This document shows, in pieces, positions 1 through 64,000 of a stretch of 64,000 bases of DNA. The DNA is taken from IMG/VR virus record IMGVR_UViG_3300042544_001590, positions 143,490 through 207,489 of that record, one strand, 5' to 3'. The notes beneath the pieces were generated by a model. That model saw only the letters and a list, made by a program, of their open reading frames with translations. It had not been told where the DNA came from and searched no databases. Numbering within the stretch: the stretch's first letter is position 1; each line of letters begins with the position of its first letter. The translations under genes were made by a program, and so were the position numbers.

Positions 1-240
1 CAAGCATATTTAAAAGGGTTGACGGATGCCGAAGACCGAATCATCGACAACCTGATCAATCTCCTAAATGATTCCAAATATGACGTTCCGTTTCCCAACC
101 CCAAGTTGGAAATCGTGAGACATATCATCAAGGATCGCTCGGATTATTATCACAATCTTGCCAAGAGAATTAATAATATGGGTGGATCATTTAGAAAAAA
201 ATTGGCACAACAAAAGGATTATCTTGACAACGCCAGATAA
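1..240 (+). CDS. hypothetical protein, 5'-truncated by window edge
   Basis: Frame open from base 1 to TAA at 240. Confidence 0.6.
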   Translation, partial: QAYLKGLTDAEDRIIDNLINLLNDSKYDVPFPNPKLEIVRHIIKDRSDYYHNLAKRINNMGGSFRKKLAQQKDYLDNAR

Positions 241-258
241 ACAATTAAATCTACACAT

Positions 259-615
259 ATGAAAGAAAACAAGCACATCGTAATCATCGACAATATTGGG
301 CGCAACATCATCGGCAAGCTGGTGAACGAAACCGACACCACCCTGACACTCCATAATCCGGTGATCGTATTTGTCCAGCCAGAACAAAGCGGACAGATTC
401 AGGTTCAGAGCTTCCCCGTATTCTTCTTTGAGTTCATCAACAAGGACTTCAGGGGGCAAAACAATTGGACTTATCAGAAGGCTAATATCACCACAAGTGA
501 TGTTGTTCTAGATGATAGGATTCTCATTCAATATGAGAAGATCAACACTCCTCCGGAGGAACCACAGGCGGCTCCAAGCGCATCGCCTAAAATTATTTCA
601 ATCGATTCTCTGTAA
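259..615 (+). CDS. hypothetical protein, possibly Sm-like fold
   Basis: 118 aa ORF; beta-rich N-terminus IIGKLVNETDTTLTLHNP. Confidence 0.6.
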   Translation: MKENKHIVIIDNIGRNIIGKLVNETDTTLTLHNPVIVFVQPEQSGQIQVQSFPVFFFEFINKDFRGQNNWTYQKANITTSDVVLDDRILIQYEKINTPPEEPQAAPSASPKIISIDSL

Positions 616-881
616 TGTCACCTTCTGATTTCGCATACTGGTTGACCGGATACTTTGAAATCTCCGATAGTAATAATCTGAGTCCTCAACAGGTTCAGAT
701 TATTCGGGATCATCTGGCTTTGGTATTTGAAAAGGTTACACCCGATAGAAAGGGATATGAACCGTTGGATACCAGATCTACCGGATTATCAGCTATAGGA
801 TTGTGTGGACAACCGCAAGAGATTGATTGGACGAAATTACCGAAAATGAAATCATATAAAGTAGAAACAAGATACTGTTAA
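615..881 (+). CDS. hypothetical protein
   Basis: 88 aa ORF coupled to the previous stop (TAATG). Confidence 0.6.
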   Translation: MSPSDFAYWLTGYFEISDSNNLSPQQVQIIRDHLALVFEKVTPDRKGYEPLDTRSTGLSAIGLCGQPQEIDWTKLPKMKSYKVETRYC

Positions 882-884
882 ATT

Positions 885-2009
885 ATGTCAAAAGAAATAG
901 ATAAAGAATTATTCGCCTCCCTGAAATCGTTGGATGATGTGGTGCCTTATGCATCGTTCCTAAGTGAATCCACGCTGTCATCGGTTGATGATTGGATTGA
1001 TACGGGAAGTATGGTGTTGAATGCCCTGATTTCCGGTTCTCTATATGGGGGTGTCCCCAAGGGACGATTGGTGCAATTTGCGGGTCCATCAATGTGTGGA
1101 AAATCATACTTCGCATTGCAAATCGCCGCAAATGCCCAAAAGAAAGGTATGATTCCCGTCATCTTTGATTCGGAAGGTGCCATTGATCCTGAGACTGCCA
1201 AGAACTTCGGTTTGGATACCACCAAGGTCAAGTATGTGGGCTGTGAATCGGCGGAACAAACAAGAAACGCTATTTTCAAGTTCCTGACAAGTGTTAGGGA
1301 GAAGAAACAGAATGGTAAGTTTATTATCATCATTGACTCTCTGGCAAACCTCAATTCTGAGATGGAATTGAAGAGGATGGATAAGGATTCCACTTCTGCT
1401 GACATGGGAACCTTCGCCAAATCGGTGAAGAGTCTGTTGAAGACTTGCACCAATATGGGAACCTTAACAAAGACTCCGATCATCATCACCAACCATGTGT
1501 ATGATGATCCTAGCCAAATGTATCCATCATTGGAGAAGAACATGTCGGGTGGTAAGTCCGCTGTTTATCTTCCATCGGTGAACGTGCAGCTTGCCAGAGA
1601 ATTGGTTCGGGATGAGAAAAATACCCAAGTTGTGGATAAGCTTTCCGCTTCCCAGAAGAATTACTCCGGTGTCGTGCTACACGCTCTGATCACCAAGAAC
1701 CGCTTTGCCAAACAATATCTGGAAGGTAAGATTTATCTCTCCTTTAGCAAGGGTCTGGACAAGTATTTCGGTCTTCTTGATATCATGAAGGGTATGGGTG
1801 TTGTCACATTGGATGGACAGACATACAGCGATTGGGAGAAGAATAAAATCGGCAAATATAAAACATGGTCGAAGGACATTGATTTATGGGAAAATAGATT
1901 GCTTCCAGAACTTGAGAAGCGCATCAAAATCCATTGGGCATATGGTTCTTCTCCTGAAGACGATGATCTGGTGGCATTGGAAGAGGATGATGAATTAGAT
2001 GCAGATTGA
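885..2009 (+). CDS. uvsX: RecA/UvsX-like recombinase
   Basis: IDTGS..LNALISG..GG.P.GR, Walker A GPSMCGKS, FDSE, Walker B IIIDS, TNHVY, SGG. Confidence 0.93.
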   Translation: MSKEIDKELFASLKSLDDVVPYASFLSESTLSSVDDWIDTGSMVLNALISGSLYGGVPKGRLVQFAGPSMCGKSYFALQIAANAQKKGMIPVIFDSEGAIDPETAKNFGLDTTKVKYVGCESAEQTRNAIFKFLTSVREKKQNGKFIIIIDSLANLNSEMELKRMDKDSTSADMGTFAKSVKSLLKTCTNMGTLTKTPIIITNHVYDDPSQMYPSLEKNMSGGKSAVYLPSVNVQLARELVRDEKNTQVVDKLSASQKNYSGVVLHALITKNRFAKQYLEGKIYLSFSKGLDKYFGLLDIMKGMGVVTLDGQTYSDWEKNKIGKYKTWSKDIDLWENRLLPELEKRIKIHWAYGSSPEDDDLVALEEDDELDAD

Positions 2010-2115
2010 AAAAGGTATCCACTTGTTTCATGGTGATTGCTTGGAAGTCCTCAAAAAGATTCCAAGCAATTTTTGTAATGATCACCAATCGCTATTAAGA
2101 TTATCTTTCGGGTAA
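1999..2115 (+). pseudogene. N-terminal stub of an N4/N6 DNA methyltransferase
   Basis: ATG overlapping the uvsX end reads MQIEKGIHLFHGDCLEVLKKIPSN, the typical start of beta-class MTases, then runs into the 3' end of the opposite-strand Mom gene. Confidence 0.7.
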
Positions 2116-2726
2116 GGCATTGGTTTGTGTTTCAATTCACTTATTATTCTTTTACGGTCTTTTTTATGTAGAATGTAAACGTATCTATGTTTTTTCTTTA
2201 TTTTGACCCTTTCATAATTGGGATCAATTTTAAGCAATTCTTCGCGTTTAATCGTGTTATATACAACACAAACACTTCTTTGATTTGTGAGTTTTCCATT
2301 TATTCTATGTAAATAACCTTGTCCAAGCGAAAGGTTATTACCTTGATATATCCAATTCGTTGCTTGATAAATAGTTCCTAAATGATTCGCCATTGGATCG
2401 GAATAACTGACCAAAACTTTTATATTGGTATTTTTTCTCAACCAATCAAAGGTTTTGCCTATGAAATAGCTTTCACTATTTTTAGGTGCTTCATCAACAA
2501 GCCACAATCTTTTCAGTTCCAAAACATCTTTATTCTCTAAATTGGGGGTAATGGATTTAACAGTTTGTCTGCCAACGGGAAACCCATACACGGCAACACC
2601 GATCAAATTATCCTCATCAAATAATCCCAATGAATACCTAGAAGGAGTCCAACTGTGGGAATAGTGGTTTTCCTTTATTAACTTTTTCGCCAAGTTTGTA
2701 TCTATTAAATCAATCGTGTAATTCAT
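2082..2726 (-). CDS. Mom-like DNA adenine modification enzyme (GNAT fold)
   Basis: HYS, LIGVAVYG.P, LELKRL, KNSES, VSYSDP..H.GTIYQATNW motifs of the Mom family. Confidence 0.8.
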   Translation of the reverse strand: MNYTIDLIDTNLAKKLIKENHYSHSWTPSRYSLGLFDEDNLIGVAVYGFPVGRQTVKSITPNLENKDVLELKRLWLVDEAPKNSESYFIGKTFDWLRKNTNIKVLVSYSDPMANHLGTIYQATNWIYQGNNLSLGQGYLHRINGKLTNQRSVCVVYNTIKREELLKIDPNYERVKIKKKHRYVYILHKKDRKRIISELKHKPMPYPKDNLNSDW

Positions 2727-2737
2727 GATTCAATTTA

Positions 2738-4387
2738 TCACTCATTCAAAAACAACCAATGAGCATAATTTATGGGTTTTTTAAATCCACGATCTCTATA
2801 CTCTCCGATGTTGTTGAGATGTCTGTCTTTATTGACCTGTTCGGTCATGTAACCCATGACACCTTCTTCATCTTCGGGATTATCTTTTTTGAGTTTGATT
2901 AGATATTTGGATATGGCATCAATTTTTTCATAATCTGGATCATCATCATCCATCATTTCTCTTAATTTTTCTTCAATTTCTGGTGCCGACAATCCAGCAA
3001 CTTCACCTTCAATATTAATCTTCGGTTTCTTTACACCCTTTTCCTTTAATTTTTTTTCAGCTTCCCATTTCTTACCTCGTTTTTCATATTCTCCTTGACG
3101 AATCATTCTCGCGTCTTCTCTAGATTGAGCTTTTTCAGCCTTTTCATCATCTCTTGAAGATTTACTCACTATTGATAGTTTAAGTTTCGATAGAATATTT
3201 CTCCAGTTTGATAATATTCCACTTTCTTCGTCAGTTATAATCCCCTCATTAACCAAATCATCCAGAAGACCATCATCCAAAGTATCATATACAGATTGAT
3301 ATCTGTCTTTCTTGAGTAGCATTTCCGCTTCGTTTTGGTATGAAGAAGTCTTTAAATTTCTTTTATAATATTTTAAAACCACTCCACCCGCATTACCCAT
3401 AACATTAATTATAAATTTTTGAATTTTTTCATCGGTGATGTCTTGATTAGATTCAATACGAGCCTCAATATTTCTCAGTACTTCATTAAATGTTGCTTGG
3501 GGGGTATTCTTCAACAAGTCTCTTTCATATTTGATGTTTTCTTGAGTGTCTAAACCCACACCTCTCATCTCTTCATCATTATCTTTATTCAAATTTGCAA
3601 TTTGTTGTTTATATGAAATCAACTGTTTTAGAGTATCCCTAAATATAGTAAGGGGAGTGTTGTTATCAACATCGAGTTCTGGTTGAACGAAATTTGTATC
3701 GGCATGATAGATAGACGAAGTTATACCTTTTGGTAATTTTTTAGATTTTTTAAGTTTTTGAATTATTGAACGGGCTTTATTTTGAATAATATAAGCCTCT
3801 TCCATACTCATACCAAACATTTCTTCTTTTTTTGCTGTTGTTCCATATGCGAAATTGGAGCTTCCTCTTTTTTGGAAGTGCTTATCAGCATAATCATAAA
3901 TATTTTTTTGATTTAATAATTTTTTTGCAAATTGCTGGGACAACGCAATTTCTGGATACGCTTTCACTATCAATCTCAACATAAATTCTTGTTGTAATTG
4001 TGTATTATCTGCATTTTTTGGAGCAAATTTAGCATATTCGGGTGTATATGCTCTTGTTTTTCTACTTCCTATTCTTTCTTCCGGCGTGAGTGGTCTGATT
4101 GCTAAATCTTGAACACTTTGGTCAAACCCAACACTTTTATTAATTCCAATCTTTGCAAGATTCTCCGCAGATAAAAAATTGAATAAAGATTTGGTCACGT
4201 ATTCCAACCTTCTATGTCCGAGAGTTGGGCTAGGTGGTGCTTTTGGGTGTCCTTTCATTATTCCCTGCACCTGTAAATATAAATTTTCAAAGTCTGGAAA
4301 TTCATTTCTCCAAAAGGGACTAAATCGAGCCATTTCGTTCAATACCTGCACTTTTTCCACTAGATAATCAAAGCCGTAATTTCTCAT
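2738..4387 (-). CDS. hypothetical protein, putative internal head/ejected protein
   Basis: 549 aa; TAAATA-N5-ATG upstream; N-terminus FDYLVEKVQVLNE. Confidence 0.6.
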   Translation of the reverse strand: MRNYGFDYLVEKVQVLNEMARFSPFWRNEFPDFENLYLQVQGIMKGHPKAPPSPTLGHRRLEYVTKSLFNFLSAENLAKIGINKSVGFDQSVQDLAIRPLTPEERIGSRKTRAYTPEYAKFAPKNADNTQLQQEFMLRLIVKAYPEIALSQQFAKKLLNQKNIYDYADKHFQKRGSSNFAYGTTAKKEEMFGMSMEEAYIIQNKARSIIQKLKKSKKLPKGITSSIYHADTNFVQPELDVDNNTPLTIFRDTLKQLISYKQQIANLNKDNDEEMRGVGLDTQENIKYERDLLKNTPQATFNEVLRNIEARIESNQDITDEKIQKFIINVMGNAGGVVLKYYKRNLKTSSYQNEAEMLLKKDRYQSVYDTLDDGLLDDLVNEGIITDEESGILSNWRNILSKLKLSIVSKSSRDDEKAEKAQSREDARMIRQGEYEKRGKKWEAEKKLKEKGVKKPKINIEGEVAGLSAPEIEEKLREMMDDDDPDYEKIDAISKYLIKLKKDNPEDEEGVMGYMTEQVNKDRHLNNIGEYRDRGFKKPINYAHWLFLNE

Positions 4388-4392
4388 ACTGT

Positions 4393-4415
4393 TATTTAGT
4401 CATAATAATTAAATA
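4393..4415. promoter_or_regulatory. back-to-back T4-type late promoters
   Basis: TATTTA 4393-4398 and TAAATA 4410-4415, each 5 nt from an ATG. Confidence 0.75.
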
Positions 4416-4420
4416 ATGTT

Positions 4421-5152
4421 ATGATTTCATTCTCACAATACTTTCTAATCAAAGAAGCGTTTGATACTGTCACCGAATTCATGTTAAATCCTGAAAATTC
4501 AGATAAGGATTATGATGAACTTATTGCAGAATTCGAGGCATCAGGTGGGGAGGTCATCGGTTCCGGTTCGTTTGGTATCGTGTATTCCCATCCTAAGTGG
4601 CCGTATGTTCTAAAGGTTTTCTCTTGGGATGATCCTTACTTAAAATTCGCTAGATATGCTCACGATAATCCTCATCCATCTTTTCCCAAATTCTTCGGCA
4701 AACCACAAAGAGTAGTCCCCCAATTCACACGATACAAGGACGAAGCAAAACAATATTTGGCTAGAATTGAAAGGCTTAATCCGACTCCTGTTAATGTTTT
4801 GGGACTAATAGATAATAATCTGATGCTTTATTTTCATTTGAAAGAAAATCCTAAATTAATACAAGATAGGACACAATTCATGAAATTGTCTTCCAAAGTT
4901 AAATCTTTACCAAAAGCTGTTTATAATCTGTTGGAAGGATGGTATCTGCTCCGCAGAGATTTACCTGATCTGAATCCCGATTTACACGGAGATAATGTGA
5001 TGATGCGAGATGATGGTCAATATGTTTGGGTTGATCCGGTCTGGACAGGAGATGAGAATATTGATAATCCTCTGACTGCCGCTATGACATCCAAGGATTA
5101 CGAACCTAGTAACATGCTTAAAGGAGGGAGAACAAAGTTGACTTCCCGATAA
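4421..5152 (+). CDS. protein kinase-like enzyme
   Basis: Gly loop GSGSFGIVY, VLKV lysine, catalytic loop DLHGDNVM, VWVDP. Confidence 0.8.
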   Translation: MISFSQYFLIKEAFDTVTEFMLNPENSDKDYDELIAEFEASGGEVIGSGSFGIVYSHPKWPYVLKVFSWDDPYLKFARYAHDNPHPSFPKFFGKPQRVVPQFTRYKDEAKQYLARIERLNPTPVNVLGLIDNNLMLYFHLKENPKLIQDRTQFMKLSSKVKSLPKAVYNLLEGWYLLRRDLPDLNPDLHGDNVMMRDDGQYVWVDPVWTGDENIDNPLTAAMTSKDYEPSNMLKGGRTKLTSR

Positions 5153-5165
5153 GACATGGTAAGGT
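5138..5165 (+). promoter_or_regulatory. sigma70-like early promoter
   Basis: TTGACT-N16-TAAGGT with extended TG, 6 nt before ATG 5172. Confidence 0.55.
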
Positions 5166-5171
5166 AATTCC

Positions 5172-5852
5172 ATGGAAAATACTAACGTCTCGTCCAACAT
5201 CGCCATTTTTACGGCAACAAAAGGTAATAACGGACAATTCCCATTAGCCCAAACAGCGTTGAAATTGAATCTGGATGAATTTATTCACCCAAAATTCAAC
5301 AATCGCCAAGGATTACCCAAGGTTTACAACGAATTCCTAGACTTGGCTATTAGGGAGAAATTTGAATACGTCATGTTCATCCACGATGATGTCCATCTGG
5401 AACACGATCCCCGCCCAAAGCTGGAGAAGCTGTTTCAGGAATACGATATCGTAGGTGTGGCAGGATGTTCCAAAGCAGAAATAGAGTCCCCCGCACTTTG
5501 GCACATCATGGGTGGGGGGTTTGGAGGTGGCTTTCTACATGGTGCGGTAGCTCACGGCAACGCTGATAGGAAGCACATGACGAGCTTTGGTGTATATCCC
5601 CATCGCGTGGTGATGATTGATGGTGTTTTCATGGCATTTAATCGGAAAGCGATTGAAACGGTGAGATTTGACGAGGCTTGCCCATCAAGCTTTCATTTTT
5701 ACGATCTTTGCATGTGTGCTTCAGCTTTAGAAAGAGGCTTGAAAATTGGGGTGGGGGATGTTATGATAACTCACGAGTCACCGGGATTGCGAGAATTTAC
5801 AGAGGATTGGAAAGCTGGGGAGTCTTACTACCTAAACAAATATGGAAAATAA
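5172..5852 (+). CDS. GT-A fold (GT2-like) glycosyltransferase
   Basis: YN, FIHDDV (DxD-like), IVGVAG, IDGVFMA, FDE, FHFYDL, H.SPG. Confidence 0.8.
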   Translation: MENTNVSSNIAIFTATKGNNGQFPLAQTALKLNLDEFIHPKFNNRQGLPKVYNEFLDLAIREKFEYVMFIHDDVHLEHDPRPKLEKLFQEYDIVGVAGCSKAEIESPALWHIMGGGFGGGFLHGAVAHGNADRKHMTSFGVYPHRVVMIDGVFMAFNRKAIETVRFDEACPSSFHFYDLCMCASALERGLKIGVGDVMITHESPGLREFTEDWKAGESYYLNKYGK

Positions 5853-6222
5853 AGAAGAAATAGTCCTCATTAAAGGAGAAGAGTGGAAGATGACGATGAT
5901 TGATGCTCCTGATTATACCGGAAAGTCTGATAGACTCAACCCCAAGTATAATTTTGAATACAAATCGGATTTTTCGTGGGGGGATTACACGAAAGTTATT
6001 TACGATTTTATTAATGATAATTTGAAATCCGCACTGAAGAAGGATAATGTTGAAGACCTGACAGATGATGAGAAATTTGCCATTGCCCAATCAGCGGGAG
6101 TTCGTATGAATAATTTGATGGTTGATGATAAATTCAAATTGCAAACAGAAAAATGTGGCATCATTAAGGATGGTGATAAGTGGGTGGTATTAACTGAAAA
6201 TGAAGGATGGATAATGAGATGA
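5842..6222 (+). CDS. hypothetical protein
   Basis: 126 aa ORF overlapping its neighbours. Confidence 0.6.
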   Translation: MENKEEIVLIKGEEWKMTMIDAPDYTGKSDRLNPKYNFEYKSDFSWGDYTKVIYDFINDNLKSALKKDNVEDLTDDEKFAIAQSAGVRMNNLMVDDKFKLQTEKCGIIKDGDKWVVLTENEGWIMR

Positions 6223-6431
6223 GTGAAAAATTTGAAGAACCGGAATGGTCGAAGGAAGCATCGAAAGAATTTTCTAAAGAATATTGTGAAAAAGTTGACA
6301 AGTCATTTGTAGAAGCCATTAATCATTATTACAATATTCTCGGAGAAACTGATAAAATTGACATCAAAAGGTGTTTACAACAGTGTATAGATAATACCAC
6401 CAAGAGTTACGGATTTAAAGTGAATGAGTGA
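6219..6431 (+). CDS. hypothetical protein
   Basis: ATGA coupling at 6219. Confidence 0.5.
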   Translation: MSEKFEEPEWSKEASKEFSKEYCEKVDKSFVEAINHYYNILGETDKIDIKRCLQQCIDNTTKSYGFKVNE

Positions 6432-7740
6432 AATTGATTTTGATTATTTTGAGAAAGTTCTGGTGAAGAACGCGATCACAAATGGGTCTTATCTCGCTTC
6501 CATCGCTGATTACGTCCAACCAAAATATTTTACTGATAAAAATATCGCAAAATATTTTGAGATTGTCGCGGATTTCTATGAGAAACGGCAAGCTCTTCCC
6601 ACATTTTCAGAGGTTAAAACGTATCTCACCACTGATGAACTCAAGACCAACTTCAAAAAGCTGATTGAGTCTTTCAAGGAGATTGATTCCAACCACAATG
6701 AGGATGAATTATACGAGAATACGGAAAGATTTCTCAAGGAACGGGGGATGTATCACTCCATTTTGGAGTCAGCGGAAGAAATATCGGAAGGAGAAGCTGA
6801 TACTGCCAAGATCGTGGAGAAATTTGAGAAGATTGCGGGTATTAATCTCAATGTTGACAAGGGAATTGAGCTTTATGGTGATGTTGAGAAGGTTATTGAT
6901 GACATTCTGAGTGATGAAGCTACCATTTCTTCCAAATGGCCATGGTTGGATGAGGCTCTTGGTGGAGGATTTCAAGAAGCTGGTAAGGCTCTGTATGTGT
7001 TTGCTGGACAATCCAACATTGGTAAGAGTATCTTCCTTGGTAACGTTGCTGCAAACATGGCATCCCAAGGTAAGCATGTGCTTGTGGTGACTTTGGAGAT
7101 GAGTGAAACGCTCTATGCCAAGAGAATTGCGTCCAATGTGACGAAGATTCCCATGAAGGAGTTCCGAAATTGTGTTCCCACGCTTAGACATGCTCTGGAA
7201 GAGGAACATAAGAACACTGATGGTAGAATTTACATCAAGGAATTTCCCCCATCAACGATTACTCCCAAGCAATTGGGAGCGTTCATCAAGAAGATGAAGG
7301 ATTCTGGTATTAGGATTGATGCTATTGTTCTTGACTACATCACCTTGATGACTGCTGCTGGTGTAAATTCCTATGAGAAAGGCAAGAACATCTGTGAACA
7401 GATCAGAGCGTTGACGTATGTATTTAAATGCCCTATAATTAGCGCATGTCAGCTAAATCGATCTGCTGTGGGGCAAAATAACCCTGATATGTCGGGTGTT
7501 GCAGAGAGTTTGGCAATTGTCATGACTGCTGACGTTATCACATCCATCTTCCAGAACGAGGAAGATCAGGAAATGGGTATTATCCGTCTGGGAATGATGA
7601 AAAACCGATTTGGTATGCGGGGAATGGTTCAAGCCATGAGGATTGACTACCAAACGCTCACCGTTTATCAATCGGAGGAAGATGAGGAAGAGTTGATGAA
7701 CGATGAAGAACTTAGTCTGCTTGAGAAGCTTTCGGAATAA
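6424..7740 (+). CDS. DnaB-like replicative helicase (T4 gp41)
   Basis: Walker A AGQSNIGKS, TLEMSE, IKEFP, LDYI, CQLNR, AES, KNRFG. Confidence 0.93.
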   Translation: MSEIDFDYFEKVLVKNAITNGSYLASIADYVQPKYFTDKNIAKYFEIVADFYEKRQALPTFSEVKTYLTTDELKTNFKKLIESFKEIDSNHNEDELYENTERFLKERGMYHSILESAEEISEGEADTAKIVEKFEKIAGINLNVDKGIELYGDVEKVIDDILSDEATISSKWPWLDEALGGGFQEAGKALYVFAGQSNIGKSIFLGNVAANMASQGKHVLVVTLEMSETLYAKRIASNVTKIPMKEFRNCVPTLRHALEEEHKNTDGRIYIKEFPPSTITPKQLGAFIKKMKDSGIRIDAIVLDYITLMTAAGVNSYEKGKNICEQIRALTYVFKCPIISACQLNRSAVGQNNPDMSGVAESLAIVMTADVITSIFQNEEDQEMGIIRLGMMKNRFGMRGMVQAMRIDYQTLTVYQSEEDEEELMNDEELSLLEKLSE

Positions 7741-7753
7741 AAAACAATTTTAC

Positions 7754-7759
7754 TAAATA
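7754..7759 (+). promoter_or_regulatory. late promoter
   Basis: TAAATA-N5-ATG 7765. Confidence 0.65.
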
Positions 7760-7764
7760 ATTAA

Positions 7765-8262
7765 ATGAATAATTATTTCAAAGAATTGGGTTTAATTTAT
7801 GAAAATATTTTATTAGAGGCAAATTTATCAAATAAAAATCTTTTTTATGGCTTAAAAAGTATGCTGGATGGTGGAGATGATTTTGTATTGTTGACTGATA
7901 GAAACATCGACACGGACAACCAACAAACTATGAGTTGTCAATTTATTTATAAAGGAACTAGACATATTAAAGTTTTCACAGGAGCATTTTTTGAAAATAA
8001 AAATTATAATAATGTTTCACATATTACTGTTACTATATTTGAAGTAACCCCAGAGGGTAAAACAATATCTAAATTGGATACTAATGTATTCTATAATAAA
8101 GGTGGACACCTTGATCTTTCACACGATCCAGTAATATCTACGGTTGAGAATTTTGTAAAATATGTAAAATCAGTATTGGATAGGTCTGATAGGGATGGTG
8201 ATGATGAAATATTACCACCGAAATCTCCAAGCCCGATGAGTAAAAAATTGTTATCAGTTTGA
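7765..8262 (+). CDS. hypothetical protein, putative internal head protein
   Basis: AT-rich ORF with late promoter; N-terminus LIYENILLE-A. Confidence 0.6.
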   Translation: MNNYFKELGLIYENILLEANLSNKNLFYGLKSMLDGGDDFVLLTDRNIDTDNQQTMSCQFIYKGTRHIKVFTGAFFENKNYNNVSHITVTIFEVTPEGKTISKLDTNVFYNKGGHLDLSHDPVISTVENFVKYVKSVLDRSDRDGDDEILPPKSPSPMSKKLLSV

Positions 8263-8276
8263 TAGTGTCCTTTGTA

Positions 8277-8304
8277 TTGATTTGTCCTGATCCCATGCTA
8301 AGAT
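8277..8304 (+). promoter_or_regulatory. sigma70-like early promoter
   Basis: TTGATT-N16-TAAGAT with extended TG, 6 nt before ATG 8311; a second TTGACA at 8324. Confidence 0.45.
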
Positions 8305-8355
8305 TCCTACATGGAATCACCCCTTGACAAATTCATAGAGAATACTAATTATAGT

Positions 8356-9210
8356 ATGTCTCGCGTATTTGCTTGGGTCAACTCAGATTTAGATGGAATT
8401 GGATCAACAATTCTATTGGGAAACCTTTTCAAAAATTTTGAGTATCGCCACTGTTTCTTCGGTAAATTTGAGGAGCAATACCTACCATGGGCGAAGGAAA
8501 ACGCGGATGATTATGATAAAATCTTCATCGTTGGCATGGTCTTGGATCAAAATCTAATCAAAAAGATTGATGATCACCGTGTCGTGTTCGTTTCAGACCG
8601 TCCCGATGACTTCAAAACATGGGATTCCACCAAGATTCAGGAAGAATGTTCATCTTGCACCAAGATGTTATATAAAAAATTCAAGGAAAAGGTGGAATTT
8701 ACTAAAGATTTGAAGAAATTTTTCCTTTACGTTGACGATTATAATTCATATGATCTGAAACATGAGGAAACCAAGTATCTTAATGCTCTTTACCGCAAAT
8801 CAGGGGGAAATCGCTTTATTAATTTTGTAAATCGCTTCTGGAACGGGTTTGATGGGTTCACCACTACCGAAGTTAAGCTTGCTGAAGATTTTTTTGAGAG
8901 ATTAGACGATGAATTGGTTGATATTACATTATATTCAGGAGAGTGGGAAGGATATAAGGTCATCTCCACGATTTCCAAGTTCTCCGTGAATGAATTATCC
9001 CATGCCATCATGGAAAATTACCAAGGAGACGCTGTGATTGTAATGAATGCGGATACTCAATTTGTATCTTTTAGGAAATACAAAGGATCAGAGGTTGACA
9101 TTGCGAAAATGGCTGGTAATCTGTGTGACGGTGGTGGCGGCGAATGGGCTGCTGGTGGAAAAATCACCAAGGAATTTTTGAAATTTAGTGAAACATTGAG
9201 AGAAATATAA
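8356..9210 (+). CDS. DHH/DHHA1 family phosphoesterase-like protein with degenerate motifs (alternative start 8311)
   Basis: NSDLDG motif I; C-terminal VSFR...GGGGEWAAGG resembling DHHA1 GGGH..AAG. Confidence 0.7.
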   Translation: MSRVFAWVNSDLDGIGSTILLGNLFKNFEYRHCFFGKFEEQYLPWAKENADDYDKIFIVGMVLDQNLIKKIDDHRVVFVSDRPDDFKTWDSTKIQEECSSCTKMLYKKFKEKVEFTKDLKKFFLYVDDYNSYDLKHEETKYLNALYRKSGGNRFINFVNRFWNGFDGFTTTEVKLAEDFFERLDDELVDITLYSGEWEGYKVISTISKFSVNELSHAIMENYQGDAVIVMNADTQFVSFRKYKGSEVDIAKMAGNLCDGGGGEWAAGGKITKEFLKFSETLREI

Positions 9211-9599
9211 ATTATGGAACAGATACAATACCCAATTAAAGTTTATGGTTATACTATAAAAGGATTTAATATTGATGGATTTAATATATTTGAAAGAATT
9301 TTTGATCATCCATCAGATGGAATCGTAGATGAAATAGATGATGGTAAATTTATTAGAAAAACACCAGAGGATGTTGTAAAATTTAAATCTGATAATATGT
9401 TTAATTATAAAAGTTATTGGGTGAATTTTGACGAATTTAAATTATTTATGTGTGAACAAATTAAAGATTTTAAATTGAAGGCTGATGTAGAGTATAAAAA
9501 TAAAATTGAAAATATGAATGAATGTATGGTGGAATTGGAAAAAATAACACCAAGGAATTTTTGAAATTTAGCGAAACACTGAACGAAATTTAAATTATG
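9165..9599 (+). repeat. imperfect 52-bp direct repeat (9165-9216 and 9548-9599) flanking an inserted gene
   Basis: 47/52 identical by manual alignment. Confidence 0.9.
9214..9564 (+). CDS. hypothetical protein (inserted, AT-rich)
   Basis: 116 aa ORF between the direct repeats. Confidence 0.6.
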   Translation: MEQIQYPIKVYGYTIKGFNIDGFNIFERIFDHPSDGIVDEIDDGKFIRKTPEDVVKFKSDNMFNYKSYWVNFDEFKLFMCEQIKDFKLKADVEYKNKIENMNECMVELEKITPRNF

Positions 9600-9884
9600 A
9601 GTAATCCTTCTCCATCTTCTGCAATTATAGAAAGCGAAAGCGATCACCTATTCCTTTGCTATTGTTCCTTCGTGAACCATCTCAAGGGCAAGAAATTGTC
9701 CATCCAGAACGTTTTCGTGACCACTCTCCAAGAGGAGAAGCTGAAAACGATCCTGAAAACGATATTGTCTCTTGACTCTGATCAGGAACTTGTTAAGGTT
9801 TTCCTAGACCAAGACAACGCTCTTGCAAAGTCGAAATACGTTACGAAATTTATCAGGGGGGAACAGAAGAAGAAAAAGAAATGA
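9597..9884 (+). CDS. hypothetical protein
   Basis: 95 aa ORF with core-gene codon usage. Confidence 0.6.
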   Translation: MSNPSPSSAIIESESDHLFLCYCSFVNHLKGKKLSIQNVFVTTLQEEKLKTILKTILSLDSDQELVKVFLDQDNALAKSKYVTKFIRGEQKKKKK

Positions 9885-10180
9885 AATACACATACTCAAT
9901 CCAATGCCCATGTCTAAACGATTGGAACTCTTTCATCAAAGACGAAATCAAATCTTATTGCGATGGCTACATGGATGCCATGAAAGGAGAGATGCCACGG
10001 ATTCACCTGAGAATGGTTCGTTCAGATGGTAAGATCATCAGAGAAATAACAGAACACGATGATGTGGGTATTGGCATGATCGCTGGATTTCCCACTGCCG
10101 AACAATATGAACGGGCTGCGGAGAGGGCATTGGAGAGAGCAAGGAAAATTAGGGAAAATCAAGAGAAGAACAGACGATGA
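9881..10180 (+). CDS. hypothetical protein
   Basis: ATGA-coupled ORF. Confidence 0.6.
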   Translation: MKYTYSIQCPCLNDWNSFIKDEIKSYCDGYMDAMKGEMPRIHLRMVRSDGKIIREITEHDDVGIGMIAGFPTAEQYERAAERALERARKIRENQEKNRR

Positions 10181-10497
10181 TTACTAATTTAGGCGATACT
10201 GGTTCACAACATTCCCATCGCAATTATTATTGTCCAACATGTAAATGTTTTGGTTGGAGAACACCACACGAAGAAGGCTGCGTTGGGGAGAAGGTTATGA
10301 TTTCAGCCACCGCTAGAATACCGAGAAAAAATGCTTCTAAAAAGACATGGGATGAATTTTATGATAAGTTCGTCCTCCAGAAAGATTTGAAAGAATTTTT
10401 ATCAAAACCTAAAAAAGAATCCAAATCAATGAAGACTTGGAGAATACGGAGAAAGTTGAAATCATTCGACGTTAAAACCAATAAATGGTATGACTGA
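10177..10497 (+). CDS. hypothetical protein with possible zinc site
   Basis: CPTC...H...C; ATGA-coupled. Confidence 0.55.
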   Translation: MITNLGDTGSQHSHRNYYCPTCKCFGWRTPHEEGCVGEKVMISATARIPRKNASKKTWDEFYDKFVLQKDLKEFLSKPKKESKSMKTWRIRRKLKSFDVKTNKWYD

Positions 10498-11116
10498 TTT
10501 TCAAAAAAGAATATATAACTCCCATCTCGCCATCTCCCGCAAGATGCGTGACAAACCATTTCGGATTAGAAAAGATTTCTCCGATATGGATCAAACCAAG
10601 CTGGATTACCTTGCTTCTCTGGAAAGGTTCTTCAATAGTTATAATAATATTAAAATTGATGATTACTTCTCTGCTCCTTATAGGATTTTTGAGGACACTG
10701 ATTATTTTGATTTGGAATTCTACTTGACTTCCAAGGCGAAGAAGGCATACTCCCAATATATGAAGAAGATTGAGATGGACGATCCCGATTCCGAAAGCTC
10801 TCTCAAGCGATTGGCAGATAGTCTCAAATTTGTCAAAAATTTCTGCAAAGAAAAGGGCTTGACTTTGGAAGAATATCCACTATATATAGAGGTATCGCTG
10901 CCGAACATGATTGAGCATCTAAAGAACCATCACATTAATATGTATTGTTTGCATTCTTTGGGTGTCTCAAAAATCGAGGTGGATAATCGGATTTTGGATT
11001 TCATATTCTCGGATTTTTGGATTACATTCCAGAAGACGAAGAATAAATACTTTCTCAGTAAGAAAATGAAGGATTTTGGGAAAAAAGCAATAACAAAAAT
11101 ACGAACACAATTATGA
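10490..11116 (+). CDS. hypothetical protein, possible helicase loader (gp59 position)
   Basis: 208 aa, basic and aromatic, helical, upstream of gp32; function is inference only. Confidence 0.4.
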   Translation: MTDFQKRIYNSHLAISRKMRDKPFRIRKDFSDMDQTKLDYLASLERFFNSYNNIKIDDYFSAPYRIFEDTDYFDLEFYLTSKAKKAYSQYMKKIEMDDPDSESSLKRLADSLKFVKNFCKEKGLTLEEYPLYIEVSLPNMIEHLKNHHINMYCLHSLGVSKIEVDNRILDFIFSDFWITFQKTKNKYFLSKKMKDFGKKAITKIRTQL

Positions 11117-11355
11117 ACATGCGAGCTAAATTCAGAGTAACAGAAGTTAAAACACCATACGAAGGTCAGGAAGAATTACATTGGGTTCCCGTGACGGAAT
11201 CTCCATTTAATGAGCATGGTATTAGTGAAGATAATACTTATTCAAAATGGACACCCAGCGGTGAACTTAGAATGGTAATCACTAATCCAGCACTACTTGG
11301 AAAATATGAAGTCGGGGATAAATATTATCTCGACTTCATAAAAGCAGAACAATAA
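11113..11355 (+). CDS. hypothetical phage protein
   Basis: RAKFRV...N..YSKWTPSGEL...YYLDF ORF. Confidence 0.6.
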   Translation: MNMRAKFRVTEVKTPYEGQEELHWVPVTESPFNEHGISEDNTYSKWTPSGELRMVITNPALLGKYEVGDKYYLDFIKAEQ

Positions 11356-11388
11356 TCTCACAACAAAAACAAACAAAATAACTAAAAT

Positions 11389-12303
11389 ATGAGCAATACA
11401 AAAACAAAAAGCAAATTCGGCGCAGCTATGTTCGATTCGATCAAAGCAGCATTAAACAAGAGCAACGATTCATCGGGAGGTCAATTCTCCAATATCATGA
11501 GTTTCCCCGCAGGACACACCTACACGCTTAGGTTGATCCCCAACGTGGAAAACTTTGAGAAGAGCGTCTTTGCTCATTGGGTGCATGGATTTACCAGCAA
11601 GGCGAGTGGTAAATACATGAGCTTTCTTGGTCTTCAAACCATGGGAGATCGTGATCCGATTTCAGATCTTCGTTGGAAGCTTTTCAAAAGCTGGAAAGAA
11701 GCAAATCCCAAGGCTGAAAACAAAGAATACAAGGCGGAAATCTCTCAAAAGGAGCAATGGCTTGTGAATGTCTATGTGATCAACGATCCCGCAAAGCCTG
11801 AGAACAATGGCACGGTGAAGATTCTTCGCATGGGTCCACAACTCAAGAAGATCATTGACGATGCTACCGAAGGGGAGCGTTCCGATGAACTTGGATGGGA
11901 TATCTTTGATCCTACCAAGGGACATGATTTCAAGATCGTGGCAGAGAAGAAAGGTGATTACACCACGTTTGAATCTTCGTTCATCACCACCAAATCCAAG
12001 ACTGTTCTGGATGAGGAAGAGATTGAAAAGATTTGTTCGGAAATCCATGATCTGGAAGCTGTGTATTCCGTGAAGACTTATGATGAGCTTCAGGAAGTTC
12101 TCAATGAACACTTCTTCGTTGGCGAGGAAAAGGAAGAGCGTAAGCCTCTTAAACAAGCCAAGCAGGAAGCAGCTAAAGTTGAGGACGACGATGACGACAT
12201 TCCCATGGTTCACGAAGAAAAGAAATCAGCGGCAAAACCCAAGAAAGTGGAAAAGCAAGAGGACGATGAAATTGACGAACTCCTTGCAGGACTAGATGAC
12301 TAA
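11389..12303 (+). CDS. single-stranded DNA-binding protein (T4 gp32-like)
   Basis: LRLIP, HGF, DPI, NVYVINDP..PENNG.VKI, FDP..G.DF, acidic tail IDELLAGLDD; lacks the T4 zinc cysteines. Confidence 0.9.
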   Translation: MSNTKTKSKFGAAMFDSIKAALNKSNDSSGGQFSNIMSFPAGHTYTLRLIPNVENFEKSVFAHWVHGFTSKASGKYMSFLGLQTMGDRDPISDLRWKLFKSWKEANPKAENKEYKAEISQKEQWLVNVYVINDPAKPENNGTVKILRMGPQLKKIIDDATEGERSDELGWDIFDPTKGHDFKIVAEKKGDYTTFESSFITTKSKTVLDEEEIEKICSEIHDLEAVYSVKTYDELQEVLNEHFFVGEEKEERKPLKQAKQEAAKVEDDDDDIPMVHEEKKSAAKPKKVEKQEDDEIDELLAGLDD

Positions 12304-12310
12304 CCCGATT

Positions 12311-12347
12311 CCCTCCCCATCAAGTCGGTGGGGAGGGTTTCCTTTTT
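12311..12347 (+). terminator. intrinsic terminator
   Basis: CCCTCCCCA...TGGGGAGGG stem followed by a T-rich tract after gp32. Confidence 0.85.
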
Positions 12348-12353
12348 AATAAT

Positions 12354-12770
12354 ATGAATCCAGAAATTCCAGAAGAATACAAAACGATGGCTGCTCTGCT
12401 TGGGGAGAGTGCTGCCATTGATTCGTTGATGATTAATAATCCAACGACATTGGCTACCAATACCAACACCCTCAAACGAGGCATTGCTGAATACCAAGAG
12501 CAACAGAAGCGGGAACGTATGCAACCACAACAACCCGTTCCAACCCATTATTATGGTGAAACTGCAACAGCGGTTCCCGTTTATATCCCACCCCAACCTC
12601 TTCCACAAGCTCCCCAATATGCTCCCATGCCCCAAAAAGTGGATGATGGACAATTGGAACTGAATCTGGAACCATCCAAGGCGGATATCATCATCAATCT
12701 GTTGAAAGAGATTTCCGTAAAGTTGACAAAACAAAATAGTATGTTAGAAAAAAAACAAACCGGAAAATAA
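12354..12770 (+). CDS. hypothetical Pro/Gln-rich protein
   Basis: 138 aa ORF. Confidence 0.6.
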   Translation: MNPEIPEEYKTMAALLGESAAIDSLMINNPTTLATNTNTLKRGIAEYQEQQKRERMQPQQPVPTHYYGETATAVPVYIPPQPLPQAPQYAPMPQKVDDGQLELNLEPSKADIIINLLKEISVKLTKQNSMLEKKQTGK

Positions 12771-12772
12771 TT

Positions 12773-12901
12773 ATGGGTGATTGGATAGCTTTTATTTCAT
12801 TTTGGGTGGTTTTCACAGTTGGATTGATAGTATCAATTTGTGGTATTTTATCATTTTTAATTAAAATTTTAAACAAATTTACTGATTGGGAGAGACGATG
12901 A
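12773..12901 (+). CDS. small membrane protein (not in ORF track)
   Basis: 42 aa MGDWIAFISFWVVFTVGLIVSICGILSFLIKILNKFTDWERR; one TM segment; ATGA-coupled to the clamp gene. Confidence 0.55.
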   Translation: MGDWIAFISFWVVFTVGLIVSICGILSFLIKILNKFTDWERR

Positions 12902-13605
12902 ATTTAAATCTAAAGAAAAAAGAATTTCAATATCTCCTTCAAAGCCTCGCCCAAATCCATGACACGTGTGTTCTGGAACTGAGGGAAGATGGTATCCACG
13001 GGATTGCCTCCAGCGAGGATAATTCCATGTTTGCCCATGCTTATCTGTCAGGAGAGTATGAGGATCAGAATCTCAATCTACCTTCTCTGAAGAAGCTTTC
13101 CAAAGCTTTGGATATGATTTCTTCCGATGATATCAAGCTCAAGCTGAATAATAATCATCTGGAATACAAGAACAAGTCTCTGAAGTTCAAGTATCATCTC
13201 CATGAAGATGGGGTGATCACCAAACCGAAGTTGTCTCTGGAAAAGATTCGTAATTTTGAATACAATCTCCAATTTGATCTGGATTTTGAGTTCCTTTCCA
13301 ATGTTCTCCAAAAATCATCCATCACAAATACCAACAAGCTCTATCTATTTACTGAGAACGATTCTCTGGTGTGGAAGCTGGGGGATGAGACGGTTCCCAA
13401 TAGTGATACTCTGAGCATCGTGGGAGATGAGGTGGATTTTGAATTGGAATCTTTTATTCTAAAGATCGATAATCTAAAGCTGCTGTCCAAGGTATCCAAG
13501 ACGGGAAACATTTTCAAGATCAATTCCAAGCTTGGGGTCGGCTGCATCATCACGAAGAGTGGAGATTTTGAGATGGAATACATTTTATCGAGCCTTAAAA
13601 ACTAG
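12898..13605 (+). CDS. DNA polymerase sliding clamp (gp45-like)
   Basis: 235 aa with two-domain beta/alpha clamp pattern, in replication cluster. Confidence 0.7.
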   Translation: MNLNLKKKEFQYLLQSLAQIHDTCVLELREDGIHGIASSEDNSMFAHAYLSGEYEDQNLNLPSLKKLSKALDMISSDDIKLKLNNNHLEYKNKSLKFKYHLHEDGVITKPKLSLEKIRNFEYNLQFDLDFEFLSNVLQKSSITNTNKLYLFTENDSLVWKLGDETVPNSDTLSIVGDEVDFELESFILKIDNLKLLSKVSKTGNIFKINSKLGVGCIITKSGDFEMEYILSSLKN

Positions 13606-13613
13606 AATACAAT
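13595..13613 (+). promoter_or_regulatory. conserved TTAAAAACTAGA-H-TAnnnT motif, copy 1
   Basis: TTAAAAACTAGAATACAAT; TAG is the clamp stop codon. Confidence 0.7.
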
Positions 13614-13734
13614 GAATGACCTTGAAAAAATATTGGATGATATTTTGGAAATTACCGAAAGGAAATATATCATTCCTGAAATTGAAGATTATTACAACGA
13701 TTTGAAAGAAATTAAACAACGAATTGAAAATTAA
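13612..13734 (+). CDS. small hypothetical protein (not in ORF track)
   Basis: 40 aa MNDLEKILDDILEITERKY... filling the gap. Confidence 0.45.
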   Translation: MNDLEKILDDILEITERKYIIPEIEDYYNDLKEIKQRIEN

Positions 13735-13735
13735 C

Positions 13736-13948
13736 ATGCAACAACACAGATTCAGGATTGAGGAGACTAAAGCAGTCATTGAACAGCTTCAACAAGCACA
13801 GAATAATCTCTATGATGCGCTAATCGATATGATCGAACCAACAGAAGAACAAGAGCCTTGGTTATGGGATTACGTGTTCAACACATACCCCAAGGACAAT
13901 TCGGAATACAACCAGATGGTGGAAAGGGGAATTTACGGTGAGCTATAA
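13736..13948 (+). CDS. hypothetical protein
   Basis: ORF in run of small genes. Confidence 0.55.
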   Translation: MQQHRFRIEETKAVIEQLQQAQNNLYDALIDMIEPTEEQEPWLWDYVFNTYPKDNSEYNQMVERGIYGEL

Positions 13949-14186
13949 CGATATAACTTTGAAAGCAATAAAGACTGGCATCCAGAACAAAGCCTATGAT
14001 GAGGGTTGGGAGCGCATCTTCGCCAAGAAGACCGCTCATGAATGGCTTGAAACAATGCCCGATATTCGGCTGCTTGATCCTGATGGATGGAGATGGGATG
14101 ATGGGGTGACTATGGATACTCCTATCAAATGGTCGGATTTCAATAATCGTTTGAACCACTCAACGCTCACTGGATTGATTAAATAA
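13938..14186 (+). CDS. hypothetical protein
   Basis: 82 aa with LDPDGW motif; GTG start. Confidence 0.55.
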   Translation: MSYNDITLKAIKTGIQNKAYDEGWERIFAKKTAHEWLETMPDIRLLDPDGWRWDDGVTMDTPIKWSDFNNRLNHSTLTGLIK

Positions 14187-14190
14187 GTAA

Positions 14191-14790
14191 ATGCGTCCGT
14201 TTTACGATTTTTATCTAGAGAAATTTTCTGATTTGGGTAAATTATCCCCCGAACAATTGAGAAAAGGTCAGAGACTTGATCCAAACAACCCCGATAACTT
14301 CCAACAGGTGAGCGGGAGGGTGTTTTCTCAAGCCCTTACCAACATCACAAAGAATGATGAATTTCGCCGAACGGTAAATCCAAAGTTTTTCAAGAATATC
14401 AAGAACAATCTCAGTGTTTATAAAGTTGAAGAATATCAGCGCATGAAATGTTTCCTTGGAAAGAACAATTCCAGTGGTTTTGCCATCAAGGATGGGGATG
14501 AATTGGTGTCAGTATTCTCTTCTCAAGAATCTTCTGGTAATGCGCTGGTTCAGGAAGCGATTCGGCAAGGTGCCACACGATTGGATTGTTTTGCCACACA
14601 AGATGAAAACGGTAATATCAAGGATGAGGGTTTATACAGGCTTTATAGTAGGAATGGGTTTGTGATTGACAAAACGCTGAACATGGACGGAGAATATCCT
14701 GTCAAGAATGGGATATCCTACTTCGTGGACGAAAATGGAAATGTTGATCCCACCAATCCTACCGTGGTGATCTTCATGGTTAAAAACTAG
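14191..14790 (+). CDS. GNAT-like domain protein, putative internal head protein
   Basis: ELVSVFS...GNALVQEAIRQGATRLDCF...LYSRNGF; TAAATA (14180)-N5-ATG. Confidence 0.55.
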   Translation: MRPFYDFYLEKFSDLGKLSPEQLRKGQRLDPNNPDNFQQVSGRVFSQALTNITKNDEFRRTVNPKFFKNIKNNLSVYKVEEYQRMKCFLGKNNSSGFAIKDGDELVSVFSSQESSGNALVQEAIRQGATRLDCFATQDENGNIKDEGLYRLYSRNGFVIDKTLNMDGEYPVKNGISYFVDENGNVDPTNPTVVIFMVKN

Positions 14791-14798
14791 AATACAAT
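14780..14798 (+). promoter_or_regulatory. conserved motif, copy 2
   Basis: TTAAAAACTAGAATACAAT-N7-ATG. Confidence 0.7.
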
Positions 14799-14805
14799 TT
14801 AATCA

Positions 14806-15102
14806 ATGAAGATACTTTATCCTGAAAAATATCAAGAAAACGCGCCAAAATCAGAAGATGTTGATTTTGATAATATCGTCAATTTTCACATTGGAAATAA
14901 TTTGTCTGGTTTTTTAGATACTGTTGTGATTGTGGTGGAACACTGTGTAAATGTTCATTATTTGAATTTTGAATCTTGGATTGAAGGAAGGGCGAATACC
15001 ATTTATGTGAAAACATTGGTTGATTGTAGATATCACTCTGATAATCTCAAGTTCTTGATTGAGAAATTTAGAAAAATTGAGGAGGTTTGGAATGAAGGAT
15101 GA
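14806..15102 (+). CDS. hypothetical protein
   Basis: 98 aa AT-rich ORF. Confidence 0.55.
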   Translation: MKILYPEKYQENAPKSEDVDFDNIVNFHIGNNLSGFLDTVVIVVEHCVNVHYLNFESWIEGRANTIYVKTLVDCRYHSDNLKFLIEKFRKIEEVWNEG

Positions 15103-15910
15103 TTTAAACATACGGGAGCTTTACCAAAAGATAATTGAGGAGAGGGCGGCAGCTAGAGGCGTGATCTTGATGGAAAATGTGAAGATTCCTTCCAATAATT
15201 CCAGTCCCGATCAGGTCAATTTTGATGGAAAGTCATATTCTTATGAATTGGGGGACGCTTTTTCCCTCATAGGAGACACACTTTACCATACGGAGAACAC
15301 CCACCCATACATTTTCAATTCACTTTTAAAAATTAAAAACGATCCAAAGGATTTTAAGAGGATATTAAAATCGTATTATGTGGAAATATGTGGAAAATTC
15401 AACAAATCCGATTTGGAATACTTTTTCAATAACCAGAAAGCGGAAAGCATGGGAGATACCAGAATCAACACTCAATCTGGAAGAATCTGGAAAGATATCA
15501 CCTCAACATCCGCTAAAAAGGATGTGTCGGTGGTGGTGTTTTGGTGTAGGGAGAAAGATATCCAACCGGACACGCTTAAAAAAATCAAGAAGTGTTTTAC
15601 TAAAAATGATATTTTTTGGGCTGCAACCGATTCCAAGAATTTCAACCATTTTGGGGATTCTTATCAAGACACTCCATCTGGAGAAATCAAGGAATTGAAA
15701 AGTAAAATATATCCAGAGCTTTCTCACGAAGATATTGTGGATATCCTGATGAGAGCGCATTCAAATTTCAAGATATCTCCCTTTGAGAAGAAGGTGGTGT
15801 GGGAATTCCGAGGAATCAACCCAGAAGATTTGAAAGTTATTGATGGAGGATACCCATCGGTGGCGGAATTCAGGGATAAACAAAAATTTAGCGAAAATTA
15901 TGAAAAATAA
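15092..15910 (+). CDS. hypothetical protein, putative internal head protein
   Basis: Likely ATG 15092; N-terminus IRELYQKIIEE. Confidence 0.6.
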   Translation: MKDDLNIRELYQKIIEERAAARGVILMENVKIPSNNSSPDQVNFDGKSYSYELGDAFSLIGDTLYHTENTHPYIFNSLLKIKNDPKDFKRILKSYYVEICGKFNKSDLEYFFNNQKAESMGDTRINTQSGRIWKDITSTSAKKDVSVVVFWCREKDIQPDTLKKIKKCFTKNDIFWAATDSKNFNHFGDSYQDTPSGEIKELKSKIYPELSHEDIVDILMRAHSNFKISPFEKKVVWEFRGINPEDLKVIDGGYPSVAEFRDKQKFSENYEK

Positions 15911-16559
15911 ATTTGATGAATTGTATGAACAGGTGATTATTGAAAGTGGTCTTTCAAGAGTATGGAGAAAGATTCAAAATCATTCTTCTGGCACCATCAC
16001 GGCTTTTAGGGGTGATGTCCCATATCAGCAGAATATTAGAAATAATAAAAAGATACTTGCTTATCTACAATCTAAAGGATATTCGGTGACATCTATTATG
16101 GGGACATACATTGAAAATTTTAGAGATGAAGAAAAAAAGGAGGAGATTCACGCTAGAAATGCTGGAGGTGATCCATATGATCCCGAAGAAAGACATGTTC
16201 AAGAAAGATCATTTTTAGTAGTAAATGATAGGGTGGAAGGTGATGATGGTGGTAAATTGGCGCACGATCTTTTTAAATTGGGGGTAGCTTTTGATCAGGA
16301 TTCGGTTATGATTATTCCCGTTGGTGGTAATAACGCATATCTGTGGGGAACATCCAAAAGAGAAGAATCGTATCCCGGTTACAATATCAAAGCTCCAGTT
16401 GGTAGTGGTAAATATGGAAAAACATCAGGAGCATTTTTATCTAAGATTAAGGGGCGAGAATTCGCGTTTGAGGCTATCAAATCACCACAAACCATAAATG
16501 GCAAGCGTGGTCAAATGATTTCGTTGAAAGAAGTTAAGAAACAACTCAATGAAATATAA
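15900..16559 (+). CDS. hypothetical protein, putative internal head protein
   Basis: Likely ATG 15900; MKNKFDELYEQVIIE-SGLSR, ITAFR, FDQDSV. Confidence 0.6.
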   Translation: MKNKFDELYEQVIIESGLSRVWRKIQNHSSGTITAFRGDVPYQQNIRNNKKILAYLQSKGYSVTSIMGTYIENFRDEEKKEEIHARNAGGDPYDPEERHVQERSFLVVNDRVEGDDGGKLAHDLFKLGVAFDQDSVMIIPVGGNNAYLWGTSKREESYPGYNIKAPVGSGKYGKTSGAFLSKIKGREFAFEAIKSPQTINGKRGQMISLKEVKKQLNEI

Positions 16560-16950
16560 TATTTTTCTGGACGACATTCGGTTTCCCAAGGATGCTTTTC
16601 TCCAAAAAGAATTGGCATATCTCACGGAATATTCTAAAATTCCTGAAAACGAATGGGTGATCGTGAGGAATTATGAGGATTTTGTGAAAACGATTGAAGA
16701 ACGCGGTATTCCAGCGGCAGCGAGTTTTGATTGTGATTTAAATTCTGAACATTTTAGACATTATGTTAAGGATAGTATTAATTCCGGTATTTATGAATGG
16801 GAAAATTTCAAATCTAAATGTGGAATTCATTGTGCTTTATATTTGAAATCTTTATTGTGTGATGGAGATGACACAAAAGTTTTTATACATAGTGCTAATA
16901 TTATTGGTAGTATGATTATTAGAGAAATGATGAGGGCATATTTATTTTAA
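16549..16950 (+). CDS. receiver-like (cyclic-phosphate processing REC type) domain protein
   Basis: IFLDD.R.P, W.IVRNY, SFD.DL, G..CA, HSAN..G. Confidence 0.65.
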   Translation: MKYNIFLDDIRFPKDAFLQKELAYLTEYSKIPENEWVIVRNYEDFVKTIEERGIPAAASFDCDLNSEHFRHYVKDSINSGIYEWENFKSKCGIHCALYLKSLLCDGDDTKVFIHSANIIGSMIIREMMRAYLF

Positions 16951-17909
16951 ATATTTTTATTTTTTGGGATTAAAATCCATCCTTTATGTATTCCTGTTTT
17001 TGATGGTTTGTTTTCTTTTCCAGCTTTTGCTAAAAAATTAAAATCCAAATTTTTTTCTCTACAAAATTCCGCGACATTATGTATTAAATATTCCTCTCCA
17101 GTGTAAATATTTTTAATAATTCTTTTAGTTTCTTGAAAAGAATCAATATTTTTTATAAATTTTTCATATTTTCTATCTAATCTAATAGATTTTGTAGAAT
17201 CTTTATAAATCCATTCCAAAAATTTGAATGCATCTTTTTGAATTGATATACTACAAAGGTTTACATATTTAGTATAATATATTTCTTGAGTTGTTATCTC
17301 TATGGTTTTTAGATAATCTTTAATAAAAATTAGACATTCTGAAGTGCTTAGAAGATTTATTCTGTATCTGTTATTGATAATAGTAACATTACCATCTCCA
17401 TCAAATATACCCCTAACGAAGTGTGAATAATATTTTTCTTCGATAATTGGAAATTTAAAAGATTTTGATTTATTTTCATCAACACCGTGATTTTTTATAT
17501 ATTGGCAAAATTCTTTAGAATTGACTTGTAAAAATTCTATATCATAGGTTTTTCCTGTACGTTTGTCATATCTATTGATACTTGAAATTGGACTTCCAGA
17601 ATCTATAGCCTTTTTAAATTTTGGTAAAACATCTTTATCCTTTACACCAATAGTTAATTTATAGCCAGATTTTTGAATACATCCATCTGCAACAATAAAA
17701 CCCAACCAGTAAGCTTTTTCGGCAGAATCAATTTTTTCGAAATATTTTATATCTAATGATCTTTTTCTCATAGGTGTTGGAATTCCATTAGAATCTAATA
17801 TTTTTTTGATATGTCTAACTGTTATGTTTAAATTCTTAGAAACCTTACTCAAACTTTGGAGCTTGAGGTATTCATCTATAACTGTTTGATGTTTTATAAA
17901 TTCTTTCAT
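16947..17909 (-). mobile_element. free-standing LAGLIDADG homing endonuclease
   Basis: Two motifs AYWLGFIVADG and HFVRGIFDGDG; AT-rich; opposite strand to neighbours. Confidence 0.85.
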
Positions 17910-17957
17910 AATTATTCGGGTGTATGTTTATACTTAGTCTCCTAATCTAAAAAAACG

Positions 17958-17996
17958 CGTATTATCCGTGATATTATGAAAGAATATCTTGCTTGA
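17958..17996 (+). pseudogene. orphaned 3' end of the REC-like gene
   Basis: Reads RIIRDIMKEYLA*, matching MIIREMMRAYLF* at the end of 16549-16950. Confidence 0.65.
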
Positions 17997-18024
17997 CATC
18001 CAAAATTCTTCATTAAGTATTAAC

Positions 18025-18375
18025 ATGAAGAACAACGTAAGCACACAGGGGTATTTCATCAAGAGACTTAGAGATTCTGGATTCGCTACCATCAAGCTGT
18101 TTGACAATTATGCACAACACGATCCTCGCAAGTGGTCGATCATGGTCGATCCCAATAATACTTCCGTGATCATCACTTGTTACCAGAACAAGGAAGCTGT
18201 GGGTGATGTGATGTTTGAGTTCAATGATGGGGGTAATCGCTTCATTAAGAACTTTAATCTCAAGACGCAGAGCATGGAAATCGTTGTCACCACCCTGATT
18301 GAAAAAGGGGTGGAGCAAATGAATATCAACTCTGAGTATGTAAAGTCTAAGTATGAATATGGCCAAGAAGGATGA
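18025..18375 (+). CDS. hypothetical protein
   Basis: TAAGTA-N5-ATG 18025. Confidence 0.6.
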   Translation: MKNNVSTQGYFIKRLRDSGFATIKLFDNYAQHDPRKWSIMVDPNNTSVIITCYQNKEAVGDVMFEFNDGGNRFIKNFNLKTQSMEIVVTTLIEKGVEQMNINSEYVKSKYEYGQEG

Positions 18376-18676
18376 TGATCAACCGGAGGAAATCTTCAAG
18401 GATGAGCAGGTTTTGGAAGTTCTTCGGGAATCCCTGAAAAAGAAGCTTAGGAATGAGCGTAAGAAAGGTTCTCCACCACTGACAAATGATGCTCTGAAGG
18501 CTATTTTAAAGGAGTTCATGGTTTGTGGGAAACTTTTCGGATATGATCTGGATGGGAATGTCGTGGAAATCGCATTCCACGACAATAAGATGGAGGATAA
18601 TGCCATGCAGAACCTTTTTATTCAGAAATTTGGAGAGTTCATGGCTGGTAGGATGAATATTTTGGATGATTTTTAA
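18359..18676 (+). CDS. hypothetical protein
   Basis: ORF with core-gene codon usage. Confidence 0.6.
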   Translation: MAKKDDDQPEEIFKDEQVLEVLRESLKKKLRNERKKGSPPLTNDALKAILKEFMVCGKLFGYDLDGNVVEIAFHDNKMEDNAMQNLFIQKFGEFMAGRMNILDDF

Positions 18677-18691
18677 AAACTAGATTACCAT
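18673..18691 (+). promoter_or_regulatory. conserved motif, copy 3
   Basis: TTAAAAACTAGATTACCAT-N6-ATG. Confidence 0.7.
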
Positions 18692-18697
18692 CCACGT

Positions 18698-18856
18698 ATG
18701 GGAAATTACAACATATACGAAATCGAAACATTTGACGATAAGTGTCCGAATTGTGGATTGGATATTTACCAATTATTACACGTTGAAGAGTGGGGTAGGA
18801 CTTTTTGTGTCGATTGTTTGGACAGAGAACTTGAAAAATATGATAAACATTTTTAA
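18698..18856 (+). CDS. small zinc-finger protein (not in ORF track)
   Basis: 52 aa with CPNC...CVDC, starting 6 nt after motif copy 3. Confidence 0.6.
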   Translation: MGNYNIYEIETFDDKCPNCGLDIYQLLHVEEWGRTFCVDCLDRELEKYDKHF

Positions 18857-19115
18857 AAAACAAAAGATCAAAAAAGGTGACGTTTACGCAGTCCAAACTG
18901 GTGATTTCGTTGGGCAGCTATTCAATTTCATTAAAAAAGATGGGGATGATTACGTGTTTCTCTCCGTTCCAGATATAAAAATCCAAAGGGTTCCGATAGA
19001 AAAATTTGACTTTGGCAAAGAACATGAGATTATCGAATTCGTTGAACATCTCCCAAAAAATATCCGCCGCGTTATCGAAGCCCAATACGAAGTCCTTGCA
19101 AAAGAGGATGATTGA
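18840..19115 (+). CDS. hypothetical protein
   Basis: Likely ATG 18840. Confidence 0.55.
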   Translation: MINIFKKQKIKKGDVYAVQTGDFVGQLFNFIKKDGDDYVFLSVPDIKIQRVPIEKFDFGKEHEIIEFVEHLPKNIRRVIEAQYEVLAKEDD

Positions 19116-20130
19116 GTTTCCCACGGATTATGTGGTGTCCAAATTCTACGAATATGGATATAAAGTTTCTTTTAGCTCCCATAATGGAAATTATAATTGC
19201 TGTTGCCCCATATGCAGAGAGGGTAAAAGCTGGGGCAAAAAGAAAAGATGTTTCTACATTCCCGAAAATGACAATATCTTCTGTCATAATTGCGGTTGGT
19301 CGTCCAAACCTTTCAAATGGATTAAGGAAGTGTCGGGACTGTCATTCAATCAGATGGTGGATGAAATCGAGAAAGGTAATTACGGGATGATAAATGTCAT
19401 GGACATGGAGGATAAGCAGGAAAAGCCCAAATCAGCATCCCTACCCATTGATAGTATCAACTTATTTGATAAAACCCAGACGGATTACTACAAGAACAAT
19501 AAGATCGTCCAAAAAGCTCTGGCTTACATCAAGGAAAGACGGCTGGATACCGCTGTAAATCGACCAGATGCCTTCTACATCTCTTTGAAGGATGAGAAGC
19601 ATGATAAGCGTCTGGTGATCCCCTTCAAGGACGAGACGGGCAAGATTGTTTATTACCAAAGCAGACGATTGATGGATGATGAATCTCCTTCTTATCTCTC
19701 AAAAGATGGGGGTGACAAGAGTATCTTTGGAATTGAGCGCATATCCCCCGATCTGGATAAGGTTTTCCTTATTGAAGGTCCATTGGATGCCTGTTTTGTT
19801 AAAAATGGGCTTGGTCTGGGGGGTATTACTAAGGGAGATCAGCTTTTCACCGCATATCAACAGGAACAGATGGATGGTCTGAAGTTCTTTGAGCGTATTT
19901 GGGTGTTGGACTCGCAGTGGATAGATGAAACGGCGCGAAAGAAGACCCTAAAGCTCATAGAAATGGGGGAAAAGGTGTTTATCTGGCCTGAATACGATGG
20001 TAAACGCTTTAAAGACATAAATGCCGTGTGTATGGCTTATGAAATGAACGAATATCCCACAGATTTGATTTTAAAAAATAGCTGCAAAGGTTTGGCAGCT
20101 ACGGTAAAAATGAAAATGATTAAAAACTAG
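19108..20130 (+). CDS. DNA primase (T4 gp61-like)
   Basis: Zinc ribbon CPIC...CHNC, RLVIPF, YQSR, TOPRIM IEGPLD, VLD, KDIN. Confidence 0.92.
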   Translation: MIEFPTDYVVSKFYEYGYKVSFSSHNGNYNCCCPICREGKSWGKKKRCFYIPENDNIFCHNCGWSSKPFKWIKEVSGLSFNQMVDEIEKGNYGMINVMDMEDKQEKPKSASLPIDSINLFDKTQTDYYKNNKIVQKALAYIKERRLDTAVNRPDAFYISLKDEKHDKRLVIPFKDETGKIVYYQSRRLMDDESPSYLSKDGGDKSIFGIERISPDLDKVFLIEGPLDACFVKNGLGLGGITKGDQLFTAYQQEQMDGLKFFERIWVLDSQWIDETARKKTLKLIEMGEKVFIWPEYDGKRFKDINAVCMAYEMNEYPTDLILKNSCKGLAATVKMKMIKN

Positions 20131-20138
20131 AATATACT
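20120..20138 (+). promoter_or_regulatory. conserved motif, copy 4
   Basis: TTAAAAACTAGAATATACT-N6-ATG; TAG is the primase stop codon. Confidence 0.7.
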
Positions 20139-20144
20139 ACGATT

Positions 20145-20477
20145 ATGGAAATTGAAATTTTTGACCAACAAATTATTCAAAAAAAGTGGAAAAATTATGA
20201 TGCTCATACGCAAGATTATTTACCACATATTGGTTACGGTGCGTCTGGTACATATGACTCTATAACAAAAAAGGGAACGATTAGATCGTATATGAAAAAA
20301 TGTAAGGAACTTGAAAAGGCAGGTTACAAAAATTTAAAATTTTGTAACGGGGGCGATGACGACTGGTTGGTGGTAGATCACGATGCCAAAGAATTTGGAT
20401 TTTTTGAAGATTACGCTCCCTCTTTAGAAAGGGCTGTGAAATTTGACAACCTCACCACACTTTGGAATAATCATTGA
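20145..20477 (+). CDS. hypothetical protein
   Basis: 110 aa ORF after motif copy 4. Confidence 0.55.
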   Translation: MEIEIFDQQIIQKKWKNYDAHTQDYLPHIGYGASGTYDSITKKGTIRSYMKKCKELEKAGYKNLKFCNGGDDDWLVVDHDAKEFGFFEDYAPSLERAVKFDNLTTLWNNH

Positions 20478-20887
20478 GACTTTTTAGCAGTCATAAACGA
20501 TTGTTGAAGAGCAGCAAGATCAGAAGCAATGCGACCAATCTTCACTTGTTGATTCTTCAGATTGCCCAACATCGACTCAGGATTGGCGGTAGCCAGAACG
20601 CTCTGAATGCTGTTTGGTTGATCACCATTGAGATAACCAAGGAACTTATCAATATTTGCATTCCACTTATCAACAACACTAACCATTTGCTCATTCTGAC
20701 GAGCCATAGCATCCCCAATCTCATCAACAGCGGATGGATCAACTTCCATATCCACATCATAATCATCCATGGCAACATCGTCGTCTAAGGACATCTCAGC
20801 AGCATCGCGCTCCAAATCAGGATCGATGTCAAGTTGGGGAGCTTCTTGGAGAATACGGAGGAATTTAGCGTGGAATTTATTAGCCAT
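20471..20887 (-). CDS. acidic hypothetical protein, putative head core protein
   Basis: Late promoter; N-terminus KFLRILQE-A. Confidence 0.6.
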   Translation of the reverse strand: MANKFHAKFLRILQEAPQLDIDPDLERDAAEMSLDDDVAMDDYDVDMEVDPSAVDEIGDAMARQNEQMVSVVDKWNANIDKFLGYLNGDQPNSIQSVLATANPESMLGNLKNQQVKIGRIASDLAALQQSFMTAKKSQ

Positions 20888-20892
20888 ACCTT

Positions 20893-20915
20893 TATTTAGT
20901 CAAAAGTGTTAAATA
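20893..20915. promoter_or_regulatory. back-to-back late promoters
   Basis: TATTTA 20893 and TAAATA 20910, each 5 nt from an ATG. Confidence 0.75.
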
Positions 20916-20920
20916 TCTAT

Positions 20921-21271
20921 ATGTCTGCTTCAAATTCTCCCTATTCCACCGCAATCGCCTCTGGTGCCATTGATTTCGACTTTGAAAGTTCGTTGAATCC
21001 TTCGGAACAGATGCGAAAATACAAGACGGATGAGAAAGAAGCCAAGGCTCCCCACACTTTACCGTTTGAATTCGGAGAATTGCCCCAACAAATGGCAAAT
21101 ATCGTGGATAATGCGTTTGCAGCGTCCAAAAATCTGGAAAATCTCCTGAAAATGGAGGAATTCCAGAAAAACGGGGAACTCATCAAGCTCAAGGGTAATC
21201 TGGAGAAGATGATCATGTATTTGATGCAGAACGGGGATAAAACGCTTGAGAAATTCACGATTGGTGTTTAA
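20921..21271 (+). CDS. hypothetical late protein
   Basis: TAAATA-N5-ATG 20921. Confidence 0.6.
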   Translation: MSASNSPYSTAIASGAIDFDFESSLNPSEQMRKYKTDEKEAKAPHTLPFEFGELPQQMANIVDNAFAASKNLENLLKMEEFQKNGELIKLKGNLEKMIMYLMQNGDKTLEKFTIGV

Positions 21272-21286
21272 AAACTAGACTACAAT
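21268..21286 (+). promoter_or_regulatory. conserved motif, copy 5
   Basis: TTAAAAACTAGACTACAAT-N5-ATG. Confidence 0.7.
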
Positions 21287-21291
21287 AGGGT

Positions 21292-21462
21292 ATGACTTCA
21301 AAAACACTTCAAGACTTCCCCAGAGATGAGCAACTTGCGATTCTGAAAGATATCTGTAACAAAATTTATATCGCTCGGAACATTTCAATGTCTCCTGACA
21401 CGATTATTGAGAATCTGGAAGAGATTGATAGGCTTTTTCGAGATAACGAAAATTATAATTGA
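21292..21462 (+). CDS. small hypothetical protein (not in ORF track)
   Basis: 56 aa MTSKTLQDFPRDEQLAILKDIC... Confidence 0.55.
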   Translation: MTSKTLQDFPRDEQLAILKDICNKIYIARNISMSPDTIIENLEEIDRLFRDNENYN

Positions 21463-21471
21463 TGGTAATAA

Positions 21472-21879
21472 GTGGCACATATCCAAGGTAAAATAATGAA
21501 AAATCAGCAAAAATGGCTAACATCCAAGCTCAAAGGTTCTTGGGTGGACAAGGATGGACTATTGGAAATATGTATTTTTGAATCTCTTGTTCATTTTGTG
21601 GAGAAAGAGCGTGGTCTTTGTGATAATCTTGATGAATTATACAAAGAACAACTTGAGAAAGGGTATGTGACGCAAGAGACTGTTGATCTAATCAAGACCA
21701 GAGAAGGATTACTCAAACATTGCTACGATTGGATTAAAGTGGAGCGGGTTGAAATACAAAAATTGCTTGACTCTATTGAGGATTGGAGAGAATATGAGCG
21801 GATTGAACAAGAACTTTATGATGAGGATTCAGCGGTAATGAAAATTATCATTGAACAGCGCGGATACCTCTGGACATGA
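21472..21879 (+). CDS. hypothetical protein
   Basis: 135 aa; W.DKD...LVHFVEKE...RGYLWT. Confidence 0.6.
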   Translation: MAHIQGKIMKNQQKWLTSKLKGSWVDKDGLLEICIFESLVHFVEKERGLCDNLDELYKEQLEKGYVTQETVDLIKTREGLLKHCYDWIKVERVEIQKLLDSIEDWREYERIEQELYDEDSAVMKIIIEQRGYLWT

Positions 21880-22418
21880 AAATTATGAACGAAAAAACAA
21901 AAAGAATAGGATTGCAAATATTGGGAGGAATTGGCATTTCCCTCGGATTGGCATTCGGGTTGACTACAAATGAGACAGATTTCCTACGGTATTTCGTATT
22001 ATCTATGATTGGATGTGTAGTGGGAATGTTCTGGTGGGACAACCGCAAGCAAAAGGATGACAGGGTTGCCGATTTAGAGAACCAGCTTGAGAAAAAGCAG
22101 ACTGATGAGCGTGTGATTGCTCTGGAAAAGATGCTTCAGGAAGCGGATGGCGTGATGGTTGAACAGGAGGATGTGATTAAAAACTACGAGAGTATGTTGG
22201 ACGAAGCGACTGTTAGATTTCCCTGCAATTGTGGACAGAACATGTTTGAGGGGATATTCAAACCGGAGGAGGAATATGAAGTGAAATGTGATGCCTGTAA
22301 CAACACGTATTCCGTCACTCTAAAGATTGATAGCATACTAATTACCGAACCAATTGAAGACTTGAACATAGATAATCTAATTAAAACAAAACTGAATGAT
22401 AACAATAAAAACAAATAA
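21876..22418 (+). CDS. membrane protein with coiled coil and zinc ribbon
   Basis: Two hydrophobic segments, heptad region, CNC...CDAC. Confidence 0.6.
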   Translation: MKIMNEKTKRIGLQILGGIGISLGLAFGLTTNETDFLRYFVLSMIGCVVGMFWWDNRKQKDDRVADLENQLEKKQTDERVIALEKMLQEADGVMVEQEDVIKNYESMLDEATVRFPCNCGQNMFEGIFKPEEEYEVKCDACNNTYSVTLKIDSILITEPIEDLNIDNLIKTKLNDNNKNK

Positions 22419-22626
22419 AAAGGGGTTGGTCAAAATGACCATGGAGGAATTTGCAAAATGGGCTTGCTTGGTGGAAGCATTCCATTTCATTCAACAGAGG
22501 GCGGAAGAGCTTGAAGTGAATCCAATCAACATGATCAAACCAGCAGCAATCGAAAAGTATATTGAGGAAAGATTTGAGGCAATGCTTTGGGACACTCGGA
22601 TTGAACATCAATTAGGAAATATTTGA
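22396..22626 (+). CDS. hypothetical protein
   Basis: 76 aa ORF. Confidence 0.55.
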   Translation: MITIKTNKKGLVKMTMEEFAKWACLVEAFHFIQQRAEELEVNPINMIKPAAIEKYIEERFEAMLWDTRIEHQLGNI

Positions 22627-23451
22627 TAACATAACAGCTTCCACTTCAATCTTGTTCATATCATCCACGGATACAACACTTTTGAACTGTTCCTTGAGAA
22701 CTTTGGTATCCTGTCCCAATTCGTGGTGTCCAATCATGTAATTGCGGAAGCGATCCTTTAGGTCGTTCTTGTATGGAATGCCAGCGGGACGTTCAAAGCG
22801 GTGTAGCCAGCGCAGGAAGGGCAAGCAGAGCGTCTTCTTACCGTGTTGGCGATACTTCTCATGGATATACTTCTCCTCGCCTCCAAAGCCCCGAAACGCC
22901 TTGTTAAAGCCCAACCATGAGTCTGTTCTACAAGAGAACAATCCCATGCCTTGGGCTGGTATTTCAAATGGGGGAGCATCAACATCCTTTCCTCTTTCAT
23001 CTGTTTGCCAAGTTCCCCACATGTGGGAACTCCAAGTGTCGTCAAAGTGGGTGGAATAATGATGGAAATCGTCATATAGTAATGGACCTTGTAAAAGATT
23101 TCCAGCATCTCCCCCACAATCATACAAATGAATCAGCTTTTTCAAAGCACCGGGGACGATCATCACATGACTGTCCATGCAAAGGGTGTATGGGGTATCG
23201 GACAGGGAAAAAACCTTATTTTTAACGGTTGATGCGTTGTATTTGGTGAATGGTAGATACTGATAGGGTTCCTTGATCCAATTTGTCAGATTTCTATTTG
23301 ATTGTCCATGGGGGGAATCTGGATTATTATCAATGATAATAAATTCAATATTATTTAGGACTTCTCGATGATATGTTCTAATGGCTTGAATGCTGAAATA
23401 TAATCCGTCGTAATCATTGTAGGTGGGAATACCAATCGTGAGTTTTCGCAT
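22612..23451 (-). CDS. GT2 family glycosyltransferase
   Basis: LTIGIPTYN, IIIDN, CMDSHV, GFGGEE, WLHRF. Confidence 0.85.
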   Translation of the reverse strand: MRKLTIGIPTYNDYDGLYFSIQAIRTYHREVLNNIEFIIIDNNPDSPHGQSNRNLTNWIKEPYQYLPFTKYNASTVKNKVFSLSDTPYTLCMDSHVMIVPGALKKLIHLYDCGGDAGNLLQGPLLYDDFHHYSTHFDDTWSSHMWGTWQTDERGKDVDAPPFEIPAQGMGLFSCRTDSWLGFNKAFRGFGGEEKYIHEKYRQHGKKTLCLPFLRWLHRFERPAGIPYKNDLKDRFRNYMIGHHELGQDTKVLKEQFKSVVSVDDMNKIEVEAVMLSNIS

Positions 23452-23462
23452 GTGAATAATTA

Positions 23463-23948
23463 TCAGAACCCAAGCTTTTTACAATAACTTTCACATTCAA
23501 TAGGCACAACTGTTCCAGTTCTTGGAACAGTTGTTGTGGTCGTTGTGGTCGTAGTCGTTGTTGTGGTGGTCGTAGTTATTTGAATGGTGAATGGATTGAG
23601 AGATGTCGGGGGTATTAGATCAATAACTAACGGGGGAATGGTTCGTGTTGTAAAGTTCGGAATGACGGGGGAATTGATTACTGGTGGGTTTGGAGGGGGC
23701 GCACAGCAATCACTTAAAGATGGTGTCGTGGAAGAACCTGATGGTGTTGTTCCAGTGGTGCTTGTGGGGGGTTCTGGCGTGGTGGTGCCTGAGAGAGTAG
23801 TGGTGGTGCTTGTGGGGGGTTCTGTAGTGATGGGGGGTTCTGGCGTGGTGCTGGTAGTACTCGTGGTGCCTGAGAGAGTAGTGCTGGTGCTTGTGGTGGG
23901 TTCTGGCGTGGTGGTGCCTGAGAGAGTAGTGGTGGTGCTTGTGGGCAT
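23463..23948 (-). CDS. Thr/Pro/Ser-rich mucin-like protein
   Basis: Repeated TSTTTTLSGTTTPEP, a poly-Thr run, and Cys at CC and CESYC. Confidence 0.7.
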   Translation of the reverse strand: MPTSTTTTLSGTTTPEPTTSTSTTLSGTTSTTSTTPEPPITTEPPTSTTTTLSGTTTPEPPTSTTGTTPSGSSTTPSLSDCCAPPPNPPVINSPVIPNFTTRTIPPLVIDLIPPTSLNPFTIQITTTTTTTTTTTTTTTTVPRTGTVVPIECESYCKKLGF

Positions 23949-23971
23949 TACAGTGTCAAAGTATATTTACA

Positions 23972-24439
23972 TTATACGATCATATAATTTACATCGGAAA
24001 CGATGTAAAAAGTGTTGGAATCGTTGGAAGCCGATAGTGTTGACCACTCAACCGAAGTGACCCGAACCAGATTATCAATCTGAACACCCCCCAGAGCTTG
24101 GTTTGTATCACTAATCACACCAGAACCTCCAATTTTTTCCCAATCGGATAATAGAGAACCATCATTTACAGATAGGCGATATAATACATTCGCATCACTA
24201 TTATATGCTAGATCGCCAATTTCAGCAGGGGCAAAGATAGTAACATCTGGATTCGATCCTTTAAACACATTACCTGTCAACACTCCCCCATTATCAGCAC
24301 CATTCCCGATGAAAAGACGTTCGGTATCGGTGGTGAATGCGAATTCCCCGGAATTTAAAAGGACATTTAAACGTTCTGCGTTAGTTCCTTGACGGGCAAG
24401 CAACTTTAAAAGGGTGTCGTTGGTGATTGATATTGACAT
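23972..24439 (-). CDS. fibre/baseplate-associated protein with Mtd-N-like domain
   Basis: KLLARQGT...GEFAFTTDTERLFIGNG. Confidence 0.65.
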   Translation of the reverse strand: MSISITNDTLLKLLARQGTNAERLNVLLNSGEFAFTTDTERLFIGNGADNGGVLTGNVFKGSNPDVTIFAPAEIGDLAYNSDANVLYRLSVNDGSLLSDWEKIGGSGVISDTNQALGGVQIDNLVRVTSVEWSTLSASNDSNTFYIVSDVNYMIV

Positions 24440-24440
24440 A

Positions 24441-25499
24441 TTAGTATGTGAAGATTGGGATTGCGAATCTATTTACCGTTTTTCCGGTTTCGGATGTATT
24501 CCCCGCAAATGTGATGAATCCAGCGGAAGATAAGGTGATTGATATGGAAGAAAGACCATTGGAAGACAGTGCTGTGAAACTTGTCAATTGTATTCCGGGA
24601 ACCACACCATCCGTGAGTTGTGATGGACTACCATTGAATAGTGTGGATAGGGAATTATTGGTGGAATTTCCAGTCAGAGTATCATAAATTGTCAGCGCGT
24701 CCTTGGAAATGGCTTCCCAATTTGATAATGCCGTGGATGGCAATGATTGTAATTGGTAGATTACTTTATCAACCGATGCAGTGTTCCCTACTTTGGCGGG
24801 AAGTCCACTGAGGGCATTATAGGCAGACACGGGGAGGTGTGATTGGGTGTTTAGACCATAAGCTGAAATTCTGGCGTAATTTGCCGAAAGTATTCCAGAC
24901 TGGAATGTGAAATCGGTGGGGGAAACGGTCAGAGATATCGGTCTTCCATTACCACCACTCAATCCATTGCTAAATGAAGACGATAAAAGTTCTCTTGTAG
25001 TGATTCCACCAGTCTTGATTGAAAGTTGGTTGGATGATATTTCAAAAAAGTTTGTTCTATAATTTAGTTGGATTTTTCCATCAATGATATTGACACCATT
25101 TGTAACGGTGTTTGGGTTAATTTTGGAAGCGGATAATCCACTAACAGCCATATTAACGGTGGAAGACGAATCATATATAAATTCGGAAGAGAATTTGGTT
25201 CTCATGTCCCCCCAATTTGTTATGACACTATAAGGGGATGCTGTAAGCTGATACCAGATGGAATTAACGGAAACTAAGTCTCCAACTTCAGCCAAAGTGG
25301 TGCTAAGGCTATAATAATTATTCAGAGGGGGGTGAATTTTGCTGGAAACTGGATTACCCCCACTCAACACTCCATTACCAACGAATAGACGTTTGGAATC
25401 TGTTGCGTGAACAAGTTCTCCTTGGTCGAAACGGGTTGAATTGATCTCAGCGTTTGTTCCTCTACGAACTTTGATTTTTGAAATGTAAATGTCTGCCAT
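24441..25499 (-). CDS. tail fibre-like protein with Mtd-N-like domain
   Basis: KIKVRRGT...QGELVHATDSKRLFVGNG; Ser-rich. Confidence 0.65.
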   Translation of the reverse strand: MADIYISKIKVRRGTNAEINSTRFDQGELVHATDSKRLFVGNGVLSGGNPVSSKIHPPLNNYYSLSTTLAEVGDLVSVNSIWYQLTASPYSVITNWGDMRTKFSSEFIYDSSSTVNMAVSGLSASKINPNTVTNGVNIIDGKIQLNYRTNFFEISSNQLSIKTGGITTRELLSSSFSNGLSGGNGRPISLTVSPTDFTFQSGILSANYARISAYGLNTQSHLPVSAYNALSGLPAKVGNTASVDKVIYQLQSLPSTALSNWEAISKDALTIYDTLTGNSTNNSLSTLFNGSPSQLTDGVVPGIQLTSFTALSSNGLSSISITLSSAGFITFAGNTSETGKTVNRFAIPIFTY

Positions 25500-25511
25500 G
25501 GTTCTATTTTA

Positions 25512-26141
25512 TTATGTTAAGCGTTTCCATATATAAACACCAAAAGACGGTGGGGTGATGTTATGTGCTAATGATCCACCCGTTTCTTCTATAATATTAC
25601 TGTAAGAACCATATTCCAAAATGCTGTCCATACCAGAAAAACCGTTTCCGTCTCTGAGTGTGTCGGTGTTTTCTCCCCCGGTGCCGTTCCTTACTCTGTG
25701 GCTATGTGCTGGAATTTCATTTGTTGTTAATGTGTGTTGATATTCTCCAGCATTTGATCCGGGAGATATCGTTTTATTTACCCCGTTGGTATCCGTTCCA
25801 GTGCCAACTCCCGCCAAGAATACACCATCAGAAATTTTAACCCAAGTGGTTCCCACAAATCGAGTTTGGGGATTGACATCTAAAGTATCAAGATAAACTG
25901 CCCCGACCGGATAAAGATAATCGATAATACTGGGATAACCAGTCAATGTGAGACAATCCGCTGATAAACACCCACTAACAGATGCACCGTTTCCAGCAGA
26001 ACCCAACCTTAAAGAAGATTTGTTACCCAATCCATCATAAACAGGGGGTAAATTTGCTTCAGATAGTGGAACATTTGCAGTGTGTAGAACACCTTTGTAA
26101 CTATCAGCGACGAATAAATTGGTTAAATCTGGTAAAGCCAT
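25512..26141 (-). CDS. baseplate/short fibre protein with gp10 C-terminal-like domain
   Basis: YPVGAVY, NP, HTLT..EIPAHSH, AHNITPP...YIWKR; TAAATA-N5-ATG. Confidence 0.75.
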   Translation of the reverse strand: MALPDLTNLFVADSYKGVLHTANVPLSEANLPPVYDGLGNKSSLRLGSAGNGASVSGCLSADCLTLTGYPSIIDYLYPVGAVYLDTLDVNPQTRFVGTTWVKISDGVFLAGVGTGTDTNGVNKTISPGSNAGEYQHTLTTNEIPAHSHRVRNGTGGENTDTLRDGNGFSGMDSILEYGSYSNIIEETGGSLAHNITPPSFGVYIWKRLT

Positions 26142-26149
26142 ATTGTTAT

Positions 26150-27928
26150 TTATTCGGTGGATGTTAAGTTGGCAACTAATTGTTTTTGCAAGTTTGTCAA
26201 TAATGTTAAAATTCTTTGTAACATTAAAACGTTGATTGTTTCATTACCATTCATATAAAGATTGTTAGTGTCATATGTGATTTCCTGAATTTTGTTCAAA
26301 AACACATCATTTTTACCAATTGAATAGGAATTGGTGGCTTTGGTGTAAAGGGTTAATACATCTTTTAAAATATATGAGATGGTTTTATTTAAAAACAGAC
26401 CAAAAGATGTGTCTGAACAACGGATACCGTCATATGTTTTCACCAAATCCAATGAAACGGATGCAAGATATGAATTTAATATATTTTGACGAATTGGATA
26501 GATTCTACCGGAATTTAGAAGAAACAAATAATTTTTATCTGATTTAGTAATACTATCAAACATATAATTAGTGAAAAAATTGGAATCCGTTGTTTCGGTG
26601 TTCCATTTTAATACTCCATCACCGAATTTTTGTAAATAATTCTTGAATGTCTCTTTCTTCACATATTTTAGATTGTTTTCTCTCATTTGTCCCACTGGAT
26701 ATGTGGGGTTAGATATCATACGAGTGTGAGATTGCATAGTGCTATTCAAATAAAACACGTTTGAATCATAGGTTGAAAACGAAATTCTATAATTATCACT
26801 ATCATTAAACTCGAAAATTTCCTGATCCAATAAACTGTTCTCTATATCAAGAGGGTCAAAAAATGTCACATGGAATTTTTCAGATTTTTTATGCAGGATG
26901 AGAACACAATCATCAATAACCCTAATATTAACGTCCAATAGTTGATTAATACCAAGGGATTCTAAATTAAAGTCAACAATTTTATCAGTTGAATACTTAT
27001 TTCTAAGAGTGAGGTTATCCCCTTCAATGGATGTTCTGTAATTATTGCCAAACCGTATGAATTCCGTGGAATATTCTGTGAGGTTATAAAATTTACGATT
27101 CCATTTACCAATTAAATTTTTATATGCTTTTTGAGTTCCCCAAGTGAGAATTTCAGAATCAACATCCCCCAATTTAATACTGTCAATCAATACCAGAGTA
27201 TCACATGTGATATAATTGATTGAATCATACACCAACAATTCCCCAAGAATGATGATTGTTATTTTATTTTCAAATTCATCATAATCAATCCCATATATCT
27301 CTTGCCCAAATTCCAATTCTTGAATGGAATATTCAATATACCCCTCATCTGTAAATGATCCTTTAAGTGTATATAATTCAAATCCGGTGGAACAGAGGTA
27401 TTTGAAAGTTTGATCCGAGCTAACGAATAATGCACCATATTTAATTTTTTCCAGAAATGCCCATTCCGGGGAATATCGAAATGGATCAATGTGGGAGATG
27501 TTTTTCTTCCCAAGCATGAGATCGTCATTTCTCATGTCAACGATGGTGGATGACAACCCGTAATAATGGGAGTCGTTTTCCGTGAAATTGATGATTTGAG
27601 GATTATTAACAATCAGAGATTTGAAAACAATTAGATTATTCTGGTTGATGATGGATAATAATCTTTCCATCTCAACCTTGTTGAGAACATCAAAAACATT
27701 GGCTGTTATATCGGATGTTTCCGTGATTGAATCAAATTGATTGTCAAATTCCATTTTATTGAGATAGAAATCTGAAATGAAAGTGTTCTTCGGAGTAAGT
27801 TGCTCAGAAGTCTCGCTTTTTTTGCGTTCCGTATATGCAACCCCTTCTTCAACGTGGAAGAATCCAGAGTAATCGGCACCATTTAAGGTAAATGCTTCAC
27901 CGGATGTAAATTTGAAATAGGAAATCAT
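26150..27928 (-). CDS. putative baseplate structural protein
   Basis: 592 aa in baseplate operon. Confidence 0.5.
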   Translation of the reverse strand: MISYFKFTSGEAFTLNGADYSGFFHVEEGVAYTERKKSETSEQLTPKNTFISDFYLNKMEFDNQFDSITETSDITANVFDVLNKVEMERLLSIINQNNLIVFKSLIVNNPQIINFTENDSHYYGLSSTIVDMRNDDLMLGKKNISHIDPFRYSPEWAFLEKIKYGALFVSSDQTFKYLCSTGFELYTLKGSFTDEGYIEYSIQELEFGQEIYGIDYDEFENKITIIILGELLVYDSINYITCDTLVLIDSIKLGDVDSEILTWGTQKAYKNLIGKWNRKFYNLTEYSTEFIRFGNNYRTSIEGDNLTLRNKYSTDKIVDFNLESLGINQLLDVNIRVIDDCVLILHKKSEKFHVTFFDPLDIENSLLDQEIFEFNDSDNYRISFSTYDSNVFYLNSTMQSHTRMISNPTYPVGQMRENNLKYVKKETFKNYLQKFGDGVLKWNTETTDSNFFTNYMFDSITKSDKNYLFLLNSGRIYPIRQNILNSYLASVSLDLVKTYDGIRCSDTSFGLFLNKTISYILKDVLTLYTKATNSYSIGKNDVFLNKIQEITYDTNNLYMNGNETINVLMLQRILTLLTNLQKQLVANLTSTE

Positions 27929-30150
27929 GGAATTGTTAAATTATTTATCTCTGTTGTAATCGGAGAACGATCAACAATCTCTGAAGATATACGATTATGA
28001 AGTCCAACCATATCAGAATCTTCCAATTCAACATTTTTGATGAATATATTAACAAAATTCGATTTATAAGCTTGATTGCTGCACACGCTTTGAAGGTATT
28101 CAACCGTGTCGGTGCTGTTCCTCATACCGCAAGGTAAAGTAATTGTAATTGGGTCTATTTTAGATTCCCCATCAAGCATTGGAGTGATAAATGCGAGATT
28201 TTCTGATGTATATTCTGTGGTTACACCAACTTTCAACAAGGTATTTTGGTTAAAAATGTCCTCATCATTCACCACAAAATCTCCAAACACCAATCTTTTC
28301 CCATAAAATTGGTAAATATCAAAAGTGTAATACCCCACAATTTGATTATTGAGAAAGAAATATAATTGTCCGGTCACAGTATCAATTGAAACACAAACAA
28401 AATTGCGCTGGGATGGTTTATACACAACCGTTTCCGTGAAAGTGGTGGTTTCAACGAATCCGGGATTATAAAGGTTCATTTCAAATATCAGATTATCACC
28501 TCTTTTTTCAATGGTGAGTCCTCCATTGGTATTATTTCGTTTGCTTTTGAATTTCCAATTTTGTCTATTACCATCAAAATAAAATTTTACGGTGAATTTA
28601 CCAGCATCATTCAATTGTTTGAAATAATTAATATTATTTCCGGTTGTTATTAGGGATTGACAGGGTGTTATCACCACCGGATCGGTTATAGATTCTTCCG
28701 CTTTAATTCTTTCATATGTATATTTTCCATTTGGAATGAATACCATATCGCTTTTTTTATCAAACACTGTGAAAGATGAGAGACTGTCTTGTATCGAGGT
28801 GTTTGCCGCCACCAATTCCTCCACCACATCATCATATGTAGGATTGAATGAATTATCTCCCATCAGTGCTAAGGATTTTTCAATCAAATCGGGGTAATAG
28901 TAACGATCCACCCAAACTTTTTCACTACCAAGGGGGGAACCGGACAACCAAGTGCATAGATATGTTTGCCCATCATCATAGCTCACTGAAACATCGGAGC
29001 GATATACCTTATCTGCATATTCGGGCGTTGGATATCCAAATGCCCCCGATTCCACGAATTTTGTATCATTGATATTGATCCTGCTGAATGGGGACATGTT
29101 ATCCGGCGCAGTAAAACGATTCAGTCCGGGAAGAATTTCATATGATTTGTTGTAAAGAACATAATTTAGAGCTAAAGTCTCATCTTTTTCAGTGTCAATA
29201 TCATTGAAAATGGATGTATAATTTCGCATACCATCAACGAAAAATTTCAGGTCTTGAGAAGATAGTAATGTGTTGCCCGATGTGAACGTATTGTCTTGGG
29301 TGAGTTGATTCTTTAGAACAATGATATCAGTTGAATCGTTTTCACGGTGTAACAGATAGTTATTCTCCAAATCCTTTAGTATTCCGTTTTCCGATATGGT
29401 ATTATCGTCCTCATATTCGACATAAGAAGTATTTGGATTGATATTGAAATCGGAATATATGTCTTTGCTCAGATAAATGGGATTGGCATACACACTCGCT
29501 TTATTTGCGGATGTAGATGGGGATAGTGTGAGGAGGTTTCCGGTTTTTCTGACAAAATGAGTAATCCCTGATAAGGTTTGAAATAGAAATATTGCCTTAT
29601 TTGGGCGAGAATATATGTATTTGAAATTAGATGCAGTTAATCCCAGATTTTGAGTGTAAAAATTTAATTCATCATTAGCATTTCTAGTCAAATAATACTT
29701 TTTGTAATCGTAATATTGGTAAATATCGCAGACATTATCAGATTTTAGTGTGATGACGAAATTGGTTGACAAAGTATCACCGTTGGTTGTGAAATTATAA
29801 TTGCCATAGTATTCACTCTCATTGTAAATACCCAATAATCCCAATTGTCTATTATCAGCATTTTGAAACGCCAAAAAATTACCCCCAAAGTTCAGATTGG
29901 TCAACAACGAATCGGATTTCAGAATTTGATCTTCCTTTTCGAGAATGTTCGATACTTTGGTGTTTCTAGTCAGTAAGAAATTGGTATAATTCTTATTTTT
30001 GACATCAACGATACCCGAAAGAGCGTTGTAAAACGTCAGAGTATAATCTCCTTGATAATATCTTGAAAAATTCTGAAACCTTACATCCTCCAAATTTGAG
30101 GAAAGGGGAACAGATTCACAGGATGATAATTTATCAAACAAAATAGCCAC
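27925..30150 (-). CDS. putative baseplate structural protein (GTG start at 30150)
   Basis: TAAATA-N5-GTG fixes the start; possible LamG-like C-terminal region. Confidence 0.55.
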   Translation of the reverse strand: MAILFDKLSSCESVPLSSNLEDVRFQNFSRYYQGDYTLTFYNALSGIVDVKNKNYTNFLLTRNTKVSNILEKEDQILKSDSLLTNLNFGGNFLAFQNADNRQLGLLGIYNESEYYGNYNFTTNGDTLSTNFVITLKSDNVCDIYQYYDYKKYYLTRNANDELNFYTQNLGLTASNFKYIYSRPNKAIFLFQTLSGITHFVRKTGNLLTLSPSTSANKASVYANPIYLSKDIYSDFNINPNTSYVEYEDDNTISENGILKDLENNYLLHRENDSTDIIVLKNQLTQDNTFTSGNTLLSSQDLKFFVDGMRNYTSIFNDIDTEKDETLALNYVLYNKSYEILPGLNRFTAPDNMSPFSRININDTKFVESGAFGYPTPEYADKVYRSDVSVSYDDGQTYLCTWLSGSPLGSEKVWVDRYYYPDLIEKSLALMGDNSFNPTYDDVVEELVAANTSIQDSLSSFTVFDKKSDMVFIPNGKYTYERIKAEESITDPVVITPCQSLITTGNNINYFKQLNDAGKFTVKFYFDGNRQNWKFKSKRNNTNGGLTIEKRGDNLIFEMNLYNPGFVETTTFTETVVYKPSQRNFVCVSIDTVTGQLYFFLNNQIVGYYTFDIYQFYGKRLVFGDFVVNDEDIFNQNTLLKVGVTTEYTSENLAFITPMLDGESKIDPITITLPCGMRNSTDTVEYLQSVCSNQAYKSNFVNIFIKNVELEDSDMVGLHNRISSEIVDRSPITTEINNLTIP

Positions 30151-30154
30151 AAGA

Positions 30155-30640
30155 TTATTTAATGAGTAATTCCAATAGATAACCACCTTCATCAGTCACC
30201 AACTGATGAATCTTTGAACCGCTCTGTAAATAATCTGTATTTACAAGCTTAACATCTCTCACTGATGTCGCATAATCATAGTTGGTGATGGATAAAGGTA
30301 ATGTAAAAGTTGATATATCAGTATTGGTATAATATAAGGAAACCGTCGCTGTCAGTGTTTGGCTTGTGGAGATGGCAGATGGGAAGTATTCGTGTGTGTA
30401 GGTGGTCATCAGAAGAGATGAAAACACGTTGGATGCAATGTTTTGATTCTGTAGTATATCATTTTCAAAGAAATCTTCCACATTATCTCCCCAATCAATG
30501 GTTAGGTGTGTGGGAAAAATTCGTTCAGTGGCTCCCGATAACGATAATGTCAACAAGGTATGATCAACCACACCTATTGTTGAATAGGTGGTGGTTTGAT
30601 TGGTGTTTGTTGAAGACAAGGATAGGAATTTGGTGTTCAT
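30155..30640 (-). CDS. putative structural protein, PKD-like
   Basis: IDWGD...THEY. Confidence 0.5.
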   Translation of the reverse strand: MNTKFLSLSSTNTNQTTTYSTIGVVDHTLLTLSLSGATERIFPTHLTIDWGDNVEDFFENDILQNQNIASNVFSSLLMTTYTHEYFPSAISTSQTLTATVSLYYTNTDISTFTLPLSITNYDYATSVRDVKLVNTDYLQSGSKIHQLVTDEGGYLLELLIK

Positions 30641-33201
30641 CGTTGTTTGATTTGCTTATGGTTAATCATGGAGAACGGATTCAATTTGAAATCGAATTCC
30701 TGAATGATGAATTGATTGTCCACGGTTTTCATGAGGAATGATATATTATATTGATCGGAGCGATTATCATAGGTGAACATGGGTTCTTCCGCCTTGATGT
30801 ATGCTTCCGATCCTCCCGACACAGCATAGAAGTTGGTCAAACCTCCCACTAAATGAATTTTTCTAATATGTTTGGTAGTATCAATTTCATAAATTGTTGG
30901 ATATATTTTGAAATCGTTACCCACCACTGGATAAGTCTCAACATCCAATCTTGCGTAATACACCTTATCTTTTTTCTTATATCTCTTGGATATCTTTTGG
31001 TAAGGATTATCGTTGAACGATGTGACATATGTAGATTCTTTGGGATTTACAAATTCCCCGTTCTCGAAAAGGATTTTTTGGACGATTAGATTGTTATCGG
31101 TTTGGATAAACATGGTGTCACCCACCACTTCAAACGATAAAACACCTGACAATTCATTGTAAACGGAACTCAACAAGGTTGTTGAGAGATAACCGAATGT
31201 TGTTTGGAGTGGTTTCACTTCTTTGGTGTATGCATTTCTAACATACATGGTGCCAGTAGATGACAATCTTGTGAAATAATTCTCAGTGGGGGAAGATGAA
31301 AGATTGTAAACGCTGGTTTGCAGCACTGTAGGATCGTAGTAGATGGATGGAAGCTGGAATTGTATATCACATAGCGAATTTGTTACTTTACCACCATCAA
31401 TCATGAAAGTCGTTGTTTCATCGGGAACAATTTCTTGGGTAGCGTTTGCAGTCAGGGTTGGATACGAAGGATCAACCAAGGCTCTTTGCAGGGGGGACGA
31501 GTCATGAACACCCCCTTCGATCAAACGGGAGTAATAGTAAGTGCCACTGAGAGGATAGCCACTCAAATCAGATGAAATGGTATCGGTCGCGGGAACTCCA
31601 TTGCGGAAAACATTATAACCTTCCAGAATTTGACAACTTGGATAAAAATCGGGAGGATATACGAACTCATCAGTGAATTTACCACCAAAGAGGATATAAT
31701 GACGGGAGAAATCCGTGGTGAAACCTCCAGTGTATGAGGATAACCCCGATCTTGTGGTGTATGGGAAGGTGGAATCATCAACTGTTGAATAATCGAAGGC
31801 ATATCCTTCCCCATATTTGAAATCGTAAAATGTGTGACCATCCAGAATGATATATTGTTTTTCCGTTTCGGGAATTACCTTGATGGTTTGCTTGAAGCTT
31901 CCATCATTTTTAAACAAACCATAGAGATTGTTATAGATATCCTCCTTGGCATCCTGAATGTAACCCGATTCAAACACCTTATCCAGATATTTGGAAGGTG
32001 TCGTCTCCGTTTGGGATATATAACCGTAATATTGGGAATCGCTTTTATTACTAATCGGTTGATTTTTGGCTTTTCCCGAAGAATCATTGCGTTTCAGGAA
32101 CAAATCGTTGTTCACAAACGTGAGAACACCATCATTATTACCTCTGATATCAGGATCAGGAAAATAATAGATGGTATTTGGTTCCAAATTATTAAAATTG
32201 AAGGAATATGAAGGTCTTTCCCCATCAATTAAAATAATGGATAGCTTGTGGGGGCGAAAGAACCCCATTTCCATGGGTGTTTTGAACTCTTTTCTCTGCG
32301 TGGAGGCTGTTGTGGGGTATTTGGTATTGAAAAAAGAAGCTGCCGGATTATCAGCGTCCAACATCTTACCAGAAATAAAATCATATACAGTGGAACCCGT
32401 GGAAAGATAATAATAATTGGAGGAAATATATTTTTCCGTCAATTTTCTTTTATTATCCAATAAGGAATCCCCTTCTTTCAGTTCTATCAGGGGAGCGGAT
32501 ACACCCGCGAAGATTTCAGGAATGAGTTCCGCATTGGTTTTGAGGAAAATATCCAACCCATAATCCAAATCCTTGTTGTCATATATCTGATCATTGGGAG
32601 TCTGATTGAAGTATTCAGGATATGTTTCATACAATTCTTCAATTTCAACTTCCAAATTGTTTTTCAGATTGGAAAAGTCATAATTGATCTTTCTGTTATC
32701 AATATTTTCCAGATAATTTATGGTGATATCCTTGATATCCTTGGTCAATCCAAAATTTGTTCCTGAAATTCGCTTCTTGGTGATCTGAAATTTGGCTTCT
32801 TCCCGTTTTTTATTGTAATATTCCGAAATTTCAATCAATTTACGGGAATAAAACGGAATGGCAATATCAAGGTCAAGCGGATCATTGAAATCTAGCTTGG
32901 AAAGGAATTTCTGTTCCTCCAAAGTGGTGTATTCCAGATTGACATCCTGAATGAATTCCCGATAACGCTCAATGATTACGGAATTAGCATCAACAGTCTT
33001 GGTATTCTTTACAAAATTCCATACCTTGAGATATGCTGTGTAATAATCCTGATTCTTGGAAGGATTGAACGACGCATCCATCGTTTTGATGAATTGTAGG
33101 AAAGAAAGGGGAGTATTCGCATCCAGAGCATCACGAACCATCACATTTGGATTGGTGATGGACTTGGGAATGTTCGGATAACCTAATGATGTTAGAGTCA
33201 T
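30637..33201 (-). CDS. putative baseplate structural protein
   Basis: 854 aa; TAAATA-N6-ATG. Confidence 0.55.
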   Translation of the reverse strand: MTLTSLGYPNIPKSITNPNVMVRDALDANTPLSFLQFIKTMDASFNPSKNQDYYTAYLKVWNFVKNTKTVDANSVIIERYREFIQDVNLEYTTLEEQKFLSKLDFNDPLDLDIAIPFYSRKLIEISEYYNKKREEAKFQITKKRISGTNFGLTKDIKDITINYLENIDNRKINYDFSNLKNNLEVEIEELYETYPEYFNQTPNDQIYDNKDLDYGLDIFLKTNAELIPEIFAGVSAPLIELKEGDSLLDNKRKLTEKYISSNYYYLSTGSTVYDFISGKMLDADNPAASFFNTKYPTTASTQRKEFKTPMEMGFFRPHKLSIILIDGERPSYSFNFNNLEPNTIYYFPDPDIRGNNDGVLTFVNNDLFLKRNDSSGKAKNQPISNKSDSQYYGYISQTETTPSKYLDKVFESGYIQDAKEDIYNNLYGLFKNDGSFKQTIKVIPETEKQYIILDGHTFYDFKYGEGYAFDYSTVDDSTFPYTTRSGLSSYTGGFTTDFSRHYILFGGKFTDEFVYPPDFYPSCQILEGYNVFRNGVPATDTISSDLSGYPLSGTYYYSRLIEGGVHDSSPLQRALVDPSYPTLTANATQEIVPDETTTFMIDGGKVTNSLCDIQFQLPSIYYDPTVLQTSVYNLSSSPTENYFTRLSSTGTMYVRNAYTKEVKPLQTTFGYLSTTLLSSVYNELSGVLSFEVVGDTMFIQTDNNLIVQKILFENGEFVNPKESTYVTSFNDNPYQKISKRYKKKDKVYYARLDVETYPVVGNDFKIYPTIYEIDTTKHIRKIHLVGGLTNFYAVSGGSEAYIKAEEPMFTYDNRSDQYNISFLMKTVDNQFIIQEFDFKLNPFSMINHKQIKQR

Positions 33202-33210
33202 TTATCTTAT

Positions 33211-35295
33211 TTAAGCCGAATGGAATAATGATAAAGACTGATAAAGAGTATCCCGCAAAGAAATGTTCATCATTTCCGAGTTATAATCAAAATCAAATTC
33301 CTCAAAGATCGGTTCCGATGTTTCAGTGAGAATTGGATCACCATTCTCATCCCTCAGAACATGTTTGGATGAAAGGTTATCATAGAGGGTGTAATCATAC
33401 ACAATGCTATTGTCAACGAGGGTGTTTTCATATCCTGATTGATATTCAAAGAACAGATAATACTTCTCCAGATCAGAATATTGGTATGTATCGGGAAGAA
33501 CCAAAGGCCAACCCCAATTTGCATTGTATCCAGATAGCATGTAAGCACTCAGTCCGGTTGATTCCGTGGGTTGCTCGGTGTTTAACAACACATAGCGGTT
33601 GGAGAATTTTTCGAGGGCTACAATGGGAGTTCCCGCTGATATGATGTAGGTATCAGTGTTTATCTCATCCCCCAGATTGGTTCCAAAGATTTCTTTGGAG
33701 GAGAATCCCTTGATATCAAAATTCTCCTTAAATTTGTTATTATATCCAATCAACTTGTTCTTGCTGATTGATCCCAAGTCCAGAATACGCTTGATTTTCT
33801 CAGGATATGTGAAAAGGTTGGATTCAAACACATCATTGTCAACTCCCGTCATTTTCATTTGGGAAATCAGGGAGAATATTTCTCCTCTATCCACATCTTG
33901 GGTGTTTTCCACGAAATTGGTGATCTTTTCATAGATTTTCTTACCAAGGGTGTCATAAGAAGAACTAAGTGTTCCAAACGCCGATCCCATAAAATCATCA
34001 AACAATACCGTCTTATCCAAAAGGAATTCTTGGAATCTCAAACCCTTAAATGTCTCTTGGGCATCAAAATCTTCATTTCTCTTTTCAATGGAAATATAAT
34101 TTTTAGGATATACGTCGAAATAATCGGTGACACCAGCCAAGGAATAAGAAGTTCCCTGATCGTTAGTGGTAGTGAGGGAAGCACTCAACTGGACATAATG
34201 AACAACACTATCGATGTTGAATTTCACCTTACCTCTGGCCGAACCGTAATAAGCTCCCACATCTTCCAATTCATAATAGGAAGAATTCATAACATCGCCG
34301 CTTGACAATACTATAACATTGACATCAGAAGCGGAAAGCAAGGGGAAGTTCTTGACGCTGAAATTCTCCGAATCCTTGATCTTGACTACAAATGGGATAT
34401 CAACTTGAGCAAATTTTCTCCCATCAATGTTGAAAGAATCAATCTCATAGAATTCCCCATCCAGACCATTGCTGGTGATGGACAAATCTTCAACTTCATC
34501 ATTATCCACGATAAGAGCCGATAGAGAAATCTTGGCATTATTCCGATTGTTGAGATATTCCACACTTCTATCGAAAAACAGGTCAATGTTGATTCGGTTG
34601 ATGGAATCATCCTTGAAATGGATATCCTTGGTTCCCGATACCCCCACAAAAAATGAATTGTTGTCGCTTTCCGTGGCATTTATCAGATTGGTTCCCGATA
34701 TCTTGGCATAGACGGAAGTATTTTCAGTGGTAATGCGATCAATCTCCTGATATTGGTAGCTTGAGAGATAATTATTATAAATTTTCTCGTGGAAAGCATA
34801 GGTCTTATCCAAATGACGGAATTTATCCACATCATCGAAGTAATAATCGCTGTTGCTGCCACTGATACGATAGAATAGGCTTGTGATGGGAATGGTGGGG
34901 GGATAATATGCTCGTATTGTGATAGGATCACTAATTTGCCCCAATTTCCATGAAATATTATCATAATAGGTGGGACTATCAAAATCTACGGTGAACGTGT
35001 GCTTGAGATAATCAATGATGTGGATGATCTTGTATTCTGTGGAAATCACAGCATTGGAATAGCAATCATAGAGGGTGAAATTGACGACATATTTACCCGG
35101 ATTTTCCCAATACTTCTGAGCAGTCAGAGAAGAGGAAATCGTACCATCTCCAAAGTCCCATAAGACCCGAACATAGCTGAAATCATCCAGATCGGGAATG
35201 AACCGAAGCGGTGTCTGTTCCAAAGCATAGGAACTCAATACATTTTCGTTCTTCCAATCCAGAACATCAAATTCAATATCGCTAAAAATGCTCAT
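33211..35295 (-). CDS. baseplate wedge protein (gp7 position) with PKD domain
   Basis: WDFGDG...PGKY; directly downstream of gp6. Confidence 0.55.
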   Translation of the reverse strand: MSIFSDIEFDVLDWKNENVLSSYALEQTPLRFIPDLDDFSYVRVLWDFGDGTISSSLTAQKYWENPGKYVVNFTLYDCYSNAVISTEYKIIHIIDYLKHTFTVDFDSPTYYDNISWKLGQISDPITIRAYYPPTIPITSLFYRISGSNSDYYFDDVDKFRHLDKTYAFHEKIYNNYLSSYQYQEIDRITTENTSVYAKISGTNLINATESDNNSFFVGVSGTKDIHFKDDSINRINIDLFFDRSVEYLNNRNNAKISLSALIVDNDEVEDLSITSNGLDGEFYEIDSFNIDGRKFAQVDIPFVVKIKDSENFSVKNFPLLSASDVNVIVLSSGDVMNSSYYELEDVGAYYGSARGKVKFNIDSVVHYVQLSASLTTTNDQGTSYSLAGVTDYFDVYPKNYISIEKRNEDFDAQETFKGLRFQEFLLDKTVLFDDFMGSAFGTLSSSYDTLGKKIYEKITNFVENTQDVDRGEIFSLISQMKMTGVDNDVFESNLFTYPEKIKRILDLGSISKNKLIGYNNKFKENFDIKGFSSKEIFGTNLGDEINTDTYIISAGTPIVALEKFSNRYVLLNTEQPTESTGLSAYMLSGYNANWGWPLVLPDTYQYSDLEKYYLFFEYQSGYENTLVDNSIVYDYTLYDNLSSKHVLRDENGDPILTETSEPIFEEFDFDYNSEMMNISLRDTLYQSLSLFHSA

Positions 35296-37103
35296 TATTC
35301 GCTATCCGTGATTAGGATTCTATCTCCGATTGTTTGTGGTCTATAAAAATATGGGAACTTGAAAAATGGAAGTGTTGTGGTTTGGTTCACAAATTCCTCA
35401 TCAACCCCCTCATAGACAGGATTCCAGCTTATGAAGGAGATTCCGTTGAAAATCTCGTTTCCGTTGCGGGTTCTGATCTTGTCAACACCTTCCAATCCAA
35501 GAATTGTGGATGTCAGGTCTGATAGATCAAGTCTTTGTCCCAGAGAATTGTTGAGAGGATTGAAGAAATCCAGAATAATATTAATAATTCTCTTTTTCAG
35601 GTTTTCCTTGTTGATCTTGGAATTGGATGTGCGAACGATTTCCAGCTTGGATGTCAAATACACATCCTTATCAGCAGCTTGAGCCGAATATCCAATATCA
35701 AATGCCGTGTAGATCGGATCACGGGGAACAACTTCATGACTAAGCATCTTTTTATCGGAAGTGGAGTCGATGATTAGGTTTTTCAGGCTGTTTGAAAGGA
35801 ATGGGGGATACTCCGCATCCGTTTGAACCACGAATTTGGGAACCACGAAGATATTCACATTGTTGAAGTCACAAGAATCCGCAAAATTCACCTGATTTAG
35901 TATAACCCTGTTCGATTTGTTGGGGTCAACGCAGATACGATAAAAATAATCAATATATTCCCCAATGAATCGCTTGTTATTCACCACTTCCACCGATTGG
36001 AGAACATTGGAAAGGTTTTTGGTGAGATATGTATCATAATCCACCTCAGTCACAAGCCTAAGCTGGGAACTGAGATACTTGGGAACATTCTGGCGAATCT
36101 GATCCACTGTCTCCCCATCGGAGATTGCCGTGGAATTGGCAGTATTGGAGAAATTCAGGGTAGCATTGTTTGTCAGGTCAATTATGGATGAAGGATCGAC
36201 GGTAATCACATCATTGTAGATTGCCGTGAATTGGGAAGTGTTGAAATTGAACAATTTGTTACCATTGATGACGTTCTTGCTGATAATACCCTTGTTATTA
36301 TCACTCAGGATATAATAAACGGCAACCTGATCACCTTCGGCAAGTTTCTTACCAAACACATCATTACCGAACTTGATTTCATAATGACCATTCTCATTGA
36401 GACGAACGCTGTAATATCTATCGGAATCGGGAGTGAGGAACAGATTGTCAATCTCTTCCCATTCATACCAAGTGGCATCTCCGATTTCTTTCACATAAAC
36501 ACTGAGAGTTCCATGGGCAATGAAACGGTCATCGTTCTCATCCACCAGATTATCCACAACAACAGGGAACGTTTCAAATTCCTTACCTTCCGCTGTGTAG
36601 ATGGGGTATTCCTGAACGGTTCCCTGATACAGAATGAGATTATTTTCAATGGAATCAATTTTCTCCGATCCGCTTGTGGTTTTCTCAAAGGAGAAATCGT
36701 TCAGGACGGTGTATTGGATGTTATTGACAAGGAAATAGGAATACTTGCGGAGAGTGTAGTTCCCCGCTGCTAGAGAGGCACTGGCGGTGCAAGTAACGGG
36801 AACAAGGGACGTTTGCTTGCCCGTAGGATTGTAACCCACAAGGTTCACAATCTTGTTCATGTTTTCATAGAGCGATGTCTGGGAGAAAAGGGCTTCCGAT
36901 CCCGTCTGGTTCAAATAGAAAAGCAGGGTGTGGTAGCTGTAAGCGATAATGTCGATGAAAGAAGCCAGATTACTCCCCTCGTAATTCTGATCCGTGAATT
37001 TGGGATTCTCATTCAACCGTTGAATGATGAAATCTTTCAGGGACAACGCATCAAAGTTGATATAGGCGTTTTTGGGCAGGTTATACTCAAGAGAATCATT
37101 CAT
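35295..37103 (-). CDS. baseplate wedge subunit (T4 gp6-like)
   Basis: DF..LK, FTD.NYEGSNL, GYNP, FGNDVFGK, ET.DQIR, Q.RLVT..DY. Confidence 0.88.
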   Translation of the reverse strand: MNDSLEYNLPKNAYINFDALSLKDFIIQRLNENPKFTDQNYEGSNLASFIDIIAYSYHTLLFYLNQTGSEALFSQTSLYENMNKIVNLVGYNPTGKQTSLVPVTCTASASLAAGNYTLRKYSYFLVNNIQYTVLNDFSFEKTTSGSEKIDSIENNLILYQGTVQEYPIYTAEGKEFETFPVVVDNLVDENDDRFIAHGTLSVYVKEIGDATWYEWEEIDNLFLTPDSDRYYSVRLNENGHYEIKFGNDVFGKKLAEGDQVAVYYILSDNNKGIISKNVINGNKLFNFNTSQFTAIYNDVITVDPSSIIDLTNNATLNFSNTANSTAISDGETVDQIRQNVPKYLSSQLRLVTEVDYDTYLTKNLSNVLQSVEVVNNKRFIGEYIDYFYRICVDPNKSNRVILNQVNFADSCDFNNVNIFVVPKFVVQTDAEYPPFLSNSLKNLIIDSTSDKKMLSHEVVPRDPIYTAFDIGYSAQAADKDVYLTSKLEIVRTSNSKINKENLKKRIINIILDFFNPLNNSLGQRLDLSDLTSTILGLEGVDKIRTRNGNEIFNGISFISWNPVYEGVDEEFVNQTTTLPFFKFPYFYRPQTIGDRILITDSE

Positions 37104-37109
37104 TGTTAT

Positions 37110-37133
37110 TATTTAGGAGGATGATATTAAATA
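37110..37133. promoter_or_regulatory. back-to-back late promoters
   Basis: TATTTA 37110 (N6 to ATG) and TAAATA 37128 (N5 to ATG 37139). Confidence 0.75.
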
Positions 37134-37138
37134 ATCAT

Positions 37139-38419
37139 ATGGAATTTGATAAGCTGTATCGTGAATTGATGTTGGAGTTCTCGGAAGGAGCGATCCGTAA
37201 CATTGTGAAGAAATTCCAAAACGATGCCACGGAACAAGAAATCCGTAGAGAGGTTCAGGATTTTGAAAAGTATAAGAACGCTTTACAAAAGAAAGACCCT
37301 TTCCAATATAAATCGTGGATAGAGTTCACGGAAGCGATCCATGCTGCAAAGGGTAAGGCTGAATTTAAAAGGAAAAAAGCACCAACCCAAGATGTTGTTG
37401 CCAATCAGGATGATATCATAGCCGATGATGAGAACGTGACCATCTATCGGGGAGATTCCCAAGACAAGTGCGTGTTATATGGAAAGGGTTATTCTTTCTG
37501 TATCTCAAGACAGGTTGGAGGTAATATGTTCTCTAACTATCGTTTGGGTAAAGAATCTACATTCTATTTCATATATTTCAAGAAGAAACCGAAGAGTGCG
37601 GTTGACCATATTATGGTGTTGGATCATACCAAGCATGGGTATGAATGGACTTTTGCCGATAATGATACTAAAAAGGTGAATGGTGGGTGGGATGAGGTGG
37701 TGGGTAAATATCCAGAATTAAAGAAATATGAAAAATTATTAGTTAATAAAAAGTTGGATGATGAAGAGAGTGAATTTATAAAAGTGTTAAAGAATTTTTC
37801 TAAAAATCCAAGATTAGAAAATTTTAATAAATTCTCTTATGAACAAAAAGCACAAGCTCTTAAAAGTGTTGTTGATTTAAGTGATCAAATATGGAACGCT
37901 TTAGATTCTACTTTGAGAAATGAATTTTTGAGCATAGGTCCAAATTTAACAAAACATCAAGCATTTAATCTTAAACCTAATGAAATTGAACGGTATAAAA
38001 AAACAAGAAATCTTTCCAGACAACATTTAATTGATGATTATAAATATAAGGAAAATATATTTGATTTTTCAGATGATGAAAGATTGGCATTGGAGTATAT
38101 GGAAAAAGTTGGAAGTTCAAAATTTTTCAAAGATGATAGATTATCTAATAAAAAATTAAAGTTTGAAACATCTAATGATTATGAAAGGTCTATTTATGAC
38201 TTGGTTTTTGATGAAAACGGTGCATTAGTGACATATCAAAATATTGTAAGAGATGTTTTTGGGGGGAATCCAGATGATGTTTTATACATAAAGTATGATA
38301 CGAATGGAAATATTATTAATATTGAATCAAGCTATGATGATATTGAAGATACTTCAAATTATAATGAATCTATCCATTTTGATAAATATTATCAAAAGAT
38401 AATGTCAAGTCTCTTTTAA
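37139..38419 (+). CDS. hypothetical protein, putative internal head protein
   Basis: MEFDKLYRELMLE; lies antisense between gp25 and gp6. Confidence 0.6.
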   Translation: MEFDKLYRELMLEFSEGAIRNIVKKFQNDATEQEIRREVQDFEKYKNALQKKDPFQYKSWIEFTEAIHAAKGKAEFKRKKAPTQDVVANQDDIIADDENVTIYRGDSQDKCVLYGKGYSFCISRQVGGNMFSNYRLGKESTFYFIYFKKKPKSAVDHIMVLDHTKHGYEWTFADNDTKKVNGGWDEVVGKYPELKKYEKLLVNKKLDDEESEFIKVLKNFSKNPRLENFNKFSYEQKAQALKSVVDLSDQIWNALDSTLRNEFLSIGPNLTKHQAFNLKPNEIERYKKTRNLSRQHLIDDYKYKENIFDFSDDERLALEYMEKVGSSKFFKDDRLSNKKLKFETSNDYERSIYDLVFDENGALVTYQNIVRDVFGGNPDDVLYIKYDTNGNIINIESSYDDIEDTSNYNESIHFDKYYQKIMSSLF

Positions 38420-38901
38420 ATAATTGAATAACCCGTGGAATTCAGCTTCGATTTCAGGGAAAGCCCCTTGACACCCAGAGATGGAACATCAATTTGCAGA
38501 GACACATCATATTCCTGCGCGTCCTCATTACCCACAACACTCACGTTTCTCACGACAATGCGTGGTTCCGAACGGGGTAATTTCCGTTCAATGTCATCCT
38601 GAATGTCTTCCGCTGTGAATTCATCCACTGGTTCAAACAGATAGCGTCTCAGATCAATGCCAAAGGTTGGATTGAGTATCTTTTGACCGGGAGATGTAAG
38701 GAAAGCATTGGAAATGCTTGTCTTGATGGCTTCCACATCGAAAATAGCCTGAATATCCTTCAGTTGCTCTTTGCGATTGAGTTGGTTGTTGAAAGAATAC
38801 GAAGGTTCCAGATCAAACGACACATCCTTGTAGAGATAATCGTTTTTCAGGGATACTTCATCAATCTTGGATGCTTGAAGTGATTTGATTTTGATGTTCA
38901 T
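38416..38901 (-). CDS. baseplate wedge subunit (T4 gp25-like)
   Basis: D..AIK.SI.N...T.PG.K..NP.FG..L..YLFEP, EPRI. Confidence 0.9.
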   Translation of the reverse strand: MNIKIKSLQASKIDEVSLKNDYLYKDVSFDLEPSYSFNNQLNRKEQLKDIQAIFDVEAIKTSISNAFLTSPGQKILNPTFGIDLRRYLFEPVDEFTAEDIQDDIERKLPRSEPRIVVRNVSVVGNEDAQEYDVSLQIDVPSLGVKGLSLKSKLNSTGYSII

Positions 38902-40740
38902 TTACCAATTCTTGCAGCTTTCGGCTTTGGGGGTTCCGGGTTTCGCTTTATCGCAACCATGTCTTGCTCGAAATGCTTTCTTTCTATCAGTGTTTCCACT
39001 ATCACCAGTTGCTTTCACACCTTTTTGTCCAAAATGGATTCTTTTATAACCCGAACCATCGGGGTCTTTTACACATTTAGTATATTTTTTACCCTTACGA
39101 TCACTGGATGCTTTTTGAGTAACTTTGGTGCATTTCTTGGATTTTTCTAAGAACACGGCAACTTCCTGAAGATCAATCATGAAGTCGTTGATATCAACAT
39201 TGAAAGATGATGCGTATTTGTTTGCCAATTCATCAAAGGATTCGTTCACCGTTCCTTCATCTCTCATTCCTTGCACGGTGGACAACAATTGCGTTGCACT
39301 GTTAGCACCACTTCTGGTTATAGACCAAAATCCCTTGAGTCGTGAATTGATAATATCCTTGGATGTTTTATTAAATGGTAAATTCTTGACAAGTTTCTTT
39401 AATTCTGGGATGGCGGCATTCCATTGATCCTTTGACTTGATTTCTTCCAATTTCTTGATGAACTCTTCCATTGCCATATAACGGGGATCAACATCCAAAT
39501 TCTCCAAAGGAATGGTTTTTCTTTCCATACCTCGACCCGCAATGGAATTGAAGAATTTTTGTAATGATTGTGCTGGAAGTTCTCCGACTCTCCGCATCAC
39601 TCCAATGTTTATGTTGCGATTCAATGTGCGGGGATCAAAATTTTCCAATCCTCTATCGAATCGATTTACATGATAATCAATAAATGAAAATATGGGATTA
39701 TCATCAGTTGTTAATTTTTTCAATAATCCCAATTTATAAAGAAAATCTGTTTTATTAACATTTAAAAAATCAACCCCGGTGGGTATTTCACTATCTGATA
39801 TTCCATGCTCTATTTTTAACATATCCAATATCCCTGCTGCTTTGTTGTTGATTAAACTTTTCACCTTCGCCAATACAGTATCATTGGATTTCATATTGTT
39901 GGATGTTTTTGTTTCTATTTTTGAATTTATTTCTTCAAATCGTTCATCCGCAGCGTTTGAAGCCTTTATAGCATTTATCAATTTTTTTTCAGCATCTTCT
40001 AATTTACTTTGAACGGAAGATAATTTTTTAACATCTTGTAAAAGAATAGATAATTCTATCTCCGCTTGCTGGATTTGACCGCTTAGGGTTTCCTTTTTTT
40101 CTTTAATCCTAGTATTCTTTTTTTCGGTTTTTTTTCTTTGGATAAAGGATTTGATTTGATCGATTCTATCACTACCATATAAAGAACTATCAAGAATTTC
40201 TTTGAGTCTATTCACTTCGTCTCTCGCATCCGAAGCTTGTCCCGCTCTTTTTTGTTGAGAGACGAGAGCATTATTCCACTCTTTTTCATTATCATCATTT
40301 ATAGTATCTATTCTTAATCCTCCTACCAGTTTAATTTTACCATCTATATCTTCTTTCTTTTCACCGCTGTATATTTTTTTAAAATCTTCAAAGAATGTTT
40401 TGGAATTGAATAGGATTGCAAAAGCATTAGCCATTTCTCTATCTCGCGCAGCTTTCAATTCATAGGTATCCTGTTGACTAACACCTTTGGAGGTGTCATA
40501 AAGATATTTTTTCATCTGATCTATTGGTTTTTGCTTTTCAAAATTGTCAACTTTGCCAACAGGACTGGACGAATAACCAGAGGAAGTTGATGCTCCAGCA
40601 ACTCCCCCATCGGCTGTAATACCAGCTTGTTGCCCACTGATATTCTGTGGTCCTATATTTCGTTGCGCCCTAAAATACGCATCTCCCCCGCGAGTTCCCT
40701 TTGCTTCCAGCGCCAAATTATATAAATCATCAAAGTTCAT
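38902..40740 (-). CDS. coiled-coil protein with basic C-terminal domain, putative internal head protein
   Basis: MNFDDLYNLALE-A; C-terminal IHFGQ...RKKAFRARH.C. Confidence 0.6.
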   Translation of the reverse strand: MNFDDLYNLALEAKGTRGGDAYFRAQRNIGPQNISGQQAGITADGGVAGASTSSGYSSSPVGKVDNFEKQKPIDQMKKYLYDTSKGVSQQDTYELKAARDREMANAFAILFNSKTFFEDFKKIYSGEKKEDIDGKIKLVGGLRIDTINDDNEKEWNNALVSQQKRAGQASDARDEVNRLKEILDSSLYGSDRIDQIKSFIQRKKTEKKNTRIKEKKETLSGQIQQAEIELSILLQDVKKLSSVQSKLEDAEKKLINAIKASNAADERFEEINSKIETKTSNNMKSNDTVLAKVKSLINNKAAGILDMLKIEHGISDSEIPTGVDFLNVNKTDFLYKLGLLKKLTTDDNPIFSFIDYHVNRFDRGLENFDPRTLNRNINIGVMRRVGELPAQSLQKFFNSIAGRGMERKTIPLENLDVDPRYMAMEEFIKKLEEIKSKDQWNAAIPELKKLVKNLPFNKTSKDIINSRLKGFWSITRSGANSATQLLSTVQGMRDEGTVNESFDELANKYASSFNVDINDFMIDLQEVAVFLEKSKKCTKVTQKASSDRKGKKYTKCVKDPDGSGYKRIHFGQKGVKATGDSGNTDRKKAFRARHGCDKAKPGTPKAESCKNW

Positions 40741-40745
40741 ACTAT

Positions 40746-40768
40746 TATTTAGAACAAATGACTAAATA
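40746..40768. promoter_or_regulatory. back-to-back late promoters
   Basis: TATTTA 40746 and TAAATA 40763, each 5 nt from an ATG. Confidence 0.75.
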
Positions 40769-40773
40769 ATCCT

Positions 40774-41541
40774 ATGGGCAAGAAATTTGATGCTATCTAT
40801 GAAGCTGTTGTGAGTCGTTCCGAAGTGGGGGGTTATCTTCCCGGCGATATCATAAAATTTAGGGATGGATATAAAAACACGGAAACTTACAAGTATATGC
40901 CATTCACTCTCAGGAAAGAAGTGGATGAATTGGCGACTTGCGGATTGAACATCAAAGTCGTTCAGGTTGGAGACAAACAATCAGGATATTCCATTGGAAA
41001 TCAATTCAAACCAGCATCCCAGATCGTTCTCACCATTGCTGCTGATCATGGTGGTGGTAGAACTTATGGTAGAGTGGTTGTCTGTCCCGCCATGGTTGAT
41101 ATGGTGGATGTGAGCGCAGGAGTTCCGGTTCCCGATCAATTCAAGCGCAAGGATACTGTCATCATCAAGCCCAAACCCTTAAAAATTGATCCAAAGATCA
41201 TCACCAATGTCACTGACAAGGGAAATGGTAAGAATACCCCCACCGATCTGAAATTGGCGGGAGAATCCAAGGCTTGGGAATCCACCAAGGAATTGGCTGA
41301 TTTGTATATGGAATCTTTGGGGGAGGTTCCCCTGAGAAATATGCCTCCAGAAAAATCTTTAGGGGAGGTTCCTCGGCGTGATCCGAACACACAACCCCCA
41401 ACAAAAAACAGATTGAATTTGCTTTATGATAGATTACCAGAACTTAAAAAAGCTATAGAAGATGTGAGGTATGGTTCTTTTAAAGAGTTCTATAACAAAA
41501 TTTCAGAGTTTAAGGATTTTCTTGATAACGAGTTTGTTTAA
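40774..41541 (+). CDS. hypothetical late protein
   Basis: MGKKFDAIYE; duplicated SLGEVP.R near the C-terminus. Confidence 0.6.
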   Translation: MGKKFDAIYEAVVSRSEVGGYLPGDIIKFRDGYKNTETYKYMPFTLRKEVDELATCGLNIKVVQVGDKQSGYSIGNQFKPASQIVLTIAADHGGGRTYGRVVVCPAMVDMVDVSAGVPVPDQFKRKDTVIIKPKPLKIDPKIITNVTDKGNGKNTPTDLKLAGESKAWESTKELADLYMESLGEVPLRNMPPEKSLGEVPRRDPNTQPPTKNRLNLLYDRLPELKKAIEDVRYGSFKEFYNKISEFKDFLDNEFV

Positions 41542-41569
41542 AAATAACAATCAAATAATAAATAACATC

Positions 41570-42286
41570 ATGGCACAATATAATAACAAAGATCAGCGCA
41601 ATCTGGAAGAACTCCTTGAAGAAGGGTGGATGGATCGTCTCAAGGCACGGGGAGCCGAAGCTTTGGGTTCCGTCAAAGGAGTGGGGCAACAAATCAAAGG
41701 TGGCTTTCAACAAGCTGCTGGCAGTGGCTTGAGTAAGGCTGGAGATTGGCTTGAAAGCGATAAGATTTCTCGTAAAGGGGATAAATACACGCAACAAGGT
41801 CAAAAAAGTGAGCGAGAAGGAAGCGTCTCTGGTCACAATGCCAAAGTCCAGTATCTTCAGAAGAATATTGACAAACGTATTGACTCATTTGTTGCCGATA
41901 TCAAAAATGATATTAAAAAGCTTGGTCTGGACATTGGTAACATTGAAATCGTGTCTGGTATCAATGCTGCTCTTGGACAACTCAAGAAAAGCGTGAGCGG
42001 TGCAACACCTCCTCCTTTACCACAACAATCTGGCGCAACACCTCCTCCTTTACCCCAACAATCTGGCGCAACACCCCCACCACTTCCAAAACAACAAACA
42101 CCGGAGCCAGAAGAGGATGAGCCGGAAAATCCCGTGGAATACTCTTACAGAAAAGCTATTAGTAGGAAGAAAAAAACACAACCAAACACTAATCCCCGTA
42201 AAAGTAAGGTGAGAAAAGACCCATTTGCAAAATATGCCGCTCCCGAACAGGAAGAGGATTTGGACAAGATGTTTTGGGAACGCTAA
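41570..42286 (+). CDS. hypothetical late protein with PPPLP repeats
   Basis: TAAATA-N5-ATG 41570; LEELLEE-G. Confidence 0.6.
   Translation: MAQYNNKDQRNLEELLEEGWMDRLKARGAEALGSVKGVGQQIKGGFQQAAGSGLSKAGDWLESDKISRKGDKYTQQGQKSEREGSVSGHNAKVQYLQKNIDKRIDSFVADIKNDIKKLGLDIGNIEIVSGINAALGQLKKSVSGATPPPLPQQSGATPPPLPQQSGATPPPLPKQQTPEPEEDEPENPVEYSYRKAISRKKKTQPNTNPRKSKVRKDPFAKYAAPEQEEDLDKMFWER
41996..42094 (+). repeat. 3 x 33-bp coding tandem repeat (SGATPPPLPQQ)
   Basis: Seen directly. Confidence 0.9.
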
Positions 42287-43197
42287 AACAATTCCTCAAG
42301 CTGTAACAAGCAAGCAATACCACAAATCTCCCTGTCCGTAACGGATATCATCTTAAACAGGTTCTCCGCAATGATAAGGATAGCCTGTTTTTTTGTGGTA
42401 TCATCCAAGGATAAATCATAAAAATAGTTCAACAGGTCTTTCAGAAGGGATTCGTGATCGGAATCGAACAATTCCTCGTTCTCAATCAGAAATTTGCGTG
42501 TTTTCAGGGTATCTCCCGATTTGAGATTGGTGTAAATCAAATCCATCACCTGATTGGTGTCTTTTTTCGTCTCAATGGAGAGAATCCCTGATTTTGAATA
42601 TTTTTCCAATTCATTGATACATTTCCTGATATCGGGATAATGGCTTTTGATCAGGGCAACCAATGGTTTCTTCTGATCATCAGGAATCTCAATTTCCTCT
42701 TTTTTCAGAATCTCCAGACACCTACGAGTAACATCTTTCAGGGATGTGTGGAGTGTGAGACTCTGGCAACGCGATTGGAGGGCGGGAATGATGCGATGCT
42801 TGTAATTGCCCGTGAGAATGAAACGTGTGGTGGATGAATAGGATTCCATGACATTCCTCAAAATTGCCATGGAACTTTTTGATAGATAATCAGCCTCATC
42901 CAAAATGACAATTTTCAATCCCCCGTCAAAGCTCTTCGTTTGGGAGAATCCGATAACTTTATCCCTGATCGTATCCACCCCATTCTCATCGGAAGCGTTA
43001 ATGTAAAGATAATCACAATTTAGGATATCCTTTGCCAATATTTTGGCCAATGTTGTTTTACCAACACCACAAACCCCCGTCAATAATAGATTTGGAACAT
43101 CTTTACCAAAATCTTCGATGATTTTTCTGGTGGTGTCATCCACCATTAAATCGTCTAGCGTCTGTGGTCTGTAACGTTCTGTCCAAGGATTGCTCAT
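42283..43197 (-). CDS. clamp loader ATPase subunit (T4 gp44/RFC-like)
   Basis: W.ERYRP, GVGKTT, NASDE.G, ILDEAD, ALQSRC, PDIRK. Confidence 0.93.
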   Translation of the reverse strand: MSNPWTERYRPQTLDDLMVDDTTRKIIEDFGKDVPNLLLTGVCGVGKTTLAKILAKDILNCDYLYINASDENGVDTIRDKVIGFSQTKSFDGGLKIVILDEADYLSKSSMAILRNVMESYSSTTRFILTGNYKHRIIPALQSRCQSLTLHTSLKDVTRRCLEILKKEEIEIPDDQKKPLVALIKSHYPDIRKCINELEKYSKSGILSIETKKDTNQVMDLIYTNLKSGDTLKTRKFLIENEELFDSDHESLLKDLLNYFYDLSLDDTTKKQAILIIAENLFKMISVTDREICGIACLLQLEELF

Positions 43198-43946
43198 ATG
43201 CCTACCAAACCAATAGCATGGTTTGAGCGATTGTCAATAGTCCGAACCAAATTTGCACAATCCAATAGACTGTCATATGTGCCAACGTCGAACCAAAATC
43301 CATCCAATTTCTCAACACCAACACCTTCTTTATCATTCATCATGCGAATCAGGTCAACAATTTCCAGTTCTCCTCTAGCAGATGGTTTGACTTTTTTAGC
43401 CATTTCCACAACTTCATTGGAAAACACATAAAGACCAATCACTGCATCTTCGGAAATAAATTCTTTCGGTTTCTCCACAATTTGAATAATATTGCCATCT
43501 TCATCTGTTTCAACCACACCATAGGCGGATGGGTCTTTCACTTTATATGTGTAGATGGTGTTCGGTTGTGGTTGTATTGGGGAATTACCAATAATAACAT
43601 TATCACCAAGAATCAGGCAGATTTCATCTGCATCTTTGACAAATTCTTCCCCAACGATAAAAGCATCGACTAATCCTTTGGGAGAATCTTGGATTGCGTA
43701 TGATAGATTTAATCCGAATTTACTCCCATCTCCAAGTAGAATCTTGAATTGTTTTTGTTGATCCTCGTCGGCATTAATGATGAGGATATCAACATATCCC
43801 ATATCTTTCAGCGTTTGAAGTGGAAATGCGATGCAGGGCTTGTTGAAAATTGGTAAAAGTTGCTTTGATATAACCTTGGTAATCGGGTATAATCTCGTAG
43901 CTTTTCCGCCCGCCAAAATTAGACCACGTTTAATCGTTTCTTGCAT
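43194..43946 (-). CDS. rmlA: glucose-1-phosphate thymidylyltransferase
   Basis: GLILAGG..TRLYP.T...SKQLLP, LGDN, EKP, SARGELEI, W.D.GT. Confidence 0.9.
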   Translation of the reverse strand: MQETIKRGLILAGGKATRLYPITKVISKQLLPIFNKPCIAFPLQTLKDMGYVDILIINADEDQQKQFKILLGDGSKFGLNLSYAIQDSPKGLVDAFIVGEEFVKDADEICLILGDNVIIGNSPIQPQPNTIYTYKVKDPSAYGVVETDEDGNIIQIVEKPKEFISEDAVIGLYVFSNEVVEMAKKVKPSARGELEIVDLIRMMNDKEGVGVEKLDGFWFDVGTYDSLLDCANLVRTIDNRSNHAIGLVGI

Positions 43947-44847
43947 ATTTCTCCTCTATTTCGTTTTTAATTCTCTTATCTTCCGCTTGTTTCTCAAGCA
44001 TTTTCTCAAAACATTCCTTCATCACATCCTTCTCAAATCGCATCTCATAGATTTCCTTTGATTTGGAGCCATCCAGAACACAATTGCTTCTTCCAGTGGC
44101 AATGGGAAGATCGGCAAGATATACGAATTTCCAATTATCGTTGTGGAATCCGTATTCTTTCATGACATCACACACTTCCTGTGTGGTTAATGCCTGTGGA
44201 TTGATGACATTGTAGATGTTCTGTCCTTTCCATTTACCGACTTTTTTAATCAAAAGATTCTTCACAAATTCGCAGAAATCGGGGATATATGTCTTGGAGT
44301 TCTTGAAATTGATCAAATCGTCGTATTGTCTAATTTTGTTCAAATAATTCCTATTAGATGATTCGTAATGGAATGGCATACGAACCCTCAGAATGATATT
44401 ATCCATATTTTTTGATAAATTTTCAAAAGCGTGTTTTGATTTGGAATAAAATGAAGCCCTATTACAGAATAATCCATAATTTGGGGAATCTTCCTCGTTC
44501 CACACTTTCTCATATCCATCATAAACACAACCAGAAGAAACATGGAGATAATTCACTTCATGTAATTGACATACAGCATTTACTTTTAAAGGAGAAACTG
44601 TATTGAGTTCCCAACACAATTCTTTTTTCATCTCCGCTTCATCAATGTTGGGTCTTCCCGTGAATCCCGAACAGTTAATCACGGTATCAATGGTATTATT
44701 GAGAAGAAATTTGTGGAGGATTTCCACTTTATGATAATCAATCTCTTCCGCTGATTTGATAATCACGTTAAAATCGTTTTTCAAATGATTGTAAAGATGA
44801 TTACCAACGTAACCCTTCCCTAAAATTAATAAATTAAGCTTGCTCAT
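43930..44847 (-). CDS. RmlD-like NDP-4-keto-6-deoxyglucose (epimerase/)reductase
   Basis: Likely ATG 44847; G.GYVG, GFTGRPNID, SSGCVY, YSKSK, LRVRMP. Confidence 0.8.
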   Translation of the reverse strand: MSKLNLLILGKGYVGNHLYNHLKNDFNVIIKSAEEIDYHKVEILHKFLLNNTIDTVINCSGFTGRPNIDEAEMKKELCWELNTVSPLKVNAVCQLHEVNYLHVSSGCVYDGYEKVWNEEDSPNYGLFCNRASFYSKSKHAFENLSKNMDNIILRVRMPFHYESSNRNYLNKIRQYDDLINFKNSKTYIPDFCEFVKNLLIKKVGKWKGQNIYNVINPQALTTQEVCDVMKEYGFHNDNWKFVYLADLPIATGRSNCVLDGSKSKEIYEMRFEKDVMKECFEKMLEKQAEDKRIKNEIEEKYARND

Positions 44848-45055
44848 ATGTGTTTTCAATAAATTCCCGAACGTTTTCCAAATTACAAATATCATTTTCG
44901 TATAGATATTCCTGTATGCCCTCACATAAATCATCAGCCATTTGGGAAATCTCTTCGTCATCCACAGTATGAAGGAAATCCTGTAAATCCATAATGGATT
45001 TTATGATTTTCTCTTCGTGTAGTTCCAATTTTTTCAGTATCGTATTCTTTTTCAT
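44834..45055 (-). CDS. hypothetical protein
   Basis: 73 aa; first gene of the rml/gp44 operon. Confidence 0.55.
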   Translation of the reverse strand: MKKNTILKKLELHEEKIIKSIMDLQDFLHTVDDEEISQMADDLCEGIQEYLYENDICNLENVREFIENTYEQA

Positions 45056-45125
45056 TTATGTAGGGATTTATTTAGGTTTTGGTTGATGTCAATACGAAAT
45101 ATGGGTTGATTTGTTAAATAGTATT

Positions 45126-46229
45126 ATGCCAAAGATTTCCCAATTAACATCTGCAACATTACCTATTGTTGGTAATGAGGTGGCTATCATCAATCAAAAT
45201 GGAACCACTTATTCAAGTGCTTTAAGTAATTTTATTGGGGGTGGATCGAACGTGTCATCCTTATCTTCAAATTGGCAGAACACTTACACCACATTTTCCT
45301 CAAATTCTGCCAATTATGCAAAGGTTAATGTCAATAATAATTTTTCATCTACCCAAACGTTCACCACAGGTTCAATAAATGTCGGAGGATTTCCTTTATC
45401 TGCGACAGTGAGTAATAGTTTGTTTGGTGGTAATCTCGCAGGTTTCGGTGCTACGTGTGCATGTTTCTCCAATTTCTTTGGTTATAACGCAGGTAACGGT
45501 GCCACATGCGCATCCAATTCCAATTTCTTTGGTCAAGGCGCGGGTTACAATACCACAAACGCATATAGCTCCAATTTCTTTGGTTCAAACGCAGGTTTCG
45601 GTGCCACAAACGCATCCAATTCCAATTTCTTTGGTTCAAACACAGGTTTCGGTGCCACAAGCGCATGTAATTCCAATTTCCTTGGTTCAAACGCAGGTTA
45701 CGGTGCCACAAACGCATCCAATTCCAATTTCCTTGGTAGATACTCAGGTAACGGTGCCACAAACGCATCCAATTCCAATTTCCTTGGTTCAAACGCAGGT
45801 TTCGATGCCACAAACGCATCCAACTCCAATTTCCTTGGTAGATACGCAGGTAACGGTGCCACAAACGCATCCAACTCCAATTTCCTTGGTAGATACGCAG
45901 GTTACTATGCCACATACGCATCATTCTCCAATTTCCTTGGTCAAGGCGCAGGTAACGGTGCCACAAACGCATGTCACTCCATATTCATTGGTTCAAACGC
46001 AGGTAACGGTGCCACAAACGCATGTCACTCCATATTCATTGGTTATAACGCAGGTTTCGGTGCCTCTCTGTCAGCTTCAATCGCCCTTGGCTCTTGTGCT
46101 ATCCCCACATCACACAATCAATTAGTGTTGGGGTCGTCAGCATACCCACTATCAACTGTTAATAGCGGCAACTGTTTAGTTGTAAACATAAATGGAACTA
46201 TGAAGAAAATAGCGTTGCTTTCCGTTTAA
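45126..46229 (+). CDS. fibre/adhesin-like protein with 17-aa beta-roll repeats
   Basis: TAAATA-N5-ATG; MPKISQL N-terminus; SNF(F/L)GxxAGxxATxAxx repeats. Confidence 0.7.
   Translation: MPKISQLTSATLPIVGNEVAIINQNGTTYSSALSNFIGGGSNVSSLSSNWQNTYTTFSSNSANYAKVNVNNNFSSTQTFTTGSINVGGFPLSATVSNSLFGGNLAGFGATCACFSNFFGYNAGNGATCASNSNFFGQGAGYNTTNAYSSNFFGSNAGFGATNASNSNFFGSNTGFGATSACNSNFLGSNAGYGATNASNSNFLGRYSGNGATNASNSNFLGSNAGFDATNASNSNFLGRYAGNGATNASNSNFLGRYAGYYATYASFSNFLGQGAGNGATNACHSIFIGSNAGNGATNACHSIFIGYNAGFGASLSASIALGSCAIPTSHNQLVLGSSAYPLSTVNSGNCLVVNINGTMKKIALLSV
45471..46065 (+). repeat. about 12 x 51-bp coding tandem repeat
   Basis: Units start at 45471 + 51n. Confidence 0.95.
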
Positions 46230-46234
46230 TGCTA

Positions 46235-46242
46235 TATAAATA
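46235..46242 (+). promoter_or_regulatory. canonical T4 late promoter
   Basis: TATAAATA-N5-ATG 46248. Confidence 0.8.
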
Positions 46243-46247
46243 GCAAT

Positions 46248-47120
46248 ATGATAAAAAATGCTATTTTTCATATTGAGGGGGGGTTGGGTAAAAACATTGT
46301 AGCCACTTCGGTTATCCGTTCCTATAAAAAGGAACATCCAATCCACAACATTATAGTAAATTCTGCATATCCTGACATTTTTCAAGGAAATCCTGATATT
46401 GATAGGTGTTATCTATTGGGAAATACTCCGTATTTTTATGAGGACTTTATCTTTGATAAAGATTGTGAAATATTTGCACATGATCCATATAAAACAACGG
46501 CACATATCACCAAACAACAAATATTGGTGAAATCGTGGTGTGATATGATAGGGGTTACTTATGATGGTTTAAATCCGAATATCCATTTTAATTTTAGGGA
46601 AATGGAAATATCCAGAGCGTTACTACCTCAAACTGATAAACCCATTCTCATCTTTCAACCATTTGGAGGCGCACAAAACCAAGAATTTCCATACTCATGG
46701 ACAAGGGATATTCATCCTTTCATTGCCCAAGAAATAATCAATAATCTTAAAGAACAATATACAATATTGCATATTTGTCACCCCCACCATCCTCAATTAC
46801 AAAATGTGATTCGCTATGATAAAAATCAAAATAAAAAGATTTTATGTGCCATGTTGAATCTTTCTAAAAAAAGAATTCTAATCGACTCTTCCTTACAACA
46901 TGCTGCGGCTGCCATGGGATTACCATCAACAGTGGTGTGGGTTGGGACACAACCGGAAGTATTTGGTTATGATATGCATAATAATATAACTCCCCATGTT
47001 ACCTTTCCAAAGGGTAATATTAATTCGTATTTATATGATTATAGTTTCAATGGAATCATCCACGAATGCCCATATGATAACATTTATCAAATTTTCAATA
47101 TCGAAAACATCATAAAATGA
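46248..47120 (+). CDS. GT9-like (GT-B) glycosyltransferase
   Basis: GGLGK, NPDID, IDSSLQHAAAA.G.P..VVW. Confidence 0.75.
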   Translation: MIKNAIFHIEGGLGKNIVATSVIRSYKKEHPIHNIIVNSAYPDIFQGNPDIDRCYLLGNTPYFYEDFIFDKDCEIFAHDPYKTTAHITKQQILVKSWCDMIGVTYDGLNPNIHFNFREMEISRALLPQTDKPILIFQPFGGAQNQEFPYSWTRDIHPFIAQEIINNLKEQYTILHICHPHHPQLQNVIRYDKNQNKKILCAMLNLSKKRILIDSSLQHAAAAMGLPSTVVWVGTQPEVFGYDMHNNITPHVTFPKGNINSYLYDYSFNGIIHECPYDNIYQIFNIENIIK

Positions 47121-47908
47121 GAGATATATTTTATGTGTCCGGCTTACCCAGATCGGGAAGCACTCTTCTGATGAATCTGATGGCACAAAATCCTAAAGTA
47201 TTCTGTACTCCTACATCGGGTTTGAATCAATTGATGAATAATATCAAAACATCGTGGGGTAATATCATTGAACATCGATCTGATAAAAACGCTGGTAATG
47301 ATGAAAATTTGAAGCGTATCCTAAACACTATATTACATTCCTACCATAATACCGAAAAACCGTATGTCATCGACAAATGTAGGGGGTGGGGATTCTCCAT
47401 TGAAATGTTGGAGGCAATCACCAATAAAAAAACCAAGATCATAGCACCAGTTAGAGATATAAAGGATGTTCTTGCGTCTTTCGAATTATTATATCGAAAG
47501 GGTTCCTACAAGTTCAACCCCCAAGGACCAATGCCCCAATGTTTAACAACTGAAGGTAGGATGATGCATTGGGCAAGTTTGGATGGGGAAGTCGGTGCTG
47601 CTTACGCAATATTAAAGGATGCTTTTTTAAGAGGATTGGGGGATAGATTCCTTTTGGTGGATTATGATTATCTGACACATAATCCTAAAATTGTCATGGA
47701 CGTAATTTGGGATTTCCTCAATATACCCAAATGTGAACATGATTTTGAAAACATATTGAACCAAACACCAGAAGATGATGGTGTTTATAATTATGTCGAT
47801 TTACATAAAATTAAGAGTAAAGTCGCACCATCCAGTTCAAAAGCTAAAGAAATTTTGGGGGATGAAATATGTAAAGGATTGGATGGTTATGAATTTTGGA
47901 AGAAATGA
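47117..47908 (+). CDS. sulfotransferase
   Basis: 5'-PSB GLPRSGSTLL; 3'-PB VRD..DVLAS. Confidence 0.85.
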   Translation: MRDIFYVSGLPRSGSTLLMNLMAQNPKVFCTPTSGLNQLMNNIKTSWGNIIEHRSDKNAGNDENLKRILNTILHSYHNTEKPYVIDKCRGWGFSIEMLEAITNKKTKIIAPVRDIKDVLASFELLYRKGSYKFNPQGPMPQCLTTEGRMMHWASLDGEVGAAYAILKDAFLRGLGDRFLLVDYDYLTHNPKIVMDVIWDFLNIPKCEHDFENILNQTPEDDGVYNYVDLHKIKSKVAPSSSKAKEILGDEICKGLDGYEFWKK

Positions 47909-47920
47909 CTAAATAATGAT

Positions 47921-48289
47921 ATGTCCATATTAGGTAATAACACACTACCAACACCACCCCCGACGCCCAATAAGGAAGTCCTATTGAAACAAGCGGTATC
48001 CCGTATCAAAAATCTTTCCAAGGAATGTTTCGGTAATTTGGTGAGAACCCAACGAGAAGGTATTAAGATTGTTTGGGAGAACGAAAACCTCACCCCGCAG
48101 GAAATAATTGATGAGATGGGGTCGGATGTTTTTAAGATTTTTCAATTCCATGGGGAGCTTACACAATTTATTCTGATGTTGGCCCAAGAGGATGGAGCAA
48201 CGGTTGATGTTAAGTATCCCACCCACTCATTCACCGCAAACCTTAGTGCTGGAACTATCACCGTCCACGATACACCTTACCAACAATAA
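47921..48289 (+). CDS. hypothetical late protein
   Basis: TAAATA-N5-ATG. Confidence 0.6.
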   Translation: MSILGNNTLPTPPPTPNKEVLLKQAVSRIKNLSKECFGNLVRTQREGIKIVWENENLTPQEIIDEMGSDVFKIFQFHGELTQFILMLAQEDGATVDVKYPTHSFTANLSAGTITVHDTPYQQ

Positions 48290-48293
48290 TTAT

Positions 48294-49322
48294 ATGAAAA
48301 AACAACCGACATTGGGAGATATATATGGACAAATGCTGAACAGTGTTCAAGTCGTTCAAGAGAACGCACAGGAAAACATCAACAAGTCCAAAAAAATTCC
48401 CAAGCAATCCAAAAACGCTTTCAACGAAACAAATCCCTTGCAAAAAGGTGGTCCATCTGAGAAAAGCGGTTATCACAAAGCTCTGAATGATACTTATGAT
48501 GAGGATGAAGAGCGTAAGTATGCTAATCTTGATAAACTTAAAGAAAAGTTGAAGAATCCCAATCTTTCTGATAAACAGAAGGAATCTCTCAAAAAAGAAA
48601 TTGCAAGAATGGAGAGTGGAATCCAAAGAGAGGAAGCGGAAGAGAGAATTCACAAGGAATCTAAAAAAATTGCAAGAGATAGACTAAATACATTTATGAC
48701 TAAGAAATCTACATTTGATAAGTTGTTTGAATCCGTTATGGGTAATAATTTTGACCAGCAAGAGGATGCTCAAGAAGTTGATGCCCTCGGCCTTGGTGAT
48801 GCTCCCATGGACGATGAGTTTGGAGATGACGAATTCGGTGACGACGAAGACCAAGTTACATTTACTCTTGATCGTGCCACAGCACAAAAGCTTCACGATG
48901 TTTTGATGGGAGTTCTTGATGGTGGTGGTATGGAAGATGAAGGCGATGATCTGGACTTCGATACTGAAGATGATTTTGGAGGAGACGATGAAATGGACGA
49001 AGACAACGAAGAAGAAGACGATTTCTCCTATGACGAAGACGAAGAGCGCGGAACCTTCCCAACTGACAAGGTTGGTAATGATGGAACCGTTGGTGCCAAG
49101 GATGGCAAAGGTGGTGGTCAACAACACAAGCTCCAAGGTCGTAGCAATAAGGTCAATGGTCGTCCTCAACCAAAAGGTCAAAAAACCAAGGTAGTGGGAA
49201 CCACTGACAAGGTTGGTAATGACGGTGATTACGGTCATGCTCTCCATGGTGCAAAGCAACCCGATATGGGCAAGCAGAACAAAGTTTCAGACATTCGCCA
49301 AGCGGAAGATTTCTTCCGTTGA
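48294..49322 (+). CDS. acidic low-complexity protein, possible prohead core/scaffold, with nested start at 48696
   Basis: Asp/Glu-rich; internal TAAATA-N5-ATG; TDKVGNDG twice. Confidence 0.55.
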   Translation: MKKQPTLGDIYGQMLNSVQVVQENAQENINKSKKIPKQSKNAFNETNPLQKGGPSEKSGYHKALNDTYDEDEERKYANLDKLKEKLKNPNLSDKQKESLKKEIARMESGIQREEAEERIHKESKKIARDRLNTFMTKKSTFDKLFESVMGNNFDQQEDAQEVDALGLGDAPMDDEFGDDEFGDDEDQVTFTLDRATAQKLHDVLMGVLDGGGMEDEGDDLDFDTEDDFGGDDEMDEDNEEEDDFSYDEDEERGTFPTDKVGNDGTVGAKDGKGGGQQHKLQGRSNKVNGRPQPKGQKTKVVGTTDKVGNDGDYGHALHGAKQPDMGKQNKVSDIRQAEDFFR

Positions 49323-49345
49323 ATGTGAATTAAAAAAATAAACCT

Positions 49346-49380
49346 AAGAAGAGGGGATCGTGATGATTCCCTCTTTTTTT
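49346..49380 (+). terminator. intrinsic terminator
   Basis: AAGAGGGGATC-GTGAT-GATTCCCTCTT followed by a T run. Confidence 0.85.
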
Positions 49381-49393
49381 GTTAAGTATTATC

Positions 49394-50191
49394 ATGAAGT
49401 CCTTTCTGGAATTTTTTGAAGAGCGTAACGGTGTTCTATTGGAATACCGTCACAGGGATGGTTTTGGGGGTATTAAACAATCCCTCCATGCCAACAACAA
49501 AAAAGGGGGCAACATCACCCGTGATCCTCTGACACGCAAGATACCATGGAACAAAGGACCGTATAAGAAAATCAGAACAGCGGGAGAGATTCTGATCGGA
49601 GATGATCTGTTGAAAGAATTGGGTTCTATGGGAGGCGTGGAGTTCAAGGATGGTAAGGAGATCAAAAGAAAAAATAGTAATCAAATTTTAAAATTGTTCA
49701 CAAATCTTCATGGACAACAATGTGGAAAAATAGTGGAGGTAAAAAACCGAAACGCTTTTACTGAAAAAACAGATTATTATGGTAATTGTGTTGATCTGTG
49801 TAATCAATTTACTGTCGATACTGATGAAGATGATTATGACGGTGATTATGAAAATTATTATGAAGATGATGGTAGCGGCGCAGCAGAATGGATGATCAAC
49901 GTTTTATCAAATGATAATAATGTTATTAGGTTAAACAAAGAAACCTTTGATCAGTATGTAGACATTTCAGGTATCCCACAAGACAGAATTGAAAATTTAT
50001 CAAGTGATGAGTATTATTATATTATAGATGGTAGAGGACACCCTAACGGATATGTTAATTTTGTTTTATATGGTGAGAATAGGAATGGTGATGATATACA
50101 TTATTTTTTCAATGTATCACCTGATCCTAATTTAGAAAATAAAAAATTGCCGAAATTGCCAAATGGATATGGGGCAGGTTCTAATATGTGA
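49394..50191 (+). CDS. hypothetical protein, putative internal head protein
   Basis: TAAGTA-N5-ATG; MKSFLEFFEE. Confidence 0.6.
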   Translation: MKSFLEFFEERNGVLLEYRHRDGFGGIKQSLHANNKKGGNITRDPLTRKIPWNKGPYKKIRTAGEILIGDDLLKELGSMGGVEFKDGKEIKRKNSNQILKLFTNLHGQQCGKIVEVKNRNAFTEKTDYYGNCVDLCNQFTVDTDEDDYDGDYENYYEDDGSGAAEWMINVLSNDNNVIRLNKETFDQYVDISGIPQDRIENLSSDEYYYIIDGRGHPNGYVNFVLYGENRNGDDIHYFFNVSPDPNLENKKLPKLPNGYGAGSNM

Positions 50192-50202
50192 TAAATAAAA
50201 AT

Positions 50203-51075
50203 ATGTCCTCTGGTTGTCCAACAATTCCTTTATCGTGTCTAACACCTGAAAACATCTTTGCTGGTGTCTATCGCCCCAATTGTGGGGGATTTGCCGATCC
50301 ATCCAACTTTCAGGCGGAAAGAGCCATATTCAATTCCCAATTCGGGGAGCTTATCAACAATTATGGGGTGGAGATTGATTATTTTGTCAATACTTTCAAT
50401 CCCAAGGCGATGAACTCCATCTATGGGGAACATACGCTCATGTATTGGCTTGGTCCAACAACCATCAAGGCATATATCCAGATGGAAAACGGTTCCCCCA
50501 TATATGCTCTGGCTGGTATGGATTCTCCCGATACCCTGACACTATATTTACATATTGATGACTTCAACACCAAGTTTGAAGGACTCAGCATTTTTGATGG
50601 ATTTTTATACGATGAATCAAATAATAAGATTTTAACGGAAACTGGGGAACCGATCATTGTTGATAGGGACGATGGGCCATTTGTTCCCGAACCTAAATCA
50701 CAGGATAAGATTCGTGTAACACCATTTGGTTGCGATAGACCAAATGGTAGGGGAGCCAAGATATTTGAGGTTACGGAAGCCATGGATGAGGATCAGAGCG
50801 AACTCAATCCTGCGATGGGACATTATGTGTGGAGACTGAAAGCTGTCCGTAGCGAACATAACTTCACCACCAACGAGCCAAGGGAGGAATATAACCAGCA
50901 GATTGCGGACAATTCCTATTTTGGTAAGCTCTCCTCTGTCATGTTCCCCGAACTCTCAAGTGTGTTGGATGATAACAAGGTATATACGCAAAATTCCGAT
51001 GAAATCGTGCAAAGGGACGTGTTTCCTCCATCTACGGGAGGAAGTGATGGGAGTGTTTACGGTAATTATTTCTAA
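50203..51075 (+). CDS. neck/head closure protein (gp14-like)
   Basis: ELI..YG....Y, YGE, EP...D.I, IFEV, YVWRLK; precedes terminase. Confidence 0.6.
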   Translation: MSSGCPTIPLSCLTPENIFAGVYRPNCGGFADPSNFQAERAIFNSQFGELINNYGVEIDYFVNTFNPKAMNSIYGEHTLMYWLGPTTIKAYIQMENGSPIYALAGMDSPDTLTLYLHIDDFNTKFEGLSIFDGFLYDESNNKILTETGEPIIVDRDDGPFVPEPKSQDKIRVTPFGCDRPNGRGAKIFEVTEAMDEDQSELNPAMGHYVWRLKAVRSEHNFTTNEPREEYNQQIADNSYFGKLSSVMFPELSSVLDDNKVYTQNSDEIVQRDVFPPSTGGSDGSVYGNYF

Positions 51076-51084
51076 ATAATACAA

Positions 51085-52854
51085 ATGGCAGCTAAAAAGA
51101 AACATGAATACATGGGGAATCCGAATCTCCCCACTGCCAATGCGGTGTTTGAATATACACCGGAAATGGTGGTGGAAATTCAAAAATGTAAAGAGTCTCT
51201 AATACATTTTGCTGAAAATTATTTTTATATTATCGATCCCGATGAAGGTAAAAAGGTTATTCCACTCTTTGATTACCAAACGAGATTATTGAAGGCGTTT
51301 GAAGATTTCAAACAAAATATAGTTTTGAGTTCTCGCCAGAGCGGAAAAACGACGGTGATGACTATATTAGCATTACACGTAGCATGTTTTGAAAATCATA
51401 AAAATATTGTTATTGTTGCGAATAAAGAGGAAACAGCTAAAAACATATTCAAACGTGTTAAGTTGGCTTATGAAGAATTGCCTAACTGGTTAAAACCCGG
51501 AATTAAAAAGTGGGGAGATACTTCAATGGAATTGGCGAATGGTAGTTGTATTGAAATTTCAACCACTACTGGAAACGCAGCGAGGGGTAAATTTGTCAAT
51601 TTGTTGCTATTGGACGAATTAGCATTTATCGATCCGCCAAGCATAGTTGAAGACTTCTGGAGATCGGTGTATCCAACAATTTCCCGCGCTAAAACATCTA
51701 AAATTCTTATTACATCAACACCAAACGGAGTTGGTAATTTGTTTCATAGATTATATACTGGATCGGTAAAAGGTGAAAACAGATTCCACTATGAAAGAAT
51801 TGATTGGTGGGAAGTTCCGGGTCGTGATGAAGAATGGAAAAAAGATCAAATTAAAGATTTAGGTTCCCACGAGGCGTTCATGCAGGAATATGGGAACGAA
51901 TTCCTAGACAATAGCCAACAATCCATTGATGAAGCCCTATTTGACCGTCTCAAAAACGAATGCCGTGAACCCAAACACATCCTCAAGGAAGGTGCCTATA
52001 AAATATGGGAAGAATATGATCCCGAAAAAATATATGTTATTGGGGGGGACGTTTCCGAAGGTCTTGGTCTGGATGCATCCGTTCTCCAAGTTCTGGATGT
52101 CACCAATCCCAAGGAAATTATACAAGTTGCCGAATACTGGACAAATACCAAAGGGCCATCGGAATTCACCAACGAAGTGGTGGATGTTTGTGGACATTGG
52201 GGAAATCCTCTGCTATTGATTGAGCGAAACAACCAAGGAACGGGTGTTTGTGACACTTTGGCGAACACCCACATGTATCAGAACCTTGTGTCTTGGGGAG
52301 CTAAGGAAGCGCATAAGAATAAGCAGAACGGTATGATTTCCCATATCAACACCAAATATAAAGCGGTGGAGAACCAAAGATATTTCGTCAATGAAGCGCA
52401 ATCTGTGGTATTCCGCAACATTGACACGCTGAAAGAATTTAAGAATTTTGTGCGCTACCCCAATGGCTCTTGGAAAGCCAAAAGTGGGGAACACGATGAC
52501 CGTGTGATGGCATTCGTATGGGCATTGATGGCTCTCTACAAGGATATCACGGAATTATATTTTGAAATTGAGGAATTGGATGATTGCGATAAGCCTCTTG
52601 TGATCAAACCCATTGATCAGGGACTCCACCAATACAGATCGGCAACTTCCATCTACACCAACGAAGAAGTGCCTAAAATTGAGAATTCCAACATTGCCCC
52701 CATGCTCTTTGGAGGATACGGGGGGGCTGCTGTTAGTGACATGGCGGAATTGGAAGCTGCGGGATGGGCATTGCCTGATCATTCGGTGTTCTCCAATCCT
52801 GAAAGGAATATCAATCCTGATCAGTGGGCAGCGATGGAGAAATATTTCGGTTGA
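51085..52854 (+). CDS. terminase large subunit (T4 gp17-like)
   Basis: Y.GNPNL, SRQSGKT, LDELAF, STPNG, QEY, DVSEG.G.D, IERN, HDDRVMA. Confidence 0.95.
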   Translation: MAAKKKHEYMGNPNLPTANAVFEYTPEMVVEIQKCKESLIHFAENYFYIIDPDEGKKVIPLFDYQTRLLKAFEDFKQNIVLSSRQSGKTTVMTILALHVACFENHKNIVIVANKEETAKNIFKRVKLAYEELPNWLKPGIKKWGDTSMELANGSCIEISTTTGNAARGKFVNLLLLDELAFIDPPSIVEDFWRSVYPTISRAKTSKILITSTPNGVGNLFHRLYTGSVKGENRFHYERIDWWEVPGRDEEWKKDQIKDLGSHEAFMQEYGNEFLDNSQQSIDEALFDRLKNECREPKHILKEGAYKIWEEYDPEKIYVIGGDVSEGLGLDASVLQVLDVTNPKEIIQVAEYWTNTKGPSEFTNEVVDVCGHWGNPLLLIERNNQGTGVCDTLANTHMYQNLVSWGAKEAHKNKQNGMISHINTKYKAVENQRYFVNEAQSVVFRNIDTLKEFKNFVRYPNGSWKAKSGEHDDRVMAFVWALMALYKDITELYFEIEELDDCDKPLVIKPIDQGLHQYRSATSIYTNEEVPKIENSNIAPMLFGGYGGAAVSDMAELEAAGWALPDHSVFSNPERNINPDQWAAMEKYFG

Positions 52855-52878
52855 CATTGGGTGATTTTGTGGTAATTT
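52851..52878 (+). promoter_or_regulatory. sigma70-like early promoter overlapping the terminase stop
   Basis: TTGACA-N16-TAATTT with extended TG, N5-ATG 52884. Confidence 0.6.
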
Positions 52879-52883
52879 TAGGT

Positions 52884-53108
52884 ATGACTGACACAGGTGA
52901 AGTGAGGGAAGAACATTTGGTAAAGGAACGATACTATCAAGAGTGTATTTCCGACATGCATTATAAAGCTGGTCTTTATGAAAAAGAGGCTATGAAAATG
53001 TTTATCGATGGTAAGCAATTACATCAAGCTCATAGTGCCATGGATAATGCGAGAGCATTGAGAACCGCTGCGAACATTATGGACAATACAGCTTGTAATG
53101 GAGGATAA
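52884..53108 (+). CDS. hypothetical protein
   Basis: Likely ATG 52884. Confidence 0.5.
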   Translation: MTDTGEVREEHLVKERYYQECISDMHYKAGLYEKEAMKMFIDGKQLHQAHSAMDNARALRTAANIMDNTACNGG

Positions 53109-53111
53109 AGT

Positions 53112-53621
53112 ATGAAGTGTTATTCTGATTACATCACCGATCTAAAAAATGATGAAGTCTTTGTATTCACTTCGAATTCATATGGTTTTCATGGTGCTGG
53201 GTCGGCTGGTTACGCATCTTTTGGAGAATTTGGTAATGTCTGGAGAAATCATGATTATGGTAGCAAACCAGATGGGTGGAAAGGTAGATGGAATGTGAAA
53301 GGAATTGCGGAAGGTATTCAAGAAGGACGGGAAGGAAAATCCTATGCGATAAGGTCTGTATTAGCACCGGGATGTAGAAGATCAATAACCAAGGGACACC
53401 TAAAAGCTAACATTCAGGATTTTTATGATTTTGCGTGTGAAAATCTTGATTGGAAATTCTATGTTGCTCAAGATGCCAAACCGGGATACAATGGTTATTC
53501 AGTGGAAGAGATGGTGGAAATGTGGTCTGTTGAATATCCTCCAGATAATGTTTATTTTTATAAACCATTCTATGATTTATTAAAGGAGCGTTTCCCATTA
53601 AATATGTTTAGTGTCAACTGA
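53112..53621 (+). CDS. phage non-structural protein, possibly macrodomain-like
   Basis: EVFVF.SN..G.HGAGSA, G.SYAI, KFYV. Confidence 0.5.
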   Translation: MKCYSDYITDLKNDEVFVFTSNSYGFHGAGSAGYASFGEFGNVWRNHDYGSKPDGWKGRWNVKGIAEGIQEGREGKSYAIRSVLAPGCRRSITKGHLKANIQDFYDFACENLDWKFYVAQDAKPGYNGYSVEEMVEMWSVEYPPDNVYFYKPFYDLLKERFPLNMFSVN

Positions 53622-54216
53622 AATAAAACAATCATTCTTAAATCGCAGCAGGAAGGATAAATTCCTTCTCGTTTTCGATTTACCCCCCATTCTCAAGAGA
53701 ATCCAATCCAATTACACAAGGAATGATAATACCATCATTCCCGATAGTGTCCAATTCAGCATCTACGGGACAATGGTTCCGGGTCTGACTATCAAAGCGG
53801 TTGCCACCCGATATGCGGGAGATACGCTTTATGTGTCAAGCCATAGCAAAGACCCTTATCCTCCCGTGAACGTCAAATTCAAGGTGGATTCAGGATATAA
53901 TAATTATTGGGCAATTTACCAATGGTTGAATCTCCAACATGACCAAAAGACAGGTCAATTTAATGCGAAAGGTATCATAGTGGATGGTAATTTTTCGGAT
54001 TATCAGACGGATATCACGATGTATGGACTGGATGAATATGATAATAAAGTGATTCAATTCAAATATACCAAGGCTTTCATAACATCAATCGATCAGCTTG
54101 AATTTTCCCAAAATTCTGATGGTGATATGGAGATAGAAAGTGGTTTTACATTTGTTTTTTCCCAAATGCACATAGAATTGCTAGGATGTGATAGGTATAA
54201 TCAAACTTTGAGTTGA
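53611..54216 (+). CDS. tail tube family protein (gp3 tube terminator/gp19-like)
   Basis: VPG, F.VD..Y.NY..IY.W, F.YT.AF.TS; TAAATA-N6-GTG. Confidence 0.65.
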   Translation: MSTEIKQSFLNRSRKDKFLLVFDLPPILKRIQSNYTRNDNTIIPDSVQFSIYGTMVPGLTIKAVATRYAGDTLYVSSHSKDPYPPVNVKFKVDSGYNNYWAIYQWLNLQHDQKTGQFNAKGIIVDGNFSDYQTDITMYGLDEYDNKVIQFKYTKAFITSIDQLEFSQNSDGDMEIESGFTFVFSQMHIELLGCDRYNQTLS

Positions 54217-54240
54217 CATTTCAATTTTCCAGTTTAAAGT
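54213..54240 (+). promoter_or_regulatory. sigma70-like early promoter overlapping the upstream stop
   Basis: TTGACA-N16-TAAAGT-N6-ATG. Confidence 0.6.
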
Positions 54241-54246
54241 AATTCC

Positions 54247-54642
54247 ATGAAAAATAAATTTGATGAATTTATTCTTTTTTGCAATCTTTACAAAAAAGAA
54301 ACCGGAGAGAATATAACCCAAAAGTTGGTCGATAGATATGAAAAAATATATAACCATGTCACAACTCCATCTACATGGTTCCAGCATCCAAATGGAGTTG
54401 TAGTGAAAGGGAATGTATATAAATTTTGGAAAAAACAATCATCTGATTGTAAATTGGGATTGATGCATATTCCTCTTAAAGAGGATAGTGGGTATGTATA
54501 TTCTCTTCATACTGTTGGTATAGTTGAAGATTTTATACCAGATAAAATATTAGAAGTTATGTTGATGGATGGTTTTTTAACATTTGATTTTGAATTAGAT
54601 AGTAACAAAAATAGAATGGAGGAATTAAAAAATTATGAATGA
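54247..54642 (+). CDS. hypothetical protein
   Basis: 131 aa AT-rich ORF. Confidence 0.55.
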   Translation: MKNKFDEFILFCNLYKKETGENITQKLVDRYEKIYNHVTTPSTWFQHPNGVVVKGNVYKFWKKQSSDCKLGLMHIPLKEDSGYVYSLHTVGIVEDFIPDKILEVMLMDGFLTFDFELDSNKNRMEELKNYE

Positions 54643-54805
54643 TATATTTTTAGGAAAATTACCAACAATGGTTCAAGGAGACGAACCATTGGGAGCAGAA
54701 TTGATAGCCAAATTGGAAAAATATGCGGAAGATAATAAATTACCATCTTTCAAGATTGTCGAGGATATTGATGGGAATTCCGTGGCAGAGATAATTAAAA
54801 AATAG
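54635..54805 (+). CDS. small hypothetical protein (not in ORF track)
   Basis: 56 aa MNDIFLGKLPTMVQGDEPLG... Confidence 0.5.
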   Translation: MNDIFLGKLPTMVQGDEPLGAELIAKLEKYAEDNKLPSFKIVEDIDGNSVAEIIKK

Positions 54806-54809
54806 TGGA

Positions 54810-54854
54810 ATTGCTGTTTAGGAAATTTTTGGCGGGGATTTGCTAAATAGTAAT
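54810..54854 (+). promoter_or_regulatory. RNA hairpin enclosing the sheath late promoter
   Basis: About 20-bp stem with G-U pairs and one mismatch; TAAATA 54844-54849, ATG 54855. Confidence 0.6.
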
Positions 54855-57257
54855 ATGGCAACACGCACAATAAATTCGGCTGGGGTAGAGATATTTGAGA
54901 GAGATTTAAGTCTAGTCGCACAGACGAACGTAGGCACGAATGTCTTTGTAGCTGGATATACCCCCCAAGGTTATTCCGACGAGGTTTTGAAAATCACCAC
55001 CAGAGATGAACTGGAATCAATCTACGGAACCCCAACCAATAGCGCAGAACGCTATTTCTATTACACTGTCCGCGAACTACTCAACTCTCCTGCAAACATC
55101 TACACTTTCCGCCTTCCATATGGATCGGGAACTGGAGATGGATTTGGAACACAACATTCCGCTCTTGTATATCCTGTTGTTGCCGCTACTCCAACTGATG
55201 TAACAACAACCAGAAGCCTTGATCTTTCTGCTGCAACCTATTTCCTTGGAAAACCCTATCAGATTACCCTATCTGAAACGGAATTTGCCCAAGCCATGGA
55301 AGGAACCCTCTTCGATTGGTCTTCCACTGCTGGAAGTAGAGCGGAACTTATTTCTGGATTTTCCACTGACCCTCTTAGTGCGCTAACCTTAAAACAACGT
55401 ATGGGCAATGCTGGTGTCATTGTCTTTGATAAAGCCCAAACCACGATCAATAGCCAATTTGAAGGTTATTATGTCGGTATCGCAGATAACGTCAATCTCA
55501 ATCCTGCATCCAATTTTGATGCAATCACCCGCGCCTATACCACAAGCCTTACTGCTGGGGTGATTTCGGATTATACCCAGATTCCAAACGGAACTCTCCA
55601 ATTCAATCTCTCAGCTACTGCTGGAGGTGCCACTGGTAGTATCTCCCAAGTCATGGAGAACCTTACCGATTATAACATCGATGGTAGGGAAGATGATGAC
55701 CTTCTGAATGTTGGTGTGTTTAAGCTCCGCAAGAGTGTTTATGCAACCGAAGCGTTTAAACTGGATTATGTGCTTGATGACCGTATCGTGGGTTCCATTG
55801 ATACCTTCAGAACTCAACTCAATCCAAATGGTGGACCATCGGTTCCATTCTTCCTTGAGACTCAGGATACCAATTCCCGCAACGTGGAAATCATGGTCAA
55901 CCCATTCATCTCCAACAAATTCACACAATCCTCGCTGGATTCTTCGGGTAATCCTCTCAAGAAAATCCGTGTGGTGACTGAGAGCTTGCTTAATACTGAA
56001 TATGCATCCATTTCTGCTGCATTAGGTATTACAACCACTACCTCTACCGCGCCCGCTCTTAGTGCTAACTTAACGGTAGCCAATACATATGCTCTTTCTG
56101 GTCTTGATGCAAGCGTGGGAGTCGCAAATGCCCTGTATCCTCTTGGTGTTTACAACCCTGTCAAGATTACCCAAAAGATCATCGGCAATGTTCCAACCAA
56201 GATCAACCGCGCTCTGGAATCCATCAAGAATGATGAAATCTATGACATTGATGTGGTTGTCGAAGGTGGTCTGGGAACGATCTTTACGATGATGTCTGCT
56301 GCGGGAACTGATTACTATGATGACACCCTCTACAATACCGCTCTGAAGACCAAGGTGGATACCCTGAGAACTTCGGGTGACATTTCCAATGATGCGGTTG
56401 CAACCGATCTCCGTGCCAATTACAGCGCGATCTTCAACCAATTTGAGAATTTCTGTAACCTTCCAAGCAATACTGGTGGTCGTGGAGACTGTGTGTTCAT
56501 TGCTGATCCAATCCGCCACATCCTTGTTACGGGTAGAAACACCAAGATTCTCTCCGATAGAAACAAAAATTTCCAAAAGGATGTTTATTGGGCAATGCGT
56601 CACCAATTTGAATTGGAAAACACTTCCTATGCTGCCACCTATGGTAACTGGATTCTGGGTTATGATGATTTCAGCGGTGAAAAGGTTTGGCTTCCATTCT
56701 CTGGATACCAAGCTGCTATCATGGCCCGTAGCGATGCTGCGGAATTCCCATGGTCTGCTCCTGCCGGATTTACCCGTGGTCTGGTGACTAATGCTCTGGA
56801 TATTGCAATCAATCCGAATCAGAAACAGCGTGATGAGTTCTACAAGATCAACATCAACCCTGTCATGTTCTCTCCCGCCCAAGGTGTGGTTGTGTTTGGT
56901 CAGAAAACTATGAGCCGCAAACCAAGTGCATTTGATCGTATCAATGTCCGTAGGCTCTTCCTCGCTCTGGAAAGACCTACCAAGAAAGCTGCTCAATTCT
57001 TCGTGTTTGAACCCAACAACGAATTCACCCGCACTCGCTTGGTGAACGTTCTCACTCCGATCTTCGAATTTGCGAAACAGAACGGCGGTTGCTACGATTA
57101 TCTGATCGTTTGTGACGAACGGAATAATACTCCCCAAGTCATTGATACCAATGAGTTGAAAGTTGACATTCTTATCAAACCAACGAGAACCGCCGAGTTT
57201 ATTTTAATAACTTTTACGGCTACCCGTAGTGATGCCAACTTTGAAGAGTTGATTTAA
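54855..57257 (+). CDS. contractile tail sheath protein (gp18-like)
   Basis: S.GVEI.E.DLS, PW.APAG..RG, INP, FGQKT, SAFDRINVRRLFL, FEPN. Confidence 0.95.
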   Translation: MATRTINSAGVEIFERDLSLVAQTNVGTNVFVAGYTPQGYSDEVLKITTRDELESIYGTPTNSAERYFYYTVRELLNSPANIYTFRLPYGSGTGDGFGTQHSALVYPVVAATPTDVTTTRSLDLSAATYFLGKPYQITLSETEFAQAMEGTLFDWSSTAGSRAELISGFSTDPLSALTLKQRMGNAGVIVFDKAQTTINSQFEGYYVGIADNVNLNPASNFDAITRAYTTSLTAGVISDYTQIPNGTLQFNLSATAGGATGSISQVMENLTDYNIDGREDDDLLNVGVFKLRKSVYATEAFKLDYVLDDRIVGSIDTFRTQLNPNGGPSVPFFLETQDTNSRNVEIMVNPFISNKFTQSSLDSSGNPLKKIRVVTESLLNTEYASISAALGITTTTSTAPALSANLTVANTYALSGLDASVGVANALYPLGVYNPVKITQKIIGNVPTKINRALESIKNDEIYDIDVVVEGGLGTIFTMMSAAGTDYYDDTLYNTALKTKVDTLRTSGDISNDAVATDLRANYSAIFNQFENFCNLPSNTGGRGDCVFIADPIRHILVTGRNTKILSDRNKNFQKDVYWAMRHQFELENTSYAATYGNWILGYDDFSGEKVWLPFSGYQAAIMARSDAAEFPWSAPAGFTRGLVTNALDIAINPNQKQRDEFYKININPVMFSPAQGVVVFGQKTMSRKPSAFDRINVRRLFLALERPTKKAAQFFVFEPNNEFTRTRLVNVLTPIFEFAKQNGGCYDYLIVCDERNNTPQVIDTNELKVDILIKPTRTAEFILITFTATRSDANFEELI

Positions 57258-57263
57258 TCCTAT

Positions 57264-57299
57264 AAAAAACCATATCTAATTATAGATATGGTTTTTTTT
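57264..57299. terminator. bidirectional intrinsic terminator
   Basis: AAAAAACCATATCTA...TAGATATGGTTTTTT. Confidence 0.85.
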
Positions 57300-57327
57300 G
57301 TATCTATTTGCTAAATACTAATGAAGT

Positions 57328-59154
57328 ATGAATGGGCTTATTGAAGATAACAACACTAAAGAGTATATTTTAAATCGTAAAAATAATGGAATGCCCTTAT
57401 CGAAATCTTTATTTAAAAGAAAATTTCAAAGTATCTTAAATGAAATAAATGATCATAATAACAAATACCTCTTAAAAAATGATAAATTTTCACAAGAAGT
57501 GTATAATTGGATATTTGATATTAAAGAAAATCCAAAATGTCCGCTAACTGGATTGGATTTAAAATTTGATTATCATAAATTTAAATACAGACCAGTTAGA
57601 GGGAAAGGCAAACATTTACCAGACGTTCAACAAATTATAACAAGCAAAAGATTGAAAAATTTTAGTTATAAGAAGTTGTATGAGTCTAAAAGAAATGTTG
57701 AGCCAGTTGAAATATCATTTGAAAAAATAAGAAAATTATTAAATAAAAATTTCAAAAATATTACTAATTTTGGGGGGTTTACCACCAAATTCTTATCAAG
57801 ATTTCCAGAATATTATAATTATGTGGATTCGGATCAATTTTTACCATGGTGTGAATCCTTTCAGGAAAAAATATATTGTATTATCAACAATATTCCAGAA
57901 TCAATAGGTAAAAAATACATGGGATTTGGAAAGGGATATTCCAAATATGCTGATTGGGTGGAGTATCGTAGAAGTAAAGCTGCCAAAAAAATGAATGCTG
58001 CCGTAGATTACGACAAAGATAAGACCATATTAGAACTTAATAAAAGAATCGAAGAGTTAAAATTAGCCAATAAAGCAACCAATAATTTACGACAATCTTT
58101 TATGGGAACCGATCCAAATTTAGTTAGAAGTATTTTTACCCATACCTCAGAGTATCCAGATATAAAATTCAGCAATAGGGTATTTTTATTACTCAATGGG
58201 CAACCAGTTCCAGATAAAGGTTATATAAAACCAGTATTTTTCAGTTTGGATAAAGGATATAGTATGAGATTTTCATCTCAAAATGGAACTTCCAAACCGG
58301 AACAAGAATTATTTGATTGGTTGGGGGGATACATACCAAATCTAAAAAAAGATAGAACGGTGTTAAATGGTAGAGAAATAGATGTATTTTCTGAAGAGAA
58401 TGGTGTAGGAATTGAATATGATGGTGTATATTGGCATAATTATGAAATAGTGGGTGATAAATCATTATTTTTGAAAAATCAATTGGCGAAATCAAAAAAC
58501 ATAAGATTATTACACATTTTTGAAACTGAATGGCTACAAAAACAGGATATTGTTAAGAGTATTATTCTTTCTAAATTTAATATTTTTGAAAATAAATATC
58601 ATGCTAGAAAATGTGATATTAGAACGGTTGATAGTAAAATTTGTGTTGATTTTTTAAACGAAAATCATTTACAAGGTAAAGATAATTCAAAATATAAATA
58701 TGGACTCTATCATAAGGATGAGTTGGTTTCGGTGATGACGTTTGGGCAACGAACCATTACGAAAAATCCACAAATGGAATTGATTAGATTTTGCAATAAA
58801 AAAAATACTACAGTTATTGGAGGTGCTGGTAAATTATTCAAACATTTCATTAAAACGCATAATCCAACATATGTTAAGACATACGCAAACGCCAGAATAA
58901 GTGATGGTGATATGTATAAAAAATTAGGATTCTCTTTCAAACACCACTCACCCCCAAATTATTGGTATTATAAACCAGAAGCAGCCAAAAAGATCAAATT
59001 GATGCATCGAAGTGGTTTTCAAAAACATAGGCTGTCTGGGATTCTTGAAAGATTTGACAAGGGTAAAACGGAATGGGAAAACATGAGCGATCATGGATAT
59101 AAGAAAATCTACGACTGTGGCAACCTTGTTTTTGAATATCAAAGAGAAAATTGA
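57328..59154 (+). mobile_element. Hef-like putative homing endonuclease with C-terminal GNAT/Mom-like domain
   Basis: S..E, EID, IEYDG.YWH, HIFE.EW nuclease motifs; then NHLQG, ELIRF, GGA.KL, Y..LGF, IYDCG; AT-rich; between sheath and tube. Confidence 0.7.
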
Positions 59155-59175
59155 TCCGAAAAGCTAAATAATAAC

Positions 59176-59745
59176 ATGGCGACCACAATTGAAAACTTTT
59201 TTAATCAGGCTTCTCAAAAGCAATTTGCAAGGGACTTCCTATTCCGTGTTAAACAAATCAGTGTTACTGGTCTTTCCTTAAATGGGGAGACTGATCTGAT
59301 TTATGCAAGAACCGCAACTTTTCCGGGACGAAACATCCAGAATAAGCAAGTCAACTTCAGTGGTCAAACATTCAACCTACCGGGAAAATCTGAATATCCC
59401 GGAGCAGAAGCATGGTCTATTGAATTCTATGTTGATCAAGACCTTGATATTCGTTCCAAATTGGAAGCTGCATCGAGAGTTTTATTCGATAATGAAACGA
59501 CCACTGGTAACATTTGTATGCCGGGATATGAATCCGTGATTACTCTTGATGTTCTACAAATCCCATGTCAACGTGGATCGAATGTTACATCTGGGGGGGA
59601 ACTTCAAGTTGGTAAAACAATTGAACTGATTGGTGCTTCCCTTAGAGACATTGGTGAAATTTCTTATGAGATTGCTGACGGAACGGGAGAAGTTAAAACC
59701 TTCAATGCGACTTTTGCATATCATTTCTACAAGAAATTTACGTGA
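59176..59745 (+). CDS. tail tube protein (gp19-like)
   Basis: R.FLFRV, PGR, W.I.FY.D, F.ATFAY; TAAATA-N5-ATG. Confidence 0.8.
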   Translation: MATTIENFFNQASQKQFARDFLFRVKQISVTGLSLNGETDLIYARTATFPGRNIQNKQVNFSGQTFNLPGKSEYPGAEAWSIEFYVDQDLDIRSKLEAASRVLFDNETTTGNICMPGYESVITLDVLQIPCQRGSNVTSGGELQVGKTIELIGASLRDIGEISYEIADGTGEVKTFNATFAYHFYKKFT

Positions 59746-59772
59746 GCTTAATCTTACGGATTAAGTATCTAC

Positions 59773-60375
59773 ATGGCTGGTCCTCAAATTAACGATTTCC
59801 TACAGGCATTTTCTGGTGATGCCAAATACTGCCTATCAATACCAGTATTATGGACTGTATCCATTGATGGTGTCACGGAATCGGCAATCAATAGCGTTCT
59901 ATCGGATGCTGGACAGAAATGGCAAGCTAAGATCGCTCCCAATGCCATGACGAAGAGCGGCACGATCCTCCCAGCCCAAGCAGTTACAATCCCACAAGAA
60001 TCATCCAATTTCTCCGCAATGGTAGCGGGGAATTCGTATGGTGGTTTCCTGCCGGGGTATGCTATGGATTCCCGTGCCGATTTCCTCTCCCGCAGCTTCT
60101 CCATCAACTTTCTAGAAACGAGACAGGATTTGGAACATGAGTATTTTCGTCCTTGGCAGATCGCCATTGGTATCAAGGGTTTGGTTGAGCGTGGAGTGAA
60201 TCTGAAGTCCACCATCACCGTGAAACAATACACCAATGATGGACAGCTTAGGAAAGGATACCGATTCAAAAGGGCATTCCCCACCGCTGTTGAGGGATTC
60301 ACCATGGATTATAATAACACGGATTATCCAATCAAGAGTGTGACATTTGCTTGTGAAAATTATGAGCAATTATGA
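59773..60375 (+). CDS. tail tube paralog/baseplate-tube initiator (gp54/gp19-like)
   Basis: INFLET, FRPW, AFPT, VTF; TAAGTA-N5-ATG. Confidence 0.65.
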   Translation: MAGPQINDFLQAFSGDAKYCLSIPVLWTVSIDGVTESAINSVLSDAGQKWQAKIAPNAMTKSGTILPAQAVTIPQESSNFSAMVAGNSYGGFLPGYAMDSRADFLSRSFSINFLETRQDLEHEYFRPWQIAIGIKGLVERGVNLKSTITVKQYTNDGQLRKGYRFKRAFPTAVEGFTMDYNNTDYPIKSVTFACENYEQL

Positions 60376-61070
60376 AGATTACTTTTAAAAATCTTAAAGA
60401 AATCTCCGAAAACGGGGACGATCATCTGATTGATTATCTTAACCAATTTTCAGGATATAATATTTACGAAAAGTTCTTAACAGTTCTCAAATGCTGGGAG
60501 CGTGATGTCTCCTATGACATGGGATTCACCGTGGAAGAGAAGAATGTGAAGGTATCCCTTTCATATTTTATAAAAGAATTGGAAAATTACGATAAGGAAC
60601 CCCTGATCATCAAAACCGATAATCTGGAATTTGAATTGGATGTCCCTCCACTATTTAAAAAGGGTTATGATATTTTTTCCATATCGGAGACGATCCGAAA
60701 GGTGAAATATGGAAAATCCGTTCTGGATTTCGCCAATGTTGGGGATAAATCTGCCTTGATTGAACAGCTTCCCGCATCCACATACAATATGCTGATCAAT
60801 GCCCTTCTTAAAAATGAATCCAAAACAGTCCGTTTTACCAATTCATCCCTAAAAAATATAAAAGTTAACTTTATGAGTAACGCTCCATATGAATTATTAA
60901 AAGGTCTTTGTAATCCCTATGGGGAAGATTACTATCGGGAAATCATATATCACTTGTCGTCCAAAATAGATGGTAATATACTCCTGAATTCCACCATGCG
61001 TGATATTGATTATTATGTGGATAAGCTCAATACTGAGAATACTTCAGAAAAAACACCACAATTGGGTTGA
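60372..61070 (+). CDS. putative baseplate hub assembly protein
   Basis: Position between tube genes and tape measure. Confidence 0.4.
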   Translation: MKITFKNLKEISENGDDHLIDYLNQFSGYNIYEKFLTVLKCWERDVSYDMGFTVEEKNVKVSLSYFIKELENYDKEPLIIKTDNLEFELDVPPLFKKGYDIFSISETIRKVKYGKSVLDFANVGDKSALIEQLPASTYNMLINALLKNESKTVRFTNSSLKNIKVNFMSNAPYELLKGLCNPYGEDYYREIIYHLSSKIDGNILLNSTMRDIDYYVDKLNTENTSEKTPQLG

Positions 61071-61102
61071 TTTTTTGAAATGACGGTGTAAATATGGTTA
61101 AT

Positions 61103-61300
61103 ATGAAATTGCGAGAGTTAATCGAAAAGCTTAATCACTATGACATGGATAGTGATGTGACTGTCCACGCCGCGAATGGAACAAAATCTTTAAAAATTAA
61201 AAGTTTTAATCTCCATACAGAACGCGAAATGGGAGATACTACAGAGCCTAGATTAACTTTAATTTGTTATGATGATTTTACGGTTTATACCCACAATTAA
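61103..61300 (+). CDS. hypothetical protein
   Basis: MKLRELIEKL..YD.D..V small phage protein pattern. Confidence 0.5.
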   Translation: MKLRELIEKLNHYDMDSDVTVHAANGTKSLKIKSFNLHTEREMGDTTEPRLTLICYDDFTVYTHN

Positions 61301-61322
61301 TTTTAATCTTAAATAAACACAT

Positions 61323-62057
61323 ATGGAAAACAACGTTCAACAATTCCTTGACAGCATTCAGGAACTCAAGGCAAAGAAATTCAAGGCATACCAAGCTTCT
61401 ACCAAAAAGGAAGTGGATTGCTCTCCCCTCACCTTCAAGCAACAGAAAGATATCATCGCCACGGTAGCGGACGGGACGGTGGGAGTTCTCAAGTTCCAAA
61501 AAATCCTCAATGACATTCTCATTGAAAATACCGAATCCGACACCCTTAAAGTGGAGGATAAGCTACCCCTGATTCTCAGAATTCGGGGAGAAAGCCTTGG
61601 ATATGATCTGAAGCTGGATGGAGAAGTCGGCAACATTGAAAGTAATGTCGAAAGCTCCCGTAAGATCAAATCTCCCAAGGAAAAGACGATCAATGGTGCT
61701 GTGGATGTGGTTCTGGCTACTCCCACTCTCAAGGATGAGAATAAGGTCATCAATTACTCCATTGAAATTCTCAAAAAGGATGGGGATAAGGATGCAGGTA
61801 AAAATATCGGTAATATCTACACTTTTGAAATCGTAAAATTTATCAAATCCGTGAAATTCGGGGAAAATGAGATTGTCTTTGCCGATACTCCCGTGAAGGA
61901 TCGTGTGCGGATCGTAGAAAATCTACCACTTTCCATTAATAAGGAAATTATCAAATATATCGAAGCTTTCAAGGAGGATGAACAATCCCATCTGAAAGTT
62001 ACGATCAATGGTGAGGAAAAGGCGTTTGATATTGATGTGAGTTTCTTTGATAATTGA
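61323..62057 (+). CDS. baseplate hub assembly protein (gp26-like)
   Basis: PLT.KQQK, D...L.LRIR..S.G, P.L, FF C-terminus. Confidence 0.65.
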   Translation: MENNVQQFLDSIQELKAKKFKAYQASTKKEVDCSPLTFKQQKDIIATVADGTVGVLKFQKILNDILIENTESDTLKVEDKLPLILRIRGESLGYDLKLDGEVGNIESNVESSRKIKSPKEKTINGAVDVVLATPTLKDENKVINYSIEILKKDGDKDAGKNIGNIYTFEIVKFIKSVKFGENEIVFADTPVKDRVRIVENLPLSINKEIIKYIEAFKEDEQSHLKVTINGEEKAFDIDVSFFDN

Positions 62058-62076
62058 TGCCTGATTAAATAATAGA

Positions 62077-64000
62077 GTGAATGTCGCTTTATTAGAAGAA
62101 CTTTTAGGATTGCTGAAAACGCTGAATGAAACCATTGGCGTTCCGCAGGGGGAATCTATAGAGGATAAGAACGTATTGCAGGGTAATAATCCCTCCGATC
62201 CCAACAAAAGGGTGACACCAACGCTCAATAGCAATGAGCGCAAGAGAACCACGGAAATCGCTTCCCTGTTCGCCAAAACATTCTTCGATTTCCAAAAGAA
62301 GAAGACACCCGATAAGGCGATCAAGACTTCCATTCAAAAAGTAACGGGTAAAACAGGGGAGAAAATCCAACAAGGGGGTGATAAGGTTGACAAAAAATCT
62401 TCTTGGTGGAAGATTCTTTTGCCATTAGTGATAGGTATTGGAGCATTAATAACTGGATTGATGACAGATGGCCCATTTAAAGGTGCTTTGAAAATACTTG
62501 CTAGATTAGGGTTGGGTATCGTTCAGAGGCAAATTAAAATGATACTCAGATTAGCACGGGGACTAATGCCCGATAAGTTAATAGGTAACTTGTTTGAAAA
62601 ATTAATACCGAAAAATTTCATAGGTAATTTAATTAAAAGATTATTACCCATTGATGATATTATCAAAGTTATCACAGGGGGTATGACAGGATTTATAAAT
62701 TCCCTGAAAGGGATGATAGGTGCGCCTTTCAAAGCTCTGGGGGGTATGGTAAAGGGTGGTGGTATAATGGCTAAAATGTTGAAATTTTTAAAGCCGATGC
62801 TATTGGTTCTCAAGAGAATCCCTCTAATTGGAACTATCATATCTTTCGGTTTTGCCATCTCTCGTTTCAGTAGTGGAGATACTGTTGGGGGTGTAATCGA
62901 TGTTTTAAGCGGATTGGCGGGATTACTCGATTTGGTAGCTCCCGGACTTGGCACAACTTTATCCATAGGCTTGGATGTTCTCAACGCATTTTTGGATGTT
63001 AAAACTGGTGGTGCCACTGGTAAACAACAAGGAGCTAAAATGGACTTGCTTGGAGATATGGCTAAAGGAATTGGTAAGTGGATATGGAAAAACGCTCTAT
63101 GGATTCCAGTTCTTGGAGGATTTAAGAGAATGTCTATGTCTTGGGATGCTTTCAAAAGCGGTGATATTATGGGTGGTCTTTATCAATTTGGTATGTCATT
63201 GATATCATTTACCGGAATGGTACCGCTTGTTACTGGTATTGAGATGCTGCTAGGATTTGGGGGAAAGAAAGAAAAGGATAAATCATTATCTCCTAAAACG
63301 GGATGGTTCTCTGGTTTAAAATCGTGGATTAAGAAGAAGTTAAAAGACTTGCCATGGGTTATTAGGAAGCCTTTGGAATGGTTTGGTATTTTGGATGATA
63401 CTGATGATAATACTGCCATTAAAACAAGTTTAATGAATAGTGCATATGATAACTTAAAAAAGTTTGCTTCTGCTATGTGGAGCGGAATTACGAGTGGTTT
63501 AACTTTAGTGGGTGATGCGTTGGTAAAAGGTATTACAATGCTTTATAATAATGTAAAGCAAACGCTTAATGACGCGGCTAAAGCGGTAAAGAAATCCGCA
63601 GTAGAGGTTCACAACAAGCAAGTCAAAAAATATCAGGGTCTTGCAGAAAAAGATGCAGCTACTAGGGTGGTGGAAAGTGTGAAAAATCCAATTGGAACCA
63701 TATATGGGGCAGGAGCGGAAATAGTCGGCATTGGAGCTACACGGAAACGTGCTGCTGCAAGCAAGGCGGCGGGTGATGAGACGCAAAAAAGGTTAATAGA
63801 ACGCGGAATCCTCAATCCAGATGGAACTCCTAAAAGCTACGATGAACGGGTAAAATCGGGTGTATCAAAACCGCGCCCATCACAGGAGAAAACGGTGGTA
63901 TCCGATGCAATCAATACTGTAAAGATTCCCCAAAAATCACAGGAGAAAACGGTGGTATCCGATGCAATCAATACTGTAAAGATTCCCCAAAAATCACAGG
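62077..64000 (+). CDS. putative tape measure/hub protein, 3'-truncated by window edge (not in ORF track)
   Basis: TAAATA-N5-GTG; frame read as open to the window end; Gly/Leu/Lys amphipathic helices, LKRIPLIG, hydrophobic segments. Confidence 0.7.
   Translation, partial: MNVALLEELLGLLKTLNETIGVPQGESIEDKNVLQGNNPSDPNKRVTPTLNSNERKRTTEIASLFAKTFFDFQKKKTPDKAIKTSIQKVTGKTGEKIQQGGDKVDKKSSWWKILLPLVIGIGALITGLMTDGPFKGALKILARLGLGIVQRQIKMILRLARGLMPDKLIGNLFEKLIPKNFIGNLIKRLLPIDDIIKVITGGMTGFINSLKGMIGAPFKALGGMVKGGGIMAKMLKFLKPMLLVLKRIPLIGTIISFGFAISRFSSGDTVGGVIDVLSGLAGLLDLVAPGLGTTLSIGLDVLNAFLDVKTGGATGKQQGAKMDLLGDMAKGIGKWIWKNALWIPVLGGFKRMSMSWDAFKSGDIMGGLYQFGMSLISFTGMVPLVTGIEMLLGFGGKKEKDKSLSPKTGWFSGLKSWIKKKLKDLPWVIRKPLEWFGILDDTDDNTAIKTSLMNSAYDNLKKFASAMWSGITSGLTLVGDALVKGITMLYNNVKQTLNDAAKAVKKSAVEVHNKQVKKYQGLAEKDAATRVVESVKNPIGTIYGAGAEIVGIGATRKRAAASKAAGDETQKRLIERGILNPDGTPKSYDERVKSGVSKPRPSQEKTVVSDAINTVKIPQKSQEKTVVSDAINTVKIPQKSQ
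63880..64000 (+). repeat. perfect 57-bp tandem repeat, 2 copies plus start of a third
   Basis: Encodes SQEKTVVSDAINTVKIPQK in frame. Confidence 0.95.

What the first reader, a model, noticed from the sequence alone, without database searches (positions are those of the whole stretch)
4385..62079. Late genes appear to be systematically leaderless (TAAATA-N5-ATG)
Seen: TAAATA or TAAGTA lies exactly 5 nt before start codons at 4387, 4421, 7765, 14191, 18025, 20887, 20921, 26141, 30150, 37139, 40740, 40774, 41570, 45126, 46248, 47921, 48696, 49394, 50203, 54855, 59176, 59773 and 62077. It is 6 nt before 33201, 37103, 51085 and 53611. None of these has room for a Shine-Dalgarno sequence, and four divergent pairs fit two promoters into 33-35 bp. 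Known: the T4 late promoter TATAAATA occupies about -13 to -6. Inference: +1 coincides with the start codon, so most late genes have their own leaderless mRNA. This could let the phage shut off leadered host translation. The rule also corrects several start calls.
Basis: partly seen in the sequence, partly recalled or inferred. Interest (0 to 1): 0.7.

Follow-up and report, generated by a model that had tools for sequence, protein, structure and literature searches.

The report
Late promoters fused to start codons
In this uncultured freshwater T4-like phage, promoter boxes sit so close to start codons that many messages probably begin at the AUG, and this applies to all three promoter classes, not only the late genes.

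Summary
All 27 coordinates check out, and one site (18359) was missed. TAARTA-N5-ATG occurs 22 times in the window against 2.2 expected, and 58 times in the 207-kb genome against 5.8. Relatives have the same excess; T4 and a cyanophage do not.

The box matches a T4-family late promoter. A gp55 homolog is encoded. TAAATA lies where T4's TATAAATA (-13 to -6) would put +1 on the A of ATG. The pyrimidine at -12 matches the known Aeh1 variant CTAAATA. Orthologs keep the box and its spacing where the flanks are unrelated.

Leaderless late mRNAs are therefore the best reading, but no RNA data could be obtained.

- Only about a third of the window's genes carry the box. The rest follow in operons, often with 4-nt overlaps.
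- The trait is not late-specific. An early-type motif (TAAAAACTAG-N3-TAnAAT-N6-ATG, about 90 genes) and canonical TTGACA-N16-TAnnnT-N5-7-ATG promoters (17 against 0.8) share the register, and no gene class shows Shine-Dalgarno enrichment.

This argues against a late switch that shuts off leadered host translation. Host unknown. Precedent: Thermus phage phiYS40.

The parts
4385..4398 (-). Late box TAAATA-N5-ATG, start 4387 (549 aa); divergent partner of 4421
4410..4423 (+). Late box TAAATA-N5-ATG, start 4421 (243 aa)
7754..7767 (+). Late box TAAATA-N5-ATG, start 7765 (165 aa)
14180..14193 (+). Late box TAAATA-N5-ATG, start 14191 (199 aa)
   Evidence: box kept in G1 and G2 orthologs with unrelated flanks
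18014..18027 (+). Late box variant TAAGTA-N5-ATG, start 18025 (116 aa). A TTGACA lies 15 nt upstream of the box.
   Evidence: the G1 ortholog has TAAATA
18348..18361 (+).
20885..20898 (-). Late box TAAATA-N5-ATG, start 20887 (138 aa); divergent partner of 20921
20910..20923 (+). Late box TAAATA-N5-ATG, start 20921 (116 aa)
26139..26152 (-). Late box TAAATA-N5-ATG, start 26141 (209 aa, tail-fibre/tail-protein-like). The TAA of the box is the stop codon of the upstream gene.
30148..30161 (-). Late box TAAATA-N5-GTG, start 30150 (741 aa)
33199..33213 (-). Late box TAAATA-N6-ATG, start 33201 (854 aa)
37101..37115 (-). Late box TAAATA-N6-ATG, start 37103 (602 aa, gp6-like baseplate wedge); divergent partner of 37139
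37128..37141 (+). Late box TAAATA-N5-ATG, start 37139 (426 aa)
40738..40751 (-). Late box TAAATA-N5-ATG, start 40740 (612 aa); divergent partner of 40774
   Evidence: all 11 relatives' loci that reach the ortholog's start keep TAAATA-N5-ATG
40763..40776 (+). Late box TAAATA-N5-ATG, start 40774 (255 aa)
41559..41572 (+). Late box TAAATA-N5-ATG, start 41570 (238 aa)
45115..45128 (+). Late box TAAATA-N5-ATG, start 45126 (367 aa)
46237..46250 (+). Late box TAAATA-N5-ATG, start 46248 (290 aa); the one window site with a full TATAAATA
47910..47923 (+). Late box TAAATA-N5-ATG, start 47921 (122 aa)
48685..48698 (+). Late-type box at an in-frame internal ATG (48696) of an ORF that probably starts at 48294. 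It is either an internal promoter for a shorter product or a chance copy.
49358..49396 (+). Hairpin (dG -13.2) plus T7 run, followed 2 nt later by TAAGTA-N5-ATG (start 49394, 265 aa). This leaves at most 14 nt for any leader.
   Evidence: the same arrangement is kept in G1 and G2
50192..50205 (+). Late box TAAATA-N5-ATG, start 50203 (290 aa)
51073..51087 (+). Late box TAAATA-N6-ATG, start 51085 (589 aa, terminase large subunit)
53599..53613 (+). Late box TAAATA-N6-GTG, start 53611 (201 aa)
54844..54857 (+). Late box TAAATA-N5-ATG, start 54855 (800 aa, tail sheath)
59165..59178 (+). Late box TAAATA-N5-ATG, start 59176 (189 aa, tail tube)
59762..59775 (+). Late box variant TAAGTA-N5-ATG, start 59773 (200 aa, tail-tube-like)
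62066..62079 (+). Late box TAAATA-N5-GTG, start 62077 (over 641 aa; the ORF runs off the end of the window)
12886..13605 (+). Candidate gp45 sliding clamp, the activator of T4-type late transcription
   Evidence: phrog_223 'DNA polymerase processivity factor', E 1.1e-8. The Pfam clamp profiles did not detect it.
42283..43197 (-). gp44-like clamp loader
   Evidence: tblastn with T4 gp44, E 3e-34

Best explanation
TAA(A/G)TA is the -10-like box of a T4-family late promoter, read by host RNA polymerase carrying the phage's gp55-like sigma factor. The box occupies -11 to -6, as do the last six bases of T4's TATAAATA. Transcription should therefore start on the A of the ATG (or GTG) that lies 5 nt, sometimes 6 nt, downstream.

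The first gene of each late transcription unit would then be made from a leaderless mRNA whose 5'-terminal AUG is bound directly by ribosomes without a Shine-Dalgarno sequence. Downstream genes of the unit are translated by stop-start coupling or from A/T-rich spacers that also lack Shine-Dalgarno sequences.

The same architecture holds for the phage's two other promoter classes, so it is a whole-genome design matched to an unknown host. It is not a late-specific trick.

Shown here: the motif, its register, its conservation, its class restriction, the gp55 homolog and the absence of Shine-Dalgarno sequences.
Inferred: that the box is a promoter, that +1 falls on the A of the start codon, and the mode of translation.
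For: 1. Statistics and spacing. There is a sharp peak at exactly N5.

2. Factor. The gp55 homolog lies at genome 132842-133291. It is 40% identical to T4 gp55 over residues 7-113, matches phrog_234 at E 1.9e-23 and PDB 7d7c chain F at E 3.6e-13, and sits next to gp47/gp46 homologs, its close neighbours in T4. No other sigma factor and no T7-type polymerase was found.

3. Register. The T4 box spans -13 to -6 (PMC1524935). T4 gp55 flips out A-12, A-9 and A-8 (PMC7892883). Phage Aeh1 uses CTAAATA starting at -12. Here the consensus is a-[C/T]-TAAATA, with no conservation further upstream and an A/T-rich N5, as in T4.

4. Start-site signature. The -1 base is a pyrimidine in 49 of 61 late starts and never G, and +1 is A or G. 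Over all three promoter classes, 147 of 163 have a pyrimidine at -1, against 51% at coupled starts. Start codons are ATG in 155 of 163 and never TTG.

5. Three unrelated promoter motifs share one register. The early type AAAACTA-N15-ATG occurs 79 times against 0.8 expected, and its TAnAAT hexamer ends 6 nt before ATG. The canonical type TTGAC[AT]-N16-17-TAnnnT-N5-7-[AG]TG occurs 17 times against 0.8. A -35/-10 pair with 16-17 bp spacing is a DNA-level signal.

6. Comparative evidence. Relatives G001, G002 and G003 show 49/3, 45/0 and 22/0 (observed/control); T4 shows 10/5 and cyanophage S-SSM4 shows 1/1. Eighty loci with 58-92% capsid-protein identity show the N5 peak in every identity bin. 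At orthologous starts the box positions are 78-91% identical against 45-52% in the flanks. The box follows the start codon when that codon shifts by one position.

7. Local context. Divergent starts lie 33-35 bp apart, so an upstream promoter for either gene would lie within or beyond the partner's start region. At window 49358-49396, a terminator hairpin and T-run lie 2 nt before the box.

8. Gene content. Boxes precede sheath, tube, portal, baseplate wedge, terminase, tail-protein and virion structural genes.

9. Shine-Dalgarno motifs are not enriched anywhere in the genome.
Against: - No transcript 5' end was observed. No RNA run holds this phage, and the two read-laying attempts gave only scraps from relatives.
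- gp33 was not detected. gp45 is supported only by a weak PHROG match.
- The hexamer alone is not specific. About 135 TAAATA copies lie away from starts, in sense and antisense equally (63 and 60), so it is only mildly depleted against the 183 expected.
- Position -12 is a pyrimidine here, whereas T4 gp55 buries an adenine there. Only 2 of the 7 T4 pocket residues are identical.
- The major capsid gene has no box at its ATG. In a relative, an RNA-library contig runs at least 46 nt upstream of that ATG.
- In 10 of 61 cases the TAA of the box is the upstream gene's stop codon, so stop-start coupling could contribute to the fixed spacing there.
- Gene classes rest on my own crude ORF caller.
Confidence: 0.72

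Rival explanations
1. The box is an RNA-level translation signal, for example an A/U-rich enhancer or a binding site for protein S1 or a phage protein. It would lie in the leader of mRNAs that start further upstream, replacing the Shine-Dalgarno sequence.
For: The genome has no Shine-Dalgarno enrichment, and internal genes have A/T-rich upstream regions with A at -3 and -5. The box sits where a ribosome-binding site would. In 10 of 61 cases its TAA is the upstream stop codon.
Against: Only 61 of about 348 genes carry the box. Coupled and internal genes, including the capsid gene and gp32, lack it.

Two other motifs with clear DNA-level promoter anatomy occupy the same register: TTGACA-N16-TAnnnT, and a conserved motif of about 20 bp.

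Divergent pairs 33 bp apart, and a terminator 2 nt before the box, leave no room for an upstream promoter.

The box matches the known gp55-type sequence, and gp55 is encoded.
Confidence: 0.08
2. The box is a real late promoter, but initiation falls a few nucleotides away from the A. If it falls upstream, the mRNAs have very short leaders of 1-5 nt. If it falls downstream, another AUG would have to be used.
For: Start-site choice by bacterial RNA polymerase wobbles by 1-2 nt (general knowledge). N6 variants exist: 8 in my genome gene calls, 4 of them in the window. N7-N10 variants also exist, for example TAAATA-N10-ATG before the homing-endonuclease gene at window 57328.
Against: The strong pyrimidine(-1)/purine(+1) signature falls exactly at the start codon. 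The peak at N5 is sharp compared with N4 and N6 (1 and 7 against 48). ATG is almost the only start codon used. Leaders of 1-5 nt behave as leaderless in practice.
Confidence: 0.12
3. The box marks an RNA processing site. A phage or host endonuclease would cut polycistronic late RNA just before each AUG, giving leaderless mRNAs after transcription.
For: T4 is known to use sequence-specific mRNA cleavage (RegB; general knowledge). Few intrinsic terminators separate the late genes.
Against: No RegB-like gene was looked for or seen. The box equals the gp55 promoter consensus. Divergent pairs would need antisense read-through transcripts. The other two classes carry -35/-10 promoter anatomy.
Confidence: 0.04
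4. The pattern is a compositional or annotation artefact of an A/T-rich genome.
For: The genome is 39% G+C, and TAAATA is common (200 copies against 183 expected).
Against: Shuffle, Markov and reversed-pattern controls give 10- to 20-fold fewer hits. The peak falls on a single spacing. In the genome, 56 of 58 sites open ORFs. The pattern is conserved in relatives with unrelated flanks and absent from T4 and S-SSM4.
Confidence: 0.01

Closest known systems
Phage T4 late promoters (TATAAATA at -13 to -6) read by gp55, with gp33 and the gp45 sliding clamp
   Same: A gp55 homolog is encoded next to gp47/gp46 homologs. The box shares TAAATA at the equivalent of -11 to -6. There is no -35 conservation. 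The stretch between box and start is A/T-rich. The box precedes structural genes. A clamp loader and a probable clamp are present.
   Different: T4 shows no excess of TAAATA 5 nt before ATG: 10 sites against 5 in the control. From general knowledge, T4 late mRNAs have leaders with Shine-Dalgarno sequences. Here the box is fused to the start codon at N5. Position -12 is C or T rather than A, and -13 is mostly A. The exact TATAAATA is hardly used: 21 copies, 2 of them at starts. gp33 was not detected.
Aeromonas phage Aeh1 late promoter variant CTAAATA, starting at -12
   Same: It has the same pyrimidine at -12 in front of TAAATA, and is linked to a diverged gp55 (PMC1524935).
   Different: The fixed fusion to the start codon is not mentioned in the passages of that paper retrieved here. 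The present phage is not close to Aeh1: no phage in the collection searched exceeds 37% terminase or 34% capsid-protein identity.
Thermus phage phiYS40 (and, from memory, P23-45): middle and late mRNAs mostly leaderless
   Same: A large lytic phage in which most middle and late transcripts lack a leader. The promoters lie directly before the start codons (my recollection, not checked here). The paper read here proposes a link to altered host translation, with IF2 raised and IF3 lowered (review PMC3594737).
   Different: The phage lineage and host are different, and those promoters are read by the host sigma factor rather than by gp55. Here the early-type genes are leaderless in design too, so no temporal contrast is evident. 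No effect on initiation factors is known here.
Host-type leaderless genes with a -10 element adjacent to the ORF (Deinococcus-Thermus; Actinobacteria)
   Same: A -10 hexamer a few bp before the start codon, no Shine-Dalgarno sequence, and AUG or GUG starts. The annotation-correcting value is the same (PMC12340547; PMC4007540 abstract).
   Different: Those are cellular genomes using the housekeeping sigma factor. They still use GGAGG for leadered genes, whereas this phage shows no Shine-Dalgarno signal for any gene class.

Membership tests
T4-type late transcription system (gp55/gp33/gp45 with a TATA-box promoter) | Phage-encoded gp55 sigma-like factor | tested here: met
   Genome 132842-133291. 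BLASTP against T4 gp55 gives 40% identity, E 6e-19. phrog_234 matches at E 1.9e-23 and PDB 7d7c_F (gp55) at E 3.6e-13.
T4-type late transcription system (gp55/gp33/gp45 with a TATA-box promoter) | 8-bp box TATAAATA at -13 to -6 | tested here: inconclusive
   Six of the eight positions (TAAATA) are kept. Position -12 is C or T in 84% of sites, as in Aeh1's CTAAATA, and -13 is A in 54%. Position relative to +1 cannot be measured without RNA.
T4-type late transcription system (gp55/gp33/gp45 with a TATA-box promoter) | No conserved -35 element; A/T-rich segment between the box and the start site | tested here: met
   Information content is about 0-0.1 bit per position from -20 to -14. The N5 stretch holds 0-14% G at each position.
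T4-type late transcription system (gp55/gp33/gp45 with a TATA-box promoter) | gp45 sliding clamp and gp44/62 loader | tested here: inconclusive
   gp44 is clear (E 3e-34). The clamp candidate at window 12886-13605 matches phrog_223 at E 1.1e-8. Pfam PF02916 and PF09116 and tblastn found nothing.
T4-type late transcription system (gp55/gp33/gp45 with a TATA-box promoter) | gp33 co-activator | tested here: inconclusive
   phrog_254 and tblastn with T4 gp33 found nothing. gp33 is small and evolves fast, so absence is not shown.
T4-type late transcription system (gp55/gp33/gp45 with a TATA-box promoter) | Promoters precede late (virion and packaging) genes | tested here: met
   Sheath, two tube-like genes, portal, gp6-like wedge, terminase, tail proteins and a virion structural protein carry the box. 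Some non-structural genes carry it too: a tRNA nucleotidyltransferase and an HNH endonuclease.
Leaderless mRNA | Primary 5' end at, or within a few nt of, the start codon | not testable with these tools
   No RNA run holds the phage. The contigs that could be laid came from relatives and showed no 5' ends at box sites.
Leaderless mRNA | -10-type promoter element ending 5-7 nt before the start codon | tested here: met
   The late box ends at -6. The early-type TAnAAT and the sigma70-type TAnnnT end mostly at -7 (N6), with N5-N7 variants.
Leaderless mRNA | No Shine-Dalgarno sequence; AUG (rarely GUG) start | tested here: met
   None of 61 late starts has an SD core. Across the promoter classes, 155 of 163 starts are ATG, 8 are GTG and none is TTG.
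phiYS40-type temporal switch to leaderless translation | Leaderless design restricted to middle and late genes, contrasting with leadered early or host mRNAs | tested here: not met
   About 92 early-type genes and at least 10 sigma70-type genes have the same promoter-to-ATG register.

The most novel reading that the evidence does not exclude
A large, abundant and wholly uncultured clade of freshwater T4-like phages may express its whole genome without Shine-Dalgarno sequences. The clade has at least 599 capsid-gene relatives in IMG/VR, and no cultured member exceeds 34% capsid-protein identity.

Every transcription unit of all three temporal promoter classes would begin on the AUG itself, and downstream genes would be translated by stop-start coupling. 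That implies one of two things. Either the unknown host relies mainly on leaderless or 70S-type initiation, or the phage reprogrammes host ribosomes from the first minutes of infection.

The gp55-type late promoter fused to the start codon would be the first such case in the T4 superfamily.
Probability: 0.5. Interest if true: 0.75.

Novelty: new variant of a known kind. Interest (0 to 1): 0.62.

Why it matters
If the 5' ends are confirmed, this would be a T4-family phage whose gp55 late promoters, and its other promoters, are fused to start codons. That gives a natural system for studying leaderless translation outside Thermus and Actinobacteria.

It gives a simple sequence rule, box-N5-ATG, for calling gene starts and temporal classes in hundreds of uncultured lake phage contigs.

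It also gives a clue to the translation biology of an unidentified, probably abundant, freshwater host. More distant relatives carry AAGGAG or AGGAGG before the capsid gene, which suggests that the trait tracks the host.

Tried and rejected
RNA evidence:
- Two run searches found only DNA holders, all lake-water metagenomes, and no RNA holder.
- Laying eight metatranscriptomes at 80-85% likeness on the sheath-tube and capsid regions gave only scraps of relatives' conserved coding parts and no 5' ends at box sites.

Near relatives: megablast against the phage collection found nothing. The best cultured relatives reach 37% terminase and 34% capsid-protein identity.

Host inference:
- An epimerase gene scanned against 185,579 genomes gave at most 45% identity, scattered over Actinomycetota, Pelagibacteraceae and others.
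- Ribosomal protein bS21 and WhiB are absent. No host is assigned.

Late-transcription partners: gp33 and the Pfam gp45 profiles gave no hit. The 250-aa gene next to gp44, which I suspected was gp45, is RmlA.

Generic scan of window 44500-64000: neither sigma70-type promoters (77 against 65 +/- 7.7) nor terminators (13 against 15.3) are enriched.

Hexamer avoidance: depletion away from starts is only mild, and equal in sense and antisense, so it is not informative.

Literature: searches for leaderless plus gp55, T4-like or cyanophage, and for the early motif string, found no prior description.

No structure or complex prediction was run. None would bear on the claim.

Full report
**What the window is.** The window is the last 64 kb (G000:C1:143490-207489) of a 207,489-bp IMG/VR virus record with direct terminal repeats and 39% G+C. 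The DNA is held by lake-water metagenomes.

It is a distant T4-like myovirus. In the window I found these homologs:

| Window position | Product |
|---|---|
| 885 | UvsX |
| 6424 | gp41-like helicase |
| 11389 | gp32 |
| 12886-13605 | probable gp45 clamp |
| 19006 | gp61 primase |
| 42283-43197 (-) | gp44 clamp loader |
| 37103 (-) | gp6-like baseplate wedge |
| 51085 | terminase large subunit |
| 54855 | tail sheath |
| 59176, 59773 | two tube-like proteins |

Elsewhere in the genome lie gp43, portal, major capsid protein, gp46/gp47 and a gp55 homolog. No cultured phage is close. Terminase identity is at most 37% and capsid-protein identity at most 34%, and megablast finds nothing.

- All 27 coordinates check out, three of them with GTG starts. 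One further site, at 18359, was missed.
- TAARTA-N5-ATG occurs 22 times in the window against 2.2 +/- 1.5 in shuffles. It occurs 58 times in the genome against 5.8 +/- 2.2 in Markov-2 simulations.
- The spacing histogram has a single spike. Of 200 TAAATA copies, 48 have ATG exactly 5 nt downstream, against 0 to 9 at every other spacing up to 29.
- In the genome, 56 of 58 sites open ORFs. In the window, all 28 N5/N6 sites open ORFs of at least 105 aa.
- A weight matrix built from the sites finds only 71 hits in the genome. Almost all of them are gene starts, including several that my ORF caller had missed.
- None of the 61 late-box starts has an SD core at -18 to -4.

**What the box is.** The genome encodes one sigma-like factor, and it is a gp55 homolog. 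It is 40% identical to T4 gp55 over residues 7-113 and matches phrog_234 at E 1.9e-23 and PDB 7d7c chain F at E 3.6e-13. It sits beside gp47/gp46 homologs, its close neighbours in T4.

The literature read here supports the match:
- It places T4's TATAAATA at -13 to -6, says T at -13 is poorly conserved in relatives, and describes the Aeh1 variant CTAAATA starting at -12 (PMC1524935).
- The cryo-EM structure shows gp55 capturing A-12, A-9 and A-8 (PMC7892883).
- T4 late promoters have no -35 conservation and an A/T-rich stretch downstream of the box (PMC2988020).

The consensus here is a-[C/T]-TAAATA-(A/T-rich N5)-ATG, with no information upstream of -13. If TAAATA aligns with T4 positions -11 to -6, +1 is the A of the start codon. 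A and G alternate at -8 (TAAATA or TAAGTA), even between orthologs.

Of the seven T4 pocket residues, L54 and Y97 are identical. The others are substituted: R57K, F86I, H95F, N13S and T99N (my reading of the alignment).

**Evidence that the register reflects transcription starts rather than a ribosome signal.**

1. *Start-site signature.* The -1 base is a pyrimidine in 49 of 61 late starts and never G. Start codons are ATG in 55 and GTG in 6.

2. *Two further promoter-like classes share the register.*
 - An early-type motif, tTAAAAACTAG-a-n-TAnAAT-N5-c-ATG, has 132 core copies, 123 of them on one strand. They lie mostly in the small-gene region at 7-70 kb. AAAACTA-N15-ATG occurs 79 times against 0.8 expected.
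 - Canonical TTGAC[AT]-N16-17-TAnnnT-N5-7-[AG]TG promoters occur 17 times against 0.8 +/- 0.7. They precede, among others, the gp43 gene and the operon that holds the helicase, gp55 and gp47/gp46.
 - In both classes the -10 hexamer ends 6 nt before ATG, which is the standard -12 to -7 geometry.
 - Over the three classes, -1 is a pyrimidine in 147 of 163 starts, against 51% at coupled starts. TTG starts are absent.
 - A -35/-10 pair with 16-17 bp spacing can only act on DNA.

3. *Local context.*
 - Six divergent pairs place two boxes within 32-35 bp.
 - At window 49358-49396 a hairpin and T7 run end 2 nt before TAAGTA-N5-ATG. At genome 20253 a strong terminator is followed by TATAAT-N6-ATG.

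4. *Conservation.*
 - Three large relatives show 49/3, 45/0 and 22/0 (observed/control). T4 shows 10/5 and cyanophage S-SSM4 shows 1/1.
 - Eighty loci around capsid genes of 58-92% identity show the N5 spike in every identity bin.
 - At orthologous starts the box positions are 78-91% identical against 45-52% in the flanks. The box often survives where the flanks are unrelated.
 - When the start codon moves by one codon, the box moves with it.

**What does not follow.**
- About 28 of roughly 84 window genes carry the box. Thirty-three others overlap or abut the preceding gene; across the genome the commonest gap is -4, seen 38 times. 'Most late genes have their own mRNA' is therefore too strong.
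- The major capsid gene has a 63-nt A-rich spacer with neither box nor Shine-Dalgarno sequence. An RNA-library contig from a relative runs at least 46 nt upstream of its ATG.
- Non-promoter starts have A/T-rich upstream regions, with A at -3 in 61%, and no G-rich motif.
- Early-type and sigma70-type genes are built the same way, and no gene class uses Shine-Dalgarno sequences. The design is therefore genome-wide and probably mirrors the host's translation. It gives no late-specific means of out-competing leadered host mRNAs.
- More distant relatives of the clade carry AAGGAG or AGGAGG before the capsid gene, and some of them lack the N5 register. This suggests the trait changes with the host.

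**Host.** The host is unknown. The TTGACA-type -35 element seems to me hard to reconcile with a Bacteroidota housekeeping sigma factor, judging from my recollection of its consensus (not checked here). bS21 and WhiB are absent, and an epimerase gene gives only scattered hits of at most 45% identity.

**Limits.**
- No 5' end was measured.
- gp33 was not found, and gp45 rests on one weak profile match.
- The hexamer alone is not specific, with about 135 copies away from starts.
- Gene classes come from my own simple ORF caller.
- Site 48696 is internal to an ORF that probably starts at 48294.

**Comparison with known systems.** The promoter type is known from T4 and Aeh1, and systematic leaderless middle and late transcripts are known in Thermus phage phiYS40 (PMC3594737). 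A -10 element adjacent to ORFs is established for Deinococcus-Thermus (PMC12340547). Literature searches found no description of this fusion in a T4-like phage or of the early motif.

I class the finding as a new variant of a known kind. I put 0.72 on the late mRNAs being leaderless and about 0.5 on the whole-genome reading.

Noticed in passing
window 14783-14808, 18676-18700, 20123-20147, 21271-21294 (also about 13600); mainly genome 7-70 kb: A second, stronger fixed-distance motif: tTAAAAACTAG-a-n-TAnAAT-N5-c-ATG. The core AAAACTA has 132 copies, 123 on one strand. AAAACTA-N15-ATG occurs 79 times against 0.8 expected, in front of about 92 mostly small genes. It looks like an early or middle promoter with its -10 hexamer at -12 to -7 of the ATG. 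No factor that reads it was identified. Relatives G001 and G002 have it too.
   Followed up: partly
window 5138-5174, 8277-8313, 54213-54249; genome starts 70853, 81388, 100483, 102700, 103674, 130156, 139914: A third class: canonical TTGACA-N16-17-TAnnnT promoters that end 5-7 nt before ATG or GTG (17 against 0.8 expected). They include the gp43 gene and the helicase-gp55-gp47/46 operon. They suggest gp43 starts at genome 139914, not 139896.
   Followed up: partly
whole genome; e.g. window 11359-11391 (gp32) and genome 107494-107556 (capsid gene spacer): No Shine-Dalgarno enrichment in any gene class: GGAG, GAGG or AGGA occur in 9.8% of upstream regions against 11% at random positions. Internal starts have A/T-rich upstream regions with A at -3 and -5. 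Thirty-eight gene pairs overlap by 4 nt.
   Followed up: partly
window 48685-48698, inside the ORF at 48294-49322: A late-type box before an in-frame internal ATG. It could give a product shortened at the N-terminus (208 aa), or it could be a chance copy.
   Followed up: no
window 57264-57330: A perfect 15-bp hairpin with flanking A and T runs follows the sheath gene and looks like a two-way terminator. It is followed by TAAATA-N10-ATG of a homing-endonuclease gene, the one late-type box in the window with room for a short leader.
   Followed up: no
window 57328-59154; genome 88887-90572 and 103757-105208: Three paralogous HNH/homing-endonuclease genes (phrog_559 and phrog_3339) are inserted among structural genes, between sheath and tube and near the portal and capsid genes. 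The window copy also carries a Mom-like domain.
   Followed up: no
window 43194-44961 (-) and 2082-2726 (-); genome 4426-5439: Sugar-nucleotide genes lie next to the clamp loader: RmlA (E 8e-67 to solved RmlA structures) and an epimerase/dehydratase-like gene. A Mom-like DNA-modification gene and a second epimerase gene are also present. Together they hint at DNA or surface glycosylation.
   Followed up: no
loci L200, L207, L219 (capsid-gene relatives, 61-63% identity): These more distant relatives carry AAGGAG or AGGAGG before the capsid gene and lack the N5 register. L200 and L219 also share a different upstream motif, CATAATTATTATAT. The leaderless design therefore seems to vary within the clade.
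   Followed up: partly
genome 132842-133291 (gp55 homolog): The homolog is 149 aa against 185 aa in T4, and the alignment covers only T4 residues 7-113. Pocket residues L54 and Y97 are kept. N13, R57, F86, H95 and T99 are replaced by S, K, I, F and N. This may relate to the pyrimidine at -12 and the A/G choice at -8 in the box.
   Followed up: partly
window 26139-26152 and nine other late boxes, e.g. genome starts 101656, 103231, 108883, 110051, 127645: In 10 of 61 late sites, the TAA of the box is also the stop codon of the upstream gene (gap of 8 or 9 nt). One hexamer thus serves as both stop codon and promoter box.
   Followed up: no

What the first reader, a model, noticed from the sequence alone, without database searches (positions are those of the whole stretch)
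2738..50191. About 14 unrelated proteins share a capsid-targeting-like N-terminal peptide: a candidate packaged effector repertoire
Seen: starts at 4387(-) FDYLVEKVQVLNE, 4421 FSQYFLIKE, 7765 LIYENILLE, 14191 FYDFYLE, 15092 ELYQKIIEE, 15900 FDELYEQVIIE, 20887(-) KFLRILQE, 37139 FDKLYRELMLE, 40740(-) FDDLYNLALE, 40774 FDAIYE, 41570 LEELLEE, 48294 DIYGQML...VVQE, 48696 FDKLFE and 49394 MKSFLEFFEE. Eleven of these have their own TAAATA/TAAGTA-N5-ATG, even inside replication clusters. Similar peptides recur internally (NESFDELANKY, NESIHFDKYYQKIM, ELADLYMES). Known: T4 internal proteins carry a short N-terminal capsid targeting sequence (MKTYQEFIAE) cleaved by gp21 after (I/L)xE. Inference: promoter + targeting peptide + interchangeable cargo forms a portable cassette that loads diverse proteins into the head for injection.
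Basis: partly seen in the sequence, partly recalled or inferred. Interest (0 to 1): 0.8.

Follow-up and report, generated by a model that had tools for sequence, protein, structure and literature searches.

The report
Shared N-terminal leader on late phage proteins
A lake-water relative of phage T4 puts the same short N-terminal peptide, ending in a protease-type cut site, on about ten unrelated late proteins; this most likely loads them into the capsid as T4 does with its internal proteins, but no virion data exist.

Summary
The peptides and TAARTA-N5-ATG signals are at the stated coordinates. The window is the last 64 kb of a 207-kb uncultured T4-like myophage from lake water. That phage encodes a gp21-type prohead protease, a scaffold-like protein and a Gp23 capsid protein.

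The shared leader is real but uneven. Five proteins (15900, 37139, 40740-, 40774, 48696) carry a strict FDx[LI][YF] motif, found nowhere else in 19.8 k residues. Six more are moderately supported: 15092, 4387-, 7765, 4421 and 20887, plus 14191 and 49394, which copy the layout of T4's MKTYQEFIAE. 41570 and 48294 are weak. 48294 and 48696 are one nested ORF.

Comparative data support a portable leader:
- Different cargo follows the same leader at syntenic sites.
- A domain that starts leaderless in a podophage carries the leader in IMG/VR contigs.
- An IMG/VR scan found 88 leader ORFs in 15 unrelated cargo groups.
- The unselected leader end is hydrophobic-hydrophobic-Glu then Ala/Ser.
- Glu12 is invariant in 39 of 39 homologues found without using the N-terminus.

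Capsid targeting with cleavage is the best explanation (0.55) but is inferred. The main rival is a sliding-clamp-binding motif, because the polymerase ends in LDDLFGE. This is a new variant of a known kind.

The parts
15900..16559 (+). Strong leader (MKNKFDELYEQVIIE|S) on a 219-aa S-AdoMet-lyase-like protein. It has no TAAATA of its own and overlaps the end of the 15092 gene.
   Evidence: Strict motif. Profile p=0.0009. PF23780 E=1.2e-9, 38.7 bits against a cut-off of 28; the domain starts at residue 32, so about 30 aa are an N-terminal extension.
37139..38419 (+). Strong leader (MEFDKLYRELMLE|F) on a 426-aa ORFan. It has a TAAATA-N5-ATG signal and carries a second motif copy at its extreme C-terminus (HFDKYYQKIMSSLF).
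   Evidence: At the syntenic site in L004 a 210-aa protein shares only the first 11 residues.
38902..40740 (-). Strong leader (MNFDDLYNLALE|A) on a 612-aa basic protein with a C-terminal DUF5754-like domain. It has a TAAATA-N5-ATG signal.
   Evidence: A search by residues 60-612 gave 39 of 39 full-length homologues with the leader; Glu12 is 100% and the next residue is Ala in 92%. The leader block is the most conserved in the protein.
40774..41541 (+). Strong leader (MGKKFDAIYE|A) on a 255-aa protein that is highly conserved in the clade. It is transcribed divergently from 40740.
   Evidence: M1, G2, K3, K4, F5, D6 and E10 are invariant in 5 relatives.
48696..49322 (+). Strong leader (MTKKSTFDKLFE|S) on an acidic 208-aa product. 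It starts at an internal in-frame ATG that has its own TAAATA-N5 signal inside ORF 48294-49322.
48294..49322 (+). Full-length 342-aa product of the same ORF (MKKQPTLGDIYGQMLNSVQVVQE). Weak leader candidate.
   Evidence: Profile p=0.04. No TAAATA here, but the L004 copy has one. The ORF is continuous in three phages.
15092..15910 (+). Moderate leader (MKDDLNIRELYQKIIEE) on a 272-aa ORFan. It is preceded by a GGAGG Shine-Dalgarno sequence, not by TAAATA.
   Evidence: Profile p=0.003. Upstream sequence.
2738..4387 (-). Moderate leader (MRNYGFDYLVEKVQVLNE) on a 549-aa ORFan with a TAAATA-N5-ATG signal.
   Evidence: Profile p=0.011. Regex hit. The leader is conserved in a relative that is 53% identical overall (L034).
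4421..5152 (+). Moderate leader (MISFSQYFLIKE|A) on a 243-aa kinase-like protein (GSGSFG...VLKV...DLHGDNV). It has a TAAATA-N5-ATG signal and is divergent from 4387.
   Evidence: At the syntenic site L034 has an unrelated 240-aa protein that starts MNEFDKLFEKVLTE behind TAAATA-N5.
7765..8262 (+). Moderate leader (MNNYFKELGLIYENILLE|A) on a 165-aa ORFan with a TAAATA-N5-ATG signal.
   Evidence: Profile p=0.013.. A paralogous leader (MDNYFKDLSMIYENLDME) sits on an unrelated 93-aa late protein elsewhere in the genome.
20471..20887 (-). Moderate leader (MANKFHAKFLRILQE|A) on an acidic 138-aa protein with a TAAATA-N5-ATG signal.
   Evidence: Regex hits. Conserved in L030. Not above background on the FDxLY profile (p=0.08).
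14191..14790 (+). T4-CTS-layout leader (MRPFYDFYLE: aromatic at 4, F7, Y8, E10) on a 199-aa protein with a TAAATA-N5-ATG signal.
   Evidence: In L030 this leader family is joined to the C-terminal 129 aa of the 15900 protein.
49394..50191 (+). T4-CTS-layout leader (MKSFLEFFEE, compare T4 MKTYQEFIAE) on a 265-aa protein with a TAAGTA-N5-ATG signal.
   Evidence: The relatives' versions are 118 aa.
41570..42286 (+). Weak candidate (MAQYNNKDQRNLEELLEE) on a basic 238-aa protein. It has SGATPPPLPQQ repeated three times and a conserved C-terminal LDKMFWER. It has a TAAATA-N5-ATG signal.
   Evidence: Profile p=0.19. The C-terminus is conserved in L004 and L008. Sequence.

Best explanation
The peptides are a lineage-specific counterpart of the T4 capsid targeting sequence.

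Proposed mechanism:
1. A T4-type late promoter (TAARTA) sits so that the mRNA starts at or next to the ATG.
2. The first 10-18 codons encode an acidic amphipathic helix. Hydrophobic residues fall at i, i+3, i+4, i+7 and i+8. The typical form is M-x-F-D-x-L-Y-x-x-h-h-E.
3. This helix docks the protein onto the scaffolding core while the prohead assembles.
4. The gp21-type protease then cuts after the conserved Glu, in the context (L/I/V)-x-E followed by A or S.
5. The mature cargo stays in the head with the DNA and enters the next cell with it.

Shown here: the shared leader; its conservation at the protein level; its attachment to unrelated and exchangeable cargo; its link with late signals; and the presence of protease, scaffold-like and capsid genes.

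Inferred: docking, cleavage, packaging and injection.
For: 1. Statistics in the window.
- The strict motif occurs only next to start codons, 5 of 5.
- The T4-shaped pattern is about 12-fold enriched at N-termini, p=7e-7.
- [LIVM]xE followed by A or S is about 5-fold enriched in residues 5-20.
- The list is linked to late signals, p=5e-4. None of the recognisable tail, baseplate or terminase late genes has the peptide.

2. Selection acts on the protein.
- Synonymous codon changes occur within the conserved leader.
- The motif sits at variable offsets from the ATG: residues 3, 5, 6 or 7.

3. Portability.
- L004 has a 210-aa protein sharing only MEFDxLYRxLM with the 426-aa 37139 protein at the same site.
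- L034 has an unrelated protein behind MNEFDKLFEKVLTE where the window has 4421.
- L030 has a chimera of one leader with another gene's C-terminal part.
- A small basic domain starts directly in podophage HTVC111P. In IMG/VR contigs it carries MTFDKLYTSLMEAFDEDAE in front.
- The IMG/VR scan gave 101 matches. 88 are in ORFs of at least 50 aa, forming 26 leader types and 15 unrelated cargo groups.

4. A cleavage-site signature that the search did not select for.
- Positions 10-13 are L/V/I, L/M/I/V, E, then E/A/S.
- [LIVM]xE occurs in 22 of 26 leader types against 10% background.
- In 39 homologues of the 40740 protein, found without using the N-terminus, Glu12 is 100% and Ala follows in 92%. 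Tyr7 is only 74%.

5. Machinery. L040 carries PF03420 Peptidase_S77, a 295-aa scaffold-like protein and PF07068 Gp23.

6. T4 precedent.
- Read from the T4 record: IPII and IPIII MKTYQEFIAE, gp24 MAKINELLRE and Alt MELITELFDE share hydrophobic 4, 7, 8 and E10.
- 49394 and 14191 have the same layout.
- Published work places targeting at residues 4 and 7 and processing at 8 and 10 (PMC9026906). The CTS is the only conserved part of diverse T-even internal proteins (PMC3012670, PMC8442874).

7. Context. In L117 and L137 a 92-aa basic leader protein lies one to several genes from the capsid, scaffold and protease genes.
Against: - There is no virion proteome, no N-terminal processing data and no cultured relative.
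- The FDxLY class has no sequence similarity to the T4 CTS. T4 propeptides score about 0 on its profile.
- Its first half (hydrophobic-D-x-L-[YF]) looks more like the T4-family clamp-binding tail.
- The head-core proteins themselves (protease, scaffold-like protein, capsid protein) lack the leader.
- Some cleavage contexts depart from (L/I)xE, for example MLE in 37139, ALE in 40740 and YLE in 14191.
- 15092 and 15900 lack their own late signal and lie downstream of a different promoter-like motif.
- Several bearers are large (426-612 aa) or conserved core genes, unlike the small T4 internal proteins.
- Part of the ortholog evidence was ascertained through the leader itself. One search corrects this for one family only.
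Confidence: 0.55

Rival explanations
1. The peptide is a sliding-clamp-binding motif, comparable to N-terminal PIP boxes in eukaryotes. It would tether diverse, mostly basic and possibly DNA-binding late proteins to the phage gp45-type clamp on replicating or packaging DNA.
For: - The phage's DNA polymerase ends ...VELDDLFGE.
- T4 gp43 ends SLDFLFG and T4 gp55 ends SLDFLYEAND. All have hydrophobic-D-x-L-[FY], like the leader's F-D-x-L-Y(-E).
- The 37139 protein ends HFDKYYQKIMSSLF and the 41570 protein ends EEDLDKMFWER. Both C-termini are conserved in relatives.
- From general knowledge, clamp-binding peptides are portable and sit at extreme termini of unrelated proteins.
Against: - The bearers are late-signal proteins of no recognisable replication or repair function. 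The recognisable replication proteins lack the N-terminal peptide.
- In the unbiased homologue set the aromatic residue, which should be critical for a clamp pocket, is only 74% conserved and is replaced by C, V or A. The downstream Glu is 100% and Ala 92%.
- The conserved unit extends 5-6 residues past the clamp-like core as h-h-E.
- The same genome has T4-CTS-layout leaders without the D-x-L core (49394, 14191).
- The phage's gp55 homologue has no such tail.
- Ten abundant late clamp binders would compete with the polymerase (inference).
Confidence: 0.12
2. The helix is a docking peptide for some other shared partner, such as an assembly chaperone, a membrane assembly site or a regulatory protein. 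The proteins would then not be packaged or cleaved.
For: The data show only a conserved, portable, acidic amphipathic N-terminal helix on late proteins. No result identifies its partner. The 40740, 40774 and 41570 genes are conserved core genes beside baseplate genes, so they could be assembly factors.
Against: It does not explain the invariant Glu followed by Ala or Ser at the leader's end. It also does not explain the T4-CTS layout of 49394 and 14191. No such system is known in T4-like phages, whereas the CTS is.
Confidence: 0.2
3. The similarity is a by-product of nucleotide-level constraints, such as leaderless translation start, initial transcribed sequence or AT-rich codons, or it is chance.
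For: The ATG lies where a T4-type late promoter would start transcription (TAARTA-N5-ATG), so the first codons could be constrained as RNA. The loosest members of the list do not differ from background. A ZOOPS expectation-maximisation run on all N-termini overfits, which shows how easily weak helical motifs appear.
Against: - Synonymous variation occurs inside the conserved peptide.
- The offset from the ATG varies.
- Fifteen late-signal genes, including tail, baseplate and terminase genes, have the same signal without the peptide.
- The strict motif is exclusively N-terminal.
- Unselected positions 10-13 are conserved.
Confidence: 0.04

Closest known systems
T4 capsid targeting sequence on internal proteins IPI, IPII, IPIII and Alt, and the gp24 propeptide
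   Same: - A short N-terminal peptide is the only shared part of otherwise unrelated proteins.
- It forms an acidic amphipathic helix with hydrophobic residues at i, i+3 and i+4.
- It ends in (L/I)-x-Glu followed by Ala or Ser.
- The phage encodes a gp21-type protease, a scaffold-like protein and a gp23-type capsid protein.
- Cargo is exchangeable between relatives.
- 49394 (MKSFLEFFEE) matches MKTYQEFIAE at M1, K2, E6, F7 and E10.
   Different: - The main class has its own consensus, M-x(1-5)-F-D-x-L-Y-x-x-h-h-E. It is 12-15 aa long, with the acid at i+1 rather than i+2.
- It shows no detectable similarity to the T4 peptide.
- There are about 10 bearers in 64 kb, against 4-5 in all of T4.
- Cargos reach 612 aa and are not all basic.
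- The promoter-like signal abuts the ATG.
- Packaging and cleavage are untested.
Propeptides of head and ejection proteins in giant phages (phiKZ, 201phi2-1, SPN3US)
   Same: These are N-terminal propeptides, removed after Glu by a T4-related prohead protease. They are proposed to target proteins into the prohead, and their N-termini are conserved on diverged paralogues (PMC5694885).
   Different: Most of those propeptides exceed 100 residues, and their cleavage motif is A/S/G-x-E. Here the leaders are 10-18 residues with a hydrophobic P3 residue.
T4-family sliding-clamp-binding tails (gp43 SLDFLFG, gp55 SLDFLYEAND)
   Same: They share a hydrophobic-D-x-L-[FY] core and are portable terminal peptides. 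This phage's polymerase ends LDDLFGE.
   Different: Those tails are C-terminal and sit on replication or transcription proteins. Here the peptide is N-terminal, sits on late ORFans, is extended by h-h-E-A/S, and the Glu is more conserved than the aromatic residue.
Encapsulin cargo-loading peptides
   Same: A short terminal peptide directs unrelated cargo into an HK97-fold shell. This is an analogy from general knowledge only.
   Different: Those peptides are usually C-terminal, are not cleaved, have a different sequence, and do not involve a scaffold or protease.

Membership tests
T4-type capsid targeting sequence / internal head proteins | A short N-terminal peptide shared by otherwise unrelated proteins of one phage | tested here: met
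   The strict motif occurs only at N-termini. The protein bodies are unrelated. Enrichment p=7e-7.
T4-type capsid targeting sequence / internal head proteins | The peptide ends in the prohead-protease site, (L/I)-x-Glu then a small residue | tested here: met
   22 of 26 leader types have [LIVM]xE, against 10% background. Glu12 is 100% and Ala follows in 92% of 39 homologues. In the window, 8 against 1.6 expected. Some members deviate (MLE, ALE, YLE). This is a sequence test only; cleavage was not tested.
T4-type capsid targeting sequence / internal head proteins | The phage encodes a gp21-family protease, a gp22-like scaffold and a gp23 capsid protein | tested here: met
   L040 carries PF03420 Peptidase_S77, a 295-aa scaffold-like protein and PF07068 Gp23. 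The scaffold assignment rests on position and composition only.
T4-type capsid targeting sequence / internal head proteins | Sequence similarity to the T4 peptide MKTYQEFIAE | tested here: inconclusive
   49394 and 14191 share the layout hydrophobic 4, 7, 8 and E10. The main FDxLY class does not: T4 propeptides score about 0 on its profile.
T4-type capsid targeting sequence / internal head proteins | The same leader on exchangeable cargo in related phages | tested here: met
T4-type capsid targeting sequence / internal head proteins | The proteins are present in virions with the peptide removed, and the peptide is sufficient to package a foreign protein | not testable with these tools
   The phage is uncultured and from lake metagenomes. 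No proteome exists and no RNA run was listed.
T4-family sliding-clamp-binding motif | Core hydrophobic-D-x-L-[FY] | tested here: met
   The leader F-D-x-L-Y compares with this phage's polymerase tail LDDLF and with T4 LDFLF and LDFLY.
T4-family sliding-clamp-binding motif | Sits at the extreme C-terminus of replication or late-transcription proteins | tested here: not met
   The leaders are N-terminal and sit on late ORFans. Only the 37139 and 41570 proteins have additional C-terminal copies.
T4-family sliding-clamp-binding motif | The terminal aromatic residue is the most constrained position | tested here: not met
   Tyr7 is 74% conserved and is replaced by C, V or A, whereas Glu12 is 100%.
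T4-family sliding-clamp-binding motif | Physical binding to the clamp | not testable with these tools
   No complex prediction or assay is available. The clamp gene was not found in the 102.7 kb read.

The most novel reading that the evidence does not exclude
Uncultured T4-like phages of lakes and oceans would use a previously undescribed leader (M-x-F-D-x-L-Y-x-x-h-h-E then A or S), fused to a leaderless late promoter, as a plug-in cassette. The cassette would load a dozen or more unrelated proteins per phage into the capsid for co-injection. The cargo would include enzyme-like proteins (S-AdoMet-lyase-like, kinase-like) and small basic domains. That would be a much larger and more modular injected arsenal than the four or five proteins known in T4, with at least 15 cargo families across public viral contigs.
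Probability: 0.4. Interest if true: 0.75.

Novelty: new variant of a known kind. Interest (0 to 1): 0.6.

Why it matters
Proteins injected with phage DNA act before any phage gene is expressed. They are therefore prime candidates for first-strike counter-defence; T4 IPI blocks GmrSD, and T4 IPIII is needed on some hosts.

If this leader is a capsid address label, a simple sequence rule would pick out the injected proteome of a large group of uncultured aquatic T4-like phages directly from metagenomes. At least 15 cargo families were seen here, among them an S-AdoMet-lyase-like and a kinase-like protein.

It would also supply a second, unrelated targeting tag for packaging foreign proteins into T4-type heads.

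If the peptide turns out to bind the clamp instead, it would be the first N-terminal PIP-like motif set in a phage. That would also be new.

Tried and rejected
- De novo ZOOPS expectation-maximisation on all 76 N-termini. It converged on a weak helix motif covering 42% of proteins. This was overfitting, so I replaced it with strict patterns, a leave-one-out profile and internal-window nulls.
- Nucleotide and protein searches of cultured phages with the window, the 612-aa protein and the 426-aa protein. There was no useful relative.
- PHROGs, Pfam and PDB sequence searches of the cargos. Most are ORFans.
- ESM Atlas search for the 426-aa protein. It returned only unnamed viral clusters below the reliability range.
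- AlphaFold2 model of the 40774 protein with 5 orthologues. Mean pLDDT was 39.9, so the model was unusable and I ran no fold search.
- tblastn of Rhizobium-phage head proteins against the window and the first loci. Nothing matched; I found the head module only by walking along the contig.
- RNA runs to map transcript starts. None was listed, so I did not use read laying.
- The variable-gap cassette pattern would have given thousands of chance hits in IMG/VR (estimated). I used a fixed-spacing pattern instead.
- I first took L034:9274 to be the orthologue of 4421. BLASTP shows it is unrelated, so it counts as different cargo at the same site, not as leader conservation.
- The helicase N-terminus (6424, MSEIDFDYFEKVLV) is probably a false positive. 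It has no late signal and scores only p=0.036 on the profile. From memory, T4 gp41 has a similar stretch in its N-terminal domain; I did not check this with a tool.

Full report
WHAT THE WINDOW IS

The same phage occurs as a 167,851-bp JGI contig and in many lake-water metagenomes.

It is a distant T4-like myophage.
- The large terminase (51085-52854) is about 37% identical to those of Pseudoalteromonas, Rhizobium and cyanobacterial T4-likes.
- The tail sheath is 54855-57257 and the tail tube is 59176-59745.
- A baseplate and fibre block lies on the minus strand.
- RecA/UvsX, a DnaB-type helicase, gp32 and a B-family polymerase are present.
- There is no close cultured relative.

Walking along the JGI contig reached the head module in L040. 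It holds a Peptidase_S77 (gp21-family) prohead protease, a basic 133-aa protein, a 295-aa scaffold-like protein and a Gp23-family major capsid protein.

THE OBSERVATION

Eleven follow TAA[AG]TA-N5-ATG.

That signal is strongly over-represented, with 22 matches against 2.2 expected. It also precedes tail, baseplate and terminase genes, so it behaves as the late promoter. In T4 the late element TATAAATA spans about -13 to -6 (my own knowledge). If the same holds here, the A of the ATG is the transcription start, and these mRNAs would be leaderless. This is inferred; no RNA run was listed.

The protein bodies are unrelated by BLASTP. However, 48294 and 48696 are one ORF. 48696 is an internal in-frame start whose TAAATA lies inside the coding sequence, and this is conserved in two relatives.

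IS THE PEPTIDE MORE THAN CHANCE?

- The strict pattern FDx[LIFMV][YF] occurs five times in 19,795 residues, always 3-7 residues after a start Met.
- A leave-one-out BLOSUM profile, compared with internal windows of the same proteome, gives p<=0.0014 for those five. It gives p=0.003-0.016 for 15092, 4387-, 7765 and 4421. It does not separate 48294, 20887, 14191, 41570 or 49394 from background.
- A pattern shaped on the T4 peptide, [FY]xx[FLIM][FYIVL]x{0,1}E at residues 2-10, hits 8 of 77 proteins against 0.69 expected. It adds 14191, 20887 and 49394.
- A T4-style cut site, [LIVM]xE followed by A or S in residues 5-20, occurs in 8 proteins against 1.6 expected. Six of them are on the list.
- Listed proteins are concentrated among late-signal genes: 10 of 25 against 3 of 51 (p=5e-4).

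My grading is five strong, about seven moderate (including two with the T4 layout), and two weak (41570, 48294).

The helicase at 6424 shows that the loose motif can arise by chance. My first de novo expectation-maximisation run overfitted.

COMPARATIVE EVIDENCE

Relatives at 27-81% identity were fetched.

1. Selection acts on the protein. Leader codons show synonymous changes (TTT/TTC, TTA/TTG/CTA/CTT, GCG/GCA) while the residues stay the same. The motif also sits at different offsets from the ATG.

2. Cargo is exchanged behind the leader.
- In L004, at the site between the baseplate gene and the neighbouring gene, a 210-aa protein shares only MEFDxLYRxLM with the window's 426-aa protein.
- In L034 an unrelated 240-aa protein starting MNEFDKLFEKVLTE, behind TAAATA-N5, occupies the 4421 site.
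- L030 has a 158-aa protein made of a 14191-type leader and the C-terminal 129 residues of the 15900 protein.
- The 7765 leader recurs on an unrelated 93-aa late protein elsewhere in the genome.

3. The leader is an add-on.
- The S-AdoMet-lyase domain of 15900 starts at residue 32.
- A small basic domain that begins directly at the Met in podophage HTVC111P carries MTFDKLYTSLMEAFDEDAE in front of it in many IMG/VR contigs.

4. Scan of IMG/VR with TAAATA-N5-ATG-x-F-D-x-L-Y.
- It gave 101 matches. Thirteen lie in ORFs of at most 20 aa, which I read as chance hits. The other 88 lie in ORFs of at least 50 aa.
- These form 26 leader types and 15 cargo groups with no mutual similarity.
- 37 of 100 loci show T4-like marker genes in their short flanks.

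5. Positions the pattern did not constrain are conserved. Position 10 is L/V/I, position 11 is L/M/I/V, and positions 12-13 are Glu then E/A/S. [LIVM]xE occurs in 22 of 26 types against 10% of background windows.

6. An unbiased test.
- One search had used the leader itself as a search word. I therefore searched the 5.8-billion-protein set with residues 60-612 of the 40740 protein only.
- All 39 full-length homologues start M-[NK]-F-[DENT]-x-L. I used this pattern to set their starts, so M1, F3 and L6 are fixed by selection.
- Among positions not selected, Glu12 is invariant, Ala follows in 92% and Leu9 is 87%. Tyr7 is only 74%.
- The leader block is the most conserved 13 columns of the protein.

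7. Context. In L117 and L137 a 92-aa basic leader protein lies one to several genes from the capsid, scaffold and protease genes.

COMPARISON WITH T4

From the T4 record, IPII and IPIII start MKTYQEFIAE, gp24 starts MAKINELLRE and Alt starts MELITELFDE. All have hydrophobic residues at positions 4, 7 and 8 and Glu at 10.

The literature says three things.
- Residues 4 and 7 carry targeting, and residues 8 and 10 carry processing (PMC9026906).
- The peptide is cut off by gp21, and it can package foreign proteins (PMC8442874).
- It is the only conserved part of a diverse set of injected anti-defence proteins (PMC3012670; bioRxiv 10.1101/2022.04.14.488369).

49394 (MKSFLEFFEE) and 14191 (MRPFYDFYLE) copy this layout. 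The main FDxLY class shares only the hydrophobic spacing and the terminal (L/I/V)-x-Glu then Ala/Ser. By profile it is not similar to the T4 peptide.

THE MAIN RIVAL

This phage's polymerase ends VELDDLFGE. T4 gp43 ends SLDFLFG and T4 gp55 ends SLDFLYEAND. The first half of the leader, hydrophobic-D-x-L-[YF], therefore looks like the family's sliding-clamp-binding tail. Two bearers also have conserved C-terminal copies.

Points against this rival:
- The bearers are late ORFans, not replication proteins.
- The aromatic residue is less conserved than the downstream Glu and Ala.
- The conserved unit runs on as h-h-E.
- T4-layout leaders in the same genome lack the D-x-L core.
- The phage's gp55 homologue has no such tail.

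I give this rival 0.12. I give an unknown shared partner 0.20, nucleotide-level constraint or chance 0.04, and capsid targeting with cleavage 0.55.

CARGO

Only two cargos give functional hints.
- 15900 matches S-AdoMet lyase above Pfam's threshold.
- 4421 has GSGSFG...VLKV and DLHGDNV, a T7-kinase PHROG hit and weak kinase N-lobe matches.

The 40740 family and the small proteins share a basic Cys-containing DUF5754-like domain. Calling the set an 'effector repertoire' is therefore a hypothesis. 40740, 40774 and 41570 are conserved across all relatives and may be structural.

VERDICT

The concept is known from T4. What is new here is the leader consensus, its fusion to a start-abutting late signal, the size of the repertoire (about ten bearers in 64 kb, plus three more in a further 38.7 kb) and its spread over many uncultured aquatic phages.

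None of packaging, cleavage or injection has been observed.

Noticed in passing
window-wide, e.g. 4385-4398(-), 37128-37141(+), 54844-54857(+), 59165-59178(+): TAARTA-N5-ATG occurs 22 times against 2.2 expected. The spacing places the A of the ATG where a T4-type late promoter would start transcription, so most late mRNAs of this phage may be leaderless. A few genes (15092, 53112) have classical GGAGG sites instead.
   Followed up: partly
4385-4423, 20885-20923, 37090-37141, 40738-40776: Four back-to-back divergent late-signal pairs. Each has the two ATGs only about 35 bp apart and a near-palindromic TATTTA...TAAATA arrangement.
   Followed up: no
13598-13611, 14783-14796, 20123-20136, 21271-21284 (+): A second recurring upstream motif, AAAACTAGAMTAYA, occurs 4 times against 0.08 expected. 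Each copy lies about 8-10 nt before an ATG of a small gene. It may be an early or middle promoter, again with almost no 5' leader.
   Followed up: partly
48294-49322 (+), internal start 48696: Nested in-frame genes, giving a 342-aa product and a 208-aa product. The internal start has its own late signal encoded within codons R-L-N-T. The arrangement is conserved in L004 and L008.
   Followed up: partly
C-terminal codons of 37139-38419 and 41570-42286; L025:5556-8045: Conserved C-terminal peptides on two leader proteins (HFDKYYQKIMSSLF and EEDLDKMFWER) resemble the polymerase's C-terminal LDDLFGE tail. They could be clamp-binding tails or C-terminal propeptides like the one on T4 Alt.
   Followed up: partly
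41570-42286 (+): The protein contains a threefold tandem repeat, SGATPPPLPQQ, in a proline-rich linker.
   Followed up: no
57328-59154 (+): A 608-aa HNH/homing-endonuclease-like gene lies between the tail sheath and tail tube genes. Residues 422-577 show a weak Mom-like match.
   Followed up: no
62077-64000 (+): A long ORF of more than 640 aa with weak tape-measure matches runs off the window. Two independent contigs, one IMG/VR and one JGI, both end within 5 bp of the same point inside it. This suggests a repeat or hypervariable stretch that breaks assemblies.
   Followed up: partly
assembled sequence upstream of the window (gp55 homologue); window 2082-2726(-): The gp55-type late sigma homologue (149 aa) ends EGDEYDDND and lacks the clamp-binding tail that T4 gp55 has. 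A Mom-family protein (PF25680) and several glycosyltransferases suggest that the DNA is modified.
   Followed up: no
L036:28453-29172 (Rhizobium phage RHph_I1_18): In this cultured T4-like phage the unannotated gene between the portal and protease genes starts MKKFGDFLED. This has the T4-CTS layout and could be tested in a cultured system.
   Followed up: no
54247-54642 (+): A 131-aa protein starts MKNKFDEFILF, identical to 15900 over the first seven residues. It lacks both a TAAATA signal and a following Glu site.
   Followed up: no

What the first reader, a model, noticed from the sequence alone, without database searches (positions are those of the whole stretch)
4421..5152. Late-expressed protein kinase with a putative packaging signal
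Seen: intact kinase motifs (GSGSFG, VLK, DLHGDN, DP), a late promoter and the MISFSQYFLIKE-A N-terminus. Known: the T7 gp0.7 kinase is an early gene acting on host proteins. Inference: this kinase is made late, packaged and injected to phosphorylate host or defence proteins before phage gene expression starts.
Basis: partly seen in the sequence, partly recalled or inferred. Interest (0 to 1): 0.65.

Follow-up and report, generated by a model that had tools for sequence, protein, structure and literature searches.

The report
Late-made T7-type kinase with head-targeting tag
A freshwater T4-like phage encodes a small T7-type protein kinase behind a late promoter, with an N-terminal tag like the one T4 uses to load proteins into its head, so the enzyme is probably delivered ready-made with the DNA, though only sequence evidence supports this so far.

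Summary
Window 4421-5152 (+) is an intact 243-aa ORF with the stated motifs. In 14 metagenomic homologues the kinase catalytic residues are invariant (G47, G49, K65, D187, N192, D205).

It is a minimal homologue of the T7 gp0.7 kinase (T7K). It has the T7K hallmark DPV motif and lacks the T7 shut-off domain.

The "late promoter" is real but is not T4's TATAAATA. It is [C/T]TAAATA exactly 12 nt before the ATG. About 50 genes share it, including portal, scaffold, baseplate, terminase, sheath and tube. It is conserved before the kinase in three relatives, and it implies leaderless mRNA.

The N-terminus is not unique to the kinase. Seven otherwise unrelated proteins of this 207-kb phage start M-x-S/P-F-x-x-F/Y-F/Y, against 0.16 expected by chance. 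This matches the residues that matter in the T4 capsid targeting sequence MKTYQEFIAE (aromatic at 4 and 7, hydrophobic-x-Glu cleavage site). The phage also has gp21-type prohead protease, scaffold and gp55 homologues.

Packaging, injection and substrates remain inference. I put packaging at about 0.5-0.6. Verdict: a new variant of two known kinds (T7K kinases; CTS-loaded internal proteins), of moderately high interest.

The parts
4409..4415 (+). Late-promoter core TTAAATA, 12 nt before the kinase ATG with a 5-nt spacer. Predicts a leaderless kinase mRNA.
   Evidence: Same motif and spacing before about 50 genes, including portal, scaffold, gp6, terminase, sheath and tube. Conserved before the kinase in L016, L017 and L018. 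[quoted passage not shown] A gp55 homologue is present.
4393..4399 (-). Late-promoter core CTAAATA of the divergent 549-aa gene, back to back with the kinase promoter in a 33-bp intergenic region.
   Evidence: The divergent pair is conserved in relatives.
4421..4456 (+). Codons 1-12, MISFSQYFLIKE: putative capsid-targeting propeptide ending in an I-K-E|A prohead-protease site.
   Evidence: Tag shared by 7 of 353 proteins against 0.16 expected, with no homology beyond the tag. Ser3 uses both TCN and AGY codons. F4 is nearly invariant and E12 invariant in homologues. T4 IPII/IPIII begin MKTYQEFIAE|A. T4 CTS residues 4 and 7 target, 8 and 10 direct processing (PMC9026906). pLDDT is below 50 for residues 1-16.
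4484..5053 (+). Kinase core, residues 22-211: N-lobe, helical insert, catalytic loop and DPV motif. There is no activation segment and no alphaF-alphaI subdomain.
   Evidence: hhalign to T7 gp0.7 residues 35-218. AF2 model pLDDT is mostly 80-96 here. All top Foldseek and VIA hits are protein kinases.
4559..4576 (+). Glycine-rich loop GSGSFG (residues 47-52).
   Evidence: G47 and G49 invariant.
4613..4615 (+). Beta3 lysine K65 (VLK).
   Evidence: Invariant. Aligns with the T7K VIKV motif.
4979..4996 (+). Catalytic loop DLHGDN (D187, N192).
   Evidence: D187 and N192 invariant. Aligns with T7K DMHSGN.
5033..5041 (+). DPV motif (D205-P206-V207), the T7K-family substitute for DFG.
   Evidence: D205 and P206 invariant. 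DPV is described as the T7K hallmark in PMC13645617.
5054..5152 (+). Low-confidence C-terminal tail (residues 212-243) with a conserved ML-x-GG-R motif, then the stop codon. No T7-type shut-off domain.
   Evidence: pLDDT below 50. G235 and G236 conserved.
2738..4387 (-). Divergent late gene, a 549-aa charged protein of unknown function that shares the promoter region with the kinase.
   Evidence: No Pfam, PHROG or NCBIfam match. Orthologue with its own late motif in relatives.
14191..14790 (+). Another tagged late protein (MRPFYDFYLE...).
49394..50191 (+). Another tagged protein (MKSFLEFFEE...) behind a TTAAGTA variant motif at -12. The tag is invariant in 12 homologues and their C-terminal modules vary.

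Best explanation
The gene encodes a minimal Ser/Thr protein kinase of the T7 gp0.7 (T7K) family, in a 207-kb freshwater T4-like myovirus.

Shown or well supported:
- It has a kinase fold, T7K homology and a complete catalytic set including the DPV motif.
- Its only recognisable promoter is the phage's late class.
- Its first 12 residues are a tag shared with six unrelated proteins of the same phage.

Inferred mechanism:
- The gp55-type late machinery transcribes it as a leaderless mRNA.
- The N-terminal tag (aromatic at positions 4 and 7/8) docks the protein onto the prohead scaffolding core, as the T4 capsid targeting sequence does.
- The gp21-type prohead protease cuts after I-K-E12.
- The mature kinase of about 231 aa stays in the head with the DNA and is ejected into the next host.
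- There it phosphorylates host proteins, plausibly including defence proteins as T7K does, before any phage gene is expressed.

T7 gets its kinase to work early by placing the gene first on the entering DNA. This phage would reach the same end by pre-loading the protein.
For: Kinase identity:
- hhalign of the family alignment against T7 gp0.7: probability 95.5%, E 1.4e-8, 161 columns.
- PHROG 15752 (T7 kinase): E 1.5e-7.
- Precomputed PF27024 Phage_T7_kinase on a homologue, and on the nearest Atlas clusters.
- Foldseek and VIA-align top hits are all protein kinases.
- Catalytic residues and DP are invariant.

Late class:
- The motif sits at a fixed -12 before about 50 genes, including the structural genes, and is conserved in three relatives.
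- The separate early motif, at a fixed -22, marks about 80 small genes and is absent before the kinase.
- A gp55 homologue is present. The Aeh1 late promoter is a precedent.

Tag:
- 7 of 353 proteins carry it, binomial p about 5e-10.
- The tagged proteins have unrelated bodies.
- Selection acts at the protein level, shown by mixed Ser codons.
- A second tagged family keeps the tag invariant and at the extreme N-terminus, even with insertions after it.
- The same DNA pattern finds ipI, ipII and ipIII in T4.

Machinery: gp21 homologue with catalytic motifs and an IAE9 site like T4's LIE9; scaffold and gp23 homologues.
Against: - There are no virion, cleavage or activity data. The phage is uncultured and no RNA runs hold it.
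- The late motif also precedes genes unlikely to be virion parts, such as homing-endonuclease-like genes and a CCA-adding enzyme. Late does not mean packaged.
- Conservation continues past the proposed cut (F14, D15, T16), so the N-terminal region may also have a role in the mature protein.
- The kinase tag is two residues longer than the T4 CTS.
- The tag pattern was defined after seeing the data, so its p-value is optimistic.
- I could not locate the gp23 maturation site: there is no Glu at the T4-equivalent position. The protease's specificity in this phage is therefore assumed.
- The gene sits beside a glycosyltransferase in all four phages examined.
Confidence: 0.5

Rival explanations
1. 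It is a late-acting cytoplasmic kinase that is not packaged. It is made late to modify host or phage proteins late in infection, for example to blunt abortive-infection systems triggered by capsid, portal or terminase proteins, or to tune assembly or lysis. The shared N-terminal motif serves another purpose, such as localisation to assembly sites, stability, or efficient translation of leaderless mRNAs.
For: The late motif also precedes non-virion genes. Conservation extends beyond the putative cut site. There is no physical evidence of packaging.
Against: The tag matches the T4 CTS at exactly the positions mapped for targeting and processing. It is kept at the extreme N-terminus of unrelated proteins. 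A translation-signal role is unlikely because Ser3 uses non-interconvertible codon families. Also, most late genes lack the tag.
Confidence: 0.25
2. It is a small-molecule (sugar) kinase feeding the adjacent glycosyltransferase, as part of a DNA or glycan modification pathway. This would resemble the kinase-fold arabinose kinase domains in the RB69 and DLP3 DNA hypermodification clusters, which also lie next to uvsX.
For: A Glyco_tranf_2_5 gene follows the kinase and stays nearby in three relatives. A Mom-like modification gene lies 1.7 kb upstream. Kinase-fold sugar kinases in such clusters are documented (PMC13326640). RB69 keeps its cluster beside uvsX.
Against: The profile comparison to the RB69 gp52 kinase domain gives 3.4% probability over 22 columns, against 95.5% over 161 columns for T7K. 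Structural neighbours are all protein kinases, not APH or choline-kinase types. In two relatives other genes separate kinase and glycosyltransferase, one of them with its own late promoter. A metabolic enzyme has no evident need for the shared tag.
Confidence: 0.1
3. It is expressed both early or middle and late, as the T4 ip genes are. Newly made kinase then does the early work and packaging is incidental or absent.
For: Downstream replication genes (helicase at 6424) must be expressed before late times, so unrecognised promoters exist in this block. Middle promoters were not defined here.
Against: The kinase is the first gene after a divergent junction with only 33 bp upstream, and that space is filled by two late motifs. 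There is no early-class motif. Sigma-70-like sites are no more frequent than in shuffles.
Confidence: 0.1

Closest known systems
T7 gp0.7 protein kinase (T7K) and its Autographiviridae homologues, including JSS1_004
   Same: Homologous kinase domain with the same motifs (G-x-G-x-F, YSHP...V-x-K-V, D-x-H-x-x-N, DPV) and the same truncated architecture ending just after the DFG-equivalent. T7K phosphorylates host proteins broadly and disarms defence systems (PMC13645617).
   Different: No C-terminal shut-off/DNA-binding domain. It lies in a T4-like myovirus, not a podovirus. It has a late-class promoter instead of being the first early gene. It carries an N-terminal tag that T7K lacks. Identity is only about 29% over the aligned columns.
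T4 internal proteins IPI, IPII, IPIII and Alt (capsid targeting sequence system)
   Same: A short N-terminal propeptide with an aromatic residue at positions 4 and 7 and a hydrophobic-x-Glu site followed by Ala, shared by unrelated proteins of one phage. Late expression. A gp21-type protease and a scaffold core are present. Alt sets the precedent for an injected protein-modifying enzyme.
   Different: The cargo is a kinase, which has not been reported for this system. The tag consensus is M-x-S-F-x-x-F/Y-F rather than MKTYQEF. The kinase tag is 12 residues, not 10. The tagged genes are scattered, not in an IP locus. Nothing has been shown physically.
T7K homologues of jumbophages (Salmonella phage Munch, Escherichia phage G17)
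   Same: Diverged T7K-like kinases in large myoviruses that have lost the shut-off domain. Their function is stated as unknown (PMC13645617).
   Different: In those homologues the DPV valine is reported as poorly conserved. Here DPV is largely kept. No tag or expression class has been described for them, and I did not examine them.
Kinase domains of polyvalent proteins (Iyer et al. 2017)
   Same: Ser/Thr/Tyr-kinase-superfamily domains that have lost the C-terminal subdomain but keep the active site. They are predicted to be delivered with phage or plasmid DNA to modify host proteins, and stand-alone versions exist (PMC5512222).
   Different: Those are mostly parts of giant multidomain proteins in Verrucomicrobia, Chlamydia and Bacteroidetes elements. 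They have an insert between the catalytic His and Asp. Any relationship to this family was not tested.

Membership tests
T7 gp0.7-like protein kinase (PF27024 / PHROG 15752 / PHROG 2828) | [quoted passage not shown] | tested here: met
   hhalign probability 95.5%, E 1.4e-8, residues 22-211 against T7 35-218. PHROG 15752 E 1.5e-7, partial match. PF27024 (weak) on homologue P0011. Atlas neighbours carry PF27024. The local Pfam copy gave no hit for this protein itself.
T7 gp0.7-like protein kinase (PF27024 / PHROG 15752 / PHROG 2828) | Complete catalytic set with DPV in place of DFG | tested here: met
   G47, G49, K65, D187, N192, D205 and P206 are invariant. V207 is present in most members. The DPV hallmark is described in PMC13645617.
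T7 gp0.7-like protein kinase (PF27024 / PHROG 15752 / PHROG 2828) | C-terminal shut-off/DNA-binding domain after the kinase domain (Autographiviridae architecture) | tested here: not met
   The protein ends 36 residues after DPV with a low-confidence tail. The reported jumbophage and prophage homologues have also lost this domain.
T7 gp0.7-like protein kinase (PF27024 / PHROG 15752 / PHROG 2828) | Early (class I) expression | tested here: not met
   Only the late-class motif lies upstream. No early-class motif is present.
T7 gp0.7-like protein kinase (PF27024 / PHROG 15752 / PHROG 2828) | Promiscuous Ser/Thr phosphorylation of host proteins | not testable with these tools
   Needs enzyme assays or phosphoproteomics. 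The Ser depletion of early-class proteins is only a weak, non-specific hint.
T4-type CTS-loaded internal head proteins | N-terminal propeptide of about 10 residues with targeting residues at positions 4 and 7 | tested here: met
   F4 and Y7 in the kinase. F4 and F/Y7 in all seven tagged proteins. T4 CTS verified from the T4 record. Positional roles taken from PMC9026906.
T4-type CTS-loaded internal head proteins | L/I-x-E cleavage motif closing the propeptide | tested here: met
   I10-K11-E12|A13. E12 is invariant in the homologues that retain an N-terminus, and the P3 residue is I, L or F in them.
T4-type CTS-loaded internal head proteins | gp21-type prohead protease and scaffold core encoded by the phage | tested here: met
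   Peptidase_S77 hit, E 5.7e-27. 28% identity to T4 gp21, with the ELNHP and G-x-S-x-R motifs kept. A gp22-like scaffold gene lies next to it, and gp23 is present.
T4-type CTS-loaded internal head proteins | Same tag on several unrelated proteins of the phage | tested here: met
   Seven proteins carry it. All pairwise BLASTP E-values beyond residue 20 exceed 0.2.
T4-type CTS-loaded internal head proteins | Physical presence in the virion, processing, and ejection with the DNA | not testable with these tools
   The phage is uncultured and known only from lake metagenomes.
Kinase-fold sugar kinases of phage DNA hypermodification clusters (RB69 gp52:53 CTD type) | Sequence-profile similarity to the RB69 kinase domain | tested here: not met
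   hhalign probability 3.4%, with 22 columns around the catalytic loop only.

The most novel reading that the evidence does not exclude
This T4-like phage pre-loads its head with a kit of at least seven tag-addressed proteins and ejects them with the DNA. The kit would include:
- a T7K-type, possibly hyperpromiscuous, kinase
- a retropepsin-like 'Zn_protease' domain protein
- a protein with a conserved N-domain and interchangeable C-terminal cassettes
- perhaps a CCA-adding enzyme

The kinase would then be a ready-made, broad anti-defence weapon acting from the first second of infection. The tag would be a portable address label, recognisable across a deep branch of T4-like viruses.
Probability: 0.35. 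Interest if true: 0.8.

Novelty: new variant of a known kind. Interest (0 to 1): 0.6.

Why it matters
T7K was recently shown to disarm many bacterial defences by mass phosphorylation. Its diverged homologues in large phages have no known role (PMC13645617).

A T7K-type kinase that is made late and carried in the capsid would be a second, independent way for a phage to have the kinase active at the very start of infection. It would add a kinase to the short list of injected protein-modifying enzymes, of which T4 Alt is the classic case.

The shared tag also gives a sequence rule for predicting which proteins uncultured T4-like phages eject. It may also offer a handle for loading foreign proteins into such capsids.

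Tried and rejected
- **Canonical T4 late promoter:** TATAAATA is not enriched and precedes only 3 genes. It was replaced by the [C/T]TAAATA-at-minus-12 class.
- **Family libraries on the kinase itself:** Pfam gave nothing and NCBIfam only noise.
- **Cultured phages:** megablast of the region and tblastn of the kinase against 50,697 phage records found no match. The major capsid protein is only about 33% identical to cyanophage gp23, so no cultured relative is available.
- **Solved structures by sequence:** only sub-threshold B-Raf hits.
- **Motif as a ribosome-binding signal:** rejected. Two distinct, rigidly spaced motif classes split early small genes from structural genes, and Shine-Dalgarno-like sequences are rare overall.
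- **Tag as a nucleotide-level signal:** rejected on codon usage.
- **Tagged proteins as paralogues:** rejected.
- **Sugar-kinase homology:** rejected at the profile level.
- **gp23 maturation site:** the attempt to locate it, in order to infer protease specificity, failed. There is no Glu at the T4-equivalent position.
- **Sigma-70 and terminator scan around the gene:** uninformative.
- **Sequencing runs:** only DNA runs kept as contigs hold the stretch, and none is on record as RNA. Read laying was therefore not used, because contigs cannot show transcript starts.
- **Big representative search:** not used, because the family was settled by cheaper means.
- **Complex prediction:** not used. 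The CTS receptor is not known even in T4, so a result would not have moved my odds.
- **Other:** no alternative genetic code was needed.

Full report
**What is there.** Window 4421-5152 (+) is an intact ORF of 243 codons ending in TAA. The protein begins MISFSQYFLIKE followed by A.

The window is the last 64 kb of a 207,489-bp virus record with direct terminal repeats, rated complete. The record is a distant T4-like myovirus. It has:
- UvsX, a gp41-like helicase, gp32, gp61, gp6, terminase and sheath
- a gp21-type prohead protease (Peptidase_S77, E 5.7e-27; 28% identical to T4 gp21 with the catalytic His and Ser motifs kept)
- gp23, only about 33% identical to its nearest cultured relatives, the cyanophage gp23 proteins
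- a gp55 late sigma homologue

Near-identical DNA occurs in lake and freshwater metagenomes from many studies. No run that holds the stretch is on record as RNA.

**Is it a kinase, and which kind?** The local Pfam copy gave nothing for this protein. PHROGs gave a partial hit to the T7 gp0.7 kinase family (E 1.5e-7).

The word-index search found 14 homologues, all metagenomic. In their alignment G47, G49, K65, D187, N192, D205 and P206 are invariant. The D-to-N and N-to-D spacings are the canonical 5 and 13.

An AlphaFold2 model built on this alignment is confident for residues about 20-211. It is unconfident for residues 1-16 and 212-243. Foldseek and the Foldseek-independent VIA-align search both returned only protein kinases: MEK1, BMPR2, PknB, PKR and others. 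The scores were middling (TM about 0.35, Z up to 7.9), as expected for a stripped-down domain.

The decisive result is a profile comparison with T7 gp0.7 itself. It gave probability 95.5%, E 1.4e-8 and 161 aligned columns, matching residues 22-211 to T7 residues 35-218. The comparison lines up the G-loop, the YSHP...V-x-K-V block, the catalytic loop (D-x-H-x-x-N) and the DPV motif. Two further results agree:
- A homologue carries a precomputed weak hit to PF27024, Phage_T7_kinase.
- The nearest ESM Atlas clusters are viral and carry the same family.

A 2026 study names DPV as the hallmark of T7K homologues. It reports diverged homologues in jumbophages and prophages that have lost the shut-off domain, and says their function is unknown (PMC13645617). 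This protein fits that description. It ends 36 residues after DPV and has no activation segment and no C-terminal helical subdomain.

**The promoter.** T4's TATAAATA is not enriched in this genome. Unbiased k-mer enrichment in upstream regions found two motif classes.

The first class is [C/T]TAAATA starting exactly 12 nt (rarely 13) before the ATG. It precedes about 50 genes. These include:
- portal
- scaffold
- the small core protein
- prohead protease
- a baseplate wedge protein
- large terminase
- tail sheath
- the gene at the tail-tube position just after the sheath gene

The kinase has TTAAATA at 4409-4415. Its divergent neighbour has CTAAATA on the other strand, and the two motifs fill a 33-bp intergenic region. 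[quoted passage not shown] Applied here, that geometry puts the start at the A of the ATG, giving leaderless mRNAs.

The second class is TTAAAAACTAG(G/A)ATACAAT at a fixed -22. It marks about 80 small genes concentrated at genome positions 44-67 kb, which looks like an early region. It is absent before the kinase.

Shine-Dalgarno-like sequences are rare in all classes: 2% of late-class, 6% of early-class and 18% of other genes.

The late motif, its spacing and the divergent arrangement are conserved before the kinase in three relatives at 55-86% protein identity. I therefore accept "late promoter", with two caveats:
- The assignment rests on association, not on RNA data.
- The same motif also precedes genes that are unlikely to be virion parts.

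**The N-terminus.** Among 353 candidate proteins, seven begin M-x-[S/T/P]-[F/Y]-x-x-[F/Y]-[F/Y/L/I]. The frequency of this pattern inside proteins predicts 0.16 such N-termini (binomial p about 5e-10). That p-value is optimistic, because I defined the pattern after seeing the data.

| Position | N-terminus | Note |
|---|---|---|
| window 4421 | MISFSQYF... | the kinase |
| genome 75474 | MISFYEYF...ILIE\|AFDP | 366 aa |
| genome 68113 | MQSFLEFFEE | |
| genome 126453 | MRSFKQFFVE | Zn_protease domain; the Pfam match starts at residue 14 |
| genome 6535 | MESFSTFFE | |
| window 14191 | MRPFYDFYLE | |
| window 49394 | MKSFLEFFEE | |

Several results bear on what the tag is:
- Beyond residue 20 the seven proteins share no detectable similarity.
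- Ser3 is encoded by both TCN and AGY codons, so selection acts on the protein and not on the RNA.
- Four of the seven have their own late motif. A fifth has the TTAAGTA variant at -12. One follows a gene that has the late motif further upstream (-27); for the last (genome 126453) I found no clear promoter motif.
- I read the T4 internal proteins from the T4 record. IPII and IPIII begin MKTYQEFIAE|A, and IPI begins MKTFKEF...ITE|A.
- Published mutagenesis places capsid targeting mainly at CTS residues 4 and 7, and processing at residues 8 and 10. gp21 cuts after L/I-x-E (PMC9026906). These are exactly the positions conserved in this phage's tag.
- The kinase offers I10-K11-E12|A13. E12 is invariant in the homologues that keep an N-terminus, and F4 nearly so.
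- A DNA version of the pattern, run on T4 as a control, hits the starts of ipI, ipII and ipIII.
- In a second tagged family (window 49394), M1, S3, F4, E6 and F8 are invariant across 13 sequences. The tag stays at the extreme N-terminus even where 30-120 residues have been inserted after it. The C-terminal halves are unrelated modules. That is how an address label behaves.

**Mechanism and its status.** Shown or well supported:
- T7K-family kinase with an intact active site
- late-class promoter only
- a shared N-terminal tag
- T4-type head maturation machinery in the phage

Inferred:
- The tag docks the kinase on the scaffolding core.
- The protease removes residues 1-12.
- The mature enzyme is ejected with the DNA.
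- It phosphorylates host proteins at once, by analogy with T7K and with T4 Alt, an injected ADP-ribosyltransferase.

I put packaging at about 0.5-0.6 and the whole chain at about 0.5.

Early-class proteins are poorer in serine than late-class and other proteins (medians 4.4%, 6.8% and 5.7%). This echoes the Ser/Thr/Tyr depletion reported for early proteins of T7K-bearing phages. It could equally be a general compositional difference, so I give it little weight.

**Rivals.**
1. A late-acting kinase that is not packaged, with the tag serving another role. This is the main alternative (0.25).
2. A sugar kinase working with the adjacent glycosyltransferase. Kinase-fold sugar kinases do exist in the RB69 and DLP3 DNA modification clusters next to uvsX (PMC13326640), and the glycosyltransferase stays near the kinase in relatives. 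However, the profile match to the RB69 kinase domain is 3.4% over 22 columns, against 95.5% over 161 columns for T7K. All structural neighbours are protein kinases. In two relatives other genes intervene between kinase and glycosyltransferase (0.1).
3. Additional early or middle expression from promoters I could not recognise (0.1).

**Comparison with what is known, and novelty.**
- It works like T7K and belongs to that family by sequence and active site. It fails two features of the T7 archetype, the shut-off domain and early expression.
- It resembles the T4 CTS-loaded proteins in every feature that sequence can test. Physical membership of that class is untested.
- Polyvalent-protein kinases (PMC5512222) are a conceptual precedent for delivered, C-terminally truncated kinases. 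I did not test any relationship to them.
- I found no report of a CTS-tagged or virion-borne T7K homologue. The paper library is incomplete, so this is weak evidence of absence.

I rate it a new variant of a known kind.

**Limits.** The first three are explained under Tried and rejected.

Noticed in passing
Whole genome G000; in the window e.g. 14806, 18698, 20145 and 21292 (early class) and about 25 late-class starts: Both promoter classes sit at rigid distances from the ATG: early TTAAAAACTAG(G/A)ATACAAT at -22, late [C/T]TAAATA at -12. Shine-Dalgarno-like sequences are rare. This suggests the phage makes mostly leaderless mRNAs in both phases, which is unusual for a T4-like phage.
   Followed up: partly
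Window 49394-50191 (+) and homologues P0019-P0032: This tagged protein has a conserved N-domain of about 105 aa ending in EIKE|S, followed by at least three unrelated C-terminal modules across homologues. That is a cassette-like, polymorphic architecture reminiscent of polymorphic toxins or polyvalent proteins. Two homologues have insertions right after the tag.
   Followed up: partly
Genome 76607-78133 (+), outside the window (locus L008): A CCA-adding enzyme/poly(A) polymerase with an HD domain sits behind a late motif. It has an N-terminal extension of about 50 residues beginning MIRFHKLY, and is divergently paired with the tagged 366-aa protein at 75474-76574. It may be a packaged tRNA-repair enzyme.
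   Followed up: no
Genome 126453-126911 (-), locus L005: A 152-aa protein with the PF05618 'Zn_protease' (retropepsin-like) domain carries the tag MRSFKQFFVE as a 13-residue extension ahead of the domain.
   Followed up: no
Window 7765-8262, 37139-38419 and 38902-40740; genome 67712, 70944, 138126: A second recurrent N-terminal motif, roughly [L/I/M]-Y-x-[E/Q/D/N]-[I/M/L/V] within the first 15 residues, occurs almost only in late-motif genes (6 of 7 hits). Hydrophobic-x-Glu within residues 6-12 is about twice as frequent in late-class proteins (35% against 17%, p 0.007).
   Followed up: partly
Kinase homologues P0013 and P0014 (alignment A1): Two diverged kinase homologues end in acidic tails finishing ...DEVPF and ...DDYPF. 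From memory, these resemble the C-terminal tip of bacterial SSB, hinting at recruitment to SSB-binding proteins. Three others (P0010-P0012) carry a C-terminal extension of about 120 aa of unknown fold.
   Followed up: no
T4 record NC_000866, 18966-19130 (-), gene 61.1: The 54-aa hypothetical protein gp61.1 of T4 begins MKTFKEF, encoded by the same 21 nucleotides as the start of internal protein IPI.
   Followed up: no
Whole genome: Early-class proteins are depleted in serine (median 4.4%) compared with late-class (6.8%) and other proteins (5.7%). Thr and Tyr do not differ. This parallels the depletion reported for T7K-bearing phages, but no control with kinase-free phages was run.
   Followed up: partly
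Window 2082-2726 (-) and 57328-59154 (+): A Mom-like DNA modification protein lies next to UvsX. A 608-aa HNH/homing-endonuclease-like protein with a Mom-like region lies between the sheath gene and the gene at the tail-tube position. With the glycosyltransferase at 5172-5852, this suggests modified DNA.
   Followed up: no
Genome 88887-90572, 103757-105208 and 105236-106012 (outside the window): Homing-endonuclease-like genes flank the major capsid gene. Two of them carry the TTAAGTA variant of the late motif.
   Followed up: no
Window 2738-4387 (-) compared with L016, L017 and L018: In relatives, a 141-143-aa late gene (MIEDLQTIYDEILEE...) sits between the kinase and the 513-557-aa late gene. 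In this phage it is missing, so the large gene abuts the kinase promoter directly.
   Followed up: no
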